Shown here piece by piece: positions 1-64,000 of a stretch of DNA of 64,000 bases (within the stretch, counting starts at the first letter, position 1; each line of letters begins with the position of its first letter). The DNA is from an uncultured Gemmatimonadaceae bacterium (lineage in GTDB: Bacteria; Gemmatimonadota; Gemmatimonadetes; Gemmatimonadales; Gemmatimonadaceae): contig CAWHHI010000006.1 in the NCBI GenBank assembly GCA_963829055.1, positions 480,001 to 544,000 of the forward strand. Reading direction: 5' to 3'. The position numbers and the translations under genes were made by a program. The notes beneath the pieces are model-generated. The model was not told the DNA's origin, did no database searches, and saw only the letters and a program-made list of their open reading frames with translations.

Positions 1-1904
1 TCGAACATGATCGCGTTGATCGGGCCTGACGTCCGCTCCGCGACGTCCAGCTTGTAGCCCATCTGCCGAAGTGCCTGACGAGTCTCCTCTGGCAGCGACG
101 ACGCGATCGTCATGTGGCCGGGCTTCATCTCGTGCGCGCCGAATGACGAGCGCATCTGGAAGCTGTTGATGTTTGGGGCTTCCACCGCCTGCTGCGGCGT
201 CATGCCGAACTCCACGACGTTCAGGAAGAACTGCAACAGGTTCTGATCCTGCGAGTCGCCACCCTGGACCGCGAACGCGAGGAACGGCTCGCCGTCCTTG
301 AGCGCGAGCGTTGGGGTCAGTGTCACACGTGGGTGCTTGCCCGGCTCGATGACGTTGAACGGACCGTCCTTCGCGTCGGTGACAAAACTCTGCGCCCGCT
401 GACTGAGGCCGATGCCCGTGCGCCCAGCGATCACCGCCGGCACCCACCCGCCACTCGGCGTGACGGACACGACCCATCCCTCTTCGTCCGCGGCTTCGAT
501 CGACGTCGTTCCGCTGTAGAACGATTCCTTGAACGCCGAGTCCGCGTCCATTGACTTCTTTCGGTGCGTTAGGCACGACACGGCGGTCCTGGCCGCCGCT
601 CGCGGGCTGCGAATCCGGCAATACGAAGTCACTGTTCTTCCAGTCCGCCAGCAGCGACGCGAACGGGTTCGTTCCGCCCTGGAACGGATACGGATCGCCC
701 GGCTTCGCGTTAGGATCGTTCTTGGTCCAGTCGATGGTGGCGAATCGCGCCTTCGCGTACTCCTTCGACAGCAGACCCTTCACCGGCTCTTCGGGCGGGA
801 AGTACGGATCGCCGTAGTAGAAGTCACGATCGGCGAACGCGAGGTTCATCGCCTGGTAGACGCTATGGATGTACTTCGGCGAGTTGTACTCCATGCTCTT
901 CACATCCGTGTTCTCGAGGATGTTGAGCGCCTGGAGCATCGCCGGCCCCTGTTGCCACATGGGCAGCTTGTACACCTCGATGCCCTTGTACGACGTGTGC
1001 AGCGGCTCCTCGATGCGGACCTTCCAGTTCGCGAGGTCCTCCATCGTGAACAATCCGCCGTCTTCCTTCGTGCCGCGCACGATCTCCTGCGCGATGTCGC
1101 CCTTGTAGAACCGGTCGTACGCGGCGTAGATCGCCTGCTTTCTGCGTCTTGCCTGACGCGAGCGCTTGCTTCTCCGCCGCGACGAGCTTGCGGAACGTCG
1201 CCGCGAGGTCCTTCTGGACGAAGATCTCTCCCGGCTCCGGCGCTTCGCGTGTCTCGCCGGGATGGGTCAACATGATCGACGGCGCGTACTTCCACTGCTT
1301 GATCCACGACTTGTTGCGCTCGATGGTATTCGTGAGCTGCGCCTCGATCGGGTAGCCGTCGGCCATCTCGAATCGCCGGCGCCAGCACGTCCGCGACCGA
1401 CAGCTTGCCATACTCGGCCAGCATGGTCAGCAGACCGCCCATGGTGCCCGGCGTGACCGCGGCGAGCGGGCCGTATTCCGGCGGCTCCTTGTAGCCCTTG
1501 CTCTTGTAGTAGGCCGCCGTGGCGCCCGTCGGCGCGACGCCTAACGCGTTGATCCCGATGACCTTCTTCGTCTTCGGGTTGTAGATGAGCGCCTGGGTCT
1601 CACCGCCGCAGGACAGCGTGTCCCACATCGTGCAGCCGGCGGCGAGCATCGCGGCCGTGGCGTCGACGGCGTTCCCACCCTTCTGGAACATCATCGCGCC
1701 CGCGGTAGCCGAGAGCGGCTTCCCGGTGATCGCGAGCCAGTGCCTGGCGTGAAGCGGTGGCTTCTCGGTGGCGAAGCGCCGCGGGTCGGCGGCCTGCATC
1801 GGCTGGCCGGGCCTGGTCGTGCGGCCCTGGGAGTGGAGCGGAAGTGCGACGAGTGCCGCGAGCGCGACACCCGCCTCGATCACGGAACGCAGGCGAACCG
1901 ACAT
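1..1904 (-). CDS. ggt: Gamma-glutamyltransferase family protein with signal peptide (frameshifts near 1370 and 1140; 3' end outside window)
   Basis: GGNAVDATAAML, GGETQALIY, VTPGT, C-terminal GGDSQDQNLLQFFLNVVEFGM...QAVEAP found across successive frames. Confidence 0.9.
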
Positions 1905-1957
1905 GAGCGCCTCGGCGAGAGGGATGATAACGGATTATCGTCAGGGGAACGCCGTGG

Positions 1958-2030
1958 GGGAACGGGGAACAGGGAACGGGGAACAGGGAACGGCGAGCTG
2001 GTCGCTGGTCGCTCGTGCTGGTCGCTGGTC
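1958..2030 (+). repeat. Heptamer tandem repeats: (GGGAACR)x5, then GCTGGTC x2 + x2
   Basis: Directly visible at 1958-1992 and 1997-2030, immediately before a palindromic repeat. Confidence 0.85.
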
Positions 2031-2036
2031 GCGGCC

Positions 2037-2180
2037 GTCATTCCGAGCGAGGCGCGAAGCGCGGAGTCGGGGAGAATCGCGATCATACGGGTAGAGGGCC
2101 CTCTACCGGGACAGGCACGATTCCTCGACTCCGCCGCTTTGCGGCTCCGCTCGGAATGACATCCCTCCGCTCGGAATGAC
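2037..2180. repeat. Palindromic intergenic repeat, family A
   Basis: GTCATTCCGAGC...GGTAGAGGGCCCTCTACC...GATTCCTCGAC...GCTCGGAATGAC plus an extra terminal arm. Confidence 0.95.
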
Positions 2181-2283
2181 GGCCGCCGCGGTCGGGGGTT
2201 CGTCGTTTATTCTTCGGGCTGGCCGTGCGCGCAGCGAGCGCGGCGGCTTTCACGGACGAACTCACGGACGAACCGAGCCGACC

Positions 2284-3919
2284 TTGCAGGACCTGACCAC
2301 CAGCACGAAGAACACGACCGACGAGACCGCGGCGACCGAGCTGGCCGCCAAGGTCCAGCGTCGCAGGACCTTCGCCATCATCAGTCACCCCGACGCCGGG
2401 AAGACGACGCTGACGGAGAAGCTCCTGCTGTATGGCGGCGCCATCCATCTCGCCGGCGCCGTCAAGGCGCGACGAGCGCAGCGTCACGCCGCCAGCGACT
2501 GGATGAAGCTCGAGCAGGAGCGCGGCATCTCGGTCACGTCCAGCGTCATGCAGTTCGAGTACGAGGGGTATCAGATCAACCTGCTCGACACGCCGGGCCA
2601 CGAAGACTTCTCCGAGGACACGTATCGGACGCTCGTCGCTGCGGACAGCGCGGTGATGCTGCTCGACAACCGACGCGGCGTGGAAGAGCGGACGCGTCAG
2701 CTGTTCGAGGTCTGCAAACGGCGGCGCACGCCGATCTTCACGTTCGTCAACAAGTGCGACCGCGCCGGCGAGGATCCGCTCAAGCTCATCAGCGACGTCG
2801 AAGCCGATCTCGGGATCGCCTGTCATCCCATCACGTGGCCGATCTACCGCGACGGCGTCTTCGTCGGCGTGTACGACCGGCGCGTGAGCGAGATCCACCT
2901 GTTCGAGCGCGACGAGACCCACGGGGCACGCGCCGCGGCGACACACGTCGGCTCGCTCGAGAGCCCGGAGATCAAGGCGCTCCTCGGCGATGCGGCGCAC
3001 GAGCAGCTCGTGCACGACATCGACCTGCTCGACGAGGCCGGCCATCCGTTCGAGCGAGGAGGAAGTGCTGGCCGAGCGCCTAACGCCGGTGTTCTTCGGC
3101 AGCGCGCTGACGAACTTCGGCGTCGAGCCGTTCCTGCGCGAGTTCCTCGAGCTGGCGCCGGCGCCGACGTCGCGCGAGTCGAGCATCGGGCCGATCGAGT
3201 CGACGCGGAAGGAGTTCACCGGATTCGTCTTCAAGATCCAGGCGAACATGGACCCGAAGCATCGCGACCGCATCGCGTTCGTGCGCGTGTGCTCGGGGAA
3301 ATTCGAGGCCGGGATGCAGGTGCGCCACATCCGCACGGGCAAGATGATCCGACTGGCATCGCCGCAGCAGTTCATGGCGCGCGAGCGCAACGCCATCGAG
3401 GAAGCGTGGCCGGGCGACGTGATCGGCGTGATGGACCGCGGCAACCTGCGCATCGGCGACACGCTGGCCGAGAGCAGCGATCTCGAGTTCGCCGACATTC
3501 CGCGCTTCGCGCCGGAGCACTTCGCGCGAGCGATTCCGGCTGACCCACTGCGGCGGAAGCAGTTCGACACCGGGCTCCGCGAGCTGACGGAGGAGGGCGC
3601 GGCGCAGGTGTTCTACATGGACAGCGAGGTCGGACCGACGCCGATCGTCGGCGCCGTCGGCATGCTGCAGTTCGACGTCATGCAGTATCGGCTGGAGCAC
3701 GAGTACGGCGCGCCGATTCGGTTCGAGCGCATTCCGTACCGCCATCCGCGCTGGGTGACGGGGCCCGAGCGCGAGATCGACCGTGTGGCGAGTGGGCGTG
3801 GGCGGATGCGGATCTACGACTCGAAGGGCAAGCCGCTGATCCTGTTCGACGACGAGTGGAACCTGCGGTGGGCGCTACAGAACGAGACGTCACTCACGTT
3901 CCACGATGTAGCGCCGTAG
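2284..3919 (+). CDS. prfC: Peptide chain release factor 3 (frameshift near 3055; start approximate)
   Basis: [55 protein letters not shown]. Confidence 0.95.
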
Positions 3920-3921
3920 CC

Positions 3922-4059
3922 GTCATTCCGAGCGGGTGTCATTCCGAGCGAAGCGAGGCAGCAGTCGATGGAATCGAGACTGTCGGGGTAGAGAGCCCTC
4001 TACCGGGATGATCAAGGATTCCTCGACTGCGCGCCTCGCGGCGCTCCGCTCGGAATGAC
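3922..4059. repeat. Palindromic intergenic repeat, family A
   Basis: Doubled GTCATTCCGAGCG arm, GGTAGAGAGCCCTCTACC core, CTCGGAATGAC end; between convergent genes. Confidence 0.95.
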
Positions 4060-4063
4060 AACC

Positions 4064-4417
4064 TCAGCCCGTGATCGGGCCGGACTGAATCCCGCTCGCG
4101 GCGGCGCTTCGACGCACGGCCGCGAGCACCTGGATCAGGTACTTCTCCACCCACTCCGTCCCCTCGTACTCTGCCAGCGGCGTCGCGCGAACGCTGACGG
4201 AGCTCGGGCCTCGTGACTGGCCGGTGACCACGCCTAACGGGTCGCCGCCGTTGCGGACGTGTGTGTTGAGGGAGAGCAGGGCGTCCGGGTCGCTTGCCCA
4301 GACGAATTCGGTGCGGTCGTCGAAGCCGACGACGAGCGCGGCGCGATCATTGGTTGCGGCCGTTTCATGCAGCTCGGCGACGAGGTCAGCCGTCGTGCGG
4401 CGCACGTAGTGTGACAT
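4064..4417 (-). CDS. Hypothetical protein, 117 aa
   Basis: Protein-like composition; AGGAG RBS upstream of ATG. Confidence 0.65.
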   Translation of the reverse strand: MSHYVRRTTADLVAELHETAATNDRAALVVGFDDRTEFVWASDPDALLSLNTHVRNGGDPLGVVTGQSRGPSSVSVRATPLAEYEGTEWVEKYLIQVLAAVRRSAAASGIQSGPITG

Positions 4418-4802
4418 GGGCGACTCCTGTCCCAGGAGAGGTAAGGGGTACCACCAACCGAGCGGTCACCGGGCCGCGCTTGCCCTTACCGAACCATGTC
4501 TCCGGTGCCACGCCGGTGCGGGTCACCGCGGCGCTTGCCGCCGCGACACTATGGTAGTGCTCGTAGGCCGTGGATGAAAGGCTGATCCGTTCGTCTTCCG
4601 TCACAGGCGCGCAACATGTTGAGGCTACGCGAGTTGCCTCTAGCTCCACGCACGCTCGAACGGTCCTTCTGCGCGATGATGCGGAGTCACGCGGTCCTTG
4701 TGTGACGCCTCGAGTTCTCGGAGGGCGTCGAGGACTGCTTCAACACGCATCTCAGACGAAGGACGAAAACGGATTCGTCTGATCTGGCGGATTGATTCCG
4801 TG

Positions 4803-4951
4803 GTCATCCCGAGGAGCGCCGCAGGTTGTCATCGCGCGCAGCGACAGCGAGGGACCTTCTGCGAACGTCATCGTGGCCAGACCGGCCACGATGCCATCAC
4901 ACAAGATCCCTCGCTGCTGCTCGGGATGACAATCGCTGCCGCTCGGGATGA
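4803..4951. repeat. Palindromic intergenic repeat, family B
   Basis: GTCATCCCGAG...GAGGGACCT...GTCATCGTGGCC...GGCCACGA...ATCCCTCG...CTCGGGATGAC x2, followed by CCGTCCG heptamers. Confidence 0.9.
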
Positions 4952-5010
4952 CACGCTTTTCCCTCCGTCCGCCGTCCGCCCTCCGAAGGCCGCTTTCTAC
5001 CGAGCAGCTG

Positions 5011-7600
5011 TTAGAAGCGCAGTCCTGTTCCAAGCACCACCCGCTTTTCGGGCGAGCTTGTGAATACGAGGTTCACGCCGGTCGCGTGGTCGATGACGCC
5101 GAGCCACACGCCTCCGCCAGTGACCCCGTGCCAACCGCCCGGCGAATCTCCATCCACGTAGACGCGGCCTGCATCCGCGAAAGCGAGGATCCCTAAGTCG
5201 ATCGGGATCACGCGCCGGAGCGACACGACCGGAACGCGAAGCTCCGAGTTACCGTAGATCGACGCGTCGCCCGCATAACGCTGCGGCTTCACGCCGGTCA
5301 GCGTATCGCCGCCGCCGAGGAATGCGGCCTCGTGGAATGGAGCGTCGCCCCAGACCTTGCGTCCACCGCCGCGAAGCGCGAGCACCGGACGATGCGGAAG
5401 TGGCAACTGGAGAAAGGTCTCGGCGCTTCCGGAGAGCTGCGAGAACGCGCTCGTGACATCCCACACCGCCGGGAACGCGCTGCTGCTCATGTCCACCATG
5501 AACCCGCGCGTGGCTCCCCGGACCATGTCACGCGTATCGTAGCGCAAGCCGAGTCGAGCGCCGACCTGGCCGAAGTTGCCGGAGCCGTACGGCTGTTCCT
5601 GAGCCAGTAGCTGGTCGGGGGGTCCGCCGGTGGTGGAATACTGGATCACCGGTCCCAGCGTGACGTCGCTCTCGCGGTTGCCTAACGACAACGCGACTGC
5701 CGGCCGCAGCTGCCACTGGCGTTGCTCGGCATGGAAGAAGTCATCGGAACCGACATCCGGCTCGGACTTCGTATCGTTGCCAAAGCCGTAGAAGTTGGTG
5801 ATCTCGAATCCCGACACGCGCGCCGTCGTCGTGAAGTGAACGGGCGAGCTCTCGAGCCGGCTGTCGTGGAACAACGTCACGCGGAAGCGGTTGGATCCCG
5901 TCGCATACTCCGCGTCCAGGTTGATGAGCGTCGCGTATGGCTCGCGGCGGAATCCATTCCGGACCCACTGCGCGCTCACGCGCGGCACCAGTCCGAGCCC
6001 TCCGGCACCGAACCCGACACTCGGCGTAAACCTGGTGCCGATATTCGGACTTGGCGGCGCGAGCGTGCCGGTGTCGTTCTTCACCCACGGACGCCGGCTG
6101 AACAGTGTGTCGCGGCTCGAGTCCGGACCGTAGTACATGCCGGTCACGTGGCCGCGGTCGTAGAGTCGTGGTGAGGCGCGGCGTCCGACGCGCGACGAGT
6201 CCACCAGCTCGTTCGTTCCGTTTCCGCCGATGACGCGCACGCGGATCTTCGAGGCCACGTTGCCCCTAACGAGTGCCGAGTCGTCGCCGTCGTGCAGGTA
6301 GACCTGAACCTCTGATGTCTCGCGTGGGTCGAATCGGCGGTGGTAATACCGTGCGCCCGCGGCCTGTAGCTCCACGTCGACCAGCCCGCCGGTCTCGTAT
6401 GTCACCGTCGCCTGGTCCGCGGCGTCTGTGGCGTGCACCTCCACCGCATCGGCGAGCACCTTGTAGAACTCGTTGGCGATCGCCGGCAGGCCATCGCGCC
6501 GCTGCTTGAGCTTCGCGGCAAAGGATGGTGCCACCGACTGGTATTCGTGGGGCAGTAGTCCCACTGCCGAATCGATCACGGCGTCGGTGATGCGACGCGT
6601 GAGTGCGGTCGCGATCGAGTCCCAGACTGGTTTTTCGAGATCCGACAGGAAGCGGCGGTCGAGCTGGCGCGAATTGTCGGAGAGCACGCGAATGCTCTGA
6701 TACTTGCCCTCGAACTTGGAGAGGAACGGTACCCAGTGCGACGCGAGCCGCGCGAGCCGACCGTCATAGTGGTTGAACGCGTGATCGCGATCGCGGGGAA
6801 TGGCCACCCACCGGGCCGCCTTGCCGGAACCGAACCGCGCCCACTTCCAGTTGCCGTGATGGCGGTCGGTGTCGTCGAGCACGAAATCGGTGAGGCGTGC
6901 GGTCAGGAACGAGCGCGCATCCACGCGCTGGGTGGGGACGCTGTCGAGCAGCGGCAGCAGGTCCGAGGTGTCGATGATGTCCGACCCGCCACCGAACCCG
7001 GGTCCTTCGTCCGGCTTGTTCGGGAAGTCCTCGATCGTGCCAAGCCGATCGATGAAGTCCTCGCGAAACTTCCCCAGCGATGAGTCGTTAGGCATGACCG
7101 TGAACGCGGGGGTCGCGTGCAGCACGCCCGCGGCGTCCGCGATCGGGGCGGCGATGATGCCGGCCGCGGGGAACAGGCCGCTCACCTGGTCGCGAAAGAT
7201 CTTGGCGACCGCCGTTCCGCGAAGACGCTCCGGCGGCGTGGCGTTCGCCTTGTCGACCGGTCGGAACACGTACTCGGTGCCATCCCTGGCGCCGAGCCGG
7301 AGGTTCTTCGTCTGATTGCCGCCGCCTTCCTTGAGTGGCTTGAGTCCGCCCGCGTAGCGCGTCGAGGTCGAGGACGGGAACGCGGATCGGCGTCGTCCAG
7401 AGGTCGCGGTACGTGTTGCCGAGGAAGAAACGGGAGAATCCGCTCGCTTCGTAGCGTTTGCCGGCGGCGATCGTGACGCTATCGCGATTCACCACGCGGG
7501 GAGGTGCGGGCTGCGCGGTCTGCGCGCCCAGGACGACAGGCGCGGCGAGTGCCGCCGCGGCCAGGAGCCTAACGATTCGATGGGCGACACGCGCAGTCAT
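5011..7600 (-). CDS. Omp85/BamA-TamA family outer membrane protein with N-terminal atypical kinase-like passenger (frameshift near 7355)
   Basis: Signal peptide; YRDLWTTPIRVPVLDL; DRHHGNW; barrel with FLGGGDTLTG...RYAGD, FADAGRV and terminal Phe. Confidence 0.8.
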
Positions 7601-7601
7601 G

Positions 7602-8523
7602 TCACGGCCAGCGGTAGAGCGTGATGGCGGCAGGCTGCCGTGCGGCCTCGTCGCCGATGATCAGGATGCTGTCCCTGGTGATCGCCACTGCTTCCGCCTG
7701 ATCGTGCTCTCCCTGCAACTCGCGCGCGAACACCACCTGGCCCGCAGGCGTGATCGAGAGGATCGCCTTCTCGAGTGACGAGATGATGCATGTAGTTCCC
7801 GGTGAGTGGGTCGAGCGTGATATCCGATGGGTGGAACTCGCCCTTCTTCGACTTCACCGCCTTGGGGATACTCGAGAGCGGGACCGCGAGCTCTGACAGG
7901 ACGTGCTCGCCCTTGGTTACCGGCCAGCGGTAGATCAGGACGTCGTCCTTGAATTCCTTCTTGTGTACGTGCTTGCACGCGAGCAGCAGCGACGTGATGG
8001 TCGAGTCGTACGCCAGTCCTTCGAACTCGCACTCCTTGCCGAGTTTCGTGTCGTGCGTCGTGTAGTCGACGCGCTCGCCGTTCTTGCCTTCATGGAACTC
8101 GTACAGCGATCCGTTGCTGTCGAGCAGGTAGAGGCGGTCGCCCGCCGACGCGATCGCCTCGAAGTCGCCCTTGACCGCCGGCTTGCCTAACGCGAACTCC
8201 TTGAGCACGACGCCTCGGCGATAGTCGATCTCGTAGATCTTCGCGTGCTCGTCGCCGTGGGCGAGCAGGCGTCCATCGGGAAGCAGCGCGAGGCCCGACA
8301 GCTCCGCGAGGTCGATCGGCATGATCCAGCGCGCGAGTGGCTTCGTCGCGTCCTTGCCGGCGGCCGCCCCCGAGTCGCGCTTCGCGAGCGACTGCTCCAG
8401 GCGCGCGGCACGTTGCGCGAGCGCACTGCTGTCGCCGCGTCCCTTCTTCGCGTCCGCCGGGCGACAGGCGCTCGCGGCGACACAGGCGAGCAGCGCGATG
8501 CTGGCCGTGGAGCGGGCTCTCAT
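7602..8523 (-). CDS. SdiA-regulated/YjiK-like beta-propeller lipoprotein (frameshift near 7790)
   Basis: Lipobox-like ASAC; blade motifs ELSGLA, DFEAIA, EFEGLAYD, PSDITLDP, QAEAVAI. Confidence 0.75.
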
Positions 8524-9632
8524 CACCCCGCTCCGCTCTGGGCCGCTTCGGCTTCCCGCTCCATCGCCTCGCTCAGCTCGAGGTCCGCCGAGATGAGCTT
8601 GTCGCCGGCGGCCGTCCGGACCTCGGTCAGAAGCTCGTCGCTCGACATCGACTTGCGGATCTTTACCAGGTACGCGAGCTCGCACGGCTTGCCTTCCGCT
8701 GTCACGACCTCATCGAGCTTCCAGCGCTTCGCCTGTTTCTCCAACACGCCTTCGACTATGCCCTGCACGCCGCTCGGATCCTCGGTCGTCAACGACAGCA
8801 GCGCGTTGAAGCGCGGCTTCTTGCTGGTGCCGACGATCTGCCTAACGCGATCGAAACGTTCCGCGAGCGCTTCGACTTTCTGCGGCGTCAGCGCGAGCAC
8901 GAGGTCGCGGTCGTGGACGCCGCCGTTCCCGTTGCCGTTCCCGTTCTTCTCCGCGAGGAGCTGGAGCGGCTCGGCCCATGTCTGCGAAGACGCCGTCGGC
9001 GCGAGCGGGTTGCGACCGAACTCGTACCGCCAGATGAACAGCAGCACGAAGTTGAAGACGACCGACGAGACGGCGGCGACGGTGATCACCTGCACGCCGG
9101 CGGCGAAGCCGACGCCGATGGCCAGGAAGATGAACACCGTGTCGCGCGTGTCGCGGAGCGTCGTGCGAAAGCGAACCGCGGCGACGACACCGGCGAGGCT
9201 GAACGCGAGCGCGAGGCTGTTCTGAACGACGAGGACCACGCCGGCGACGACGATCGGCAGGATGATCAGCGTCTCGACGACGGTCTGGTTGTGCCGCTTC
9301 GTGCGCCGCGCGGACATGTACACCCACGTCACCGGCAGCATCAGGAACAGCGTCGCCAGGAGGCTCATCGCCGTGCTGATCGCCAGCTCGACATTCGATG
9401 GCAGGCGGCTCAGAGAGGTTGCGACCACGCCGTTGGCCAGGCCGTCCTGGAGGACGCCGGTCCCTCCCGTCAGCTCGTCGAGGCGCTTACCCGAGAACAG
9501 TTCGCCGACGATCGGAAAGAAATAGACGAGGGTGGCGAAGATGCCGCCGATGAGGAGGTAGTACGCGACGAGTCGCCGGGTTGGCCGGTCGGAGCCGAGC
9601 GCGATCGTATCGATGAGACCCTTGAAGGACAT
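8523..9632 (-). CDS. DUF4956-like membrane protein
   Basis: NSLALAFSLAGVVAAVRFRTTLRDTRDTVFIFLAIGVGFAAG; several TM helices. Confidence 0.8.
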   Translation of the reverse strand: MSFKGLIDTIALGSDRPTRRLVAYYLLIGGIFATLVYFFPIVGELFSGKRLDELTGGTGVLQDGLANGVVATSLSRLPSNVELAISTAMSLLATLFLMLPVTWVYMSARRTKRHNQTVVETLIILPIVVAGVVLVVQNSLALAFSLAGVVAAVRFRTTLRDTRDTVFIFLAIGVGFAAGVQVITVAAVSSVVFNFVLLFIWRYEFGRNPLAPTASSQTWAEPLQLLAEKNGNGNGNGGVHDRDLVLALTPQKVEALAERFDRVRQIVGTSKKPRFNALLSLTTEDPSGVQGIVEGVLEKQAKRWKLDEVVTAEGKPCELAYLVKIRKSMSSDELLTEVRTAAGDKLISADLELSEAMEREAEAAQSGAG

Positions 9633-9924
9633 GGATCCGCCTTGCACGTGAGCCCCGCGGTCCGGGGCTGACGCCTAACGCGATGCGGCCGTTCGGCGAA
9701 TCGCCCGCGGGGCGGATCGTGGCCCAATGGGCACACGATCGCGGCAGGCGGCCCGGACTGCAGGCGGGCGCGTCGTACGTCGGTCGGGTTGACCGAACGC
9801 GTGCGCTCCGACTCGACAATATGGCAAGCGGTAGGCCAAGCGGACGGAACCGCCTGGTGAGGCGCGTCACACCGAGTGGTCGACGGGCGCGACCGTTGTC
9901 GCCCGTCGAGCCGCCAGAACCGGC

Positions 9925-11418
9925 TCAGGGCACGGCCTTCGACGACCGCTTCTTCATCAGTGCTTCGATCTCCTCGATCTCGCGCGGCGCGTTGGCGCTG
10001 ATGCGCTCGAGTCCCTTCTCGGTGATGATGTAGTTGTCCTCGATGCGGACGCCGGTGTTCTGGTAGCGCGCGCACCGCGTCCTTCACCTTCGCCATGAAC
10101 GCGCGGTTCTTCGGCGTGTCGGGAAGCGCGTCGAGCATCGCCTGGCTGACGTAGATGCCGGGCTCGATCGTGAACGCGTCGCCTTCCTTGAACGTGCGGT
10201 CGCCGAAGTAGAACTGCGCCGGGTCGTGCACGGCGAGGCCGATGCCGTGCGCCGATGCCGTGGATCATCCAGAAGTAGCGTCTGGCTTGCACGCGCACGG
10301 GCACGGCCGCGCAGTTGACCTTCCACGGCGGATCGAACGTGCGCGTCCTCGCTCTCGACCAGGCCTAACGCGACGAGCCCCTTCGCGCGCACGTCGATCG
10401 ACGAGTCCTGCGCCGCCTGCGCCGACATCCCCGGCTTCGAGTTCCGCTCGGCCGCCGCCTGCGCGTCGCGCACGAGCTGGTAGATGGCGCGCTGCTCGGG
10501 CGTGAACGTGCCGCTCACGGGAATCGTGCGCGTGACGTCGGCGGCGTAGCCCTCGTACTGCGGTGGCCGCGTCCATGACGACGACGTCGCCGGGCTTGGC
10601 ACGGCGCCGCGGTCCTTCATGTAGTGGAGCTGCGTGCCGTTCGCGCCCGGCGCCGACGATGGAGCCGTACGCGGGACGCTCGCCGCCGAGTCGCGTGAAC
10701 GTGTACTCGACGACGGCCTGGATCTCGTACTCGTGCGCCGGCTCGGGCGCGAGCATCGCGGCGCGATGGCCTTCGGCGCTGATCTCGCCGGCCTTGCGCA
10801 GCAGCGCCATCTCGGCCGGCGACTTCTTCGCGCGGAGCTCGTCGACGATCGTCGTGCGCGTCCTTGACGGTCGAGCCCGGCGCGTGCTCGCCGCGAGCGC
10901 CTTCATGAACGACCGGCCGCGCGTGAGCGAATCCTGCTGCGGCGAAGTCGGCGTCGGCGAAGTCGGCGAGCGTGTAGAACGGGGCGTCGGGCTGCGCCGG
11001 CGAGCGAGTCGACGAACGCGGCGAGCGCGGCGAACGACGCGCGCCTTGACGCCAACGTGCGCACGACGGACGCGGAGTCGGGGCGGCGGCCGTAGTAGAA
11101 CGCCGTGCGCGGGTCGATCGGGCGTGAGGAAGAGCGTGCTCGTCGCGCGTGCCGCCCTTGCGCGACCATCACGAACGCGGCGTCGGGCTCGTCGAAGTTC
11201 GTGAGGTAGTGGAAGGCGGGAAGCTGATAGAACGGGCCGAAGTCGCTGACGGGCGTCTGTCCACCGAAGGCGACGACGACGCCGTCGCCGATCCGCGCGG
11301 CGAGCGAATCGCGGCGCGCGGCGTATTCGGCGGTCGGGATCTGTGACTGCAGGCTCGTCGCAGCGGTCGGGGCGAGCGCGACGCAGGCGACGAGAGCCAG
11401 GGTGTGTCGATTGAGCAT
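9925..11418 (-). CDS. Xaa-Pro aminopeptidase, M24 family, secreted (multiple frameshifts)
   Basis: FHYLTNFDEPDA, YAADVTRTIPVSGTFT, HGIG...VHDP, FTIEPGIY, GVRIEDNY. Confidence 0.88.
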
Positions 11419-11530
11419 GGTGGTTGGACCGGGTTGCCGACAATTCGGAGACGAGTTCAACAGGTATACGCGGTACCCTGAGTCTGAACGGACACGTACC
11501 TGGAGTGCAATACCGATAGACGGGTAGGTC

Positions 11531-11572
11531 GGGGTCAGACTCGAGTCTGACCCCAATTACGACCCCAATTAC
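11531..11572. repeat. Perfect 24-bp palindrome GGGGTCAGACTCGAGTCTGACCCC with tandem GACCCCAATTAC x2
   Basis: Directly visible. Confidence 0.85.
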
Positions 11573-11588
11573 GGGGACGGAAACGAGC

Positions 11589-11918
11589 CTAGTGCGGCTG
11601 CGCGGCGGTCCGGCGCCGCAGCTCGTCGAAGAAGTTGAACATCACCGTGACGTGATCCTTGCTCTGGGCCGGCACGGCGGTCGGTGCGGGCACCAGAGCG
11701 ATAATTCGCTCGCCATCAGGCGCGAGGTCGTAGTTAGGCATCACACCCGTGTCGGCGAGGCGCACTTGCGCCCAGGCGCGCGGCGGCTGAGCAACAAAGG
11801 AATCACCCTTCGTACTATACCGCACGGCCATCAGCCGCTGGTCATCGGTCGCGTAGAAGAGATCGTGACCGTTCCGGGACCAACGCGGAATGCGCCCGCC
11901 GCCGGTCGAAATCGGCAC
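11589..11918 (-). pseudogene. C-terminal remnant of a PD40/TolB-like protein (type usually fused to Ser/Thr kinases)
   Basis: ISTGGGRIPRWSRNGHDLFY, NYDLAPDGERI, VTVMFNFFDEL; no upstream part present. Confidence 0.65.
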
Positions 11919-12241
11919 CCGGCCGGACGGCCTTTCACGCGTTTCGAGTCGTCAACCTGGCGACCGGGACGCAAACCGCCGAGATCACGCTGACGGCGGC
12001 CAATGGCGATCTGTTGCGTACGACCGACGTCAGTATGCGCACCGCGATTCCTGCCGACCAGTTTCCTCTTTACGGGCACGACGACGATCGTGAGTGGAAC
12101 CGGACGCTTCGCCAACGCCACGGGCGCGTTGCAGGCTGAAGGTGAGGTGGATCTGATTACCGGCGCCGCGTCGATTCGCGTACGACGGCTGGATCGCGTA
12201 CGACGCGTCAGACCGCTCCAACTGACAGACGGGACGGAGCG

Positions 12242-13006
12242 ATGACCATCGCCCAGACGATTCCCGTTGCTCGGGCAGTGGAAGACACCGAGCGCTTCTA
12301 CGTGCGGATGGCGGCGACGTTCGTCGCCGTCGCGGTGATCGGGTTCGCTCCCACGTACTGGGTGCCGATGGCTCGCGGCACGCTCTCGGTTCCGCCGATC
12401 GTTCACATCCACGGGCTGCTGTTCTTCGGGTGGACGTTGCTGTTCTGGGCGCAGACGTCGCTCGCGGCTGGAGGCAGGTTGACGCGCCACCGCGAGCTCG
12501 GGGTCGTGGGCGTCTCGGTCGCGACGGCGATGTGCTTCGTCGGCATCGCGGTCACCATCAGCAGCCTCGAGCGCGGGAGCGCTGCCGGCTTCGGTCCGGC
12601 GGCTCGCGCGTTCTCGGTCGTATCGGTCACGGCGATCCTGCTGTTCGCGGTGCTGGTCGCCGTCGCGCTCGTGAACGTCACGAAGCCGGATGTGCACAAG
12701 CGACTCATGCTCATCGCGACGGCGTCGTTGCTTCAGGCGGGCATTGGCCGCTGGTTCGCTTTGTTCCTCAGGCCGCCCGGGGTCAATCCTCCGCCGCCCG
12801 TGGTGGTGACCGTGATGCCTGGGCTCCTGGCCGATCTCTTGTTCGTTCTCGGCATGATCCACGATCGGCGGACTCGGGGCCGAGTGCATCCGGTGTACTG
12901 GATAGCGGGAGCGGCGGTGGTCGGGGTGCAGGTACTCCGAGTGCCTCTGAGCACGACGAGTGCGTGGACGCGCGTGACCGACTGGCTGCTGGCGGTCGGT
13001 ATCTAA
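12242..13006 (+). CDS. Hypothetical multi-pass membrane protein
   Basis: About 7 hydrophobic segments; HIHG, HRELG, HKRLML, DRRTRGRVHPVY; GGAG RBS. Confidence 0.8.
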   Translation: MTIAQTIPVARAVEDTERFYVRMAATFVAVAVIGFAPTYWVPMARGTLSVPPIVHIHGLLFFGWTLLFWAQTSLAAGGRLTRHRELGVVGVSVATAMCFVGIAVTISSLERGSAAGFGPAARAFSVVSVTAILLFAVLVAVALVNVTKPDVHKRLMLIATASLLQAGIGRWFALFLRPPGVNPPPPVVVTVMPGLLADLLFVLGMIHDRRTRGRVHPVYWIAGAAVVGVQVLRVPLSTTSAWTRVTDWLLAVGI

Positions 13007-13010
13007 GGAC

Positions 13011-13181
13011 GTCATTCCGAGCGGGTCGTCATTCCGAGCGAGCGCAGCGAGTCGAGGAATCGCGATGTCCCGGTAGAGGGGCAGCCGCTCAATCCCGGGA
13101 GCAAGGATTCCTCATGCGCCAGAGGGCACCCGCGCGCGTTCGGCGCTTCGCTCGGAATGACACAGCTCCGCTCGGAATGAC
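13011..13181. repeat. Palindromic intergenic repeat, family A (doubled arms on both sides)
   Basis: GTCATTCCGAGCG x2 ... CTCGGAATGAC x2. Confidence 0.93.
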
Positions 13182-13201
13182 AACCGAGCTAGAATGGTGG
13201 T

Positions 13202-14753
13202 GTGAATTTCCACCATCTAGTGCTCACCTCGACCGCCGTCGCCACGACGAGCGGTCGCCTGGAGAAGATCGCGCTGCTCGCCGAGCTGCTGCGGGGGCTC
13301 GATCCAGCCGAGGTGACAACAGCCATCGGTTTTCTCACGGGCTGGCCTCGACAGGGAAAGCTCGGCATCGGGTGGGCGACGCTCGAGGCAGCGAAACCCG
13401 CGACCACGCCCGACGACGCCGTCGCTCTCGATCGCCGACGTGGACGCCGCGTTCACCGAGCTTCAGGCGGTGAAAGGGAAGGCGTCTACGGCGCAGCGTC
13501 GTCAGCTGCTCACCGATCTCATGTCGCGGGCGACCGCCGAGGAACAGCGATTCCTGTATGCGCTCGCCGTCGGCGAGGTGAGGCAGGGCGCGCTCGAAGG
13601 CGTGATGGCCGAAGCCGTCGCCCGCGCGGCCAACCTGCCCGCCGCCCGCGTTCGACGCGCCGCCATGCTCGCCGGCGACCTCGCCGCCGTCGCCGAAGCG
13701 GTGCTCGTCGAAGGGGAGGAAGGGCTGGCGCGCTGGTCACTGCAGCTCTTCCGACCCATCCAGCCCATGCTCGCCGACTCCGCGCCTAACGTGACGGAAG
13801 CGCTCGAGGAGTTGGGCGAGGGGCGGCGCTCGAGTGGAAGCTCGACGGCGCGCGCATCCAGGTGCACAAGCAGGACGACCGCATCGCCATCTACACGCGC
13901 AGCTTGAACGACGTCACGGCCGCGGTACCGGAAGTGGTCGATGCCGTCCGCGCGATGTCGGCGCGCGAGCTGATCCTCGACGGGGAAGTGATCGCGCTGG
14001 ATCGCGACGAGCGTCCGCTCCCGTTTCAGGTCACGATGCGCCGGTTCGGCCGGAAGCTCGACGTCGACGTCGCTGCAGGCGGAGCTGCCCGTCCTCCCGT
14101 TCTTCTTCGACATCCTGCGGCTCGACGGCGAAGATCTGCTCGACTGCCCACTGACCGAGCGCCTAACGCGCCTCGACGGCGTCGTGCCGGCGTCGATGCG
14201 CGTGCCGCGCATCATCACCGCCGACGTCGAGGAAGCGAAACGCTTCGAGGCGACTGCGCTCGACCGCGGTCACGAAGGACTCATGGCGAAGTCGCTCGCT
14301 GCCCCCTACGCGGCCGGACGCCGCGGCTCGGCATGGCTCAAGATCAAGACGGCGCGCACGCTCGACCTCGTGGTCCTCGCCGTGGAGTGGGGATCGGGCC
14401 GTCGCAAAGGGTGGCTCAGCAACATTCACCTTGGCGCGCGCGATCCGGCGACGGGCGGCTTCGTCATGCTCGGCAAGACGTTCAAGGGGATGACGGACGA
14501 GATCCTCGAGTGGCAGACGAAGGAGTTGCTGGCGCGCGAGACGCATCGCGACGGGCACATCGTGTACGTCCGGCCGGAGCTCGTCGTCGAGGTGGCGTTC
14601 AACGATGTGCAGCGCAGTCCGCACTACCCGGGCGGCGTCGCGCTGCGGTTCGCGCGGATCAAGGGCTACCGTCACGACAAGCGCGCCGAGGATGCGGACA
14701 CGATCGACGCCGTCATGCGGTTCGTCCCGCCCATTCCCTCAACACTTGATTGA
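13202..14753 (+). CDS. ATP-dependent DNA ligase (frameshifts near 13435, 13825 and 14075)
   Basis: [49 protein letters not shown]. Confidence 0.92.
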
Positions 14754-14774
14754 ATGAGCGCGCGGCGGTAGTGT

Positions 14775-17477
14775 GTGCCCATGACGTTTCCAAGCGAGAC
14801 ACCGCGCTGGCGGCGCTACCTCCGATTCTGGCGCCGCGACGTCCCGGCTGACATCGAGGACGAGCTCGCCTTCCATTTCCAGATGCGCATCGGCGAGCTC
14901 ACGGAGCAGGGCCTTCCCCCGGACGCCGCGCGCCGGCAGGCGCTCGAAGAGTTCGGTGACGTGAACACCGTGCGCACGAGCCTCGAGGCGATCGACCAGC
15001 GCGTGGCACGCCGCGAGAGCCGCATGGAGTGGGTCGACAGTTGGCGGCAGGACATCGCGTATGCAGCGCGATCCCTCCGTCGCACGCCCGGCGTCACGCT
15101 CACGATCGTCGTGACGCTCGCCCTCGGACTTGGCGCCAACACCGCGATGTTCTCGCTGCTGAACGCGGTGTTCCTGCGGCCGCCTGCTGGTGTCGCGAAG
15201 CCTGATCAGGTCCGTCGCGTGTGGTCGGAGTTCATGTTCCGCACGGGACGGCAGTTCTGGCCCGGTTACGACTACGCGCAGTATGACGAGCTGCGGAAAG
15301 CCATCGCCGGACTCGGCGTGGCGACGATCTACCAGCAAGCCGAAGAAGTGAAGGTCAGTCGCGGTGCCTCGGCGCCGCGCGCGCTGATGGCCAGAGCACC
15401 GAGTGACTTTTTCTCGCTGGTCGGAGTGCGTCCCTCACTCGGGCGGTTTTTCACGGCCGAGGAAGACCGGTTAGGCAAGGGGCAACGCGTCGCGGTGGTG
15501 AGCCACGCCTTCTGGACCCGCGCGCTCGGCGCCGACACTGCCGCGTTAGGGCAGACGATCGTGCTCGGGGGCGAGCCCTACACACTCATCGGCGTGGCGG
15601 AGCGGCGATTCAACGGCGTCGATCTCAGTGCGACCGAGGTGTGGGTTCCGCTCGCCACCGTCGGGAACATCGACGAGAAGCCGTGGTGGACGGATTACCG
15701 TGTGAACGGGTTCCAGATTCTGATTCGGCTGGCCGACGGTGTGAGCGATGCGGCTGTCGACGCCCGGGCGACGCAGACGCTCCGCCGGCCCGACGTGCGG
15801 CGCACAGGGGTGGACTCGCTGTCGGTCACCCGCGTCGGCTCGATCATCGCGGACCGCGGACCGGGGAAGAAGACGCAGGAAGTGCAGGTCGCCACGCGCC
15901 TTGGCGGCGTCGCCCTGATCGTGCTCGTGATCGCCTGTGCGAACGTGGTGAATCTCCTGCTCGCCCGTGCCATGCGGCGGCGCCGCGAGATCGCCATGCG
16001 TCTCGCGCTGGGCATCTCCCGCGGCCGGCTCGCGCGGCTCATCCTGACGGAGAGCGTGCTGCTGGCCACCGCCGCTGGTGTGGCCGCCATCATCGCGGCG
16101 CATTGGGGCGGGTTGGCGTTGCGGGCGCTGCTCCTGCCTAACGTCCACTGGGCAGAAATGCCGGTCGACTGGCGCGTACTCGTCGGAGCGTTGGTCGCCG
16201 TGGTGCTCGCCGGTCTCGCCGCCGGCGTCGTTCCAGCGATTCAGTCGGGATCGACGAAGCTGACCGACGTCCTCAAGGCCGGGGCGCGCGAGGGATACGT
16301 TCGCCGCTCGCGCCTTCGCTCGCTGCTCGTCGTCGCCCAGGTCGCACTTTCGGTGATGCTGCTGACCGGCGCCGCGTTGTTCATGCGGAGTCTGTCCAAC
16401 GTCCGGTCGCTGGATCTCGGCTTCGACGCGAGCCGGCTCATCTTCGCGCGCGTGAGTTTCGACACGAAGGACGCACGTCGCGATTCGCTCGCGTCGGAGC
16501 GATTCGAAGAAGCAGCGCGACGCATGCGCGCGGCGCCCGGCGTACAGGCGGCCGCGCTCACGGCCATGCGACCAATGTACGGGTTCAGCTTCGTGTCGTA
16601 CTACCCGGACGCGGATACGGTCGCGCACGCGAAGCCTCTCGGGATGTACTGGGCTGTGTCGCCGGAGTACTTCGCCACGGCGGGAACGCGTATCATCGCC
16701 GGCAGTGGCTTTCCGGCGGGCAGCGCGGCAACGCCACCATCCGTCATCGTGAACACCGCCATGGCCGACGCTCTGTGGCCGGGCGAGAGCCCGTTGGGCC
16801 GCTGTGTGCGATTCGACAAAGCGGACGGGCGATGCAACACCATCATCGGAGTCGTGGAGACCGCGCGGTGGGGACAACTCATCGAGGAAGCCACTCCACA
16901 GTTCTACCTGCCGTTGGGCAACATGCCATTCCCTCAGGGCCCACGGACGATCGCCATTCGAACGGACGAGGCAATGGCGCCGGCGGTCGTGCGGCAACTG
17001 CGCAGTGTCATTGCGGAAGAATTTCCTGGCGGTGAGCCTCTCATCGAGCGGATGTCCACGGTGCTCGAGCCGCACTATCGACCGTGGCGGCTGGGCGCGA
17101 CGCTGTTCACGTTGTTCGGCGTGCTCGCCGGCATCGTCGCGGCGCTCGGCGTGTACAGCACGGTGTCGTACAGCGTGAGCCAGCGGACGCACGAGTTCGG
17201 GGTGCGTGTGGCGTTAGGCGCGCAGTTCGGCGACGTGATGCGCCACGTGCTCGGCGAGGGGCTCCGGGTCGTGTGGGGCGGCGTCGTGGTGGGCGTGGCG
17301 TTGTCGCTGCTTGCAGGCCGACTCGTTGCCGCACTCCTGTACGGTGTCACGCCGCGCGATCCGGCTGCGCTCTCGGTCGTGGTGGTGACGCTGCTTGCCG
17401 TTGCGACGGTAGCGGCGCTGGTGCCTGCCTGGCGCGCGTCACGCGTGGATCCGCTGACGGCGCTGCATAACGAGTAG
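14775..17477 (+). CDS. ADOP/MacB-like duplicated ABC permease
   Basis: DIEDELAFH, TLALGLGANTAMF, CANVVNLLLAR, RTHEFGVRVALGA, PAWRASRVDP. Confidence 0.92.
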   Translation: MPMTFPSETPRWRRYLRFWRRDVPADIEDELAFHFQMRIGELTEQGLPPDAARRQALEEFGDVNTVRTSLEAIDQRVARRESRMEWVDSWRQDIAYAARSLRRTPGVTLTIVVTLALGLGANTAMFSLLNAVFLRPPAGVAKPDQVRRVWSEFMFRTGRQFWPGYDYAQYDELRKAIAGLGVATIYQQAEEVKVSRGASAPRALMARAPSDFFSLVGVRPSLGRFFTAEEDRLGKGQRVAVVSHAFWTRALGADTAALGQTIVLGGEPYTLIGVAERRFNGVDLSATEVWVPLATVGNIDEKPWWTDYRVNGFQILIRLADGVSDAAVDARATQTLRRPDVRRTGVDSLSVTRVGSIIADRGPGKKTQEVQVATRLGGVALIVLVIACANVVNLLLARAMRRRREIAMRLALGISRGRLARLILTESVLLATAAGVAAIIAAHWGGLALRALLLPNVHWAEMPVDWRVLVGALVAVVLAGLAAGVVPAIQSGSTKLTDVLKAGAREGYVRRSRLRSLLVVAQVALSVMLLTGAALFMRSLSNVRSLDLGFDASRLIFARVSFDTKDARRDSLASERFEEAARRMRAAPGVQAAALTAMRPMYGFSFVSYYPDADTVAHAKPLGMYWAVSPEYFATAGTRIIAGSGFPAGSAATPPSVIVNTAMADALWPGESPLGRCVRFDKADGRCNTIIGVVETARWGQLIEEATPQFYLPLGNMPFPQGPRTIAIRTDEAMAPAVVRQLRSVIAEEFPGGEPLIERMSTVLEPHYRPWRLGATLFTLFGVLAGIVAALGVYSTVSYSVSQRTHEFGVRVALGAQFGDVMRHVLGEGLRVVWGGVVVGVALSLLAGRLVAALLYGVTPRDPAALSVVVVTLLAVATVAALVPAWRASRVDPLTALHNE

Positions 17478-17628
17478 TCATTCCGAGCGAAGGCCGAAGG
17501 CCGAAGTCGAGGAATCGCGATTATGCAGGTAGAGGGCTCTCTACCCGGCAGAGTCTCGATTCCTCGACTCGCTGTCGCTCGCTCGGAATGACAACCCTCC
17601 GCGCCTACGGCGCTCCGCTCGGAATGAC
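17477..17628. repeat. Palindromic intergenic repeat, family A, overlapping the 3' ends of two convergent genes
   Basis: GTCATTCCGAGCG...GGTAGAGGGCTCTCTACC...CTCGGAATGAC x2. Confidence 0.93.
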
Positions 17629-19658
17629 GGCTACGGGCACCTTCCGCGTCTCGAGCGCAGGCGCCGGCGGCAGCCCCGTCACCTGCAGGATCTCCTTCTC
17701 ATCCAGCGTCTCGCGCGCGAGCAGCGCTTCGGCGAGCGCATCGAGCTGTTGTCTGTGCTGGCCCAGGAGCAGCAGCGCCTGGTCGTGGCTCTCGGTGATG
17801 ATGCGCTGCACCTCGGAGTCGACCACGCGAGCCGTCTCCTCGCTGAACGACTTCGGACCCTCATAGCCGTCCAGGCTCGCGAGGTACGGGTTCTCGCGGG
17901 GCGCCAGCTGCACCATCCCGAGCCGCTCGCTCATGCCCCAGCGCGTGACCATGCTGCGGGCGAGCGTGGTTGCCTGCTCGATGTCGTTCTGCGCGCCCGT
18001 CGTCTTCGTGCCGTAGACGATCTCCTCGGCCGCACGTCCACCGAGCATCCCGACGATTCGCGCCTTGAGATACGCCTCTGGATAATTGTACCGATCGCTG
18101 TCGGGACGCTGGTACGTCACGCCTAACGCCTGACCGCGCGGCACGATCGTCACGCGGTTGACGGGATCCGCGCCCGGTACCACCAGGCCAAGGATGGCAT
18201 GGCCGCCCTCGTGGTACGCGATCCGTTCACGGTCCTGACGGGTCATGAGCAGCGGGCGCTCGGGACCGAGCACGATCTTCTCGAGCGCGTCCAGGAAATC
18301 CTTCTGGCGAACGTCGTTCTGGTCGCGACGCGCGGCGAGCAGTGCCGCTTCGTTCACGAGATTCCTGAGATCGGCGCCGGAGAGGCCAGGCGTTGCCGCC
18401 GCGATCTCCGCGATGCTCACGTCGGGCGCGAGCGGCACGCGGCGCGTGTGCACCTTGAGGATCGCCTCGCGTCCGTTCCGGTCGGGAAGATTGACGACCA
18501 CTCGCCGATCGAATCGGCCCGGCCGCAACAGCGCCTTGTCGAGAATGTCCGGCTGGTTCGTCGCGGCGAGTACGATGATCCCTTCGCGACTCGAGAAGCC
18601 GTCCATCTCCGTCAGGATCTGGTTCAGCGTCTGCTCCTGCTCGCTCGAGCCGCCGATCGCGGTCTGTCCGCGCGCGCGGCCGATCGAATCCAGCTCGTCG
18701 ATGAAGATGATGGCCGGTGCGTGCTCGCGGGCCTGCTTGAACAGGTCGCGCACGCGCGCTGCGCCGACGCCGACGATCATCTCCGACGAACTCCGAGGCG
18801 CTCATCGAGAAGAACGGCACGCCGGCTTCGCCAGCGACCGCCTTCGCGAGCAGCGTCTTGCCCGTCCCGGGTGCGCCGATGAGCAGCACGCCCTTCGGGG
18901 CAGCGCCGCCGAGTCGCGTGTACTTCGCCGGGTCTCTGAGGAAGTCCACGACCTCGACCAGCTCGTTCTCGGCTTCGTCGATGCCGGCGACGTCCTCGAA
19001 CGTGACCTTCGTCTCCTGCTCCTGGTCGAAGCGCCGCGCGCTGCTCTTGCCGAGCTCCAGTGAGCGCGCCGCCCATGCCGCCGCCTTGCTGCGCGCGCCG
19101 ATACATCCAGACGTAGAAGACGATGATGAGGATCGCCGGGCCGAAGCCGAACAGGAAGGTCGTGATCGGGTTGCCGCCTTCGTCGATCGGCTCGGCGTTG
19201 ATCTTCACGCCGTTGTCGATGAGGAGCGTCTCGAAGCCGGGGTCCACGAATGAAGGCAGGGTGGTCGAGAATATCGTCACCTGCCGCGGCTCGATGCGCG
19301 ACCCGCGAGACGTGCGCGACGTCGTATCGCCCGGTGGCGGGTACGTCACCGCTGTCCCGAAATGGCCGGTGATGCTTTCGCCGCGACTGTAGATGTCGCG
19401 GACGTTTCGCTTCGTGACTTCCTGCTTGAAGAGCGTGTACGGCACCTTCACCGGCGCGTCCGAGCGCGGGAAGACGTAGCGCACGAGCAGGAAGTTGATG
19501 GCGAGCACGACGAGGAACCACGTCCACGTGCGACTCGGAGGCATGGCCGGCCGCGGCGTGCCGGGTTTGGACTCGTTAGGTGCGCCGGGGGGGCGACCCT
19601 GCGGGGTCCTGACCGGGGGAGTATTTCGGCGACCCTGAGCCGCCGGCTGATTCGCCAT
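17605..19658 (-). CDS. ftsH: ATP-dependent zinc metalloprotease FtsH (frameshifts near 19055 and 18785)
   Basis: Two TM helices, [37 protein letters not shown]. Confidence 0.95.
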
Positions 19659-19850
19659 GCTGGATTGCCTCCGTTCGAGCGACCAGGCGATTCGTGGAAG
19701 ATACGCGTCCAGGCGCTTCGAATGGCTGAGTGCGGCGTCCGTACACTACTGTTCAGTTGTGGCGTCGTACGTGCAGACTGTCTCGGCCATAGCGGTTGCA
19801 GTGGACGAGCGCGTTGGCGCGGCATCACTCGAGTCTTCCGAGTTTCAGAC

Positions 19851-20933
19851 ATGACCCATGCGTTCGTTAGGCGTGTGCACCCGGGGCGCGCTGCCCACAT
19901 CGCTGTCGCCGCGACGCTCTGCGGGCTCCTCGGCCTGGGACATCCCGTGGAGGGGTCGGCGCAGGGGGTGAACCCGGCACTCGATCAATACCTGCAGCGC
20001 CTGGGGATCGACGCTCGCCAGCGGGCCACCGCTGCGCGCGGACGTGCGGTCGCGAAACTGTTGCCAGAGAAGGACAACCGGGACGTCACAGTCGTCGGGC
20101 TGATCGGTGTGAACGTGCCGCGCGACACCGTAGTTGCGCGAGCGTTCGACATCGAGCGGGCGCTCGCGGCGCGCGAGGGTCGCTATCACGTCTTCGGAAA
20201 TCCGCCTTCGGCAGCCGACGTTGGCGGCGTCGCGTTCGACGAGTCCGAGTACCGCGGCCTCCGCAACTGCAAATCCGGCGACTGTGACTTCAAGCTGCCC
20301 GCTGCCGACATGACGGGTTTCGTCCAGCAGGTGAACTGGTCTTCGCGCGGGGCGAAAGCGCAGGCTGATGAGCGACTGCGGGCGATGATGCTGCGGTTCG
20401 CGACGGAGTACTCGGCGCACGGCAACTCAGCGATGCCGGTGTACGAGGATGAGCGTGGCGTGAAGTCCGGTGATGTATTCGCCACCCTGCTCGCGCAAAT
20501 CACGGATCTCTACCCGGACGCGGCCGAGTTGACGCGCTATCTCGCGACGTATCCCGCTGGTCGCCCACACGGCGCGAGGGACGTCCTGTACTGGTCGGAA
20601 GACCGGCTGCCGCATCTGCGCCCGATGCTCACGCTCGACCACGTCGTGGTGTTCAAGCCGACGCGTGCGGACGCAGCCGCGCTCGTCGCTCGCAAACAGA
20701 TCTACGCCAACCACTACTTCGAGGGTGCGCTCGAGCTGCTCGCGATCGTCGAGGGCGGCGGCGGACCCGGGGAACCTGCAGCCTACATGCTGACGGTGCG
20801 ACGCTTCCGCTTCGACAACCTTCCTGGCGGTCTGCTGAACATTCGCGGCCGGGTGCGCCGCGGCCTGGCCGATGCCGCGCGAGATGATCTCGAACAGCAA
20901 CGAGCGTTGATGCAATCCGCGGCGAGCCCCTAG
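19851..20933 (+). CDS. Hypothetical secreted protein
   Basis: Long clean ORF with signal-like N-terminus; CKSGDCDFKL and KQIYANHYF motifs. Confidence 0.7.
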   Translation: MTHAFVRRVHPGRAAHIAVAATLCGLLGLGHPVEGSAQGVNPALDQYLQRLGIDARQRATAARGRAVAKLLPEKDNRDVTVVGLIGVNVPRDTVVARAFDIERALAAREGRYHVFGNPPSAADVGGVAFDESEYRGLRNCKSGDCDFKLPAADMTGFVQQVNWSSRGAKAQADERLRAMMLRFATEYSAHGNSAMPVYEDERGVKSGDVFATLLAQITDLYPDAAELTRYLATYPAGRPHGARDVLYWSEDRLPHLRPMLTLDHVVVFKPTRADAAALVARKQIYANHYFEGALELLAIVEGGGGPGEPAAYMLTVRRFRFDNLPGGLLNIRGRVRRGLADAARDDLEQQRALMQSAASP

Positions 20934-20962
20934 CGAGCCCCTGATCTGAAGCCGAGCACGAC

Positions 20963-23765
20963 ATGACAGCGACGAGCGATGCCGCAGCCACCGTGTATCG
21001 ACAGCCTGTCGCTGACGTTGTGGAATCGCTTGGCTCGCATCTGCAACATGGTCTGACGGAAGCGGAGGCGAGGGCCAGGCTCGAGCGGGACGGGCCTAAC
21101 GAGCTCACGGGCGAACCGCCGGTACCGGCATGGCGACGCTTCCTCGCGCAGTTCCAGGACGTGCTGGTGATCCTCCTGCTCATAGCGACCGCGGTGTCGG
21201 CTGCGCTCTGGTTTTTCGAGCGCGACACCGCGCTGCCGTACGAGGCGCTCGCCATTCTCGCTGTCGTACTGCTCAACGCGACGATGGGCTACCTCCAGGA
21301 ATCGCGTGCCGAGGCCGCTGTTGCCGCCCTGCGCGCCATGTCGGCGGCCGAGGCGACGGTCATCAGGGACGGAGAACGACAGCGCGTGCCGAGCACGCAG
21401 ATCGTCGCTGGGGACCTCGTCATCATCGAGGAGGGCGACACCATACCGGCGGATGCGCGGGTCGTCGAATCGACGGCGCTCCAGACGGCCGAGGCAGCGC
21501 TCACCGGCGAGAGCTTGCCGGTGTCCAAGGACACCGCCACCATCGCCGACGAAGTCGCGCTCGGCGACCGGCACAACATGGTGTTCAGCGGCACGGCTGT
21601 GACGTATGGCCACGGCAACGCGATCGTGACCGCGACCGGAATGCGCACCGAGATGGGGCGCATCGCGGGCATGCTCGAGGAGTCGCCGGCCGAGTCGACG
21701 CCGTTGCAGCGTGAGCTCGACCGTACGGGCAAGGTGCTGGGCATCGTCGTCATCGTGATCGCGGTCGTCATGATCGGGACGATCGTGCTCGTCGAGCACG
21801 TGCGCGATTTCTCCACGTTCGTCGATGTGCTGATCCTGGGCGTCGCGCTGGCGGTCGCGGCGGTGCCGGAAGGGCTGCCGGCGGTGGTGACGGCCGTCCT
21901 GTCGATCGGCGTCCAACGTATGGCGCGCCGGCAGGCGATCGTTAGGCATCTCGCGGCCGTCGAGACGCTCGGCTCGGCGAGCGTCATCGCATCGGACAAG
22001 ACGGGCACGCTCACGAAGAACGAGATGACCGTGCGCATCGTCGTCACGGCGAGCGGTCGCGTCACGTTCGGTGGCTCGGGCTACGCGCCGGACGGTGAGG
22101 TTCGCCGCGAAGACGGTACCGCCATCGATCCCGGACTGCGCTTCGAGCTCGAGCGCGCGCTGGCCGCGGCCGACCGTGCGAACAATGCCGTCGTGGAAGA
22201 ACGCGACGGACGCTGGACCGTACAGGGCGATCCCACCGAGGGCGCGTTGCTCGTCGCCGCGCGTAAGGCGGGTTTGGACGCTGACGCCCTCGAGGCCCGA
22301 CTCCCGCGCGTCGCGGAGGTGCCGTTCTCGTCCGAGCGAAAGCTCATGAGCACCGTGCATCGCGACGCCGAGCAACACAAGCTGATCGTCTTCGCGAAAG
22401 GGGCGCCCGACGTGTTGCTCGGCCGCTGCTCACAGGAGATCGTCGGCGAGGATCGTCGCCCGCTCACCCCCGCGCGCCGGGCCGAGATTCTCCGCGCCAA
22501 CGATTCACTTGCCGATGAGGCGCTGCGGACGCTCGCCGTCGCAGCCCACTGGCTGCCTGACGACGCAGCTTCCGCCACGCTCGACGCGCCTGATCCGAAG
22601 CTGGAACAGGACCTCGTCTTCGCCGGGTTGATCGGGATGATCGACCCGCCGCGCGCCGAGGCGAAGGAGGGTGTGGCGCGCGCGAGGGCTGCCGGTATCC
22701 GGCCCATCATGATCACGGGCGACCACCCGAGAACGGCCGGGGTCATCGCCCGCGAGCTGGGCATCGCAGCCGACGAACGTGTGGTGACCGGGGCGGATCT
22801 CGATCGACTGGACGATGACGCGCTGGCCCGAACCGTCGGCGAGGTATCGGTGTACGCGCGCGTGAATCCGGAGCACAAGCTGCGTCTCGTGAAGGCGCTG
22901 CAGCGTGGCGGCGCGATCGTAGCCATGACCGGCGATGGCGTGAATGATGCGCCCGCCCTCAAGACCGCGGACATCGGCGTGGCGATGGGAATCACAGGGA
23001 CGGACGTGTCGAAGGAAGCCGCCGACATCGTGCTCGCCGATGACAACTTCGCGTCCATCGTGGCCGCGGTCGAGGAAGGTCGCGCGATCTTCGCCAACAT
23101 CAGGAAGTTCCTGCGCTATCTGCTGTCGTCGAACATCGGTGAGGTGATGACGATGTTCTTCGGCGTGGTGTTCGCCGACCGCATCGGACTGAGCCGATCG
23201 GGCAGTGCCGTGGTGCTGCCTCTCCTGGCGACGCAGATCCTGTGGATCAACCTGGTGACTGACGGTGCGCCGGCGCTGGCGTTAGGCGTCGATCCCGCGG
23301 ACGCTGGGCTCATGGAGCAGCCACCGCGGCCCCACGGTGAAGGCGTGATCACGCCGCGCATGTGGCGGGGGATCTTTTTCATCGGGGTCATCATGGCGGC
23401 CGGCACGCTGTTCGTGCTCGACGCCGCGATGCCGGGTGGGTTCTTCGAAGGGGCTGGGGACCTGCGATACGGTCAGTCCATGGCGTTCACGACCTTGATG
23501 ATGTTCCAGCTCTTCAACACACTGAACGCGCGATCCGATGAACGCAGCGCGTTCATCGGGCTGTTCACCAATCGCTGGCTGTGGGCGGCCCTCGGCGTCT
23601 CGATCGTCCTCCAGTTCGCTGTGCTCTACGTTCCGGTGCTGCAGCAGGCGTTCGGCACGACCGGCTTGAGCGCGAGCGACTGGCTGCGGTGCGTCGCGGT
23701 GGCGAGCTCGGTGCTCTGGCTCCGGGAAGTGACGAAGCTCCTCACGCGTAGGGCTCACAGAATGA
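20963..23765 (+). CDS. Cation-transporting P-type ATPase, type II (Ca2+-like); as sequenced it reads through into the next gene
   Basis: LTGES, VPEGLP, DKTGTLT, KGAP, MITGD, MTGDGVNDAPAL, ILWINLVTD. Confidence 0.93.
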
Positions 23766-24578
23766 CCGACAGGCCGAAGCACACCAATCGAGATCGAACC
23801 GAAACCGCCCGTCAGACGCTGATCGATGCGGCAATGGTGGCGTACGAGGATGCAGGCCTGAGTGGGCTTTGCGCCGAAGGCCGCTGGGACGCTGCCGTCG
23901 ACGCCATGCGAAGCGTCGACCTGGTTGAAGGGCCGCAGTCCGATTCCGTCGCTGAGCTCATCGCGAGTCTCTCTCGAGCCGTCGCGGTCATTGCGGATGC
24001 GTCGGCACCTCCGCCCAGCGGCGGCAGCGTCGCCGCGGCAGTCGGTGCACTCGCCGCGGCGCTGACGCAGATGGTCGCCGGCCTCACGGCCGGGCGACCC
24101 CGCTATGCGCACGTCGCGGAAGAGATGCGGAGCGCGGCAGAGCGCGCCGCCAGCCTCGCCGCGGATCTCACGGAGCTCGTTAGGCAGGATGCGGTTGCGG
24201 TGGAGGCCGTGACTGCCGCCTATCGACTGCCAAAGGGAACGGACGAGAACGTCGCCGCGCGGACCGCGGCGATCGAGCAGGCAATGCACTCCGCCACCGT
24301 AGCGCCGTTCGAGATCGCGCGTGCGGCCGCTGCCGTCGCCGAGCTCGCCGCAACGGTGGCGGAGCGAGGGAATACGAACGCGGTCGCGGATGCCGCAGTC
24401 GCCGCGGTCCTCGCCGAGGCGGTGTGTCGCGCTTCAGCGCTGACCGTTCGCGTGAACGTACCCGCACTCCGCGATACGCATGCTGGCGCGCGCCTCGACC
24501 ACCGAGGCGATGGCATTCGCTGCCGCCGCCGCGGCGGCGGCAGGACGCGCCGTGACCCGCGCTGGCGAGCCCGCCTGA
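23762..24578 (+). CDS. Cyclodeaminase/cyclohydrolase (FTCD C-terminal) family protein with a small N-terminal domain (frameshift near 24500)
   Basis: APPPSGGSVAAAVGALAAAL, AYRLPK, GNTNAVAD, TVRVNV. Confidence 0.75.
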
Positions 24579-24687
24579 CGACGGCACCGCGAGTGCGGGG
24601 CCCTCACCTTGCTGGATGCTTCGGGCGTCAGGACCGCAATGCGCTCGTCTGAAGCGCACCCGCCGATCACCGCCTGCCCGAAATCTC

Positions 24688-25980
24688 ATGCGCGCTCCGC
24701 TTCCGTTCGACCCGCACGGACACGATCTCCCGCGCCTGTCCGATCTCGCTGACCGTCTCGCGGCAGACGACGCGAGTGCCCCGCGCGATCGCGATGGCGC
24801 CACGCGTCCAGTGCTCGTGCTCAGGCCGCCGATGTTAACGACGTCGCCTGACGACGACCTGGCTGTGAGCTCGCGTCGCGTGTTTCTCGCTCGGGCGTCG
24901 ACGCTCTCGCTCGCGCTGCCCGGAATCGGCGCGGCACTCGCGGCATGCTCGCCGAGCGGCGGTGCACGTGGCGACAGCGCGCGGTCACAGGGTGGAGGCA
25001 CGGCACAACGCGCCTCTGCGGACACGCAGGATGCGCTCCGGCATCACAACTCGGACAGCAAGCTGGATACAGCCGTCGTCAAAGGCGGCCGGCCCGGAAG
25101 CTCGGCGACGGCGGGCGGAACAGGCGCCGGCTCCACTGCCACGTACCACCGGTTCGACCCCACGCTGCCGCCGCTCGCCGCTGAGCGGACCATCCGTCTC
25201 AACTGGCGGTCCATGGAGGCGCCAGTGAGGATCCGCCCGGATACGGTGGTCGCAGCCTGGACGTTCGAGGGGGATATCCCCGGGCCCATCGTACACTGTC
25301 GAGTCGGCGACACTGTCGAGTTCACGCTCACGAACGAGAGCGCGGTCCCGCACTCGATGGACTTCCACGCCGCGCAGATCGATCCGAAAGTCGCGTTTCG
25401 CTCAGTGGTGAAGGGGCAATCCGTCAGCTACACGTTCAAGCCGCGCTGGGCGGGTGCCTTCATGTATCACTGCGGGACGGCGCCGGTCCTCATGCACATT
25501 GGATCTGGCATGTTCGGCGCGCTCGTCGTGTCGCCCCGCGAACCGCTCCCGCCCGCGAAGGAATTCGTGCTCGTGCAGAACGAGTTCTACCTCAGCGAAG
25601 CGGCGAACGGTGTGCGGCCGTTCGACTACAACAAGATGTTGACGACGTTGCCCGACTACATGGCCTTCAATGGGCGGCCGAATCAGTACATCGATCAGCC
25701 GATCCACGTGAAGGTCGGCGACCGCGTTCGCTTCTGGATCGTGAACTGCGGCCCGACGCATCCCTGTGCGTTTCACGTCGTCGGTGAGCAGTTCGAGACG
25801 ATGTATCTCGGCGCGCCGCCCGGGACGCCGATTCGCGGCGTGCAAACGTGGGACGTGCCCGCGGGCGGCGGGATGTGCTTCGAGCTCATGTGCGATATCC
25901 CGGGTGAGTTTCCGTTCGTCAACCACGGTTTCGGCCACGCGCAGAAGGGCGCTATCGGCTTTCTCGTCGTCGAAGCATGA
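24688..25980 (+). CDS. nirK: Copper-containing nitrite reductase-like two-domain cupredoxin with Tat/lipoprotein signal (start uncertain)
   Basis: SRRVFL...LAAC; PHSMDFH, YHCGTAPVLMHIGSGM, FHVVG, FVNH match CuNiR copper and catalytic motifs. Confidence 0.75.
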   Translation: MRAPLPFDPHGHDLPRLSDLADRLAADDASAPRDRDGATRPVLVLRPPMLTTSPDDDLAVSSRRVFLARASTLSLALPGIGAALAACSPSGGARGDSARSQGGGTAQRASADTQDALRHHNSDSKLDTAVVKGGRPGSSATAGGTGAGSTATYHRFDPTLPPLAAERTIRLNWRSMEAPVRIRPDTVVAAWTFEGDIPGPIVHCRVGDTVEFTLTNESAVPHSMDFHAAQIDPKVAFRSVVKGQSVSYTFKPRWAGAFMYHCGTAPVLMHIGSGMFGALVVSPREPLPPAKEFVLVQNEFYLSEAANGVRPFDYNKMLTTLPDYMAFNGRPNQYIDQPIHVKVGDRVRFWIVNCGPTHPCAFHVVGEQFETMYLGAPPGTPIRGVQTWDVPAGGGMCFELMCDIPGEFPFVNHGFGHAQKGAIGFLVVEA

Positions 25981-25992
25981 ACGCGACGAGGC

Positions 25993-27384
25993 GTGTCCAA
26001 CACCGTTAGGCGGGAGGATGCCGGCGACGGATCAGGGGTTCCGCCGCCTCATGTGAGGCCCGTACGCCGAGCGGCGGCTCACCTGGGCGAGCTCGCGGAG
26101 CGCTATGGCGCTCGCGTCGTCCGCTGGCTGGTGATCGGAATCATCCTCATCTCCGCCATCATCGGGCTGTTGTTCATCACGCGTGGTACGGCCGTCCGCC
26201 GCGTCCGCGGGGTGGGAGGCGACGGCACGCCCATCGCGGCCACCGAACCCTCGTTTCCACTCGCTATCGCGTTGCTCACCGGCACGCCGCTCGTGATGGG
26301 CAATCGCGTCGAGCTCGCGCTCAACGGTGACGGTACCTACCCGCGCCTGTGGGCGGACCTGCGCGCCGCCCAGCGGACGATCACGGTCCAGATGTACTAC
26401 GCCGGGCCGGGCCGGGTCGCCGATTCGTTAGGCGCGGTGCTCGGCGAGCGGGCTCGTGCCGGCGTCGCCGTGTACCTGCTCTACGATGCGTTCGGCTCGA
26501 ACCTGTCCGACGCCTATCTCGAGCGACTCCGGCGTGCCGGCGTTCGCGTCGAGGCGTTCCGCCCGCTCCGCTTCGAGAATCTGTGGGTCGTCCAGAACCG
26601 CTCCCACGTGCGGGGCATCGTCATCGACGGGCAGGTCGGGTGGACTGGCGGCTTCGGCATCGATGACAAGTGGCTGGGTGGCGGGCATAAGCCGGACGAG
26701 TGGCGCGAGACGAACGTCCGGTTCGAGGGGCCTGCTGTGCTTCAGCTGCAGGCCGCATTCGTCGCCGCGTGGTCGGAGGCGACGGGCGTGCTCCTCGCCG
26801 GCCGCGCGGCAGTCAACACGCACGAGGGCGGAGTGGCGAGAGCCGGGCTGCTCTACACCGCGCCCACGCTCGGGAGCACCGCGGCCGAGCGCTATCTCGC
26901 GTTATCCATCGCGACCGCGCGGGAGCGTCTCTACGTCACGAACGCCTACTTCGCACCTGACGACAACTTCATGGCGCTGCTCATGCGGGCAGCGCGTCGT
27001 GGCGTGGACGTGCGTCTGCTCGTGGGTGGGCCGCTGACCGATGTGCGCACGGCGCAGCTCGCGGCACAGGCGCGCTACGACTCACTGCTGAGCGCCGGCG
27101 TTCACATCTACGAGTATCAGCCGAGTACGCTGCACGCGAAGACGTTCGTCATCGATGGCGTCTGGGCCTCGATCGGCACGATGAACTTCGACAACCGGTC
27201 GCTCGCGCTCAACGACGAGTCCACGCTCATGGTGCTCGACTCGGTAGCGGGCAAGCGGCTGGAGGCCGTGTTCCTGGACGACCTGCGCGACTCGAAGGAG
27301 ATCGACCTGCGCACGTTCCGGCGTCGCGGCTGGATTCAGCGCGTGAAGGAGTGGGCGGCGGATCAGATCACCCGAGTGCTCTAG
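25993..27384 (+). CDS. cls: Cardiolipin synthase / phospholipase D family
   Basis: LLYDAFGS, RSHVRGIVIDG, WRETNVRFEG, NAYFAP, LHAKTFVIDG, GTMNFDNRS. Confidence 0.88.
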   Translation: MSNTVRREDAGDGSGVPPPHVRPVRRAAAHLGELAERYGARVVRWLVIGIILISAIIGLLFITRGTAVRRVRGVGGDGTPIAATEPSFPLAIALLTGTPLVMGNRVELALNGDGTYPRLWADLRAAQRTITVQMYYAGPGRVADSLGAVLGERARAGVAVYLLYDAFGSNLSDAYLERLRRAGVRVEAFRPLRFENLWVVQNRSHVRGIVIDGQVGWTGGFGIDDKWLGGGHKPDEWRETNVRFEGPAVLQLQAAFVAAWSEATGVLLAGRAAVNTHEGGVARAGLLYTAPTLGSTAAERYLALSIATARERLYVTNAYFAPDDNFMALLMRAARRGVDVRLLVGGPLTDVRTAQLAAQARYDSLLSAGVHIYEYQPSTLHAKTFVIDGVWASIGTMNFDNRSLALNDESTLMVLDSVAGKRLEAVFLDDLRDSKEIDLRTFRRRGWIQRVKEWAADQITRVL

Positions 27385-27589
27385 CGCAGGTCGCCGTTAC
27401 GGACTCGGCAGGTATTCGGTATCCTGCTCATCCCGCTGGGAGCGCGTGCACGGCAGCCATGGCGCGGTGCAGCGCGCCTAACGACCATTGCCGGCGTTGC
27501 GACCGGCGTCCGCATGCTGACGGCACGGAGATCGCGTTAGGCCCGGTTATCGAGATGCGAGGCGGCCGGGTCCGCCAGAGGAGGATGTG

Positions 27590-28069
27590 ATGCGACTGAC
27601 CATGCTGACCGCGATGCTCGCCCTGGTGCTCGGTGGCGGTGCGTGCCGTTCAGCCAAAAAGCCGACCACGCAACTGAACCCGGCGGAGTCCGTCCGGCGC
27701 TACGAGTGGAGAGGCTCACTGTTCACGCCGTCAGAGCTCGCTGGTGCCATGCAGGTGCGCGGCACTGGCACGTGGGCTCGTGAAGGTGATAACGCGTCGC
27801 TCGTTACCGTGACGATCTCGAACGCGACGCCGGGCGGCATTCATCCGTGGCACGTGCATCGCGGTCGATGTGGCGACAACGGGCCCATCGTCGGAGACGC
27901 CGCGGCGTACAAGCCACTGGCCGTCGACGGCAACGGCAACGCGTCATCGACCGCACGGCTGAACGTGACCTTGCCCGACAGCGGCAATTACTACGTCAAC
28001 GTCCACGCGCTGGCGACGAACATGGGCACGATCATCTCGTGCGGAAATCTTGCCCCGCCCGTGAGCTGA
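27590..28069 (+). CDS. Lipoprotein with SodC/CHRD-like His motifs
   Basis: GAGGAGG RBS, lipobox GGAC, HPWHVHRGRC, YYVNVH, ISCGNL. Confidence 0.7.
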   Translation: MRLTMLTAMLALVLGGGACRSAKKPTTQLNPAESVRRYEWRGSLFTPSELAGAMQVRGTGTWAREGDNASLVTVTISNATPGGIHPWHVHRGRCGDNGPIVGDAAAYKPLAVDGNGNASSTARLNVTLPDSGNYYVNVHALATNMGTIISCGNLAPPVS

Positions 28070-28096
28070 ACGCCCGGGCGGGGTGTCCCCGCCGGC

Positions 28097-28561
28097 TCAT
28101 ATCGATTTCGGCGGGGTGATGTACTCGAGCGAGTGTTTGTTGAAGTACGTCATCGTGTGTGCGCCCTGCTCGCGCAGGATCTGCGTTGCGCGGTGCTTGC
28201 GTTCATCCGTCGGCGCCATAACGACGAGGACGAATCGGTTGTCGCGCATTGCGTGCTCGTAGCGATCCTTCGTCTCCATCTCCTCGTCCGTGACCCCGAT
28301 ACGCTCGGCCAGGCGAATCAGCATTCCCGCCAGTCCGCTACGCCCGGTTGACGCGTCGAGCTCATCGGCGTTTGCGGCTCCAGTGCCGAACTGAACCTCC
28401 GAATCCATGAAGCCACCGCTCGTGAGCGCGGCGACTGCGGCCAGCGCTTGCTCGCGCGTGTCGACGACGGCGAGAAGATGGTTCGTCGGGTAACGAATCG
28501 GCTCGTTGGCGTTCGCCCGTAACTCGTTCGTAGCGTCTCGGGGTTCCGGTGCTCCGGTCAT
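28097..28561 (-). CDS. Hypothetical protein
   Basis: GGAG RBS; protein-like sequence from MTGAPEP. Confidence 0.65.
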   Translation of the reverse strand: MTGAPEPRDATNELRANANEPIRYPTNHLLAVVDTREQALAAVAALTSGGFMDSEVQFGTGAANADELDASTGRSGLAGMLIRLAERIGVTDEEMETKDRYEHAMRDNRFVLVVMAPTDERKHRATQILREQGAHTMTYFNKHSLEYITPPKSI

Positions 28562-28727
28562 TGGCGTCTCCGTCGCTCGAGGAAAGTTGTCGAAACGCAA
28601 CATACCCCCATCGCGCACCGTGTCGCGATGGCTTGCCGATCCGGGTTCTTCGGGAGACACCTCGCAGGATGCGGTCTGATGACGCGCGCAATAGAATGGT
28701 GACAACGACTTCGCGGAAATCGCTACA

Positions 28728-29108
28728 ATGACCGACATGGGAACATTTCGCACGACGATTCTCGTCGAGAGTACCGAGCGGCGCGGCGACACGCGCACTG
28801 TCGAGGACGCATTGGTCGACACCGGAAGCGAATACACGTGGGTGCCTCGCGATGTACTCGAGTCGCTCGGCATTGGTCCCGAGCGCACGCAGCGCTTCAT
28901 CGTTGCCGATGGTCGCACGCTCGAGCGCTACATAGGGTTCGCCATCGTGCACGCCGGCGGGACGAGTGCGCCCGACCTGGTGGTGTTTGCTGAGCAGGGC
29001 GACATGATCCTGCTCGGTGCACATTCGCTCGAAGGATTGAACCTGCGAGTCGACGCGCTGCGAAAACAGCTCGTGCCCGCCGGGCCAGTTCTCGCCGGCG
29101 CCGCCTGA
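28728..29108 (+). CDS. Retropepsin-like (clan AA) aspartyl protease
   Basis: ALVDTGSEY, IVADG, LLGAHSLEGL. Confidence 0.85.
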   Translation: MTDMGTFRTTILVESTERRGDTRTVEDALVDTGSEYTWVPRDVLESLGIGPERTQRFIVADGRTLERYIGFAIVHAGGTSAPDLVVFAEQGDMILLGAHSLEGLNLRVDALRKQLVPAGPVLAGAA

Positions 29109-29330
29109 ATTCGCGGGCTCGGGCGGAGTTGGGTCGGACGTCGCGCGGGGAGGATCACAACAAAGACCGTCGTCACGATCTCGACCCTCGCGCTGATGAT
29201 CGCACCCAGGTGGAACGCCTGGGTTGGTGCTCAGCGTGCATGCCCGCAGCGGGCCTTGATGCGGTTTGCGGGGCATGCGAGGTTCACCGGCGGTATCACC
29301 TCCCATCGCCCCGTCCATCTGGAGAGCCTC

Positions 29331-32300
29331 ATGCGTGCGAGCTGCGCGCTCACCGTCGTTGTCGCCCTGGCCGTCAGCAGCCCCATGGCTGCCGTGTCGC
29401 AGCAGAACGCCCCCACCGACACCTCGAAGAAGACGGCTCCAAACACCGAGCTACCGCTCCTCCCCACGCGCCAGACCACCTTCAGCACCGACGAAGGCAC
29501 CTGGATGTCGCTCGACGTCTCGCCCGACGGACGCACGATCGTCTTCGACCTCGTGGGCGATCTGTACACGCTGCCGATAGCGGGCGGCAAAGCCACGCGT
29601 CTCACCAGTGGCATGGGGTTCGACGGTCAGCCGCGCTTCTCGCCCGACGGCAAAACAATCGTGTTCGTGAGCGACCGCAGCGGCTACGAGAATCTCTGGA
29701 TCGTAGACGTGGCCGGCGGAATGCCGCGGGCGATCACGAAGGACAAGGATGCACAGTACCTCTCGCCCGCCTGGACGCCCGACGGCAAGTACATCGTCGC
29801 GTCACGTACCAAGACGGGTATTCTCGGGCAGCGCGTACGACCTGGTGCTGGTCAACAAGGACGGAGGCACCGGGCTCGCGCTCACGGGGCCTGGCACCGG
29901 TGCCGCGCCAAGCGGGCCGCCGAACCCGCTCGTGCCGCCGCCATTCAACAACTACCTCGGTGCCGCGGTCTCCCCGGACGGACGGTACATCTACGCCAGC
30001 GTGAAGCGCGGCGGCTTCAAGTACGATCAGATGCTCACCGATCGCTGGCAGCTCGGGCGTCTACGATCGCAACACCGGCCAGACGTATCTTCGCACGAGC
30101 AGTCTCGGTGGCGGCATGCGCCCCGCGATCAGTCCCGACGGCAAGTGGCTCGCCTACGGCTCGCGTATCGATGCCGGAACCGGCCTGCGCCTCCGCGAGA
30201 TCGCCACCGGCGATGAAGTCTGGCTCGCGCGGGACATCCAGCGCGATGACTCCGAGTCGCGCTACACGCGCGACGTCCTGCCGGGTTACGCGTGGACGCC
30301 GGACTCGCGGGCCGTCGTCATCACCTACGGGGGCAAACTCTGGCGCCTGGCGCTGCCTAACGGCTCACCGTCCGCGATCCCCTTCTCAGCCGATGTCCAG
30401 ATCGACATGGGGCCGCTCGTGAAGTTCGAGTACCCGATGGACGACTCGGTTCTCACGGTCAAGCAGATTCGCAACGCGCGCCCGTCGCCCGATGGCAAGC
30501 GGCTCGTCTTCTCGGCCCTCGACAAGCTGTGGCTGATGGACCTGCCGAACGGACGTCCGCGCCGGCTCACCAGCGGCACCGCCGGCGAGCACTCGCCAGC
30601 CTGGTCGCCCGACGGGCGGTACGTCGCGTACGTCACGTGGACCGAGCAGGGGGGCGACATCTGGCGCATCGCCACGGCGACGCCTAACGCGCGGCCGGAG
30701 CGGCTCTCGCGGCAGACCGCGTTCTACGAGAACCTCAATTACGATCCCACCGGCCGGCGCATTGTCGTCATTCGCGGTCCGCGCGAGGAACGCATCGAGA
30801 AGACCGACGAGTTCTCGGGGCCGGGCGCGCAGGTGAAGGAGCTGGCCTGGCTACCGGCGGCGGCGGCGACGTCACGCAGATCGCGCCCGTCAACTTCTAC
30901 GGCCGGCCGCATTTCACGCGCGACACGATGCGCGTGTACATCTACGACCCGGTCGATGGCGTGGTCTCCATGCGCTGGGACGGCACCGACCGCCGCGCGC
31001 ACGTCAAAGTCACGGGCTACACAGATCCGCTCCAGGGTCCGACTGGCCCGGCCGGGCCCCGCGAACGAGGTGATCCTCAGCCCGGATGGCGATCAGGCGT
31101 TCGCTGACGTCGACAACAAGCTCTATCTGGTTTCCGTCCCCGTGGCCGGCGGCGCAACGCCGACGATCTCGATCTCCACTCCTGCCGCGGCGCCCGTGCC
31201 GGTCCGCAGGCTCTCACGCGTGGGCGGCGACTTCCTCGGCTGGACGAACGACGGCAAGTCCATCTACTGGTCGTTGGGTCACAGCTACTTCACGTACGAC
31301 CTCGCGACCGCCTCACGCGCGATCGCGGATTCGACGCGAAAAGCCGACAGCCTCACCCGCGCCGGCGCCAAGCCCGACACGTCGGCCGCGGCGAAGCGGC
31401 CCGCCTATGCGCCCGACGCGGCGTGACGTCTCGATCACGGTGCCGCGAGATCGACCCACCGGCGTGATCGCGCTCCGCGGCGCGCGCATCGTGACCATGA
31501 AGGGGAACGAGATCATCGAGCGCGGCGACATCGTCGTCACGAACAATCGCATCACCGCCGTCGGCGCGGCGGGAAGCGTCGCCATTCCCGCCGGCGCGCG
31601 CTCGTTCGACGTCAGCGGCACGACGATCGTACCGGGATGGGTCGACATCCACGCCCACATGTGGCCGTCGTGGGGGATCCACAAGACGCAGGTATACGAG
31701 TACCTCGCCAACCTCGCGTACGGCGTCACGACCACGCGCGATCCGCAGACGTCGAGCACCGACGTGCTGACGTACGGCGATCTCGTCGAGACGGGCGACA
31801 TGATCGGCCCACGCATTCTCACGACCGGCCCGGGCGTGTTCTGGACCGACGAGATCGCGAGCGCCGACGATGCGCGCGAGGTGCTCACGCGCTACTCGGA
31901 CTTCTATCAGACGCACACCCTCAAGCAGTACATGGCCGGCCAGCGCATGATCCGGCAGTGGATACTGATCGCCGCGAAGGAGCAGAACATCACGCCGACG
32001 CTCGAGGGAGGGCTCGACTTCAAGAAGAACATGACGGAGGCGATGGACGGCTACGCGGGCATCGAGCACACCCTGCCGATCACGCCGCTCTACAAGGACG
32101 CGGTGCAGCTCTTCGCCAAGAGTGGGACCACGTATACGCCGACGCTGATCGTGCAGTATGGCGGGCCGATGGCGGAGAACTACTGGTACACGCACTACGA
32201 CATTCACGCCGATGAGAAGCTCGCGCGCTTCACGCCGCACACCGAGCTCGATCGTCGCGCACTTCGGCGTCCGTCCTGGTTCGCGGAGAGCCAGTACAGC

Positions 32301-32684
32301 TTCAAGCAATACGCCGAACAGCTCAAGAAGATCGTGGAGGCTGGAGGACGCGTAGGCCTCGGCGGCCATGGCCAGCTTCAGGGACTCGGCGTGCATTGGG
32401 AGCTGTGGAGCATCGCCAGCGGCGGAATGGCGAACCACGACGTCCTGCGCGTCGGCACGATCTACGGCGCCGAGGCAATCGGCGTGGCGCGCGACCTCGG
32501 GTCGCTGGAGGTCGGAAAGCTCGCGGACCTTCAGGTGCTCGAGCGCAATCCGCTGGAGGACATCCGCAACACGAACTCGCTCCGCTACGTGATGAAGAAC
32601 GGCCGATTGTACGACGCGAACACGCTGAAGGAGGTGGCGCCGCGCGACAAGCCGCTCGACAGGATGTGGTGGGTGGCGCCGTAG
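29331..32684 (+). CDS. Secreted amidohydrolase with PD40/TolB beta-propellers (several frameshifts)
   Basis: TDEGTWMSLDVSPDG, repeated SPDG, PGWVDIHAH, GHGQLQGLG, GSLEVGKLADL. Confidence 0.9.
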
Positions 32685-33025
32685 GGGTGACTCGACGTCC
32701 GCGGCACCTTACGCGCACAACCGCTGCATCGACGTTCTGCGGTGGCGTGCCGTGCGGGAGTGGGCGGAGTTGGAAGCGGACGCACCAGAGTCGACGGAGC
32801 CCGCCGAGCCCGCGGCGACTATCGTGTGGAGGGCTTGGGTTGGGTTGACGATATTGGGTCCACGAGACATGGTCTCTACCAACCCGCGCGACTCCGGCTC
32901 TGTCCTCGTCGCTTCGCCCCGCGCATCATCACGTGTTTCTACGACCCCAGATCGTCTGGCCACGCCGGCGAGCCGCGACCCAGCGCCGCTCACGAACCCA
33001 ACTATACAGAAGTAGAGGAGGCTGG

Positions 33026-34414
33026 ATGCGTCGATTCACCGTCGTCGCTGCACTGACCGCATTGAGCGGTCTCGCGCCCGTCGCCCGCGCGCAGGATCCG
33101 GCGTCTCGCGTCACCGACTTCGACAAGAAGAAGGGCGGCAGCGAGAAGATGCATCAGCTCGCACGCATCCCCGCGCACGACGGCGCGTGGAAGGCCGCCG
33201 ACGTCGAGCTCGAGCAGGATCGAGAACCGGCCGTACGTCTACCTCTGCGGCTTCGTCAACTTCGACTTCACGATCTACGACATCAGCAACACGTCGTCGC
33301 CGAAGCAGATCTTCCGCTGGACCATCGAGAATCCGGAGCTGCATCGCGGCATCGGCGCGATGGACGGGAAGTACTTCAAGATCAACGGCCGCTACTACTA
33401 CGCGCAGTCGCTCCAGTTCCAGCAGGGCACGCCCGACGCCGACCTCGGCGCCGTCATCTTCGACGTGACCGGTCTGCCTGACGCGTCGAAGGTGAAGGAA
33501 GTCGCGCGCATCCGGTACCCGCAGTCGCCGGGCGGCTTCCACAACACGTTCGCCTACAAGCACTCCGACGGCCGCGCGCTCTACTTCGCGACCATCGAAC
33601 CAGTCGAAGGCGCTCATCTACGATCTCGAGAAGATCGTGAAGGGCGCCGACCCGGCGACGTGCGCTCATCGGCGAAGTGCCGAACCCGACGCCCTTCAAG
33701 CAGATCGGCGGCGGCGGGTACCACGACTTCTACGTCGGCTACGATCCCGCCACCCAGCAGGACAAGTTCTACGGCGCGGGCCTCGGCGGCTACTCGGTGT
33801 GGGACGTCACGAAGCCCGAGGCGCCGAAGTCAGCTGTTCACGATCACGAGCCTCGGCATGGACGTCGCGCACACGTTCACGCCGTCGCCGGACGGTCGTT
33901 ATGCGGTGACCGAGACGGAGTACCAGTACACGCCGCTCCGCATCTGGGACCTCGAGCCGGGCAGTCGGGCAAGACGCAGAACATCGACATCCCGATCAGC
34001 GCCTGGACGGCGGACTGGCGCGACCTCTCGCACAACCATGAAGTGCGCTGGCCGTACGTGTTCGTCTCCGCGTACGAGGACGGCCTGCAGGTGTTCAACC
34101 TGAAGGACCCGAAGAACCCGAAGACGGAAGGCCACTTCTTCACCTGCGAGTGCGAGCACGAGCACGGCTTCGGCGGATCGCCGAACAACGGGTGGCAGAG
34201 CACGACGAGCGTCGATGCAGGGCGCGTTCGGCGTCGACGTCCGGAACTACGACGGCCTCGTCGTCCTCTCCGACATGCGCACGGGCTCTGGCTGTTCAAG
34301 ATGGACGGCTTCAACGGCTGGAACGGCCACGACGTCGGCATGCCGAACATCTCGAGCGTCCAGGACTGGGATCGCGGTCCGGACAAGACCTGGAAGCCGA
34401 AGGTCGCGAGCTGA
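33026..34414 (+). CDS. Secreted LVIVD-like beta-propeller protein (frameshifted)
   Basis: GAGGAG RBS, signal peptide, GFHNTFAYKHSDG, YHDFYV, HTFTPSPDG, HNHEVRWPYVFVSAYEDGLQVF. Confidence 0.7.
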
Positions 34415-34417
34415 GCG

Positions 34418-34507
34418 GTCATCCCGAGCGCAGCGAGGGATCGTCGTGGCACCGGTACGATCAGTCCTGTCGCTGCGCTCAGGACTCGGCGCTCGCTCGG
34501 ACATGAC
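34418..34507. repeat. Degenerate palindromic repeat, family B
   Basis: GTCATCCCGAGCGCAGCGAGGGA...GCTCGGACATGAC. Confidence 0.7.
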
Positions 34508-34525
34508 GCCGCTCGATGACAGGTC

Positions 34526-34988
34526 ATGAAGAACTTCTCGCCGCTGTCGCACTGCTGCCGCTCGGGCCGTACGACATCCCGCTCCAGAACACCCCGAAGA
34601 CGCCTAACGCGCAGCGGCACGGCGCGGCTCGTCTTCGCCGAGTCGCCGTTCGGCGTCGCCGTGACGGCCGACGGGCGCGCGAGCTACGACGTGCAGCTCG
34701 AGCCTCTCCGGACTGCCCGAGCCCTCGACGCTCGGGCCATACAAGGCCTACGTCGCCTGGGGCGTCACGACGGACCTCAAGCAGTGGCACCGACTCGGCG
34801 CCGGTCGACGAACGGCAAGTCCACCGTCGGGCACGATCGAGTTCAACAAGTTCCTGCTCGTCATCACGGCCGAGTCCGATTCGGCCGCCACGAAGCACGC
34901 GGGGCCGATCGCGCTCAGCGGCACGTCGCCGAGCGGGTGGCTGCAGACGTTCCTGTCGCATCCGCTGTTTCGCGGGGTCGCGCCGTGA
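34526..34988 (+). CDS. Hypothetical protein coupled to the multicopper oxidase (frameshifted)
   Basis: SPFGVAVTADG, YVAW, EFNKFLLVITAES, SGTSPSGWL stitched across frames. Confidence 0.55.
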
Positions 34989-36815
34989 TCCGTCGTCTGC
35001 GCGCGGTGCTCGCGCTGCGCTCATGGCCGTCGCGCCTAACGTGCACGCTCGGCCAGACGAAGCCGCCGGCGAAGAAGCCCGATCCGGCATGCCCGGGATG
35101 CCGGGCATGACGCACGACTCGGCAAGAACGACGCCGTCGAAGAAGCCGGGCGCGAAGCCGCAGCCAGCGACAGCCGGCGCCGATGAACATGCCCGGCATG
35201 AGCGGCGACAGCATGGCCGCGGGCATGCCGATCCCGATGCCGAAGGGCATGCCAATGATGCCGGGACTCATCGGGCTGACGCCGCCCGTGACGCTCGTTC
35301 CTGCCCGGCGCAGGCGTCGATCCGGCGACGGTGCCGGCCGCGAAGCCGACGCAGACGGTCCGGCTCAAGGACGGCGACACGCTCGACCTCACGGCGGGAC
35401 TCGTCAGGCGCACGATTCGCGGCCAGCGGTTCGTGATGTACGCGTTCAACGGCATGGTGCCCGGTCCGCTCATCCGCGTCGCGCAGCAGGCGACGATCAC
35501 GGTGCGCTTCCACAACAGGATCGACCTGCCGAGCACCGTGCACTGGCACGGGCTGCGGCACGACAATCGGTTCGACGGCGTCCCGGGCCTGACGCAGGCG
35601 GAGGTCGCGCCGGGCGGCGACTTCACGTACACGGTCCACTTTCCGGACGCGGGCGTCTACTGGTATCACCCGCACGTGCGCGAGGACATCGAGCAGGCGA
35701 TGGGACTCTTCGGCAACATGATCGTCGACTCGCCGGAGCCCGACTACTACTCGCCGGTGAATCGCGAGCAGTCGCTCGTGCTGAACGACCTGCTCATCAA
35801 CGCCGACACGCTGATCCCGTTCGGCAAGGAAGCGCCGACGTACGCGCTCATGGGGCGCGTCGGCAACGTGCTCACGGTGAACGGCGAGCCGGACTACAAG
35901 CTCTCGGCGCGGAAGGGCGAGGTGGTGCGGTTCTTCTTCACGAACGTCTCCAACTCGCGCACGTACAACGTCTCGTTCGGCGGCGCGCCGATGAAGGTCG
36001 TCGCGCAGCGACGTGAGCCGCTTCGAGCGCGAGGAGCGTGTGCCGAGCGTCGTGCTCGCGCCGGCGGAGCGGTACGTGGTCGAGGTGCGGTTCGACAAGC
36101 CGGGTCGCTACGCGCTCGTGAACGCGATCCAGGCGATCAACCACTTCGCTGGGCGAGTTCGAGCCCGAGGTCGACACGTTAGGCATCGTGACCGTGAGCG
36201 ACGGTGCCGGCCATCGCCCGACTACGGGTCGCGGTTCGCGACGCTGCGCGCGTACCCGGCCGTGTCGCGCGACGTCGATCGCTTCCGGCAGTACTTCGAC
36301 AAGGAGCCCGACGAGACGCTCACGCTCACGGTGCGCGCCGAACTCGCTGCCGCTCGCGACGGTGCAGTTCATGAACGTCGACACGGCGTACTTCGCGCCG
36401 GTCGAGTGGGTGGACGGCATGCCCGACATGAACTGGCTGTCCACGAGCAAGCAGGTGCAGTGGATCCTGCGCGACGGATGCGACGGGCAAGGAGAACATG
36501 GACATCGACTGGCACGTGAAGCAGGGGTCGGTGGTGAAGCTCCGGATCTTCAACGATCCGAAGTCGTTTCATCCGATGCAGCACCCGATCCATCTGCACG
36601 GCCAGCGCATGCTCGTCGTGTCGCGCGACGGCGTGAAGACGCGCAATCTCGTCTGGAAGGACACGGTCATCATCCCCGTGGGGTCGACGGTCGATCTGCT
36701 GATCGACGCGTCCAATCCGGGAGCGTGGATGCTCCACTGCCACATTGCCGAGCATCTGGAGTCGGACATGATGGCGGTGATGCACGTGGACGCGGTAGGC
36801 GATGGCAAACGTTAG
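34985..36815 (+). CDS. Three-domain multicopper oxidase with Met-rich N-terminus (multiple frameshifts)
   Basis: HWHG, YWYHPH, HPIHLHG, HCHIAEHLESDMM. Confidence 0.9.
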
Positions 36816-36831
36816 GCTCCCGGGTCGAGGT

Positions 36832-36967
36832 GTCATTCCGAGCGGAGCGCCGAAGGCGCGCAGTCGAGGAATCCTTGGCTTCGCCGATAGAGAGCCCTCT
36901 ACCAGGACGATCGAGGATTCCTCGACTCGCTCGCTCGCTCGGAATGACAGCCGTCGCTCGGCATGAC
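36832..36967. repeat. Palindromic intergenic repeat, family A
   Basis: GTCATTCCGAGCG...GTCGAGGAATCC...GGATTCCTCGAC...CTCGGAATGAC. Confidence 0.95.
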
Positions 36968-37966
36968 AGCATTGGCTCCGACCTGATCACTCAAGCGCCT
37001 CACCGCACGCCGGAGTTCGAACGTGCCGAGTCGCTGATTCGTCAGCGGTTCGCGCCATCGCGATTGGTCAAATCGACAGCGCTCTCGGATCGTCTCGGAG
37101 CGGACGTGCACCTCAAGCTCGAATGCGAGCTGCCGACTGGCTCCTTCAAGGTGCGCGGCGCGTACTACGCGCTCTCTCGCCAACGTGAGGGTGCCGACGT
37201 CTCCGAAGTCGTTGCGGCAAGTACGGGAAATCACGGCGCCGCCGTCGCGTGGGCGGCACGCGAGCTCGGGCTAGCCGCGAAGATTTTCGTCCCGAACGGC
37301 GCCAACGCGACGAAGATCGCGCGCATTCGCTCGCTCGGCGCTCAGCTCACGGAATCCGGAGCCGACATTGAAGGCGCACGACGCGCGGCCGAAGCGTACG
37401 TGGCCGACTCCGGCGCGTTCCTGCTCGATGACGCGACGAGCGATGACGTCCCAATCGGCGCCGGCACGATCGGTCTCGAGCTACTCGCCGAGCTTCCCGA
37501 CGCGAGCGCGGTGATCGTGCCGGTCGGCGACTCCGCGCTCATTCGCGGCGTCGCCGCCGCGATGAAGGCGATCCGACCCGACGTTCATGTCACGGGAGTG
37601 CAGGCGAGTGGAGCGCCCGCGTACTACCGCTCGTGGAAAGCTGGTACCGTCGTGACGACCGAGACCGCGGACACGATCGCCGACGGCCTCGCGACGACGC
37701 GTCCAACTGACTCGAACGTGACGGCCATCCGGGCGCTCGTCGATGGGATGGTGCTCGTCGACGAGCGGGACATGCTCGACGCGATGCGATGGCTACGAGC
37801 ACATGAGAGTATCGTGGCCGAACCTGCGGGCGCCGCCGCTGTGGCAGTCCTGTTGAACGCGCATGCGTGGCCGTTTTCATCGACGGTTGCATTGATCACC
37901 GGCGGGAACGTCGCGCCCGATCTGGCGATGGCACTCGCTGGCGGCGATTCCTCTTCCACGCGTTAG
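36944..37966 (+). CDS. PLP-dependent threonine/serine dehydratase family (catalytic domain only; start uncertain)
   Basis: LKLECELPTGSFKVRGA, ASTGNHG, VPVGDSAL, TIADG, AEPAGAAA, ITGGN. Confidence 0.88.
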   Translation: MTAVARHDSIGSDLITQAPHRTPEFERAESLIRQRFAPSRLVKSTALSDRLGADVHLKLECELPTGSFKVRGAYYALSRQREGADVSEVVAASTGNHGAAVAWAARELGLAAKIFVPNGANATKIARIRSLGAQLTESGADIEGARRAAEAYVADSGAFLLDDATSDDVPIGAGTIGLELLAELPDASAVIVPVGDSALIRGVAAAMKAIRPDVHVTGVQASGAPAYYRSWKAGTVVTTETADTIADGLATTRPTDSNVTAIRALVDGMVLVDERDMLDAMRWLRAHESIVAEPAGAAAVAVLLNAHAWPFSSTVALITGGNVAPDLAMALAGGDSSSTR

Positions 37967-37975
37967 GCACCGTGG

Positions 37976-38348
37976 CCACGCCGCGCCTGCCACACCCGAT
38001 CATCCTTCTGCTCGGGACTGGGGGCTCAACGAGCTCTCGGGACTCTTCTTCATCGCGGCGCTCGTCATCGGTGTGGTCGGCGGGCTCGGCCCGAGTGGAA
38101 GCACGGCGGCGTATCTCAAGGGAATGGAGGGCATGGTCGGCGCCGCCATTCTCGTCGGTGTCGCACGTGGCATCTCGGTGGTGCTCACCGATGGCCGCGT
38201 GATCGACACCATCGTGCAGGGACTGGCGTCACCGCTCATCGGGAAGCCGCCCGCGCTGGCAGCGGTGTTGATGGTCCCCATTGGCTTTGCTGCGCGCGGT
38301 GTTCTGCTCGTCGCAGTCGTCGGAATGATTGGCATCCTCGCGGTGTAG
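37976..38348 (+). pseudogene. Remnant of a YfcC/DcuC-like transporter
   Basis: WGLNELSGLFF, VGVARGISVVLTDGRVIDTIVQG; far shorter than the family, with an apparent internal deletion. Confidence 0.6.
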
Positions 38349-38384
38349 TGGCACCGTGGGACAAGAACGGTAAGGCAGATCGGT

Positions 38385-39566
38385 TTACCGCATTGTTCGC
38401 CCGTCCCGAACCCAGACGTCGTTGCCGACCGTCACCGTAGCATCCGTGAAGAAATTCCAGCGGACGTATCCTCCCGTCACCATCCCACCAAGCTCGGTGT
38501 TGTCCCCGAGTGATAGACGCACGACGCCAGCGCCGTAGCCGTAATAGGGAATCCAGCGAGAACCGACCGTGGGAATCGCGAGAAGTGGATTCAACCCAAG
38601 CACAAACTCGCGGAAGCGCCGAGCGCCGTTGCCGCCGGAGGCCAGTTCCCGTTCCACCGCATCGCGTCCTGCGCCGACGCGTATGTCCGTGATCTGTCCG
38701 CGCGAGAACGCGAGCACGAGACCTTCGATGCGTTGGCCGGCCCACACACTCGGCGGGAACGCAATCGTTCCTTCGACGGTCTCTTCGAGCGGCGCGACGC
38801 GCACGGCGCCCGCGGGCAGCTCGACCTCCCGATCGATCAGATTGCGACCGCGCGCCGCCCGCGCCGCGGATGCGTCACCGTCCTGCATTGTCACCGGACG
38901 GTCACCAACGCGGAATCGAAGGTCGGTCCCCGCTGGCGTCACCACGCGTACGACACCCGCACGCAGTGCTGCAGCCAGCGTGCGTTGTCGCGCAGCGAGC
39001 GCACCGTAGTCCGTCTCGAGCAGTGCGTGCTGATACACGCGCGCGACGTCCGGCGTCGTCGCCATGAGAACGCCGTCGAGATCGTACGCGCCGGCCCAAT
39101 GAAAATGCACCGTTCGGCCGCGGCCACCCCTGAGCACGCGCTGCATTGACGCGTAGACCGGGTCGCTGGCTGTCAGGCCCGGCAACATGACGGCGACATT
39201 GACCGTGCGAAGATATTCGTCGCTCGACGGCTCGCTGCGCTCGCTCAGCCCTCGAGTGAACTCGGTTGTCCATTCGGGGGGCGGCGTGCTGCGCTCCGCA
39301 ACCGCTCCAAGGTCGGTTGCACCGGCGGCGCGAATTGCGGCGCGCAGCAACGGGACGAGGGCGTCGGACTCGCCCGCAACGCCGGCCAGGAGCACACGTT
39401 CTCCGCGGACGAGCCCCATCCGTTCGACGATCTTCGCGGCAACCGCGCGCCAGTCGGTGGACTCGGTCTGTGCATCCGCCATCGTCGGCCGCATCAACGC
39501 GAGCAGCGAAAACGCGGAACCGAGAAGACGAGATGAAAACCTCGCATTGCTGACACTCCTGAGCAT
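38385..39566 (-). CDS. Peptidase M29 (aminopeptidase T)-like protein with signal peptide
   Basis: GERVLL, VVTPAGTDLRF, ELPAGAVRVAP, VEGTI, EFVLGLNP, LSLGDN. Confidence 0.65.
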   Translation of the reverse strand: MLRSVSNARFSSRLLGSAFSLLALMRPTMADAQTESTDWRAVAAKIVERMGLVRGERVLLAGVAGESDALVPLLRAAIRAAGATDLGAVAERSTPPPEWTTEFTRGLSERSEPSSDEYLRTVNVAVMLPGLTASDPVYASMQRVLRGGRGRTVHFHWAGAYDLDGVLMATTPDVARVYQHALLETDYGALAARQRTLAAALRAGVVRVVTPAGTDLRFRVGDRPVTMQDGDASAARAARGRNLIDREVELPAGAVRVAPLEETVEGTIAFPPSVWAGQRIEGLVLAFSRGQITDIRVGAGRDAVERELASGGNGARRFREFVLGLNPLLAIPTVGSRWIPYYGYGAGVVRLSLGDNTELGGMVTGGYVRWNFFTDATVTVGNDVWVRDGRTMR

Positions 39567-39822
39567 TCCTGGCTCCGCCGAGAGTGGGGCAGAGTATACG
39601 AAGCCCAGCAACTCCGGGCCACGGCAACTCTCAACGGTTGGTACCACCGATCTCACAGTTGGCACCCTGCGGGCAGCGACGATTCGCCTTTCGTGCATTA
39701 TGGCTTCGTCCGGCTGTCGATTCGAGCCTCGCTCATACGTCATAGATGTAGGCGGATGACGTCGACGCCGTGACCAGCAAGAACAGCCCGGAATTCTGCG
39801 GGCAGTCACACTGGAGGATGAA

Positions 39823-40233
39823 GTGTCATCGATCGCGAAGAGAAAGAGCACCGTGTTGGTCCCCACGCGCGCTGAGCCCACGCGACTCGGCGCCGAGCCC
39901 GCTTTGTTCGTTGCCGTTGTGCACGCGGAAGACGGAGTGCGATTCACCGCGACCTCCGATTCGCGGCGAGATCTCGTACGTCAGATCGCCGAGTACGCCG
40001 GACGATGGGGCGTGTACATGCTGCACCCACCTCACGCTCGACACCTGCGGGCCTTGATTCTGCGCGGCGAGTGGGAGGCGGCCGTCGAGCTCTACTTTGG
40101 TCTCGTCGGCAAGCGATGGGACAAGGAATGGCTCGTGACCGCCGTCGTACCGATAAACGCTCACCACGAGGCTGTAGCGGTGGTCGGCGAGGTCGCGGTT
40201 CGCGAAGCGTGCAGGTTGAGGAAGTCCATCTGA
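39823..40233 (+). CDS. Hypothetical protein
   Basis: GGAGG upstream of GTG; AAVELYF and RWDKEWL motifs. Confidence 0.6.
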   Translation: MSSIAKRKSTVLVPTRAEPTRLGAEPALFVAVVHAEDGVRFTATSDSRRDLVRQIAEYAGRWGVYMLHPPHARHLRALILRGEWEAAVELYFGLVGKRWDKEWLVTAVVPINAHHEAVAVVGEVAVREACRLRKSI

Positions 40234-40236
40234 ACA

Positions 40237-40266
40237 TTGACACCACTATTGTACCACTACTAGACT
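40237..40266 (+). promoter_or_regulatory. Sigma70-type promoter TTGACA-N18-TAGACT with an ACCACTA direct repeat
   Basis: Near-consensus boxes in an AT-rich patch; ACCACTA at 40242-40248 and 40253-40259. Confidence 0.7.
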
Positions 40267-40293
40267 GCTGAGGAACCGGGATTCGGAGGATCC

Positions 40294-41142
40294 ATGCGAG
40301 TCGGTGACTTCAGCGTCGAGATCGTTCCAACTGATGGCGAGGGCGTACTCGAGACCGCGTCGGGCCACGTGCTGGCGCGACCGGGCCAGGTGTACGCCCT
40401 CCGACTACGCAATCACGGTCCGCTGCGCGCGGTCGCTGATATCTCCATTGACGGCCACCCCGTCACGGGCGGCGGGTTGGTGATCGCGGCGGGAAGCTCG
40501 GTGAACCTCGAGCGACCGATCCACGCGACGGAGCGCGGTCGGTTCACGGTGATCGCCGAGGGTAACGAGCACGTATTCGGTCCGGACGGTGGACGCGATA
40601 ACGCCAATCTCGGCCTCATCGACGCGCGGTTCCGGCGCGAGTTGCCGCACACCGGCGGTCGCGTGCAGCGCATCCCCGAGTTTCCGTTCGGTCGCCCGGA
40701 TCCGCTCGGTGCTCTGCCGAGTCCAACGCCCGAGCAGTCGCCGGATGTGCCATCACGCCGGGGGATGGAGCCGCCGATGTGGGGGTCGCCCGACGTGCGG
40801 ATCGGGAGTTTGCGCGGTGCAGGATCGTCAGACGGACCCGATCGCCACGATCGTCGCGAGCAACGCCAGCCGAGCGCGATCAGCGCGCTCATGGCGCCGA
40901 CCATGCCGGCCGAAGCGCCCGCCGCGCCAACGCACGTGCGCGACGCGATCGAGCGGGCTGCGGGCACCGGGCTCACCGGCAGCTCACAGCAGGAGTTCAT
41001 GTCCGTGTACGTGGGACCGCTCGAGACCGAAGCGACGGTGATCCAGCTCCGACTCGTGATCGGCACGGATGACGCGTTGACTGCTGCGCGTCCACTCCCC
41101 GGCGTCGCGACCACCCCGGCGCGCCCGGCACCGCGACCGTAG
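40294..41142 (+). CDS. Hypothetical protein: beta-rich N-terminal domain, low-complexity linker, GTGLTG C-terminal motif
   Basis: GGAGGA RBS; YALRLRN...ISIDG...LERP...GRFT...LGLI; AGTGLTGSSQQEF...IQLRLV. Confidence 0.8.
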   Translation: MRVGDFSVEIVPTDGEGVLETASGHVLARPGQVYALRLRNHGPLRAVADISIDGHPVTGGGLVIAAGSSVNLERPIHATERGRFTVIAEGNEHVFGPDGGRDNANLGLIDARFRRELPHTGGRVQRIPEFPFGRPDPLGALPSPTPEQSPDVPSRRGMEPPMWGSPDVRIGSLRGAGSSDGPDRHDRREQRQPSAISALMAPTMPAEAPAAPTHVRDAIERAAGTGLTGSSQQEFMSVYVGPLETEATVIQLRLVIGTDDALTAARPLPGVATTPARPAPRP

Positions 41143-41154
41143 CGACGCGCGTCC

Positions 41155-41791
41155 ATGGCAGGCAACACAGTCTCCGAGCGGGCGGACGCCGCGCGCGACG
41201 TGATCGGCGAGCTGCACGCGTGGCGCGCGCGTGCGGTTCCCGACTCGGCTCCACTGGACGCGGAAGACGTCGCGCGGCTCGTGCGCGCGTGCTTCGACGC
41301 GTTAGGCATCGACGCCGAGGTCGGCGCCGACTTCTCCGTCAACACCGTCCATTACTATCGTCGCAAGGACATCCTGGACACGCCGGAAGGGCGGACGTCG
41401 GCGGCGCGGTATGGCATCCGGCACGTCTGGCAGGCGGCAGGCGCGCGGCTCGCCGGGTATCTGGGCCTCGTGACGCTGGCCGAGGCGCGGAAGGCCATGC
41501 GGGGCGCTGATGAGCGGACGCTCGTGGCGTTCGTCGCGGCACGCGTGATGGACGCGCGTGCGCGGCAGAGGTTGCGGGCGCCCGTCACCGCCCGGGCACG
41601 TCCGCTGCCCGGCGTATTGGCCGAGCCGGCACAGCGGGTGCCGCGCGGCGGGTGTCGCGGTGGGCGTCATTCCACTCCCGAATGAGGCGTGGTGCATTGT
41701 GCCTTCGTCACACCCAGCACACCATTCGACGGTAGCGGCTCGCGAGCTCGTTCACGCGCTGGCCGCGGCGCTCCGCGTCCAGATTCGTTAG
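41155..41791 (+). CDS. MerR-like helix-turn-helix protein (frameshift near 41640)
   Basis: SVNTVHYYRRKDILDTPEGRTSAARYGIRH...VTLAEAR. Confidence 0.75.
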
Positions 41792-41843
41792 CCGGCTCGG
41801 CGTCGGCCGGATTCGTTAGGTAGAAACCACACGCATCAGCCAT

Positions 41844-42477
41844 ATGCCCACGATCTACACCCCGCAGATCATCGAGCGGTCGAGCCGCGGTGAGCGGACG
41901 TACGACATCTATTCGCGGCTCCTCATGGACCGCATCATCTTCCTCGGTACCGAGCTCGACGATGATGTGGCGAACATCATCATCGCGCAGCTGCTCTTTC
42001 TCGAGGCGGACAGTCCGGGCAAGGACATCCAGATGTACATCAACTGCCCGGGCGGGAGCGTGTCGGCTGGTCTGGCGATCTATGACACGATGCGCTACCT
42101 CGAGTCGCCGGTCGGCACGACGTGCATGGGCATGGCGGCGAGCATGGGATGTTTCCTGCTTGGCGCGGGTCACGCGGGCAAGCGCCGGTCGCTGCCGCAG
42201 GCGCGCATCATGATGCATCAGCCGTCGCAGGGCGGGATGCAGGGCGTCGCGGCGGACATCGAGATCGTCGCCAGGGAGATCCTGTACATGCGCGCGAAGA
42301 TGAACGAGCTCCTCGCGCGCCACACGGGTCAGCCGGTCGAGCGTATCGAGCGGGACTTCGACCGCGACCGGTGGATGTCGGCGCCCGAGGCGGTGGCCTA
42401 TGGCTTCATCGATCAGGTGATCGAGTTGCCAGGTACGCTCGTCGAGAAGCGTGATTCCATCGATTCCTGGCAGGTAG
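41844..42477 (+). CDS. clpP: ATP-dependent Clp protease proteolytic subunit (true stop probably TAG 42475-42477; as sequenced the ORF runs to 42686)
   Basis: [52 protein letters not shown]. Confidence 0.95.
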
Positions 42478-42607
42478 TCATTCCGCGCGGATTGTCATTC
42501 CGAGCGAGCGAAGCGAGTCGAGGAATCGAGACTGTACGCTGTAGAGGGCCCTCCGTCGGGACGATCGCGATTCCTCGCTCCGGCCTTCGGCCTCCGCTCG
42601 GAATGAC
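42477..42607. repeat. Palindromic intergenic repeat, family A
   Basis: GTCATTCCG x2...GTCGAGGAATCG...GTAGAGGGCCCTC...CTCGGAATGAC. Confidence 0.93.
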
Positions 42608-42627
42608 ATCCACCCATCTCCACTCTC

Positions 42628-43355
42628 GTGACGTCGCCATCCGACAGCAGCGATTCGTTCGACGTCACGGACGTCAATCGCGTTAGGCGCTATCACCAGC
42701 GCGGCCATTACGACCACGCGACCGTCTTCCGCATCCTCGACGAAGGGCTCGTCGCCCACGTCGCCTTCGTGGACGACGGCCGGCCTGTCGTGATTCCCAT
42801 GGCGTACGGCCGGGACGGCGACCGGCTGTTCCTCCACGCGGCTCGCAAGGGACGCATCACCACCACGCCCGCGGGCGAGCAGGTGAGCATTGGCGTACAC
42901 TCGTGGACGGGCTCGTCGTCGCGCGCTCGCTGTTCGACTCGTCGATGAACTACCGCGCCGTCGTCATCCACGGGCGCGCGTCCGTCGTTGAAGGCGAGGC
43001 CGAGCGGCTGCACGCGCTCAAGTGCATCGTCGAGCACATGATCCCGGGCCGATGGGCCGAGGCGGGTGTGCCGTCGGCGCAGCATCTCAAGGCTACGACG
43101 GTGCTCGAGGTCGAGATCGAGACGGCGTCAGCGAAGGTCCGCGACGGTGGCGTCAACGAGGACTACGACGCGGATTCGGCGGCGATGTGGTGCGGGGTGG
43201 TGCCGCTCGTTACGACGGTCGGGACACCCGAGGTGGATGCGGCGGTGCCGAGTGGTGTGGCGGTTCCGGCGTCGGTGCTTGGGCTCGGTCGTCGGTACGG
43301 GAGAGCCGATCGCTCGAATGACATACCCGACCAAACGATGACGTCGGCGAAATAG
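42628..43355 (+). CDS. Pyridoxamine 5'-phosphate oxidase-like FMN-binding protein (frameshift near 42900)
   Basis: [51 protein letters not shown]. Confidence 0.85.
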
Positions 43356-43430
43356 CACCCCCCGCGGTGCCGGGGCTACATTCTCTGGTCGAGACTCGAC
43401 ACGACCGACACGATCGCATTGGGCAAGCGT

Positions 43431-43532
43431 GTCATCCGGCGACCGTCGAGGGAACGTTTGTGAAGTATTTGTGGCCGGACCGGCTCGATGCCGGGCTCGA
43501 TCCGCCGACGGCAGGTCCATCCTCGGGATGAC
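43431..43532. repeat. Degenerate palindromic repeat, family B
   Basis: GTCATCCGG...GAGGGAA...GTGAAGTATTTGTGGCC...CTCGGGATGAC. Confidence 0.65.
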
Positions 43533-43558
43533 ATGCAGCCCAGGAACCGCAGGGTCCA

Positions 43559-45060
43559 GTGACCGACGTATCCGCGTCCGCGCCGCCCAAGGCGACATCC
43601 ACGAGCACGCCCAGCACCGTCACGTCACGTCGGCTCTCACGACGACCGCAGAGCGGCGGCGTTACGACCGCTCGATCATCGAAGGGCCACTGCAAGGCCG
43701 CCGTGTGGAAGATCGCGTGGCCGACGATGCTCACGAACATCATCGGCGGCATGCAGGGCATCGTCGATCACGTGCTCGTCGGGCACCTCGTCGGCTACAA
43801 GGGCAACGCGGCCATCGGCGTCGCGTGGCAGATCTTCCTCATCGTCATCGCGTTCATCTCGTCGCTGTTCATCGGCATGGGCGTGCTCGTCGCGCGCTTC
43901 GCCGGCGCGGGCGATGAAGACAAGGTCGACCGCGTCGTCTACCAGGCGTTTCTGACGGCCGTCGGGATCTCGCTGTTGATCATGGCGCCGATCGGCTGGT
44001 TCGCGTCGCCGCGGCTGCTCGATCTCGTGAACGCCGCACCGCAGGTGAAGGCCGAGGCGCTGCCGTTTCTGCGCATCATGTTCCTGTGCAGCATCGGCAT
44101 GATGGTGTTCTTCATGTTAGGCGGCGCGCTTCGCGCCGCCGGCGACGCGCGGACGCCGATGATGCTCGGCATCGCGCATGACGGTGCTGAACCTCGTGCT
44201 CAACATCGTCTTCATTCGCGGACTCGGGCCCGATTCCGGCGCTCGGCACCAAGGGCGCGGCGGTGGGAACGTGCATCGCGTCGGGCATCATCGATGGTGT
44301 ACGCGCTCGTGGAAGCTCTGGAGTGGCACGTGGGTCGTGAAATTTCCACGCGGCCAGGGATTCGGACCGGACTGGGCGATCATCCGATCGCTGTTCAGGT
44401 TCGGCCTGCCGTCCGGAATTCAGGGCATCGCGATGAACGTCGGCGGGACGCTGATGCTCGCGTTCATCGGCTCGGTGGCGCAGGGGCGCGGCGGCGCAGG
44501 CGGCGTTCGCGATCGGCTACTCGCAGCTCTTCTCGCTCATCACGTGGACGTCGGTCGGACTCATGGGCGCGGCGGCCGCGGTCGCCGGCCAGAACCTCGG
44601 CGCCGCGCAATCCCGATCGTGCCAACGAGGCCGTGCACGTCGCCGCGCGCTTCGGCGTCGTCGGGCGCCGCGATCATCGGCGCGTTCTTCCTGTTCCTCC
44701 CGCGCCAGCTGCTCGGCGTGTTCGGCATGAACGACCCGGCGGTGCTCGAGATCGGCGCGCAGCTGCTGCGTGTGCTCGAGCGTCTCCGGACTGTTCATCA
44801 CGCGTCGCGCTGACGTACACCGGCGGCCTGCAGGGCACGGGCGACACGAAGAGCCCGCTCTACATCTCGATCGTCTCGCAGATCGTCGTGCCGTTAGGCA
44901 TCTGCTTCGTGATCAAGCGAGACGGGCACGCTCGCAGCCGATCCACATCTGGATCGCGATCCTGGTCGGCCACGCGACGCGATGCGTGCTGAGCGTGGTG
45001 CGGTTCAATCAGGGGAAGTGGCGGAACATCGCGGTCGCGATCGGCGGTGAGCAGGCGTAG
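43559..45060 (+). CDS. MATE family efflux transporter (many frameshifts)
   Basis: WKIAWP, IVDHVLVGHL, ALRAAGDARTPM, GLPSGIQ, GQNLGA, GLQGTGDTKSP. Confidence 0.88.
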
Positions 45061-45061
45061 G

Positions 45062-45873
45062 ATGACTCGACGCCAGATCGCTACGACGCCTTCCGCACGC
45101 TGCATCAGTCCGGATGCTTCGTGATCCCCAATCCATGGGACCTCGGCAGCGCGCGCATGCTCGTGCACCTCGGCTTCAAGGCGCTGGCGACCACGAGCTC
45201 CGGCTTCGCGTGGTCGGTGGGTCGTCGCGACAATCACGTGTCGCTCGATCAGGCGCTCGTGCATCTGCGCGCGATCGCCGAGGGCGTGAGCGTGCCGGTC
45301 AACGCGGACTTCGAGGGCGGCTTCGCCGTCGAGCCCGAGGGTGTGGCGACGAATGTCGCGGCCGCGGTGACGACTGGTGTCGCCGGATTGTCGATCGAAG
45401 ACTCCACCGGCGACGCGAGTGCGCCGCTCTTCGACTTCGCGCTCTCCGTCGAGCGCATTCGTGCAGCGCGTCGAGCAATCGATCAGAGTCGAACTGGCGT
45501 GCTGCTCACGGGGCGCTCGGAGGGGTTCATCGTCGGACGGCCGGACCTGGCCGAGACGATCCGTAGACTGACCGCGTATGCGGAGGCAGGCGCGGACTGC
45601 CTCTATGCGCCTGGCCTCGAGACGATCGCGGACTTCAAAGCGGTCGTGGATGCAGTCGCGCCCAAGCCGGTGAACGCGCTCGTGTACAGCGACTTCGCGA
45701 CGGTCGCCGAGCTCGCGAGTCTTGGCGTGCGCCGCATCAGCATCGGCGGTGCGTTGGCTCGCGCGGCGTGGACCGGCTTCATCGCTGCCGCGACGGAGAT
45801 CGCGGAGAAGGGAACGTTCACGGGCCTGGCGCGCGCGGTTCCTTCCTCGGCCATCGAGCGCGCGTTCGACTGA
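45062..45873 (+). CDS. Isocitrate lyase/PEP mutase family protein (5' frameshift)
   Basis: PNPWDLGSAR, ATTSSG, PVNADFEGG, LSIEDS, AYAEAGADCLYAPG. Confidence 0.9.
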
Positions 45874-46082
45874 GCTCGTCGGCGAGCTGAGCGAATGGCG
45901 CCTACGTCAAGGCTCTCTGGCGCCGAACGGTACGTGTGCATGGCTCACGCGCACTGTCGTGCCTCTTCGAGAAGCTCGAGGGCTTTCTCGCGAGCAACCG
46001 TCCGCGCTGTGACAGGAACGCACGAATGTTGATCGCCAGGCGGAACACGGATGAGTCCGTGGCAGCAGCAAGAGTTTGCGAA

Positions 46083-46315
46083 CTGCGAACGGCATGACAG
46101 GATGGCCAGGATGGCCAGGATTTGCAGGTTGATTGGCGTAGGCGTCGAATATGCGGTCGCCAGGACCTCGTGATTCCTGTGATGCAACTCAGGGAGAGTA
46201 GCATCTCGAGCGGCTGTTCGCCGCATTCCCGGTTCGTTGCGCGAGCGAGCGTGGATGCCGACGATCTTCCTGTCAATCCTGCGCCATCCTGGCCATCCTG
46301 TCATGCAGTTCGCAG
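46083..46315. repeat. Inverted repeat of about 46 bp built from CAGGATGGC 9-mers
   Basis: 46083-46128 is the near reverse complement of 46269-46315. Confidence 0.8.
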
Positions 46316-46442
46316 GTCCTCGCCCCGGTCCGAGCCGAGCCACTCCTCGCCGCGAGCCGGAGCGTCGAGTACGTTCTTTCCTCCTCGGCGTACCGTCTGT
46401 ATCCGCACCTGTCTGCTGCCCGCACGCGATACCGGAGACTGA

Positions 46443-47754
46443 ATGAGCGGCGACGCTGCGCCCCCGACTGACGTAGGCATGCCGCTGACGGCCACCGCAG
46501 ACGACGCGGGGCTGTTCGGGTGGTGGCGCGTCGCCAGCACGTCGTCGCGACGCGCGCTCGTCGCCGCGGGACTCGGCTGGGCGCTCGACGCGTTCGACGT
46601 CATGCTGTTCTCGCTGACGCTCGCGGCGGTCATCGCCGATCTCGGCCTCACGAAGACGCAGGCGGGCGCGCTCGGGTCGATCACGTTGTTAGGCGGCGCG
46701 GCCGGTGGTCTCATCTTCGGCCACGTCGCCGATCGATTCGGGCGCACGCGTGCGTTGATGGCGAGCGTGTTGATCTACTCCGTGTTTACCGCGGCGTGCG
46801 GCCTGTCCCAGACGTTGTGGCAGTTCGCGATCTTCCGCGCGCTGCTCGGCCTCGGCATGGGCGGCGAGTGGGCCAGCGGCGCGGCGCTCGTCTCGGAGAC
46901 GTGGCCGGCGAAGCATTGCGGGCGCGCGTTAGGCTACATGCAGAGCGCCTGGGCCATCGGGTTTGCCGTGGCGGCCATGGTCGTCGGGTTCGTGCTGCCG
47001 CGGTACGGATGGCGCGTGGTGTTCTTCGTCGGGATCCTGCCCGCGTTTTTCACGCTGTGGGTGCGGCGAAACGTGGAAGAGCCCGACGTCTGGAAGGCGC
47101 ACCGCCGAGCGGTCGGTGCCGCCGGCGCGAGCGGCCGCACGGCTGGGCCGCTTCACCGACATCTTCAAAGGCAAGATGCTCGGCCTAACGAGCGCGGTGA
47201 CGTTCATGAACGCCTGCGCGCTGTTCGGCTGGTGGGGGCTCAACGGCTGGGTGCCCGCCTACCTGTCGCTGCCCGTCGCGCAGGGCGGTATCGGACTCGG
47301 CACCGAAACGATGTCGTGGTTCATCGTCGCGATGCAGGTCGGGATGTGGATCGGGTACGTCTCGTTCGGCTACATCACCGACGCGGTCGGCCGGAAGCGC
47401 GTGTACGTGACGTATCTCGTGATGGCGAGCCTGCTGTTGCCGCTCTACGGTTTCATGAAGGTCCCGCTCGTACTGCTGTTGCTCGGGCCGTTCGTGGCAT
47501 TCTTCGGTACCGGCTTCTTCAGCGGCTTCGGCGCTGTCACGGCCGAGATCTATCCCACATCCATTCGCGCCACGGCGCAGGGCTTCACGTACAACCTCGG
47601 CCGCATCGCGAGCGCAGCCGCGCCGTTCACCGTCGGGAAACTCGCGACGTCGCACGGCTTCAGCACGGCGTTTGCGGTGGCGGGTGCGGTGTACCTCCTC
47701 GGTGCACTGGCGTGGAGCTGGATACCCGAGACTCGCGGCCGAGAGCTGACGTAA
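46443..47754 (+). CDS. MFS transporter (frameshift near 47140)
   Basis: GWALDAFD, ADRFGRTR, GLGMGGEW, TDAVGRKR, AEIYPTSIRATAQG, IPETRG. Confidence 0.92.
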
Positions 47755-47917
47755 TCCTGACGGCTGCGTTAGGCATCGTGTCATATCCGTTGCCGTTGGT
47801 TGGATATCCATCATTCCGTCGATTGCAGCGCGCGGTGTTGTGACGGTTCCCGCCGCCGGGTGCCTCGCGCCGTCCGTTGCTCCCTGTCAGCAGCGAAGCA
47901 ATGAGCGCCAGAACTCG

Positions 47918-48353
47918 ATGAGCCGGCCTGCGGAAGATTGGCCTCCCATGACGAGTGGCATTGCAGCGGCCGCTCTCGTTGTCGTGGACCATACGCCGGC
48001 GATGCTCGCCTACTGGGATGACAGTCTGCGCTGTCGCTTCGCGAATGCCGCCTATCTCCAGTGGATGGGGAAGTCGCGCGAAGAGGCGTTGGGCGCACAT
48101 CGCCGACGTCACACCGATAAAAGCGTTGGAGGCATCGCTCCGAGAGGCGAACGCGGCACTGCAGCATTCACTGGATCAGATGCGCGAGCTGCGCGCGATC
48201 GTGCCCATCTGCGTGTACTGTAAGAGCGTGCGGACGGACGAGAACTACTGGCAGCAGGTCGAGACCTACATCCGCCGGTTCACGACCGCCCAGTTCTCGC
48301 ACGGGATCTGCCCGCAGTGCTACGAGAAGGCGGCACGGGAGCTGTTGCCATAG
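47918..48353 (+). pseudogene. Truncated PAS domain joined out of frame to a CxxC...CxxC C-terminal module
   Basis: MLAYWDDSLRCRFANAAY...EALG breaks near 48095; then PICVYCKSVR...FSHGICPQC. Confidence 0.6.
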
Positions 48354-48451
48354 CCGTGCCGCTGGCCCGGTGGGGCGGCCGACCACGTTAGGCGGTGGAC
48401 GGTACCCGCGGGGATAGTGACGGACGGTGGCGTTCGCTAGCTTGTCCCCTC

Positions 48452-49111
48452 ATGCCATTCACGCCAAGCCACACCATCCGGCTCGCCGCCTGCGCCGCAG
48501 CCTTTCACCTGCTCGCGGCGACTTCCGGGGCCGCTCAGCGCCTCACCGTCGCCGGCATGTTCTCGAGCACGACGCACGACCAGCTGAACCAACCGATCGG
48601 CGCGATGTTGTCGCTCATTACCGGGGGCGCCGGCAGCCGCGTCAACATCCTGGTCTCGATAAGCCGGCAGCAGCGCACGTCCGATGGGACCGGACAGGTC
48701 TGCGGAGGCCTCATCGACCCGAATAACTGCCCGGTGGAGTCATTCGAGGAAATGGGACGGCTCTCGCTCCTGGGTTTTGGCGCCGACGTTCACCTCGTGG
48801 GCTCCTCCGCGGTCGCGCTGTCCTTCCAGCCGCAGTTCCTCTGGGGACGTGCGCGGACGGAAACGGAAGGAGCCACTACTAGCAACCGGCTGTTTGCCGA
48901 GAAGGGGCAGCTCGGGTTCTCGGGAGGTCTCGAACTGCGGGCGTTTCCATTTCGCGACTTCCCGGTTGGCGTCGCACTTGGCGGCGCCTACAGCCGACTC
49001 GGCCCATCAAGCGGTGATGAGCCTCAGGACGCCTACACGCCGTTCGACCACTGGTACTCGGTGTGGACAGCGTACCTCGGCGCGACGCTCGGGTGGGGCA
49101 GGCGCAGGTAA
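48452..49111 (+). CDS. Hypothetical outer-membrane beta-barrel protein
   Basis: Signal peptide, alternating beta strands, aromatic residue near the C-terminus. Confidence 0.65.
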   Translation: MPFTPSHTIRLAACAAAFHLLAATSGAAQRLTVAGMFSSTTHDQLNQPIGAMLSLITGGAGSRVNILVSISRQQRTSDGTGQVCGGLIDPNNCPVESFEEMGRLSLLGFGADVHLVGSSAVALSFQPQFLWGRARTETEGATTSNRLFAEKGQLGFSGGLELRAFPFRDFPVGVALGGAYSRLGPSSGDEPQDAYTPFDHWYSVWTAYLGATLGWGRRR

Positions 49112-49184
49112 ACGGGCCGGAGGAAGGAGGCCTTAGGAAGGAGGAAGGAGGAGGGCGGACGGCGGATGGCGGAGGAAAGGCGGT

Positions 49185-49287
49185 GTCATCCCGAGCGCAG
49201 CGAGGGACCTTGTGTGATGTCATCGTAGCCGCCTAGCCACGAGTACTTCACAGGAGGTCCCTCGTCGCTGCCGCTCCTCGGGATGAC
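49185..49287. repeat. Palindromic intergenic repeat, family B, with purine-rich heptamer flank
   Basis: GTCATCCCGAGCGCAGCGAGGGACCT...GCCACGAGTACTTCACAG...AGGTCCCTCG...CTCGGGATGAC. Confidence 0.92.
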
Positions 49288-49443
49288 AGCGTGTTTGTTC
49301 CTCCTTACTACGGCCTCCTTCTTCGCACGGCTCCGTCTCGTTCGGCCTAGTAGCGGCAAGCCAGTTCGACGTTGTGGGTGCCGCAGCATTTCAAGCCGGG
49401 ACGTAAGGAACTGAGACGACGTTATTTCATGGGAGCGTGACGC

Positions 49444-49959
49444 GTGGCCAAGCGAAGTGGAGATTCGCGAGGGGGATGGGTCGGGTTGATGGGGTGGCTC
49501 GCGCTCTGCTTCGCGGCGGGCGGTGCAGGGGCGGTGGCGACCGTGGACGTCGTGCCGTTCTACGCGTCGCTCGTGAAGCCGCCGTGGGCGCCGCCGGCGT
49601 GGCTGTTCGCGCCGGCGTGGACGGTGCTCTACATCCTGATGGGCGTGGCGGCGTGGCTCGTGTGGCGCGAACGTGATCTCGACGAAACGCGGGCGCTGAG
49701 CCGCCGTCAGGGCCTCGTGCTGTTCGTCGTCCAACTCGTTCTCAACGCGCTGTGGACGTGGCTCTTCTTCCGCTGGCGCGTGGGTGGAGTAGCGATGGCC
49801 GAGCTGGTGCTGATGTGGATCACGGTCGCGATCGTCGCGAGGCTCTTCTCGCGCGTGAAGCCGATCGCGGCGTGGCTACTCGTGCCGTATCTGTGTTGGC
49901 TGATTTACGCGGGCGCGCTCAACTGGACGGTCTGGCGCGCGAACCCGGGCGTGTTCTAG
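49444..49959 (+). CDS. tspO: TspO/MBR family protein
   Basis: LVKPPWAPPAWLFAPAWTVLY, QLVLNALWTWLFF, LLVPYLCW. Confidence 0.93.
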   Translation: MAKRSGDSRGGWVGLMGWLALCFAAGGAGAVATVDVVPFYASLVKPPWAPPAWLFAPAWTVLYILMGVAAWLVWRERDLDETRALSRRQGLVLFVVQLVLNALWTWLFFRWRVGGVAMAELVLMWITVAIVARLFSRVKPIAAWLLVPYLCWLIYAGALNWTVWRANPGVF

Positions 49960-49987
49960 GGCGGACGGAGGGCGGAAGCGGACGGGT

Positions 49988-50137
49988 GTCATCCCGAGCG
50001 CGGGAGCCCGCGCAGCGGGCAGATGAGGGACCTTCTGTGAAGTCATCGTGGCCGGTCTTGCCACGAGTACTTCACAGAAGATCCCTCCCTTCGTCGCTGC
50101 GCTCCTCAGGGCAGGCTCCGGCGCTCCTCGGGCTGAC
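49988..50137. repeat. Palindromic intergenic repeat, family B
   Basis: GTCATCCCGAG...GAGGGACCTTCTGTGAAGT...ACTTCACAGAAGATCCCTC...CTCGGGCTGAC. Confidence 0.9.
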
Positions 50138-50143
50138 AGACGC

Positions 50144-50482
50144 CTACTTCCTCTCCGGGACTAGAACCCCGAGGCGATCGCCGCGGTGAACTTCGAGCGA
50201 GCCGGTGTCCTCCTCCGGCTGCCCCTGCGGATGCACGAAGAAATCGACGTTCCCCTCGAGCACGATCGGGTCAGCGACACGGAGTGTGGCGGTAGTTCCC
50301 GCGGGCACGACGCCCAGCTCGATCTCGCCGAAGCCGTCCTGCGCGTATACTCGCACGGGAACGTGCCGGTTGTTCTGGACTTGCACGAACGTCATGGCCG
50401 ACGAGTCAGGCACTGACGATTTGTGTTTCGGTGGCTTGGTCGACGCGAGCTGCGTCGCGAGTAGTGCGGCAATGATGAACAT
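50144..50482 (-). CDS. Small secreted hypothetical protein
   Basis: AGGAG RBS, signal-like N-terminus, beta-rich domain. Confidence 0.7.
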   Translation of the reverse strand: MFIIAALLATQLASTKPPKHKSSVPDSSAMTFVQVQNNRHVPVRVYAQDGFGEIELGVVPAGTTATLRVADPIVLEGNVDFFVHPQGQPEEDTGSLEVHRGDRLGVLVPERK

Positions 50483-50501
50483 GATGATCTCCTGGTTGTG
50501 T

Positions 50502-50640
50502 GTCATTCCGGGCGGAGTCTGTCATTCCGAGCGAGCGCAGCGAGTCGAGGAATCGAGCCTGGCGTCCCGGTAGAGGGCCCTCTACCATGTACAGTCGACG
50601 ATTCCTCGACTCCGCGCCTCGGCGCTCCGCTCGGAATGAC
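50502..50640. repeat. Palindromic intergenic repeat, family A
   Basis: GTCATTCCG x2...GGTAGAGGGCCCTCTACC...CTCGGAATGAC. Confidence 0.95.
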
Positions 50641-50644
50641 AACA

Positions 50645-51235
50645 CTATGGATGGAAGCCGACGCCGATCGTTAGGCCGACGTCGTTGCGAGTAGAATGCG
50701 TAGCATCGGCCGTCGGGGCAGCGTACGAGACGATGTTGTCCCGCGCCGCGAGGCGGATCGCCGAGCGTCCGAGCGCGACCTCCGTCCCGATCGCGGCGAA
50801 ACCCTCACCCCCCGTCCGGTCGTCGAGCTCGGACGTCGAGAACGAGTAGCGACGGATCCCACCGCCGACATCGGCGAATGGGCGCATGGCCCACCGACGC
50901 GTGTTGCCTCGCGCACCGCCGACCTCGAGTCCCACGCCAGCCTGATAGACGTTCGCGTGCGTGTCGGTCGGCAGCAGGCTGGTCGACGGATGTGACCAGC
51001 CGAAGTCGCCGAGCAAGTCGAGGTGCGTCCCGAGGGCGTAGTTGCCCTGTGCGCCGAGCAACAGCGCGGTATCGAAGTCGTCGCTCGCATTCCCTGTGGG
51101 AATCGATGCGCCAGCGTACGTCGCGAAATTGAAGCGCGGCACGTACGTCGGCGGTGCGTCCTGCGCGGGCAGAGAGGTGGCGAGCGCGAAGCAGGTCGCG
51201 CCGAGGAAGGCGAGGGTCGAGGTACGGTACTTCAT
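50645..51235 (-). CDS. Outer-membrane beta-barrel protein
   Basis: AGGAG RBS, signal peptide, RPFADVGGG, terminal GVGF. Confidence 0.75.
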   Translation of the reverse strand: MKYRTSTLAFLGATCFALATSLPAQDAPPTYVPRFNFATYAGASIPTGNASDDFDTALLLGAQGNYALGTHLDLLGDFGWSHPSTSLLPTDTHANVYQAGVGLEVGGARGNTRRWAMRPFADVGGGIRRYSFSTSELDDRTGGEGFAAIGTEVALGRSAIRLAARDNIVSYAAPTADATHSTRNDVGLTIGVGFHP

Positions 51236-51298
51236 GGAAATTCTCCTGTCGTCTGTTGTCGATGTTGGAGGTGATGCGATCGCGACACGGCGAGACCG

Positions 51299-52039
51299 CT
51301 ACATCGCGGTCTCGTGCAGCGTGGCGGTGACTGGCCCGCTCGGCGTGTCGATACTGGCTGTCACGTCATCCGGGCCGGCGTTCGGGCCTAACGTGAGCGC
51401 ATCCGTCGCGACACCGAATGCGTCCGTGGTAACGGTCGTCGCCGTGAGCGATCCGCTGGCGTCGTCCGAGAACGTGACGGTCACGTTAGGTACGGCGTTC
51501 CCGTACTGGTCGACGACCCTGACCGTCAGCGGCGACGAGAGCGCGCTTCCCGCCGCGGCACTCTGCGCGTCACCCGCAGTCACCATGATGGTCGCGGCGA
51601 CACCCGGCGCCGCGGTGGCGAGCACCAGTACTGGCGACAGGCTCCCGGCCTGAACGGCGAGCGTGTCCGTTCCGGCGACGGTGCCTAACGTCCAGTTCAC
51701 CGCCACCTGCCCGTTCGTGTCCGTCGTGAGCTGCGCGCTCGGAACGCTTCCGGACGCCGTGCCAAGCGTGAGGTTCACCGCCACTCCGGCCAGCGCCTTG
51801 CCGTTCTGATCGTTCACCTGCACCACCACCGGAGTGGCCAGCACGGCGCCGACCGTCCCACTCTGCGAGCCACCGCTCAGCACGGTCACAGCGCTGGCCG
51901 TCAGCGGCGCAGTCGAGTCGTCATTGTGGCACGCCGCGAGCCCCAGGACGGCCACGCACGCCGTCAGTATCCGTGAAGCACGGATACCCCGCCGTGCGGA
52001 GGGTGACCGGAGTGTCAATGAGCCGTTTAGGTCGGGCAT
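51299..52039 (-). CDS. Lipoprotein with bacterial Ig-like domains
   Basis: LAAC lipobox; VNDQNGKALAGVAV, TTDTNG, VVDQYGNAVPNVTVTF. Confidence 0.85.
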   Translation of the reverse strand: MPDLNGSLTLRSPSARRGIRASRILTACVAVLGLAACHNDDSTAPLTASAVTVLSGGSQSGTVGAVLATPVVVQVNDQNGKALAGVAVNLTLGTASGSVPSAQLTTDTNGQVAVNWTLGTVAGTDTLAVQAGSLSPVLVLATAAPGVAATIMVTAGDAQSAAAGSALSSPLTVRVVDQYGNAVPNVTVTFSDDASGSLTATTVTTDAFGVATDALTLGPNAGPDDVTASIDTPSGPVTATLHETAM

Positions 52040-52176
52040 GGTAGTCTCCTCGATATCAGCCTGTGATCGTCACCGGCACCTGGCGCCGGCGGAGCGCGTC
52101 GCGGAGTCGTTCTCGCGCGAGCCCCCGTACTCTGGAGGACAGAGCACAGCCGGGAGTCGTTAGGGCGCCGCGCAGG

Positions 52177-52195
52177 TCTTAACGAGTTCTCAATG
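52177..52195. promoter_or_regulatory. Candidate OmpR/KdpE-family tandem operator
   Basis: TCTTAACG and TCTCAATG with 11-bp period between divergent genes. Confidence 0.4.
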
Positions 52196-52250
52196 CCGTT
52201 CGCGTCGTTCGCGCTGCCCGCAGTGCCGTCCCGCACGGAGTGCTCGACTC

Positions 52251-52952
52251 ATGTCCTTCGTCGACTCGATTCTCGTCATCGAGGATGATCCATTGATCGC
52301 GGCCGTCGTTGCCGACGCGCTGCGTGGCACGGCACGCTCCGTCCGACGCGCGAGCACCGCCACCCAAGGCGTCGCTGCCGCACGCGATGAACCGCCCGGG
52401 CTCATCGTCCTCGACCTCGGCCTCCCGGACCTGGACGGCGTGAGCGTGTGCCGGAAGCTTCGCGACACCACGCGCGTTCCCATCGTCGTGCTCAGCGCGC
52501 GTCAGGCAGAGCGCGACAAGGTTCAACTGCTCAACGCGGGCGCGGACGACTACGTGACGAAGCCGTTCAGCACGCCGGAGCTCGTGGCCCGCGTGCAGGC
52601 GCAGCTCAGACGATCACAGCTCTATCAGACTGACTCGCCCGGTGTCATCCAGATCGGCGACCTGTCGATCGATCTCGCCCGACGCACCGCCGCGCGCAAC
52701 GGTCGCGACGTCGGCCTGACGCCGGTCGAGTGGCATCTGCTCCGCGTGCTCGCGACGAACGCGGGACGCACACTCACCCATCGACAACTATTCCATGCGG
52801 TGTGGGGCAACGTCTTCGGCGACGCGCAGCAGAATCTGCGCGTGCACATCACGCACTTGCGCCGGAAGATCGAGACGACGCCCGCGGCACCGTCGATCAT
52901 CGTGACGGAGCCGGGCGTAGGCTATCGCTGCGAGATCGCCGACCCATCATGA
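52251..52952 (+). CDS. OmpR-family response regulator, KdpE-like
   Basis: ILVIEDD, LDLGLPDLDG, GADDYVTKPF, LRRKIE, IVTEPGVGY. Confidence 0.92.
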   Translation: MSFVDSILVIEDDPLIAAVVADALRGTARSVRRASTATQGVAAARDEPPGLIVLDLGLPDLDGVSVCRKLRDTTRVPIVVLSARQAERDKVQLLNAGADDYVTKPFSTPELVARVQAQLRRSQLYQTDSPGVIQIGDLSIDLARRTAARNGRDVGLTPVEWHLLRVLATNAGRTLTHRQLFHAVWGNVFGDAQQNLRVHITHLRRKIETTPAAPSIIVTEPGVGYRCEIADPS

Positions 52953-54574
52953 CGACGAACGCAACTGGTCGCCGGACGTCACCTCGCTGGCTCCAGTGGG
53001 TACTGTGGCTCGGCGCCCTCGTCGTCGTGACGGCCGCACTCAGAGTAGTGCGCGGTCAGATGGAGCAGGTCCACGTCACGCTCGTCTACCTGCTGCTCGT
53101 ACTCGGCGCGAGCGCCAGCGGCGGGCGATCGATCGGTCTCGTGGTCGCCACGTTCGCCATCGCCGCGATCGACTTCTTCTTCCAGTCTCCGTACGACACG
53201 ATTGTCGTGCACGAGAATCTCGACTGGCTCGTGCTCCTGACCTTCTATCTCACGGCGATCGTCGCCACGAGTCTGCTCGCGCGGGCCCGCATCGAGGCGG
53301 ACAGGGCGTACCGTGGCACGATCGAAGCACGCGAGCTCGCGCAACTCGGCGCCCAGACGATGCGTCATGGCTCGCCGTCCGAGGCGCTGCAGGCAATCGC
53401 CGCGCTGTTTCGCGAGCGCCTCGACGCCGGGCGATGCGTCATTCGCGGATGGAACGCGGGATCGGGCCTGAACGGCGTGGCTCTCGACGTCTCCCGATCC
53501 GACGCGCCATCGCTGATGATCGACGAAGCGCTACTCGCGCGAAGCGGCACGACCGCGATGGGTTGGACGATCGATGGATGGGGGACCGCGGTGACCTGCG
53601 ATCCGGACGAGCTGGCGTCGCTGCCCGACAACGCACTCTCCGAAACACGTGCGATCGTCCTACCGCTTCGCCTGGAGCAGCGCACGGTCGGCGTGCTCGT
53701 CATCGCCGACGCCGGGCCGCTCAGGCTCGGCGGAGCGGAGCGACGATTTCTCACCGCGCTCGCGTACTACGCCGCGGTAGCGCTCGAGTGGCAGCGCCTT
53801 TCCGCGTCGGCCGCTCGCGCCGCCGCGGCGGCCGAGGCGAGTCGGATGAAGGAGCTCGTGCTGGTGTCGGCGTCGCACGATCTCCGCACGCCGCTCACGA
53901 CGATCAAGGCGCTGGCGGAGGGAGGGACGCTGGACGGTTCGGCGACCGGTCGCGCGATCGTGGAGCAGGTGGACCGCCTAACGCGTCTGGTGAGCGATGT
54001 CCTCGAGCTCTCGCGCCTCGATGGCACCGACGCGCCGCTCGAGATCGCGGTCAATACCGCTGAAGACCTCGTGGGCGGTGTCGTACGTCAGACGGCGGGC
54101 GTGCTCGACGGTCGTCGCCTCGACGTGGAGCTGACGCTCGAGCCGGCAGCGCTCGCCGGCCGCTTCGACTACGTGAGCTCACTCCGGATCCTGACGAACC
54201 TCATCGAGAACGCGGTGCGCTACACGGCGGCAGGAGACTCCGTGCAACTCCGAGTCACTGGCGACGCAGACTGGCTGGCGTTCACGGTGAGCGACCGCGG
54301 TCCCGGTGTGCCGGCGGCTGAGCGCGAGGCGATCTTCGAGCCGTTCTATCGGGCACCGTCGGCGACGGTCGATGCCGGGCGCGTCGGCCTTGGTCTGGCC
54401 ATCGCGCGACGACTGGCTGCTGCTCAGGGTGGGACGCTGGTCTACCACGCTCGCGAAGGTGGGGGAAGCACGTTCACTCTTCGACTACCACGTACCGAGC
54501 TGGCGGAAACGAGTGACGAGAGCGTGGAGCGTTACGCAGCATTGTCATCCCGACATCAGCGAGATCCTGTGTGA
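52949..54574 (+). CDS. Sensor histidine kinase, KdpD-like (DUF4118-GAF-HisKA-HATPase)
   Basis: Four TM helices with DFFFQSPY, SHDLRTPLTTI, NLIENA, DRGPG, GLGLAI. Confidence 0.9.
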   Translation: MTTNATGRRTSPRWLQWVLWLGALVVVTAALRVVRGQMEQVHVTLVYLLLVLGASASGGRSIGLVVATFAIAAIDFFFQSPYDTIVVHENLDWLVLLTFYLTAIVATSLLARARIEADRAYRGTIEARELAQLGAQTMRHGSPSEALQAIAALFRERLDAGRCVIRGWNAGSGLNGVALDVSRSDAPSLMIDEALLARSGTTAMGWTIDGWGTAVTCDPDELASLPDNALSETRAIVLPLRLEQRTVGVLVIADAGPLRLGGAERRFLTALAYYAAVALEWQRLSASAARAAAAAEASRMKELVLVSASHDLRTPLTTIKALAEGGTLDGSATGRAIVEQVDRLTRLVSDVLELSRLDGTDAPLEIAVNTAEDLVGGVVRQTAGVLDGRRLDVELTLEPAALAGRFDYVSSLRILTNLIENAVRYTAAGDSVQLRVTGDADWLAFTVSDRGPGVPAAEREAIFEPFYRAPSATVDAGRVGLGLAIARRLAAAQGGTLVYHAREGGGSTFTLRLPRTELAETSDESVERYAALSSRHQRDPV

Positions 54575-54643
54575 AGTCATGTAGCCGGCCTGGCCACGAG
54601 TACTTCACAGAAGGTCCCTCGTCGTTTCACTCCTCGGGATGAC
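54544..54643. repeat. Palindromic intergenic repeat, family B
   Basis: GTCATCCCGA...GTGAAGTCAT...GGCCACGAGTACTTCACAGAAGGTCCCTCG...CTCGGGATGAC. Confidence 0.88.
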
Positions 54644-54655
54644 ACCAACTGCCGA

Positions 54656-55180
54656 TCAGCGCCGATACGTCGTGATCGCCGAGTCGTCGAACCCGCGGCG
54701 ACTCGTGCCACGCGGCACGTCGTGCGTACTCGCATGCTCGGCCACGAGGATTCGTGAGAAGCCCGTGGACTTCCAGCTCGCGATGACGAGATCCAGCTGT
54801 CGCGACTCGTAGGGTGGGTCGACGAAGGCAATGTCGTACGCGTCCGCCTCGAGCGCCGCCGCGAACTGCACGGCGTCGCGCTTGAAGATGCGGGTGCGGT
54901 CGCGCATGCGGAGGGCGGCGACGTTCGCCCGCAGGGCGTGGAGACTCGAGGGACGGAACTCCACGAAGTCCGCCTTCGAGGCGCCACGCGACAGCGCCTC
55001 GAGCCCGAGTGCGCCCGTACCGGCGAACAGGTCGAGGACGCGAGCGTTAGGCAGGTCGGCGGCGAGGCTGTCCAGCACCGCCGCGCGGATGTGCTCCGCC
55101 GTTGGCCTGACTCTGAAGTCGGCTGGGGACGTGAGGTCCCGGCCCGCGAACTTGCCCCCGACGATCCGCAGCTTCGCACT
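54656..55180 (-). CDS. rsmD: RsmD family RNA methyltransferase (start approximate)
   Basis: LRIVGGKFAGR, RPT, VLDLFAGTGALGLEALSRGA, FVDPPY. Confidence 0.85.
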   Translation of the reverse strand, partial: SAKLRIVGGKFAGRDLTSPADFRVRPTAEHIRAAVLDSLAADLPNARVLDLFAGTGALGLEALSRGASKADFVEFRPSSLHALRANVAALRMRDRTRIFKRDAVQFAAALEADAYDIAFVDPPYESRQLDLVIASWKSTGFSRILVAEHASTHDVPRGTSRRGFDDSAITTYRR

Positions 55181-55407
55181 CCCTCGGTCGATGATCTGTC
55201 GCGCGGGGTGCCTTCGGTGGCACGTTTCCCGGCGCGTAAGGGGAATCTACGAGGCATCTCCGGGGAGGGAGAGCGCCCCGCGGGCCCGCCGAACGACGAC
55301 GTCGTCGAGCGCCGCAGCGCAAGATGGAGCAGTGCGACGCAGTCGGTGCCGAACTGCGAGGCCTGGCGTATCTTGGCGCTTCCCCAACGCGCCTCGATCA
55401 TCACGCC

Positions 55408-56585
55408 ATGCCATCACCCGTGTTCCACGACCGCCCCGTTTTCCCCCGCGGCTTCCGCTGTGCCAGTCGCAACGTCGGCCTCAAGCCGACGGCGAAGGAC
55501 CTCGCCCTGTTCGCCAGCGACGTCGATGCCGCCGCCGCCGCCATCTTCACGCGCAACCACTTCCCGGGCGCCCCCGTCATCGTCGGTCGTGAGATCATTC
55601 GGAGCGGTCAGCTGCGCGGCATCGTGGTGAACAGCAAGGTGAGTAACGTCGCCACCGGGAAGACGGGCATCGAGAACGTGCGACGCATGGCCGCCGCCGC
55701 GGCCGCAGAGCTCGGGACACGTCGCCCGAGCGGGTGCTCGTCAGCTCCACCGGCGTGATCGGCGTTCCGCTCCCCATCGACATCATCGAGCGCGGAATCA
55801 AAGGCATCGGCGGCGATCTTCAGGACAATCCGCTCGTCGGCGCCGAAGGGATCATGACGACGGACCGCCATCCGAAGGCGCTGTCGACGAGCGTCGGCGA
55901 CGCGACGATCACGTGGGTCGCGAAGGGCTCGGGGATGATCGAGCCGAACATGGCCACGATGCTCGTCTACATCTTCACCGACGCTGCGTTCGACGCCATC
56001 ACGCTCGACCGCATGCTGCGGGCGGCGGCCGAGGTGTCGTTCAACATGCTGTCGGTGGATACGGACACGAGCACGTCGGACACGTGCGCCATTCTCGCGA
56101 ACGGACTCGCGGGCCGCGTCGACGAGACGGCGTTCGTCGAGGCGCTCATCGCCGGCTGCACGCGGATGACGGAAATCCTCGCGCGCGATGGCGAGGGCGC
56201 GATGCGCATGATCCGCGCGAACGTACGCGGTGCGCTCAACAACTACGAGGCGAAGCGCGTCGCGAAGTCGCTCGTGAACTCGCCGCTCGTGAAGACGATG
56301 GTCGCGGGCGCCGACCCTAACGTGGGGCGTCTGCTGATGGCGGTCGGCAAGTGCTTCGACTGCACGATCACGCCGGCGAACACGGACGCGTGGATCAACG
56401 GGCATCCGGTGGTCGTCGGTGGCCAGCGCCTCGACTTCGAGGACGCGCTGGTCCGCGCGACGCTGTCCGGCGACGTGGTCGACCTGGAGGTCTCGCTCGG
56501 TGTCGGGAACGGTGAGGCGCGCGCGTTCGGCTGCGACCTCACGGCGGGCTACGTCGAGGAGAACGCGGCGTACTACTCCAGCTGA
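55408..56585 (+). CDS. argJ: Ornithine acetyltransferase / N-acetylglutamate synthase ArgJ (frameshift near 55720)
   Basis: SSTGVIG, IMTTD, KGSGMIEPNMATML, DTDTSTSD, DGEGA, GCDLT. Confidence 0.93.
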
Positions 56586-56603
56586 TCCTCCAGTCGCGCG
56601 GCG

Positions 56604-57044
56604 CTAGGCGACGTTAGGCATCGTCTCGCGGACGCTGCTCGCCCAGGCGCGTACACGGGCGATGTGGCCGGCGGCGTCCGATGTCTCGTCAGGCGGTGTG
56701 GCGGCGTCCACCACCGTCATCGGCCAGACGCGCGGCCAGCCTTCGGGTGGTTCAGCGCCGCGTTCCCTCACGCGGATGCCGCCCGTGAAATGCGCCCGCG
56801 CACGCTCCAGAAAATTCGCCGGCGTCGAGATGCCGTCCAGCGATTCGGCGACGATGATCTGCCACATGCGAATGGCGTCGCGCGAGTATCCGCGCGGGTG
56901 CTGGAGCGAGTAGACGGCGACCGTCAGGTGATGCACAGCGCCGAACGCTTCCGGCAACGCATACTCGTGGGCGAGCAGCTGGTCGAACATCCCGCGGCAC
57001 GTCTCGCCCTCGGCGACGGGCGCCCCACAATCAGCGCAGATCAT
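56604..57044 (-). CDS. DUF5946-like hypothetical protein
   Basis: CADCGA, HHLTVAVYSLQHP, WPMTVVD, VRAWA. Confidence 0.65.
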   Translation of the reverse strand: MICADCGAPVAEGETCRGMFDQLLAHEYALPEAFGAVHHLTVAVYSLQHPRGYSRDAIRMWQIIVAESLDGISTPANFLERARAHFTGGIRVRERGAEPPEGWPRVWPMTVVDAATPPDETSDAAGHIARVRAWASSVRETMPNVA

Positions 57045-57049
57045 TCGAC

Positions 57050-57822
57050 TCACATACGCAGCAGCAGACTGCAGCACGTGACCCCACCCTCGGCTTTCGC
57101 CAGCTCGCCAGCCGGCACGGGGCGCACGTCGAATCCCGCCGCCGTGAGCCGCGCCGCCGTGCGCACGTGCTCCGCCGGATAGATGATCGAGTCCGCGACG
57201 CGCAGCGCGTTTGCCGCGAATGGCTCCGCGGGATCGATCTCGATGATGCGCATCGAGCTGAAGCGCCCGGCGTCTACCCAGGCGGGATTGATCAGCACCG
57301 TATCGTCGGCGATGGTGGACACCGCCGACTTGAGGTGAAGGCAGCCCTGGAATGCCATTGCCTCCGCTGTGTATCCCTGCGACCCGACGATCGACCGCAG
57401 CTGCTTCACGCCCGCCTCGTTGCTGCGATAGCCGACGCCGACGAGCAGCTCTCGTCCCATTCTCAGAATGTCTCCGCCGTCGAGCGTACCCGGCGCGAGA
57501 ATGGCGGCAACGGGACGATAGCCGCGCAGCGCCTCCGCAACGCCGGCCGTTTCTGCTCGCCGAGATTCAGCGCCGGGCCGCGTGATGACGGCGAGCTCGT
57601 CGAGCACGAGGGCGGCATCCTCGATGAAGACCGAGTCCGCCAACTCCGGTCCGGCGGGCAGGCGCTGCACCTCGCACCCGAGATCGCGGAGCGTAGCCTC
57701 GTATGCCTCGTGCTCCGACCGCGCACGTGCGAGGTCGATGGTCGTTCGTTCCAGGTGCGTGAGCTCGCAGTGCTCGATGGCCGGCGAGATGTCACGCGTG
57801 AGCGCCAGAAGGCGGGGTGCAT
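57050..57822 (-). CDS. ddaH: Dimethylarginine dimethylaminohydrolase (5' frameshift)
   Basis: CELTH, DSVFIEDAA, TRPGAESRRAE, LDGGD, LHLKS, KAEGGVTCCS. Confidence 0.88.
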
Positions 57823-57873
57823 GTTCGCGTCATTCTGGGAAGCGTGCACCCTCGCCAGCTCGGACGCTAGGGA

Positions 57874-59326
57874 CTACTTGACGGTCGCCTTCTCCAGCTT
57901 CGTCGTCGGCCCGTCGCGCGTCGTCAGATACACCACGCCGCCCGCCCCAAAGCCTGTGATCGTCCGGCCCACTGGAATCTGTACGCGCTCGACCAGCTCG
58001 CCTTTGCGATTGATGACGTCGTACACCGGTCCGCCCGCGATCGCCTTCGTCGGGATCGTGCGGACCCACACGTTGCCCTCGGTGTCCGCGCGAACGAAGC
58101 CGTTCAGGAACACCGGCTTGTAATCCGGCAGCTCACTCGGCGCCACGAACGTCGGTGCTGGCGCCGTCATGTTGAATCCGCCTGCCGGACCGGCTCCGTC
58201 ACGACGCGGAGCGCCATCGCCGCCCGGAGGACCGCCGAACACCATGACGCGCATGCCTTCCACCGGGGGGTTCGCCGCCGGCGGAGCACCCGCTGCATTG
58301 CCGGCTGCGGGAGCGCCGCCACCGCCCGGCGTCACCGGACGCGGCGCGTTCGCGCCCATGCGCTCACGCGCCGCCTTCACCGAGTCGATGAACGCGACCT
58401 TGTCCTCGTCCGTCAGCCGCTGCCACTCGAACGGAATCTTCGGCGCCGACGCTCGCGACCCGTCGGCGTTGATCCAGTCGATGTGATAGTCGCGCCCGCG
58501 CACGATCGCGACGGAGCCGTCCGACAGCGCCGCCCACTCGTCCACGACCGGCAGCGGGTTGATCTCCGAGGTCATCATCACGCGACCGTTGTCGGCCTGG
58601 TCACGTTCATCTTGACCTTCTGGGTCTTGATGAAGGCGAGCGTGTCGACCTTCCGCGTGGCGAGGTCGATGCGGAAGATGCCCGCGGAGTCGGGAATCTC
58701 GGGCATGCGCGGGGCGCCGCCCGCCGCGCCGGGCCCTCCGAATGCTCGCATGTCGAGACGCGGCGACGAGCGGTAGACGAGCCGACCCTGCGGATCCACT
58801 ACCGCGACGCCTAACACGCCAGCGAACGACATGGCGTCCTGCGAGCTGGGCACCGACATCACGCGACTCACCTTGCCCGCGGGGTCGAGCACGAGCATCG
58901 ACAGCGACTGCGGATCGACGAACAGCGTCGAATCGCCCTTGTAGGCGACGAGTCCGGCAAAGCGTCCACCGTAGGCGTTGGCCGTAGCGCTCGTGCTGTC
59001 CGCGACGACGGTGAAGTTCTCGAGCTTCGCGTCGAACAGCATCACGCGCCGGCCAGAACGGGTCGTTCACGAGCACTCGGCCATCGGAGAGCGGGCGGAT
59101 GTTCGAGACGGTGCCAAGCTTCTCCTTCGCCGTGGCCGTCACGGCGCCGAGCTGCCGGATGGGCGGAAGCTCCGGCCCTTTGGCCTGTGCGCCGCGCGAC
59201 GCTCGACTCCGAGCAGCAGGAACGACAACGACTTCACGTGGCTCTCGAGTCTCATTGCAATTACCGCAGAGGGTGAAAAGAAGCACCAGTAGCGCGACGA
59301 CGCGCTGCCTGACGAAATCGTGTCAT
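57874..59326 (-). CDS. Secreted beta-propeller-like hypothetical protein (frameshifted; start approximate)
   Basis: LSDGRVLVND, DEWAALSDGSVAIVRG, ADTEGNVWV, YDVINRKGELVERV. Confidence 0.7.
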
Positions 59327-59366
59327 TCCGAGCGAAGGCCTCGAAGGGCCGCAGTCGAGGAATGAC
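59322..59366. repeat. Miniature family A palindromic repeat
   Basis: GTCATTCCGAGCGAAGGCC...GTCGAGGAATGAC. Confidence 0.8.
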
Positions 59367-62300
59367 ACCTTGACGAACGATCACCTGCGCGCCACCGCCG
59401 CCAGCACCGATGAACACGTTGCCGCCCCCGCCGACGGGCGCGCCGCCGCCCGGGAACATCCCGCCCACGAACGTTGCCGTCCCCGATCGAATCGACGCCA
59501 GGTAGCGCGGCTCCAGGTAGCTCGCCACGAACGGCGGCAGCTTCCGCCGTTGCTCCGGCGTGAGCAGTCCTTTGACCTGCGGCCCGATCTTCGTCAGCAG
59601 ATCGATCGTCGCATGACGCGCGTTCATGTACCGGTCGTAGGCCGTGCCTTCATCATAGCGATCGGGCAGCGTGCCGAGGTACTTGGCGACCGGCGCCCAG
59701 ATCGAATCGTTGCGGATGCGTGTACCAGCGGTTGAGCGCCGCGATGCTGTCGGCCTGCTTCGCCGTGAGGTGCAGGCTGTCCTGCTGGCGGAGAATCGTC
59801 GCGAGCGGATTCTGCAGGCCACCGCCACTGACCGTAGATCGACGCGAAGCATTGGCTCCGGCAGCTTCTGGCCCGGCAGCGTGCGACCGCGATTGAGCTG
59901 CTGCGTGAGCGACTGCCGCTCGCGCGTCGGACCGACGTCGAAGCGGAGCAGAGCGGTCAGCGTCACCGGCGCGCGGAACGCGCTGAACTGCGGGTTCGTC
60001 GCGCCGAAGCGCTGGTTGACTTCGTACCTGTAGCGCTGCGTCGCCGGGTCGAAGCCGCGCACGTACAGCAGCGACGGATCCGGCGTCGCGGACTGGCCCC
60101 AGCCCTTCAGGTTGTTGTCGTCGTGCACGAGCATGTCCGCGGCGCCGAGCGGATTCGAGAGCTGGAACTGAATCGACGCCCGCTGCGGCATCCGGATCTT
60201 CGCCGGGTTGAACGAGATCGACAGGCTCGCGTTCGATGTCCACGGGCCCTGACAGCTGTTCCGCTTCGCGAGCTGACCGAGCTGCTTCGCGAGACAGTCG
60301 CGCGCCGCGCTCGAGCCCGTTGGTGAGCAGCTGCTGCATCGCGCTCGTGACGGCCGGGTCGGCGCTGCGTCAGCTTCGGGATCGAAGATGAACGCGCGGT
60401 CGTTCGAGTAGCCGTCGCCGTTCACGTCGCCCGAGATGACAGGCGTGAACGGCTGGCCGGAGCGGAACTGCCCGAACCAGCTCACGCGCACCGCGTCCCA
60501 GAAGTTGTAGCCGATGCTGTACACGATCTGGTGGCGCGAGTCGAACGAGGCGCGCCCCCACTCGACGTCGAGCGGATTGCCGACCGTGCTCGTGAACCCG
60601 CGGACGCGCTCGCGCACGTTGGAGTACACGTACGACGCGCTCCACGTGAGACGCGTGCTGTACTGCCCCGGCGACAGACGGAACGAGAGCTGCCGGCTCT
60701 CCGAGCGAAGGTCCGAGCGCTGCTCGGTGACGCGAGAGAAGAGCGGCGACACGCGCCCATCGCGCGAGCGCGATCGACGCCCGTCGTCGGCACGATGCTC
60801 GTTCGGCTGCACGAACACCGGCCGGTCGGCCTCGTTGCCTAGCGCGAATCGCTGCGACGGGATTGAAGTTCAGGTCGACGAAGCTGCCCTGGTTCAGGTT
60901 GAGCGAGTACGTCCCGTCCACGTTGAGCGAGAACAGGTTGTTCAGGATCGGGCCGTCCCACTGCAGGTTCGAGCGCAGGCTCCGCGGCGCGACGTAGTTG
61001 TTCGCGAACAGCGACACGTTAGGCGCCGCGTCCGAGAACACGCGTGCCCGTCGTGCCGTCGGCGCAGCGGTCGGGAATGGCGCTGCCGTCCGACTGGTAG
61101 GCAGCTCCAGTCGGCGATCGGCGTGGCCAGCACCCGTACACGTCAGCTGCTGAATGCCGCTCGGCAACCCGGTGTTGTCGAGCGCACCGCCGATCTGGTT
61201 CACACCCGGCGTATTCTGGAACAGGCCAATGCCACCGCGCACGACGGCACGCGGGCCGCGGGCCGCGCCCTGGAATCCGGCGATCGCCGCAGCCTGACCG
61301 TAGCTCCACGAGAAGCCGACGCGCGGGCTCAGGTACACCGCGTTGGGCACGTGATCGTTGCTGACGCCGAACACCGTCTCGACCTGCGGATTGACGTCAG
61401 GCTGCATCGAGAAACCGGTTGGCGTCCAGGCGCAGGCCGTACTGCAGCTGGAAGCTGCTGCTCTTCCGCCACGAGTCGCCGAGCGACAGGCCCGCCACGA
61501 GCTGGCCGACATCGCGCTCGCGCCGCGTGAGCTGCCGCGTGAACTGCGCCGGACGCCCGGCCGCGAGATCGGCGAGCGAGTTGAACGTGAACGTGCCGAG
61601 CAGGTTCGAGGTCTGGTCCTGCGACAGTCCGTCGTAGCGCAGCTCGCTCGTGAGCTTGAGGCGGTGCTTGTTGTTCGTGCTGAACCACGAGAGCTGGTTC
61701 GTGCTTGTGCGCCCCTCGTCGTCGACGTGCTGTTCAGCGTCTGACTGCCGCCGAACGACAGCATCTGCACGCTGCTCGTGCCGTCGTCGAACACGGAGTT
61801 GACGCGCACGCGACCACCAGGCAGCGACAGGTACGGGTCGGCATAGTTGCGCGACCAGCTCACGCCTAACGACGTCTCGCTGAGGATGCCCACGCCGAAG
61901 TAGGTCGTGTGACGTCCCTGCAGACCGCCGCGCCAGCTCGTGCGCTCGCCGTCACTCGCCGGCACCGACGTGACGGCGCCGAAGACGGGGCGCTGCTTGT
62001 TCCACCCGCCGTTGAACGAGAGGTTGTACGCGCTCCCGCGGGTCGAGGCCGGCGGCGCGAAGTCGACGCTCCCGAACACCGTGCCCTGGTCGCTCAACTT
62101 GTTGCTGGCGACGGCGGCCGACGGACGACGGCACCGACTGGTCTCCCGAGGATCCCGAGGAATCGAGTCACGGAATCCGACGACACACCAGCGGCCTTGC
62201 AGTCCGATCGGATCGGTGTCGAGCAGGTTCTGGTAGTCGTTCGCGCGACGCCCGAGCTGCCACGACATGTTGTAGAACGTCTTGTCGAACGAGATCGGCC

Positions 62301-63147
62301 CCGACAACGCCCCGCCCAGCGACGCGTTCGTGTACTCCTGTCCGAGCGCGCGCGCGACCGGGTCGGTCCACTGCGTCTTCGGCGTGTCGAGATTCAGGCT
62401 CATGCCGCGCGTGATGAAGTTCGAGCCGGGCCGCGTGCGCAACGAGAACTGCGCGCCGCTGAAGCCGCCGCGCGAGACGTCGTAGGGCGTCGTCACGAGC
62501 GAGCTCGAGACCGCGGCGTCCCGGGTAAGCCCGAACCCGCCGAAGTTCATCCCGTTGAGCGTGGTGTTGTTCTGGTCCGCGCCAAGGCCAAGTACAGAGA
62601 AGCCATTGGGATCGCCGTCGGCGCCGGGCACCGTCTGCACGCCGGGCAGCGTCGCGGCCATCGCCGCGAGGTCGCCCATGAGATTCGCCGGAACGTCGGC
62701 CGTGGGGATCGGCCGCTCGGTACCGCTGATGTCGGGTGCGGGGTCGGTCCGCGCCACCTTGTCGCGCGGAGCCCTGATGTCCATCTGGCCGAGCACGGCG
62801 TCGACCTTCGTCAGCTTGGCGTCGGCGACGAGGATCTCCTCATCGGCCATCCGCTTGACCTCGAAGCGTTTGGCTGCGTAGCCGATCGCCGCGAACGCCA
62901 CCATGTAGTCGCCGTCGCCGGCGGGGAACGTCACGGTGAAGCGGCCGTCGCGATTCGTTCGTGCGGTCCGGCTGACGTTGCCGGAGAAGGACGTCACGGT
63001 CACGAGTACTTCGGGGACTGGCAGGCTGTCCGGCCCGATCACGCGACCGCGGATGACGTCGGCTTGCTGCGCAAATGCGCGATGGGGCGCGAAGCGAGAT
63101 GCCCGCGAGCAATACGGCCGCGAGCAGTATCAGAAGACGAAGGTCAC
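59367..63147 (-). CDS. Oar/TonB-dependent receptor-like protein with carboxypeptidase regulatory-like N-terminal domain (many frameshifts; ends approximate)
   Basis: IRGRV, TNRDGRF, QNNTTLNG, YDVSRGGFSGA, SPRVGFSW, GDVNGDGYSNDRAF. Confidence 0.8.
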
Positions 63148-63467
63148 GGAAATCCCTTCGACCTTCGGAGGAGGGAAGTGGCTGGATGCCGCGTTGCGCG
63201 GGTCAGCGGGAGGTTGGACTCCCGCGGGCGCGAATGGGTTTACTACAGGCGTCAGTTTGCCGGCCGAATGGCGACTCAGCGCACCGCGCGCTCGCAGTCA
63301 TCGAGAGCGTCACCAGCATCTGGTGCGTCTACGTACACGTCCCCCATCTTGGTGGCTACCTCGCCAGCCAATGTCCAACCGTGCATACAACACTACTGCC
63401 GCGTCCAGGATCCTGCATGCCGTGGCATGCCATGCTGGATCCCGAAGCGCGTACCATACACACCACA

Positions 63468-64000
63468 ATGATCCGACGTCACCTGCGTCACCTAACGACC
63501 CTCGCGCTGTCGCTCTCGTTCGCCGTCGTCGTAAGCCCGGCCGCGGGCGCGCAGCTTCCGCGTGTTGGCATCATCGACTTCTACGGACTGCACAAGACCA
63601 CCCCGGCGCAGATCCGCGAGGCGCTCGGCATCGCCGTCGGGGACTCGATCACGGCGCTCGGGCTGTTCCAGGTGCCCGCCCGGCTCGCCGATATCCCGGG
63701 AGTCGCGTCGGCCGCGATCGACCCCGTCTGCTGTGAAGATGGTAAGACGATGCTGTACGTCGGCATCGCCGAAGAAGGAGCGCCGACGCTCGAGCTCCGC
63801 GCAGCCCCTACCGGCGCAAGCCGCCTGACGCCGGACGTGATGCAGGCCGGAGACGCGCTCGCCGATGCGCAGATGCGCGCCGCGAGGCGTGGCTTCGTGA
63901 AGGAGGACTGTCTCAGAGGGCCACTCGCTCATGGCCGATTCGGCCGCCCGCACGATCCAGCTGAGCTTCATACCCTTGGCGGAGAAGCATCTCGACACCC
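63468..64000 (+). CDS. Secreted hypothetical protein (partial, runs off window)
   Basis: Frame from ATG 63468: signal peptide, then VGIIDFYGLHKT...REALG...VCCEDGKTMLYVGI. Confidence 0.65.
   Translation, partial: MIRRHLRHLTTLALSLSFAVVVSPAAGAQLPRVGIIDFYGLHKTTPAQIREALGIAVGDSITALGLFQVPARLADIPGVASAAIDPVCCEDGKTMLYVGIAEEGAPTLELRAAPTGASRLTPDVMQAGDALADAQMRAARRGFVKEDCLRGPLAHGRFGRPHDPAELHTLGGEASRH

What the first reader, a model, noticed from the sequence alone, without database searches (positions are those of the whole stretch)
567..63497. Highly iterated non-palindromic motif (G)CCTAACG / CGTTAGG(C) embedded in genes
Seen: by hand I count about 56 exact CCTAACG/CGTTAGG 7-mers (about 27 and 29 per orientation; about 47 are the 8-mer GCCTAACG) plus 5 hexamer-only variants. 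Examples start at 567, 1540, 3079, 5681, 7086, 8186, 13785, 17212, 21940, 26426, 30683, 36810, 42681, 47184, 51684, 55045 and 61865. That is roughly one per 1.1 kb. A zero-order model at about 68% GC predicts about 7 for the 7-mer and 2-3 for the 8-mer. Most copies lie in coding sequence in different frames and use codons that look rare here (TTA-GGC Leu-Gly, CCT-AAC Pro-Asn, CTA-ACG Leu-Thr); two supply TAG stops (36810, 37961). Established: comparable genome-wide words are cyanobacterial HIP1 (palindromic), Neisseria/Pasteurellaceae uptake sequences (non-palindromic, both strands) and Chi/KOPS (strand-skewed). Inference: no strand skew and no frame preference fit an uptake-like signal, a nucleoid-protein site or a methylation-driven motif. 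I do not recognise this word as a described signal.
Basis: partly seen in the sequence, partly recalled or inferred. Interest (0 to 1): 0.85.

Follow-up and report, generated by a model that had tools for sequence, protein, structure and literature searches.

The report
Hyper-abundant unmethylated word GCCTAACG, Gemmatimonadaceae
This soil bacterium and many relatives have written one eight-letter DNA word thousands of times, evenly spread, into ordinary genes against their own codon habits; it behaves most like the "self tags" some bacteria use when taking up DNA, and what reads it is still unknown but testable in a cultured strain.

Summary
Real and genome-wide: 56 CCTAACG in the window, 6,391 in the 7.8-Mb genome (Gemmatimonadaceae), about 17x a synonymous-codon shuffle. 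The core CCTAAC is strict, the ends graded (best GCCTAACG). Copies arise by point change, are kept between species, turn over between genera, raise Pro-Asn in proteins, and exclude each other within about 300 bp in any orientation. 59 of 221 family genomes are rich; none of 48 outside the order. The scan found this word before on other DNA (8 notes). New here: cultured Gemmatirosa kalamazoonensis carries it (1,731 CCTAAC on two megaplasmids), yet its published PacBio methylome lists three other motifs, which argues against methylation; AddAB-type nucleases were found in only 4 of 36 rich genomes and strand skew is 52%, so not Chi; no low-mutation zone around sites. Best reading (0.5): an uptake-type self tag spread by biased uptake and recombination of short fragments; pilus, ComEC and a ComZ-like tip pilin are present, but also in poor genomes, and DUS-type terminator pairs are missing. 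Rival (0.25): an in-cell binding or loading protein. The word equals this order's integron attC end; a link is unproven (0.12).

The parts
567..63497 (.). 56 dispersed copies of the 7-mer CCTAACG (27 on +, 29 on -), 47 of them the full 8-mer GCCTAACG; median gap 848 bp
   Evidence: + starts: 1540 3079 4233 5681 6265 7568 8186 8841 9674 10364 13785 14162 16137 18122 21095 27477 30356 30683 34603 35035 47184 51387 51684 53977 56316 61865 63491. - copies (low coordinate): 567 708 7086 15544 17212 19574 19865 21940 23280 24178 26004 26426 27535 36177 36810 37961 41300 41814 42681 44892 46927 47767 48386 50669 51484 52158 55045 56612 61017. By my gene searches are Leu-Gly, 11 Pro-Asn, 5 Val-Arg, 4 Leu-Thr, 4 at gene ends, 20 outside called genes (the caller covers 70% of the genome and misses frameshifted genes).
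36810..36816 (-). Copy that supplies the TAG stop of the + strand frame ending at 36815
37961..37967 (-). Copy that supplies the TAG stop of the PALP-family gene ending at 37966
42681..42687 (-). Copy that supplies the TAG stop of the ClpP-family frame 41844-42686
11732..11739 (-). Weak variant GCCTAACT (class 16x over masked background genome-wide)
15469..15476 (-). Weak variant GCCTAACC (class 11x)
44115..44122 (-). Weak variant GCCTAACA (class 74x; also the usual attC R'' end in the order's integron arrays)
46687..46694 (-). Weak variant GCCTAACA
58809..58816 (+). Weak variant GCCTAACA
27476..27542 (.). Close inverted pair of copies (58 bp apart); rare genome-wide, probably chance
51386..51491 (.). 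Close inverted pair of copies (97 bp apart) inside a Big_1-domain gene; rare genome-wide, probably chance

Best explanation
GCCTAACG is an uptake-type self tag. Inferred mechanism: a sequence-specific receptor of the type IV pilus / ComEC transformation machine (best candidate in this genome: a ComZ-like tip pilin) binds double-stranded DNA that holds CCTAAC, best with G on each side. Fragments that carry the word are taken up and recombined more often, so any point change that completes the word spreads (molecular drive, perhaps helped by selection for kin DNA), limited by protein and promoter constraint. A second copy within one short fragment adds nothing, which gives the exclusion zone of about 200-300 bp. 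The specificity is old (same word in three families of the order); the drive is strong only in some lineages. Shown: abundance, strict core with graded ends, origin by point change, conservation, turnover, effect on proteins, spacing, presence of the machine. Inferred: uptake bias, the receptor, fragment length.
For: Both strands about equal (3,154:3,237; 1,876:1,710 against GC skew). Strict core, graded multiplicative ends: GCCTAACG 196x, ACCTAACG 72x, GCCTAACA 74x, CCCTAACG 38x, TCCTAACG 13x, both ends wrong 1-5x, 16 of 18 single core changes at 0.7-1.9x; weak variants avoid strong sites too. End preference differs by lineage like DUS dialects: 64 of 64 copies in 100 kb of Gemmatirosa plasmids have G at the first place, against 2,031 of 2,549 in six contigs of G000. 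Occupancy of permissive Pro-Asn sites rises from 9/49 within 50 bp of another copy to 246/347 at 400-600 bp; Leu-Gly from 8/279 to 323/858; similar scale in G014 at twice the density. Conserved: 120 of 202 and 115 of 169 G000 copies kept in G001 and G005 at 79-81% identity; 15 shared and 6 unshared in G147/G219 where random 7-mers match 25%. Pro-Asn O/E 1.39 in rich against 1.06 in poor loci; Pro-Asn-[VADEG] 97 of 159 against 20 of 64, as reported for uptake sequences (PMC2817400, passages). Highest between convergent genes (1.96/kb), lowest between divergent ones (0.46/kb), none in two 16S genes, lower in low-GC3 genes. ComEC in 36 of 36 rich genomes, PilM in 34 of 36; G000 has pilA-minor pilins-pilMNOPQ, dprA-like and comEC genes. 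The 383-aa minor pilin folds as pilin plus beta-solenoid (pLDDT 87); best Foldseek match is the Thermus DNA-binding pilin ComZ (E 2e-5, TM 0.27), found in 16 of 16 rich genomes. Not methylated in a carrier strain.
Against: No uptake data. The machine does not separate the classes: ComEC in 34 of 36 and PilM in 35 of 36 poor or intermediate genomes; the ComZ-like pilin was found in 10 of 20 poor genomes with one query and in more when the pilM locus was read, with no basic residue special to rich genomes; its solenoid matches ice-binding proteins better than ComZ by VIA-align (Z 16 against 9). No excess of close inverted pairs, a mark of Neisseria DUS terminators (10 of 1,539 '+-' neighbours under 50 bp). 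The word uses the rarest codons (59% of all TTA), whereas known uptake sequences favour common codons (PMC2817400). An exclusion zone of 200-300 bp asks for much shorter recombined fragments than the 0.6-1.7 kb given for Neisseria (PMC2397512). Exclusion is weak in G182 (120 kb, 208 sites). Natural transformation of this phylum was not seen in any paper I read.
Confidence: 0.5

Rival explanations
1. The word is the site of an in-cell sequence-specific DNA-binding protein (nucleoid organiser, or a loader for repair or recombination in lineages that lack AddAB). One site serves about 300 bp, so selection favours evenly spread copies on either strand.
For: Orientation-blind exclusion at a fixed physical scale; graded binding-site profile; avoidance of promoter regions; same density on megaplasmids. 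PF12705 (AddAB-type nuclease) matched 4 of 36 rich against 18 of 36 poor or intermediate genomes, and 0 of 4 against 2 of 2 within genus g54 (kin are not independent, and some matches lie in short frames).
Against: No such protein identified. Density ranges smoothly from about 40 to 1,850 per Mb and is at background in 144 of 221 family genomes, odd for an architectural need. Positions are not kept between genera (3 shared, 44 + 11 unshared, G014/G000). No change in divergence around sites.
Confidence: 0.25
2. The word comes from integrons: it is the order's usual attC end (CGTTAGGC at R', GCCTAACA/G at R''). Either the uptake receptor first evolved to catch cassette-bearing DNA and drive then spread the word, or an integrase or host factor for cassettes acts on it.
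For: In poor genomes G027 and G025 the few copies sit in cassette arrays beside integrases; the two commonest attC ends (GCCTAACG 37, GCCTAACA 33 in 32 kb of G027) are the genome's first (196x) and joint second (74x) words. Integrases over the cut-off in 24 of 41 order genomes. Transformation feeds chromosomal integrons in Vibrio (PMC12614218, abstract).
Against: Integrase presence does not follow the word. Other attC ends are not enriched (GTCTAACG 1.3x, GGCTAACG 1.1x). Integrase secondary sites need only GWT plus another motif (10.1101/2022.09.11.507474, passages). Dispersed copies form no paired arms and do not bracket genes like cassettes (14 seen, 16.4 expected). GTTAGGC is a common attC end in other phyla too (recalled).
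Confidence: 0.12
3. A methyltransferase marks CCTAAC and methyl-directed repair creates or protects copies (the model proposed for HIP1).
For: A single-copy type IIG-like adenine methyltransferase with a SNF2 helicase is a syntenic core locus: 214 of 221 family genomes, 111 of 122 in the order, 2 of 48 outside, the same range as the word; motifs I and IV are intact. One-letter deviations sit at the ends, as for HIP1 (PMC4390886, passages).
Against: PacBio methylome of G. kalamazoonensis KBS708 lists only RGATCY, ATGCAC and CCAGN7TCA (PMC3974934, whole text), although its two megaplasmids hold 1,731 CCTAAC. The enzyme is the same in rich and poor genomes with no separating column. No C5 or N6/N4 family match in G000 and in 3 and 2 of the 4 other rich genomes tested. 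Fourfold-site identity is flat with distance from sites (0.51-0.54; 0.54-0.60). Caveats: PacBio sees 5mC poorly (recalled); the raw kinetics were not seen; fourfold sites are near saturation.
Confidence: 0.06
4. Chi- or KOPS-like polar signal for a helicase-nuclease or translocase.
For: Non-palindromic octamer; slight excess of CGTTAGG on the G-rich strand (52.3%, p 0.006).
Against: Skew is far below that of Chi or KOPS (recalled); on contig C16 it is 161:203 on one side of the skew switch and 246:244 on the other. AddAB-type nuclease not found in 32 of 36 rich genomes.
Confidence: 0.03
5. Sequencing artefact or plain mutational bias.
For: The assembly has many single-base insertions.
Against: Indels are unrelated to the word; copies fit reading frames; several kinds of change (transitions and transversions) are needed to reach it; 59 of 221 genomes and a named finished genome have it; spacing and conservation need a reader.
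Confidence: 0.01

Closest known systems
DNA uptake sequences: DUS of Neisseriaceae (receptor ComP) and USS of Pasteurellaceae
   Same: Short non-palindromic word, about 1 per kb, both strands, made by point change, conserved, scarce in rRNA and constrained genes, raises the peptides it encodes, lineage dialects, host with type IV pilus and ComEC (PMC7811141, PMC2397512, PMC2817400, passages).
   Different: Unrelated word (8 bp, 6-bp core); other phylum; no inverted terminator pairs; uses the rarest codons; exclusion at 200-300 bp; no ComP match among five pilins scanned; patchy within one family; uptake bias untested.
HIP1 (GCGATCGC) of cyanobacteria
   Same: Octamer with strict 6-bp core and tolerant ends, 15- to 300-fold excess, inside genes in several frames, conserved, function open; recently tied to transformation (PMC4390886, PMC5861425 passages; PMC13756078 abstract and Discussion).
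   Different: Not a palindrome; not among the methylated motifs of a carrier strain; no matching methyltransferase; long-range periodicity not tested.
Integron attC core sites (RYYYAAC / GTTRRRY) and attG secondary sites
   Same: Letter-for-letter the commonest attC ends in this order's cassette arrays.
   Different: Dispersed copies are single, unpaired, in coding frames, stricter than attC, and independent of integrase presence.
Chi (RecBCD/AddAB) and KOPS (FtsK)
   Same: Over-represented non-palindromic octamer.
   Different: Almost no replichore skew; AddAB-type nuclease mostly not found in rich genomes; much stronger excess.

Membership tests
DUS/USS uptake sequences | Short non-palindromic word, about 1 per kb, on both strands, far above a codon-aware null | tested here: met
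   0.82/kb; about 17x synonymous shuffle; 3,154:3,237
DUS/USS uptake sequences | Arises by point change and is conserved beyond its surroundings | tested here: met
   120 of 202 and 115 of 169 kept at about 80% identity; unshared sites mostly align without gaps
DUS/USS uptake sequences | Raises the peptides it can encode | tested here: met
   Pro-Asn O/E 1.39 against 1.06; Pro-Asn-[VADEG] 97/159 against 20/64. No rise for Leu-Gly or Val-Arg in the same loci
DUS/USS uptake sequences | Scarce in rRNA, constrained genes and foreign DNA | tested here: met
   0 in two 16S genes; 0.34-0.51/kb at GC3 under 0.75 against 0.89 at 0.85-0.9, but 0.63 above 0.9. The three largest empty blocks look like mis-joined DNA of other taxa, so they do not test native gene transfer
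DUS/USS uptake sequences | Frequent close inverted pairs acting as terminators | tested here: not met
   Close pairs are depleted in all four orientations
DUS/USS uptake sequences | Host encodes type IV pilus, ComEC, DprA, RecA | tested here: met
   equally true of poor genomes; ComEA match in G000 is weak
DUS/USS uptake sequences | A pilin receptor specific for the word | tested here: inconclusive
   No ComP family match in 5 G000 pilins; a ComZ-like pilin exists but also in poor genomes
DUS/USS uptake sequences | Preferential uptake of DNA that holds the word | not testable with these tools
   Needs an uptake assay
HIP1 | Palindrome GCGATCGC or an alternate palindrome | tested here: not met
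   The word differs from its reverse complement
HIP1 | Core methylated by a resident methyltransferase | tested here: not met
   Published methylome of a carrier strain lists three other motifs; 5mC not excluded by PacBio, but no C5 enzyme match in 4 of 5 rich genomes
HIP1 | One-letter deviations mainly at first and last base | tested here: met
HIP1 | Periodic spacing over tens of kb | not tested
   Only spacing up to a few kb was analysed
Chi | Cognate RecBCD/AddAB enzyme in carriers | tested here: not met
   PF12705 matched 4 of 36 rich genomes; G000 is one of the 4; draft genomes, so 'not found'
Chi / KOPS | Strong replichore polarity | tested here: not met
   52.3% by local GC skew; 161:203 and 246:244 on C16
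Integron attC | Paired R''/R' arms 50-150 bp apart folding into a hairpin, in arrays | tested here: not met
   True for array copies, not for the dispersed copies
Restriction-modification / orphan methyltransferase target | All-or-none site that is methylated in vivo | tested here: not met
   Graded ends; not in the methylome

The most novel reading that the evidence does not exclude
A third, independently evolved uptake tag that was seeded by integrons: the pilus receptor of Gemmatimonadales came to prefer the word that closes both ends of their gene cassettes, so that cells fish cassettes out of soil DNA, and in some lineages biased uptake of very short fragments then wrote that word thousands of times into the whole genome and its proteins.
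Probability: 0.12. Interest if true: 0.95.

Novelty: new variant of a known kind. Interest (0 to 1): 0.8.

Why it matters
Genome-wide iterated words of this strength are known from two uptake-sequence families and from cyanobacterial HIP1. A further case in an abundant soil order, with rich and poor sister lineages inside one family and even one genus, is a natural experiment on how such words arise and on drive against selection. If it is an uptake tag it would offer a way to transform a phylum with few tools. It is also a binning marker: empty blocks flag mis-joined DNA.

Tried and rejected
Rfam on the window: no match. Artefact of base calling: rejected. Contigs of 4 runs from 4 studies cover parts of window 10001-30000 with few differences, but only 40 of about 1,200 differing places were shown, so they give no count of conserved copies; no RNA holder listed. 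Core methyltransferase as the writer: present in rich and poor alike, no separating column, fold nearest CamA, M.BseCI and MmeI; not found in viral contigs. Local antimutator (repair-strand signal): no gradient at fourfold sites in 349 kb and 224 kb of alignment, nor clearly in closer pairs (0.060-0.072 in G203/G071, 0.086 in one small far bin). Chi: rejected. Integrase presence, Ku (32 of 36 against 23 of 36), ComEC, PilM, ComEA and pilin counts do not sort the classes. Cassette-like bracketing of genes: none. My automatic attC tally found almost nothing and was dropped; the attC counts come. Another hyper-abundant word in poor genomes: none seen in 19 loci of 8-20 kb. Only 8 short poor pilM loci could be read against 20 rich ones, so that comparison is uneven. 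Literature: CCTAACG anywhere gave 1,452 papers, the 30 listed unrelated by title; two searches gave none; two searches gave no report of the word. Subscription journals are mostly not searched. No supplement of PMC3974934 is held; its GEO kinetics, unseen, bear on the methylation claim.
Full report
Observation. The genome G000 (7,784,024 bases, 20 contigs) holds 6,391 7-mers and 5,004 8-mers, at 0.63-1.09 per kb on every contig and evenly on both strands. Expected: 248 and 102 under an order-2 Markov model; 26 8-mers with the core masked; 199-228 against 3,658 seen when synonymous codons of 4,589 called genes are shuffled. RecA is 84-90% identical to records named Gemmatimonadales or Gemmatimonadaceae. 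Gene calls are my own self-trained caller (70% coverage), since the assembly has many one-base insertions.

Anatomy. The core CCTAAC is strict: 16 of 18 single changes inside it are at 0.7-1.9x background, the exceptions being GCATAACG (4.1x) and GCCTGACG (2.1x). The ends are graded: G>A>C>T before, G>A>T,C after, and losing both ends leaves 1-5x. Inside genes four frames are used: Leu-Gly 1,430, Pro-Asn 1,065, Leu-Thr 709, Val-Arg 454. Pro-Asn followed by a G-starting codon is written CCT AAC in 1,065 of 1,718 cases (6% expected; 111 of 1,246 in the control context), and 1,430 of 2,409 TTA codons lie in the word. It supplies 277 of 841 TAA and 231 of 1,783 TAG stops. Density is 0.73-0.75 per kb in genes, 1.1-1.2 between tandem genes, 1.96 between convergent and 0.46 between divergent genes; none in two 16S genes.

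Spacing. Neighbours closer than 100 bp are at 0.22-0.34 of the random number, in all four orientations, with no excess of inverted pairs. Measured on sites where the protein allows the word, occupancy depends on the distance to the next copy: Pro-Asn 0.18 under 50 bp, 0.50 at 100-150, 0.71 at 400-600; Leu-Gly 0.03, 0.16, 0.38; Leu-Thr 0.02, 0.08, 0.27; it falls again beyond 2 kb, where whole regions are poor. Weak variants keep away from strong copies too, except GCCTGACG. The same scale appears in G014 at 1.6 per kb, G001 and G005; it is weak in 120 kb of G182. So one copy serves a few hundred bases regardless of strand.

Evolution. 120 of 202 G000 copies are kept in G001 and 115 of 169 in G005, at 79-81% identity. 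In other within-genus pairs most copies are shared (15 shared and 1 not in G203/G071; 29 and 12 in G014/G134), some pairs less (2 and 9 in G001/G004; 2 and 8 in G159/G086); between genera positions are not kept (3 and 55, G014/G000). Pro-Asn is raised in rich genomes (O/E 1.39 against 1.06). Of 221 family genomes, 59 have 200 or more per Mb (up to 1,847; 17 of 64 genera), 144 have under 40, 18 lie between; only g54 holds both extremes. In the order's other families g102 (181-726 8-mers) and G036, G038, G040 (177-561) are raised; none of 48 genomes outside the order is (highest 70). On a tree of one core gene from 44 loci the rich genomes fall in several groups (deep branches short, support not examined).

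Methylation. G000 has no match to the C5 or N6/N4 families but one Eco57I-family gene at C8 73.6-76.8 kb, in pieces here and whole in G001, G003 and G004, followed by a SNF2 helicase. This pair is a syntenic core locus, found in 214 of 221 family genomes, 111 of 122 in the order and 2 of 48 outside; it folds like CamA, M.BseCI and MmeI. It is the same in rich and poor genomes. The named records of Gemmatirosa kalamazoonensis KBS708 hold 916 and 815 CCTAAC on two megaplasmids (reversed control 101 and 80), yet the strain's PacBio methylome gives only RGATCY, ATGCAC and CCAGN7TCA (PMC3974934, whole text). The core enzyme may write ATGCAC (inference from its family-wide presence and type), a word that is not enriched (2,438 against 2,462). 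A repair-strand signal should lower divergence near sites; none was seen, with the caveat of near saturation.

Chi and integrons. CGTTAGG lies on the G-rich strand in 1,876 of 3,586 cases. On a panel of 36 rich (187 per Mb or more) and 36 poor or intermediate genomes that I chose, PF12705 matched 4 and 18, which excludes Chi and is itself unexplained. In poor genomes the few copies often sit in cassette arrays: attC sites of G027 and G025 end in CGTTAGGC and begin with GCCTAACA; G000 has an integrase with a short array on C20. The family names RYYYAAC and GTTRRRY are recalled. Against a direct role: integrases do not follow the word, other attC ends are not enriched, dispersed copies are unpaired and do not bracket genes, and secondary sites need only GWT plus another motif (10.1101/2022.09.11.507474, passages). 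The exact match is still unlikely enough that I keep 0.12 for a link.

Uptake. ComEC matched 36 and 34 of the two panels, PilM 34 and 35. G000 has a full pilus operon on C12. Its 383-residue minor pilin folds as a pilin with a beta-solenoid; the best Foldseek match is Thermus ComZ, which binds DNA at the pilus tip (PMC6561018, passages). It was found in 16 of 16 rich and 10 of 20 poor genomes; reading the pilM locus showed further copies in poor genomes, some short and without the solenoid. It is a candidate, no more. What fits uptake sequences: density, both strands, point origin, conservation, peptide enrichment, scarcity in rRNA, even spacing from drive (PMC7811141, PMC2397512, PMC2817400, passages), dialects. 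What does not: no terminator pairs, rare codons, very short exclusion scale. HIP1 has lately been tied to transformation as well (PMC13756078, abstract and Discussion).

Verdict. A real, undescribed iterated word that works like an uptake sequence but is not shown to be one (0.5); in-cell binding protein 0.25; integron link 0.12; methylation 0.06; polar signal 0.03. Other papers seen: PMC4390886 and PMC5861425 (passages), PMC8919816 and 10.64898/2026.06.24.734251 (one passage each), PMC12614218 (abstract). No report of the word was found.

Noticed in passing
G000:C8:73650-79000; L130-L174: Type IIG-like adenine methyltransferase (about 1,060 aa, no conserved nuclease motif seen) plus SNF2 helicase is a single-copy syntenic core locus of the order (214 of 221 family genomes; 111 of 122 in the order; 2 of 48 outside). 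Such vertical conservation is unusual for this enzyme class; it may write ATGCAC; role unknown.
   Followed up: partly
G000:C6:5440-55038, C11:1-44055, C6:591808-623330: Large blocks without the word at contig ends, with other GC or gene style; they look like DNA of other taxa joined to this bin. The word can serve as a binning marker.
   Followed up: partly
G000:C20:200000-209000 (L260); L013-L016: Integron integrase with a short cassette array in G000; long attC arrays in G027 and G025. Integrases over the cut-off in 24 of 41 order genomes.
   Followed up: partly
Panel: AddAB-type nuclease matches in only 22 of 72 family genomes, fewer in rich (4 of 36) than in poor ones (18 of 36); many seem to lack both RecBCD and AddAB.
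   Followed up: partly
G000:C12:392000-403000 (L254): Type IV pilus operon with two near-identical pilA and a ComZ-like pilin (pilin plus ice-binding-type beta-solenoid); some poor genomes have only a 130-150 aa form.
   Followed up: partly
window 17605-19658, 20963-24652, 43559-44992, 46443-47843, 900-1904: FtsH, MatE, MFS and gamma-glutamyltransferase genes appear split or cut, and a P-type ATPase frame runs on into an FTCD_C domain; the FtsH break at 18785 is a one-base insertion absent from contigs of other runs, so most such breaks are assembly errors.
   Followed up: partly
window about 29250-32680 (FtsH-like stretch query 15246-18684 = window 29246-32684): A 3.4-kb stretch (PD40 and amidohydrolase genes) is 86-90% identical in four congeners while flanking genes are 74-80%: possible recent transfer within the genus.
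   Followed up: no
window 13000-13200 and 17480-17640: Two short intergenic stretches draw very high contig depth and many loose ends: probably a dispersed repeat.
   Followed up: no
G000:C4:804932-820718 and 458374-471328: Native-looking gene clusters of 13-16 kb without the word; recent arrival or local constraint not resolved.
   Followed up: no
G182 (L130, L262-L266): Density 1,483 per Mb against 276-460 in six congeners, with weak short-range exclusion: perhaps a recent burst.
   Followed up: no
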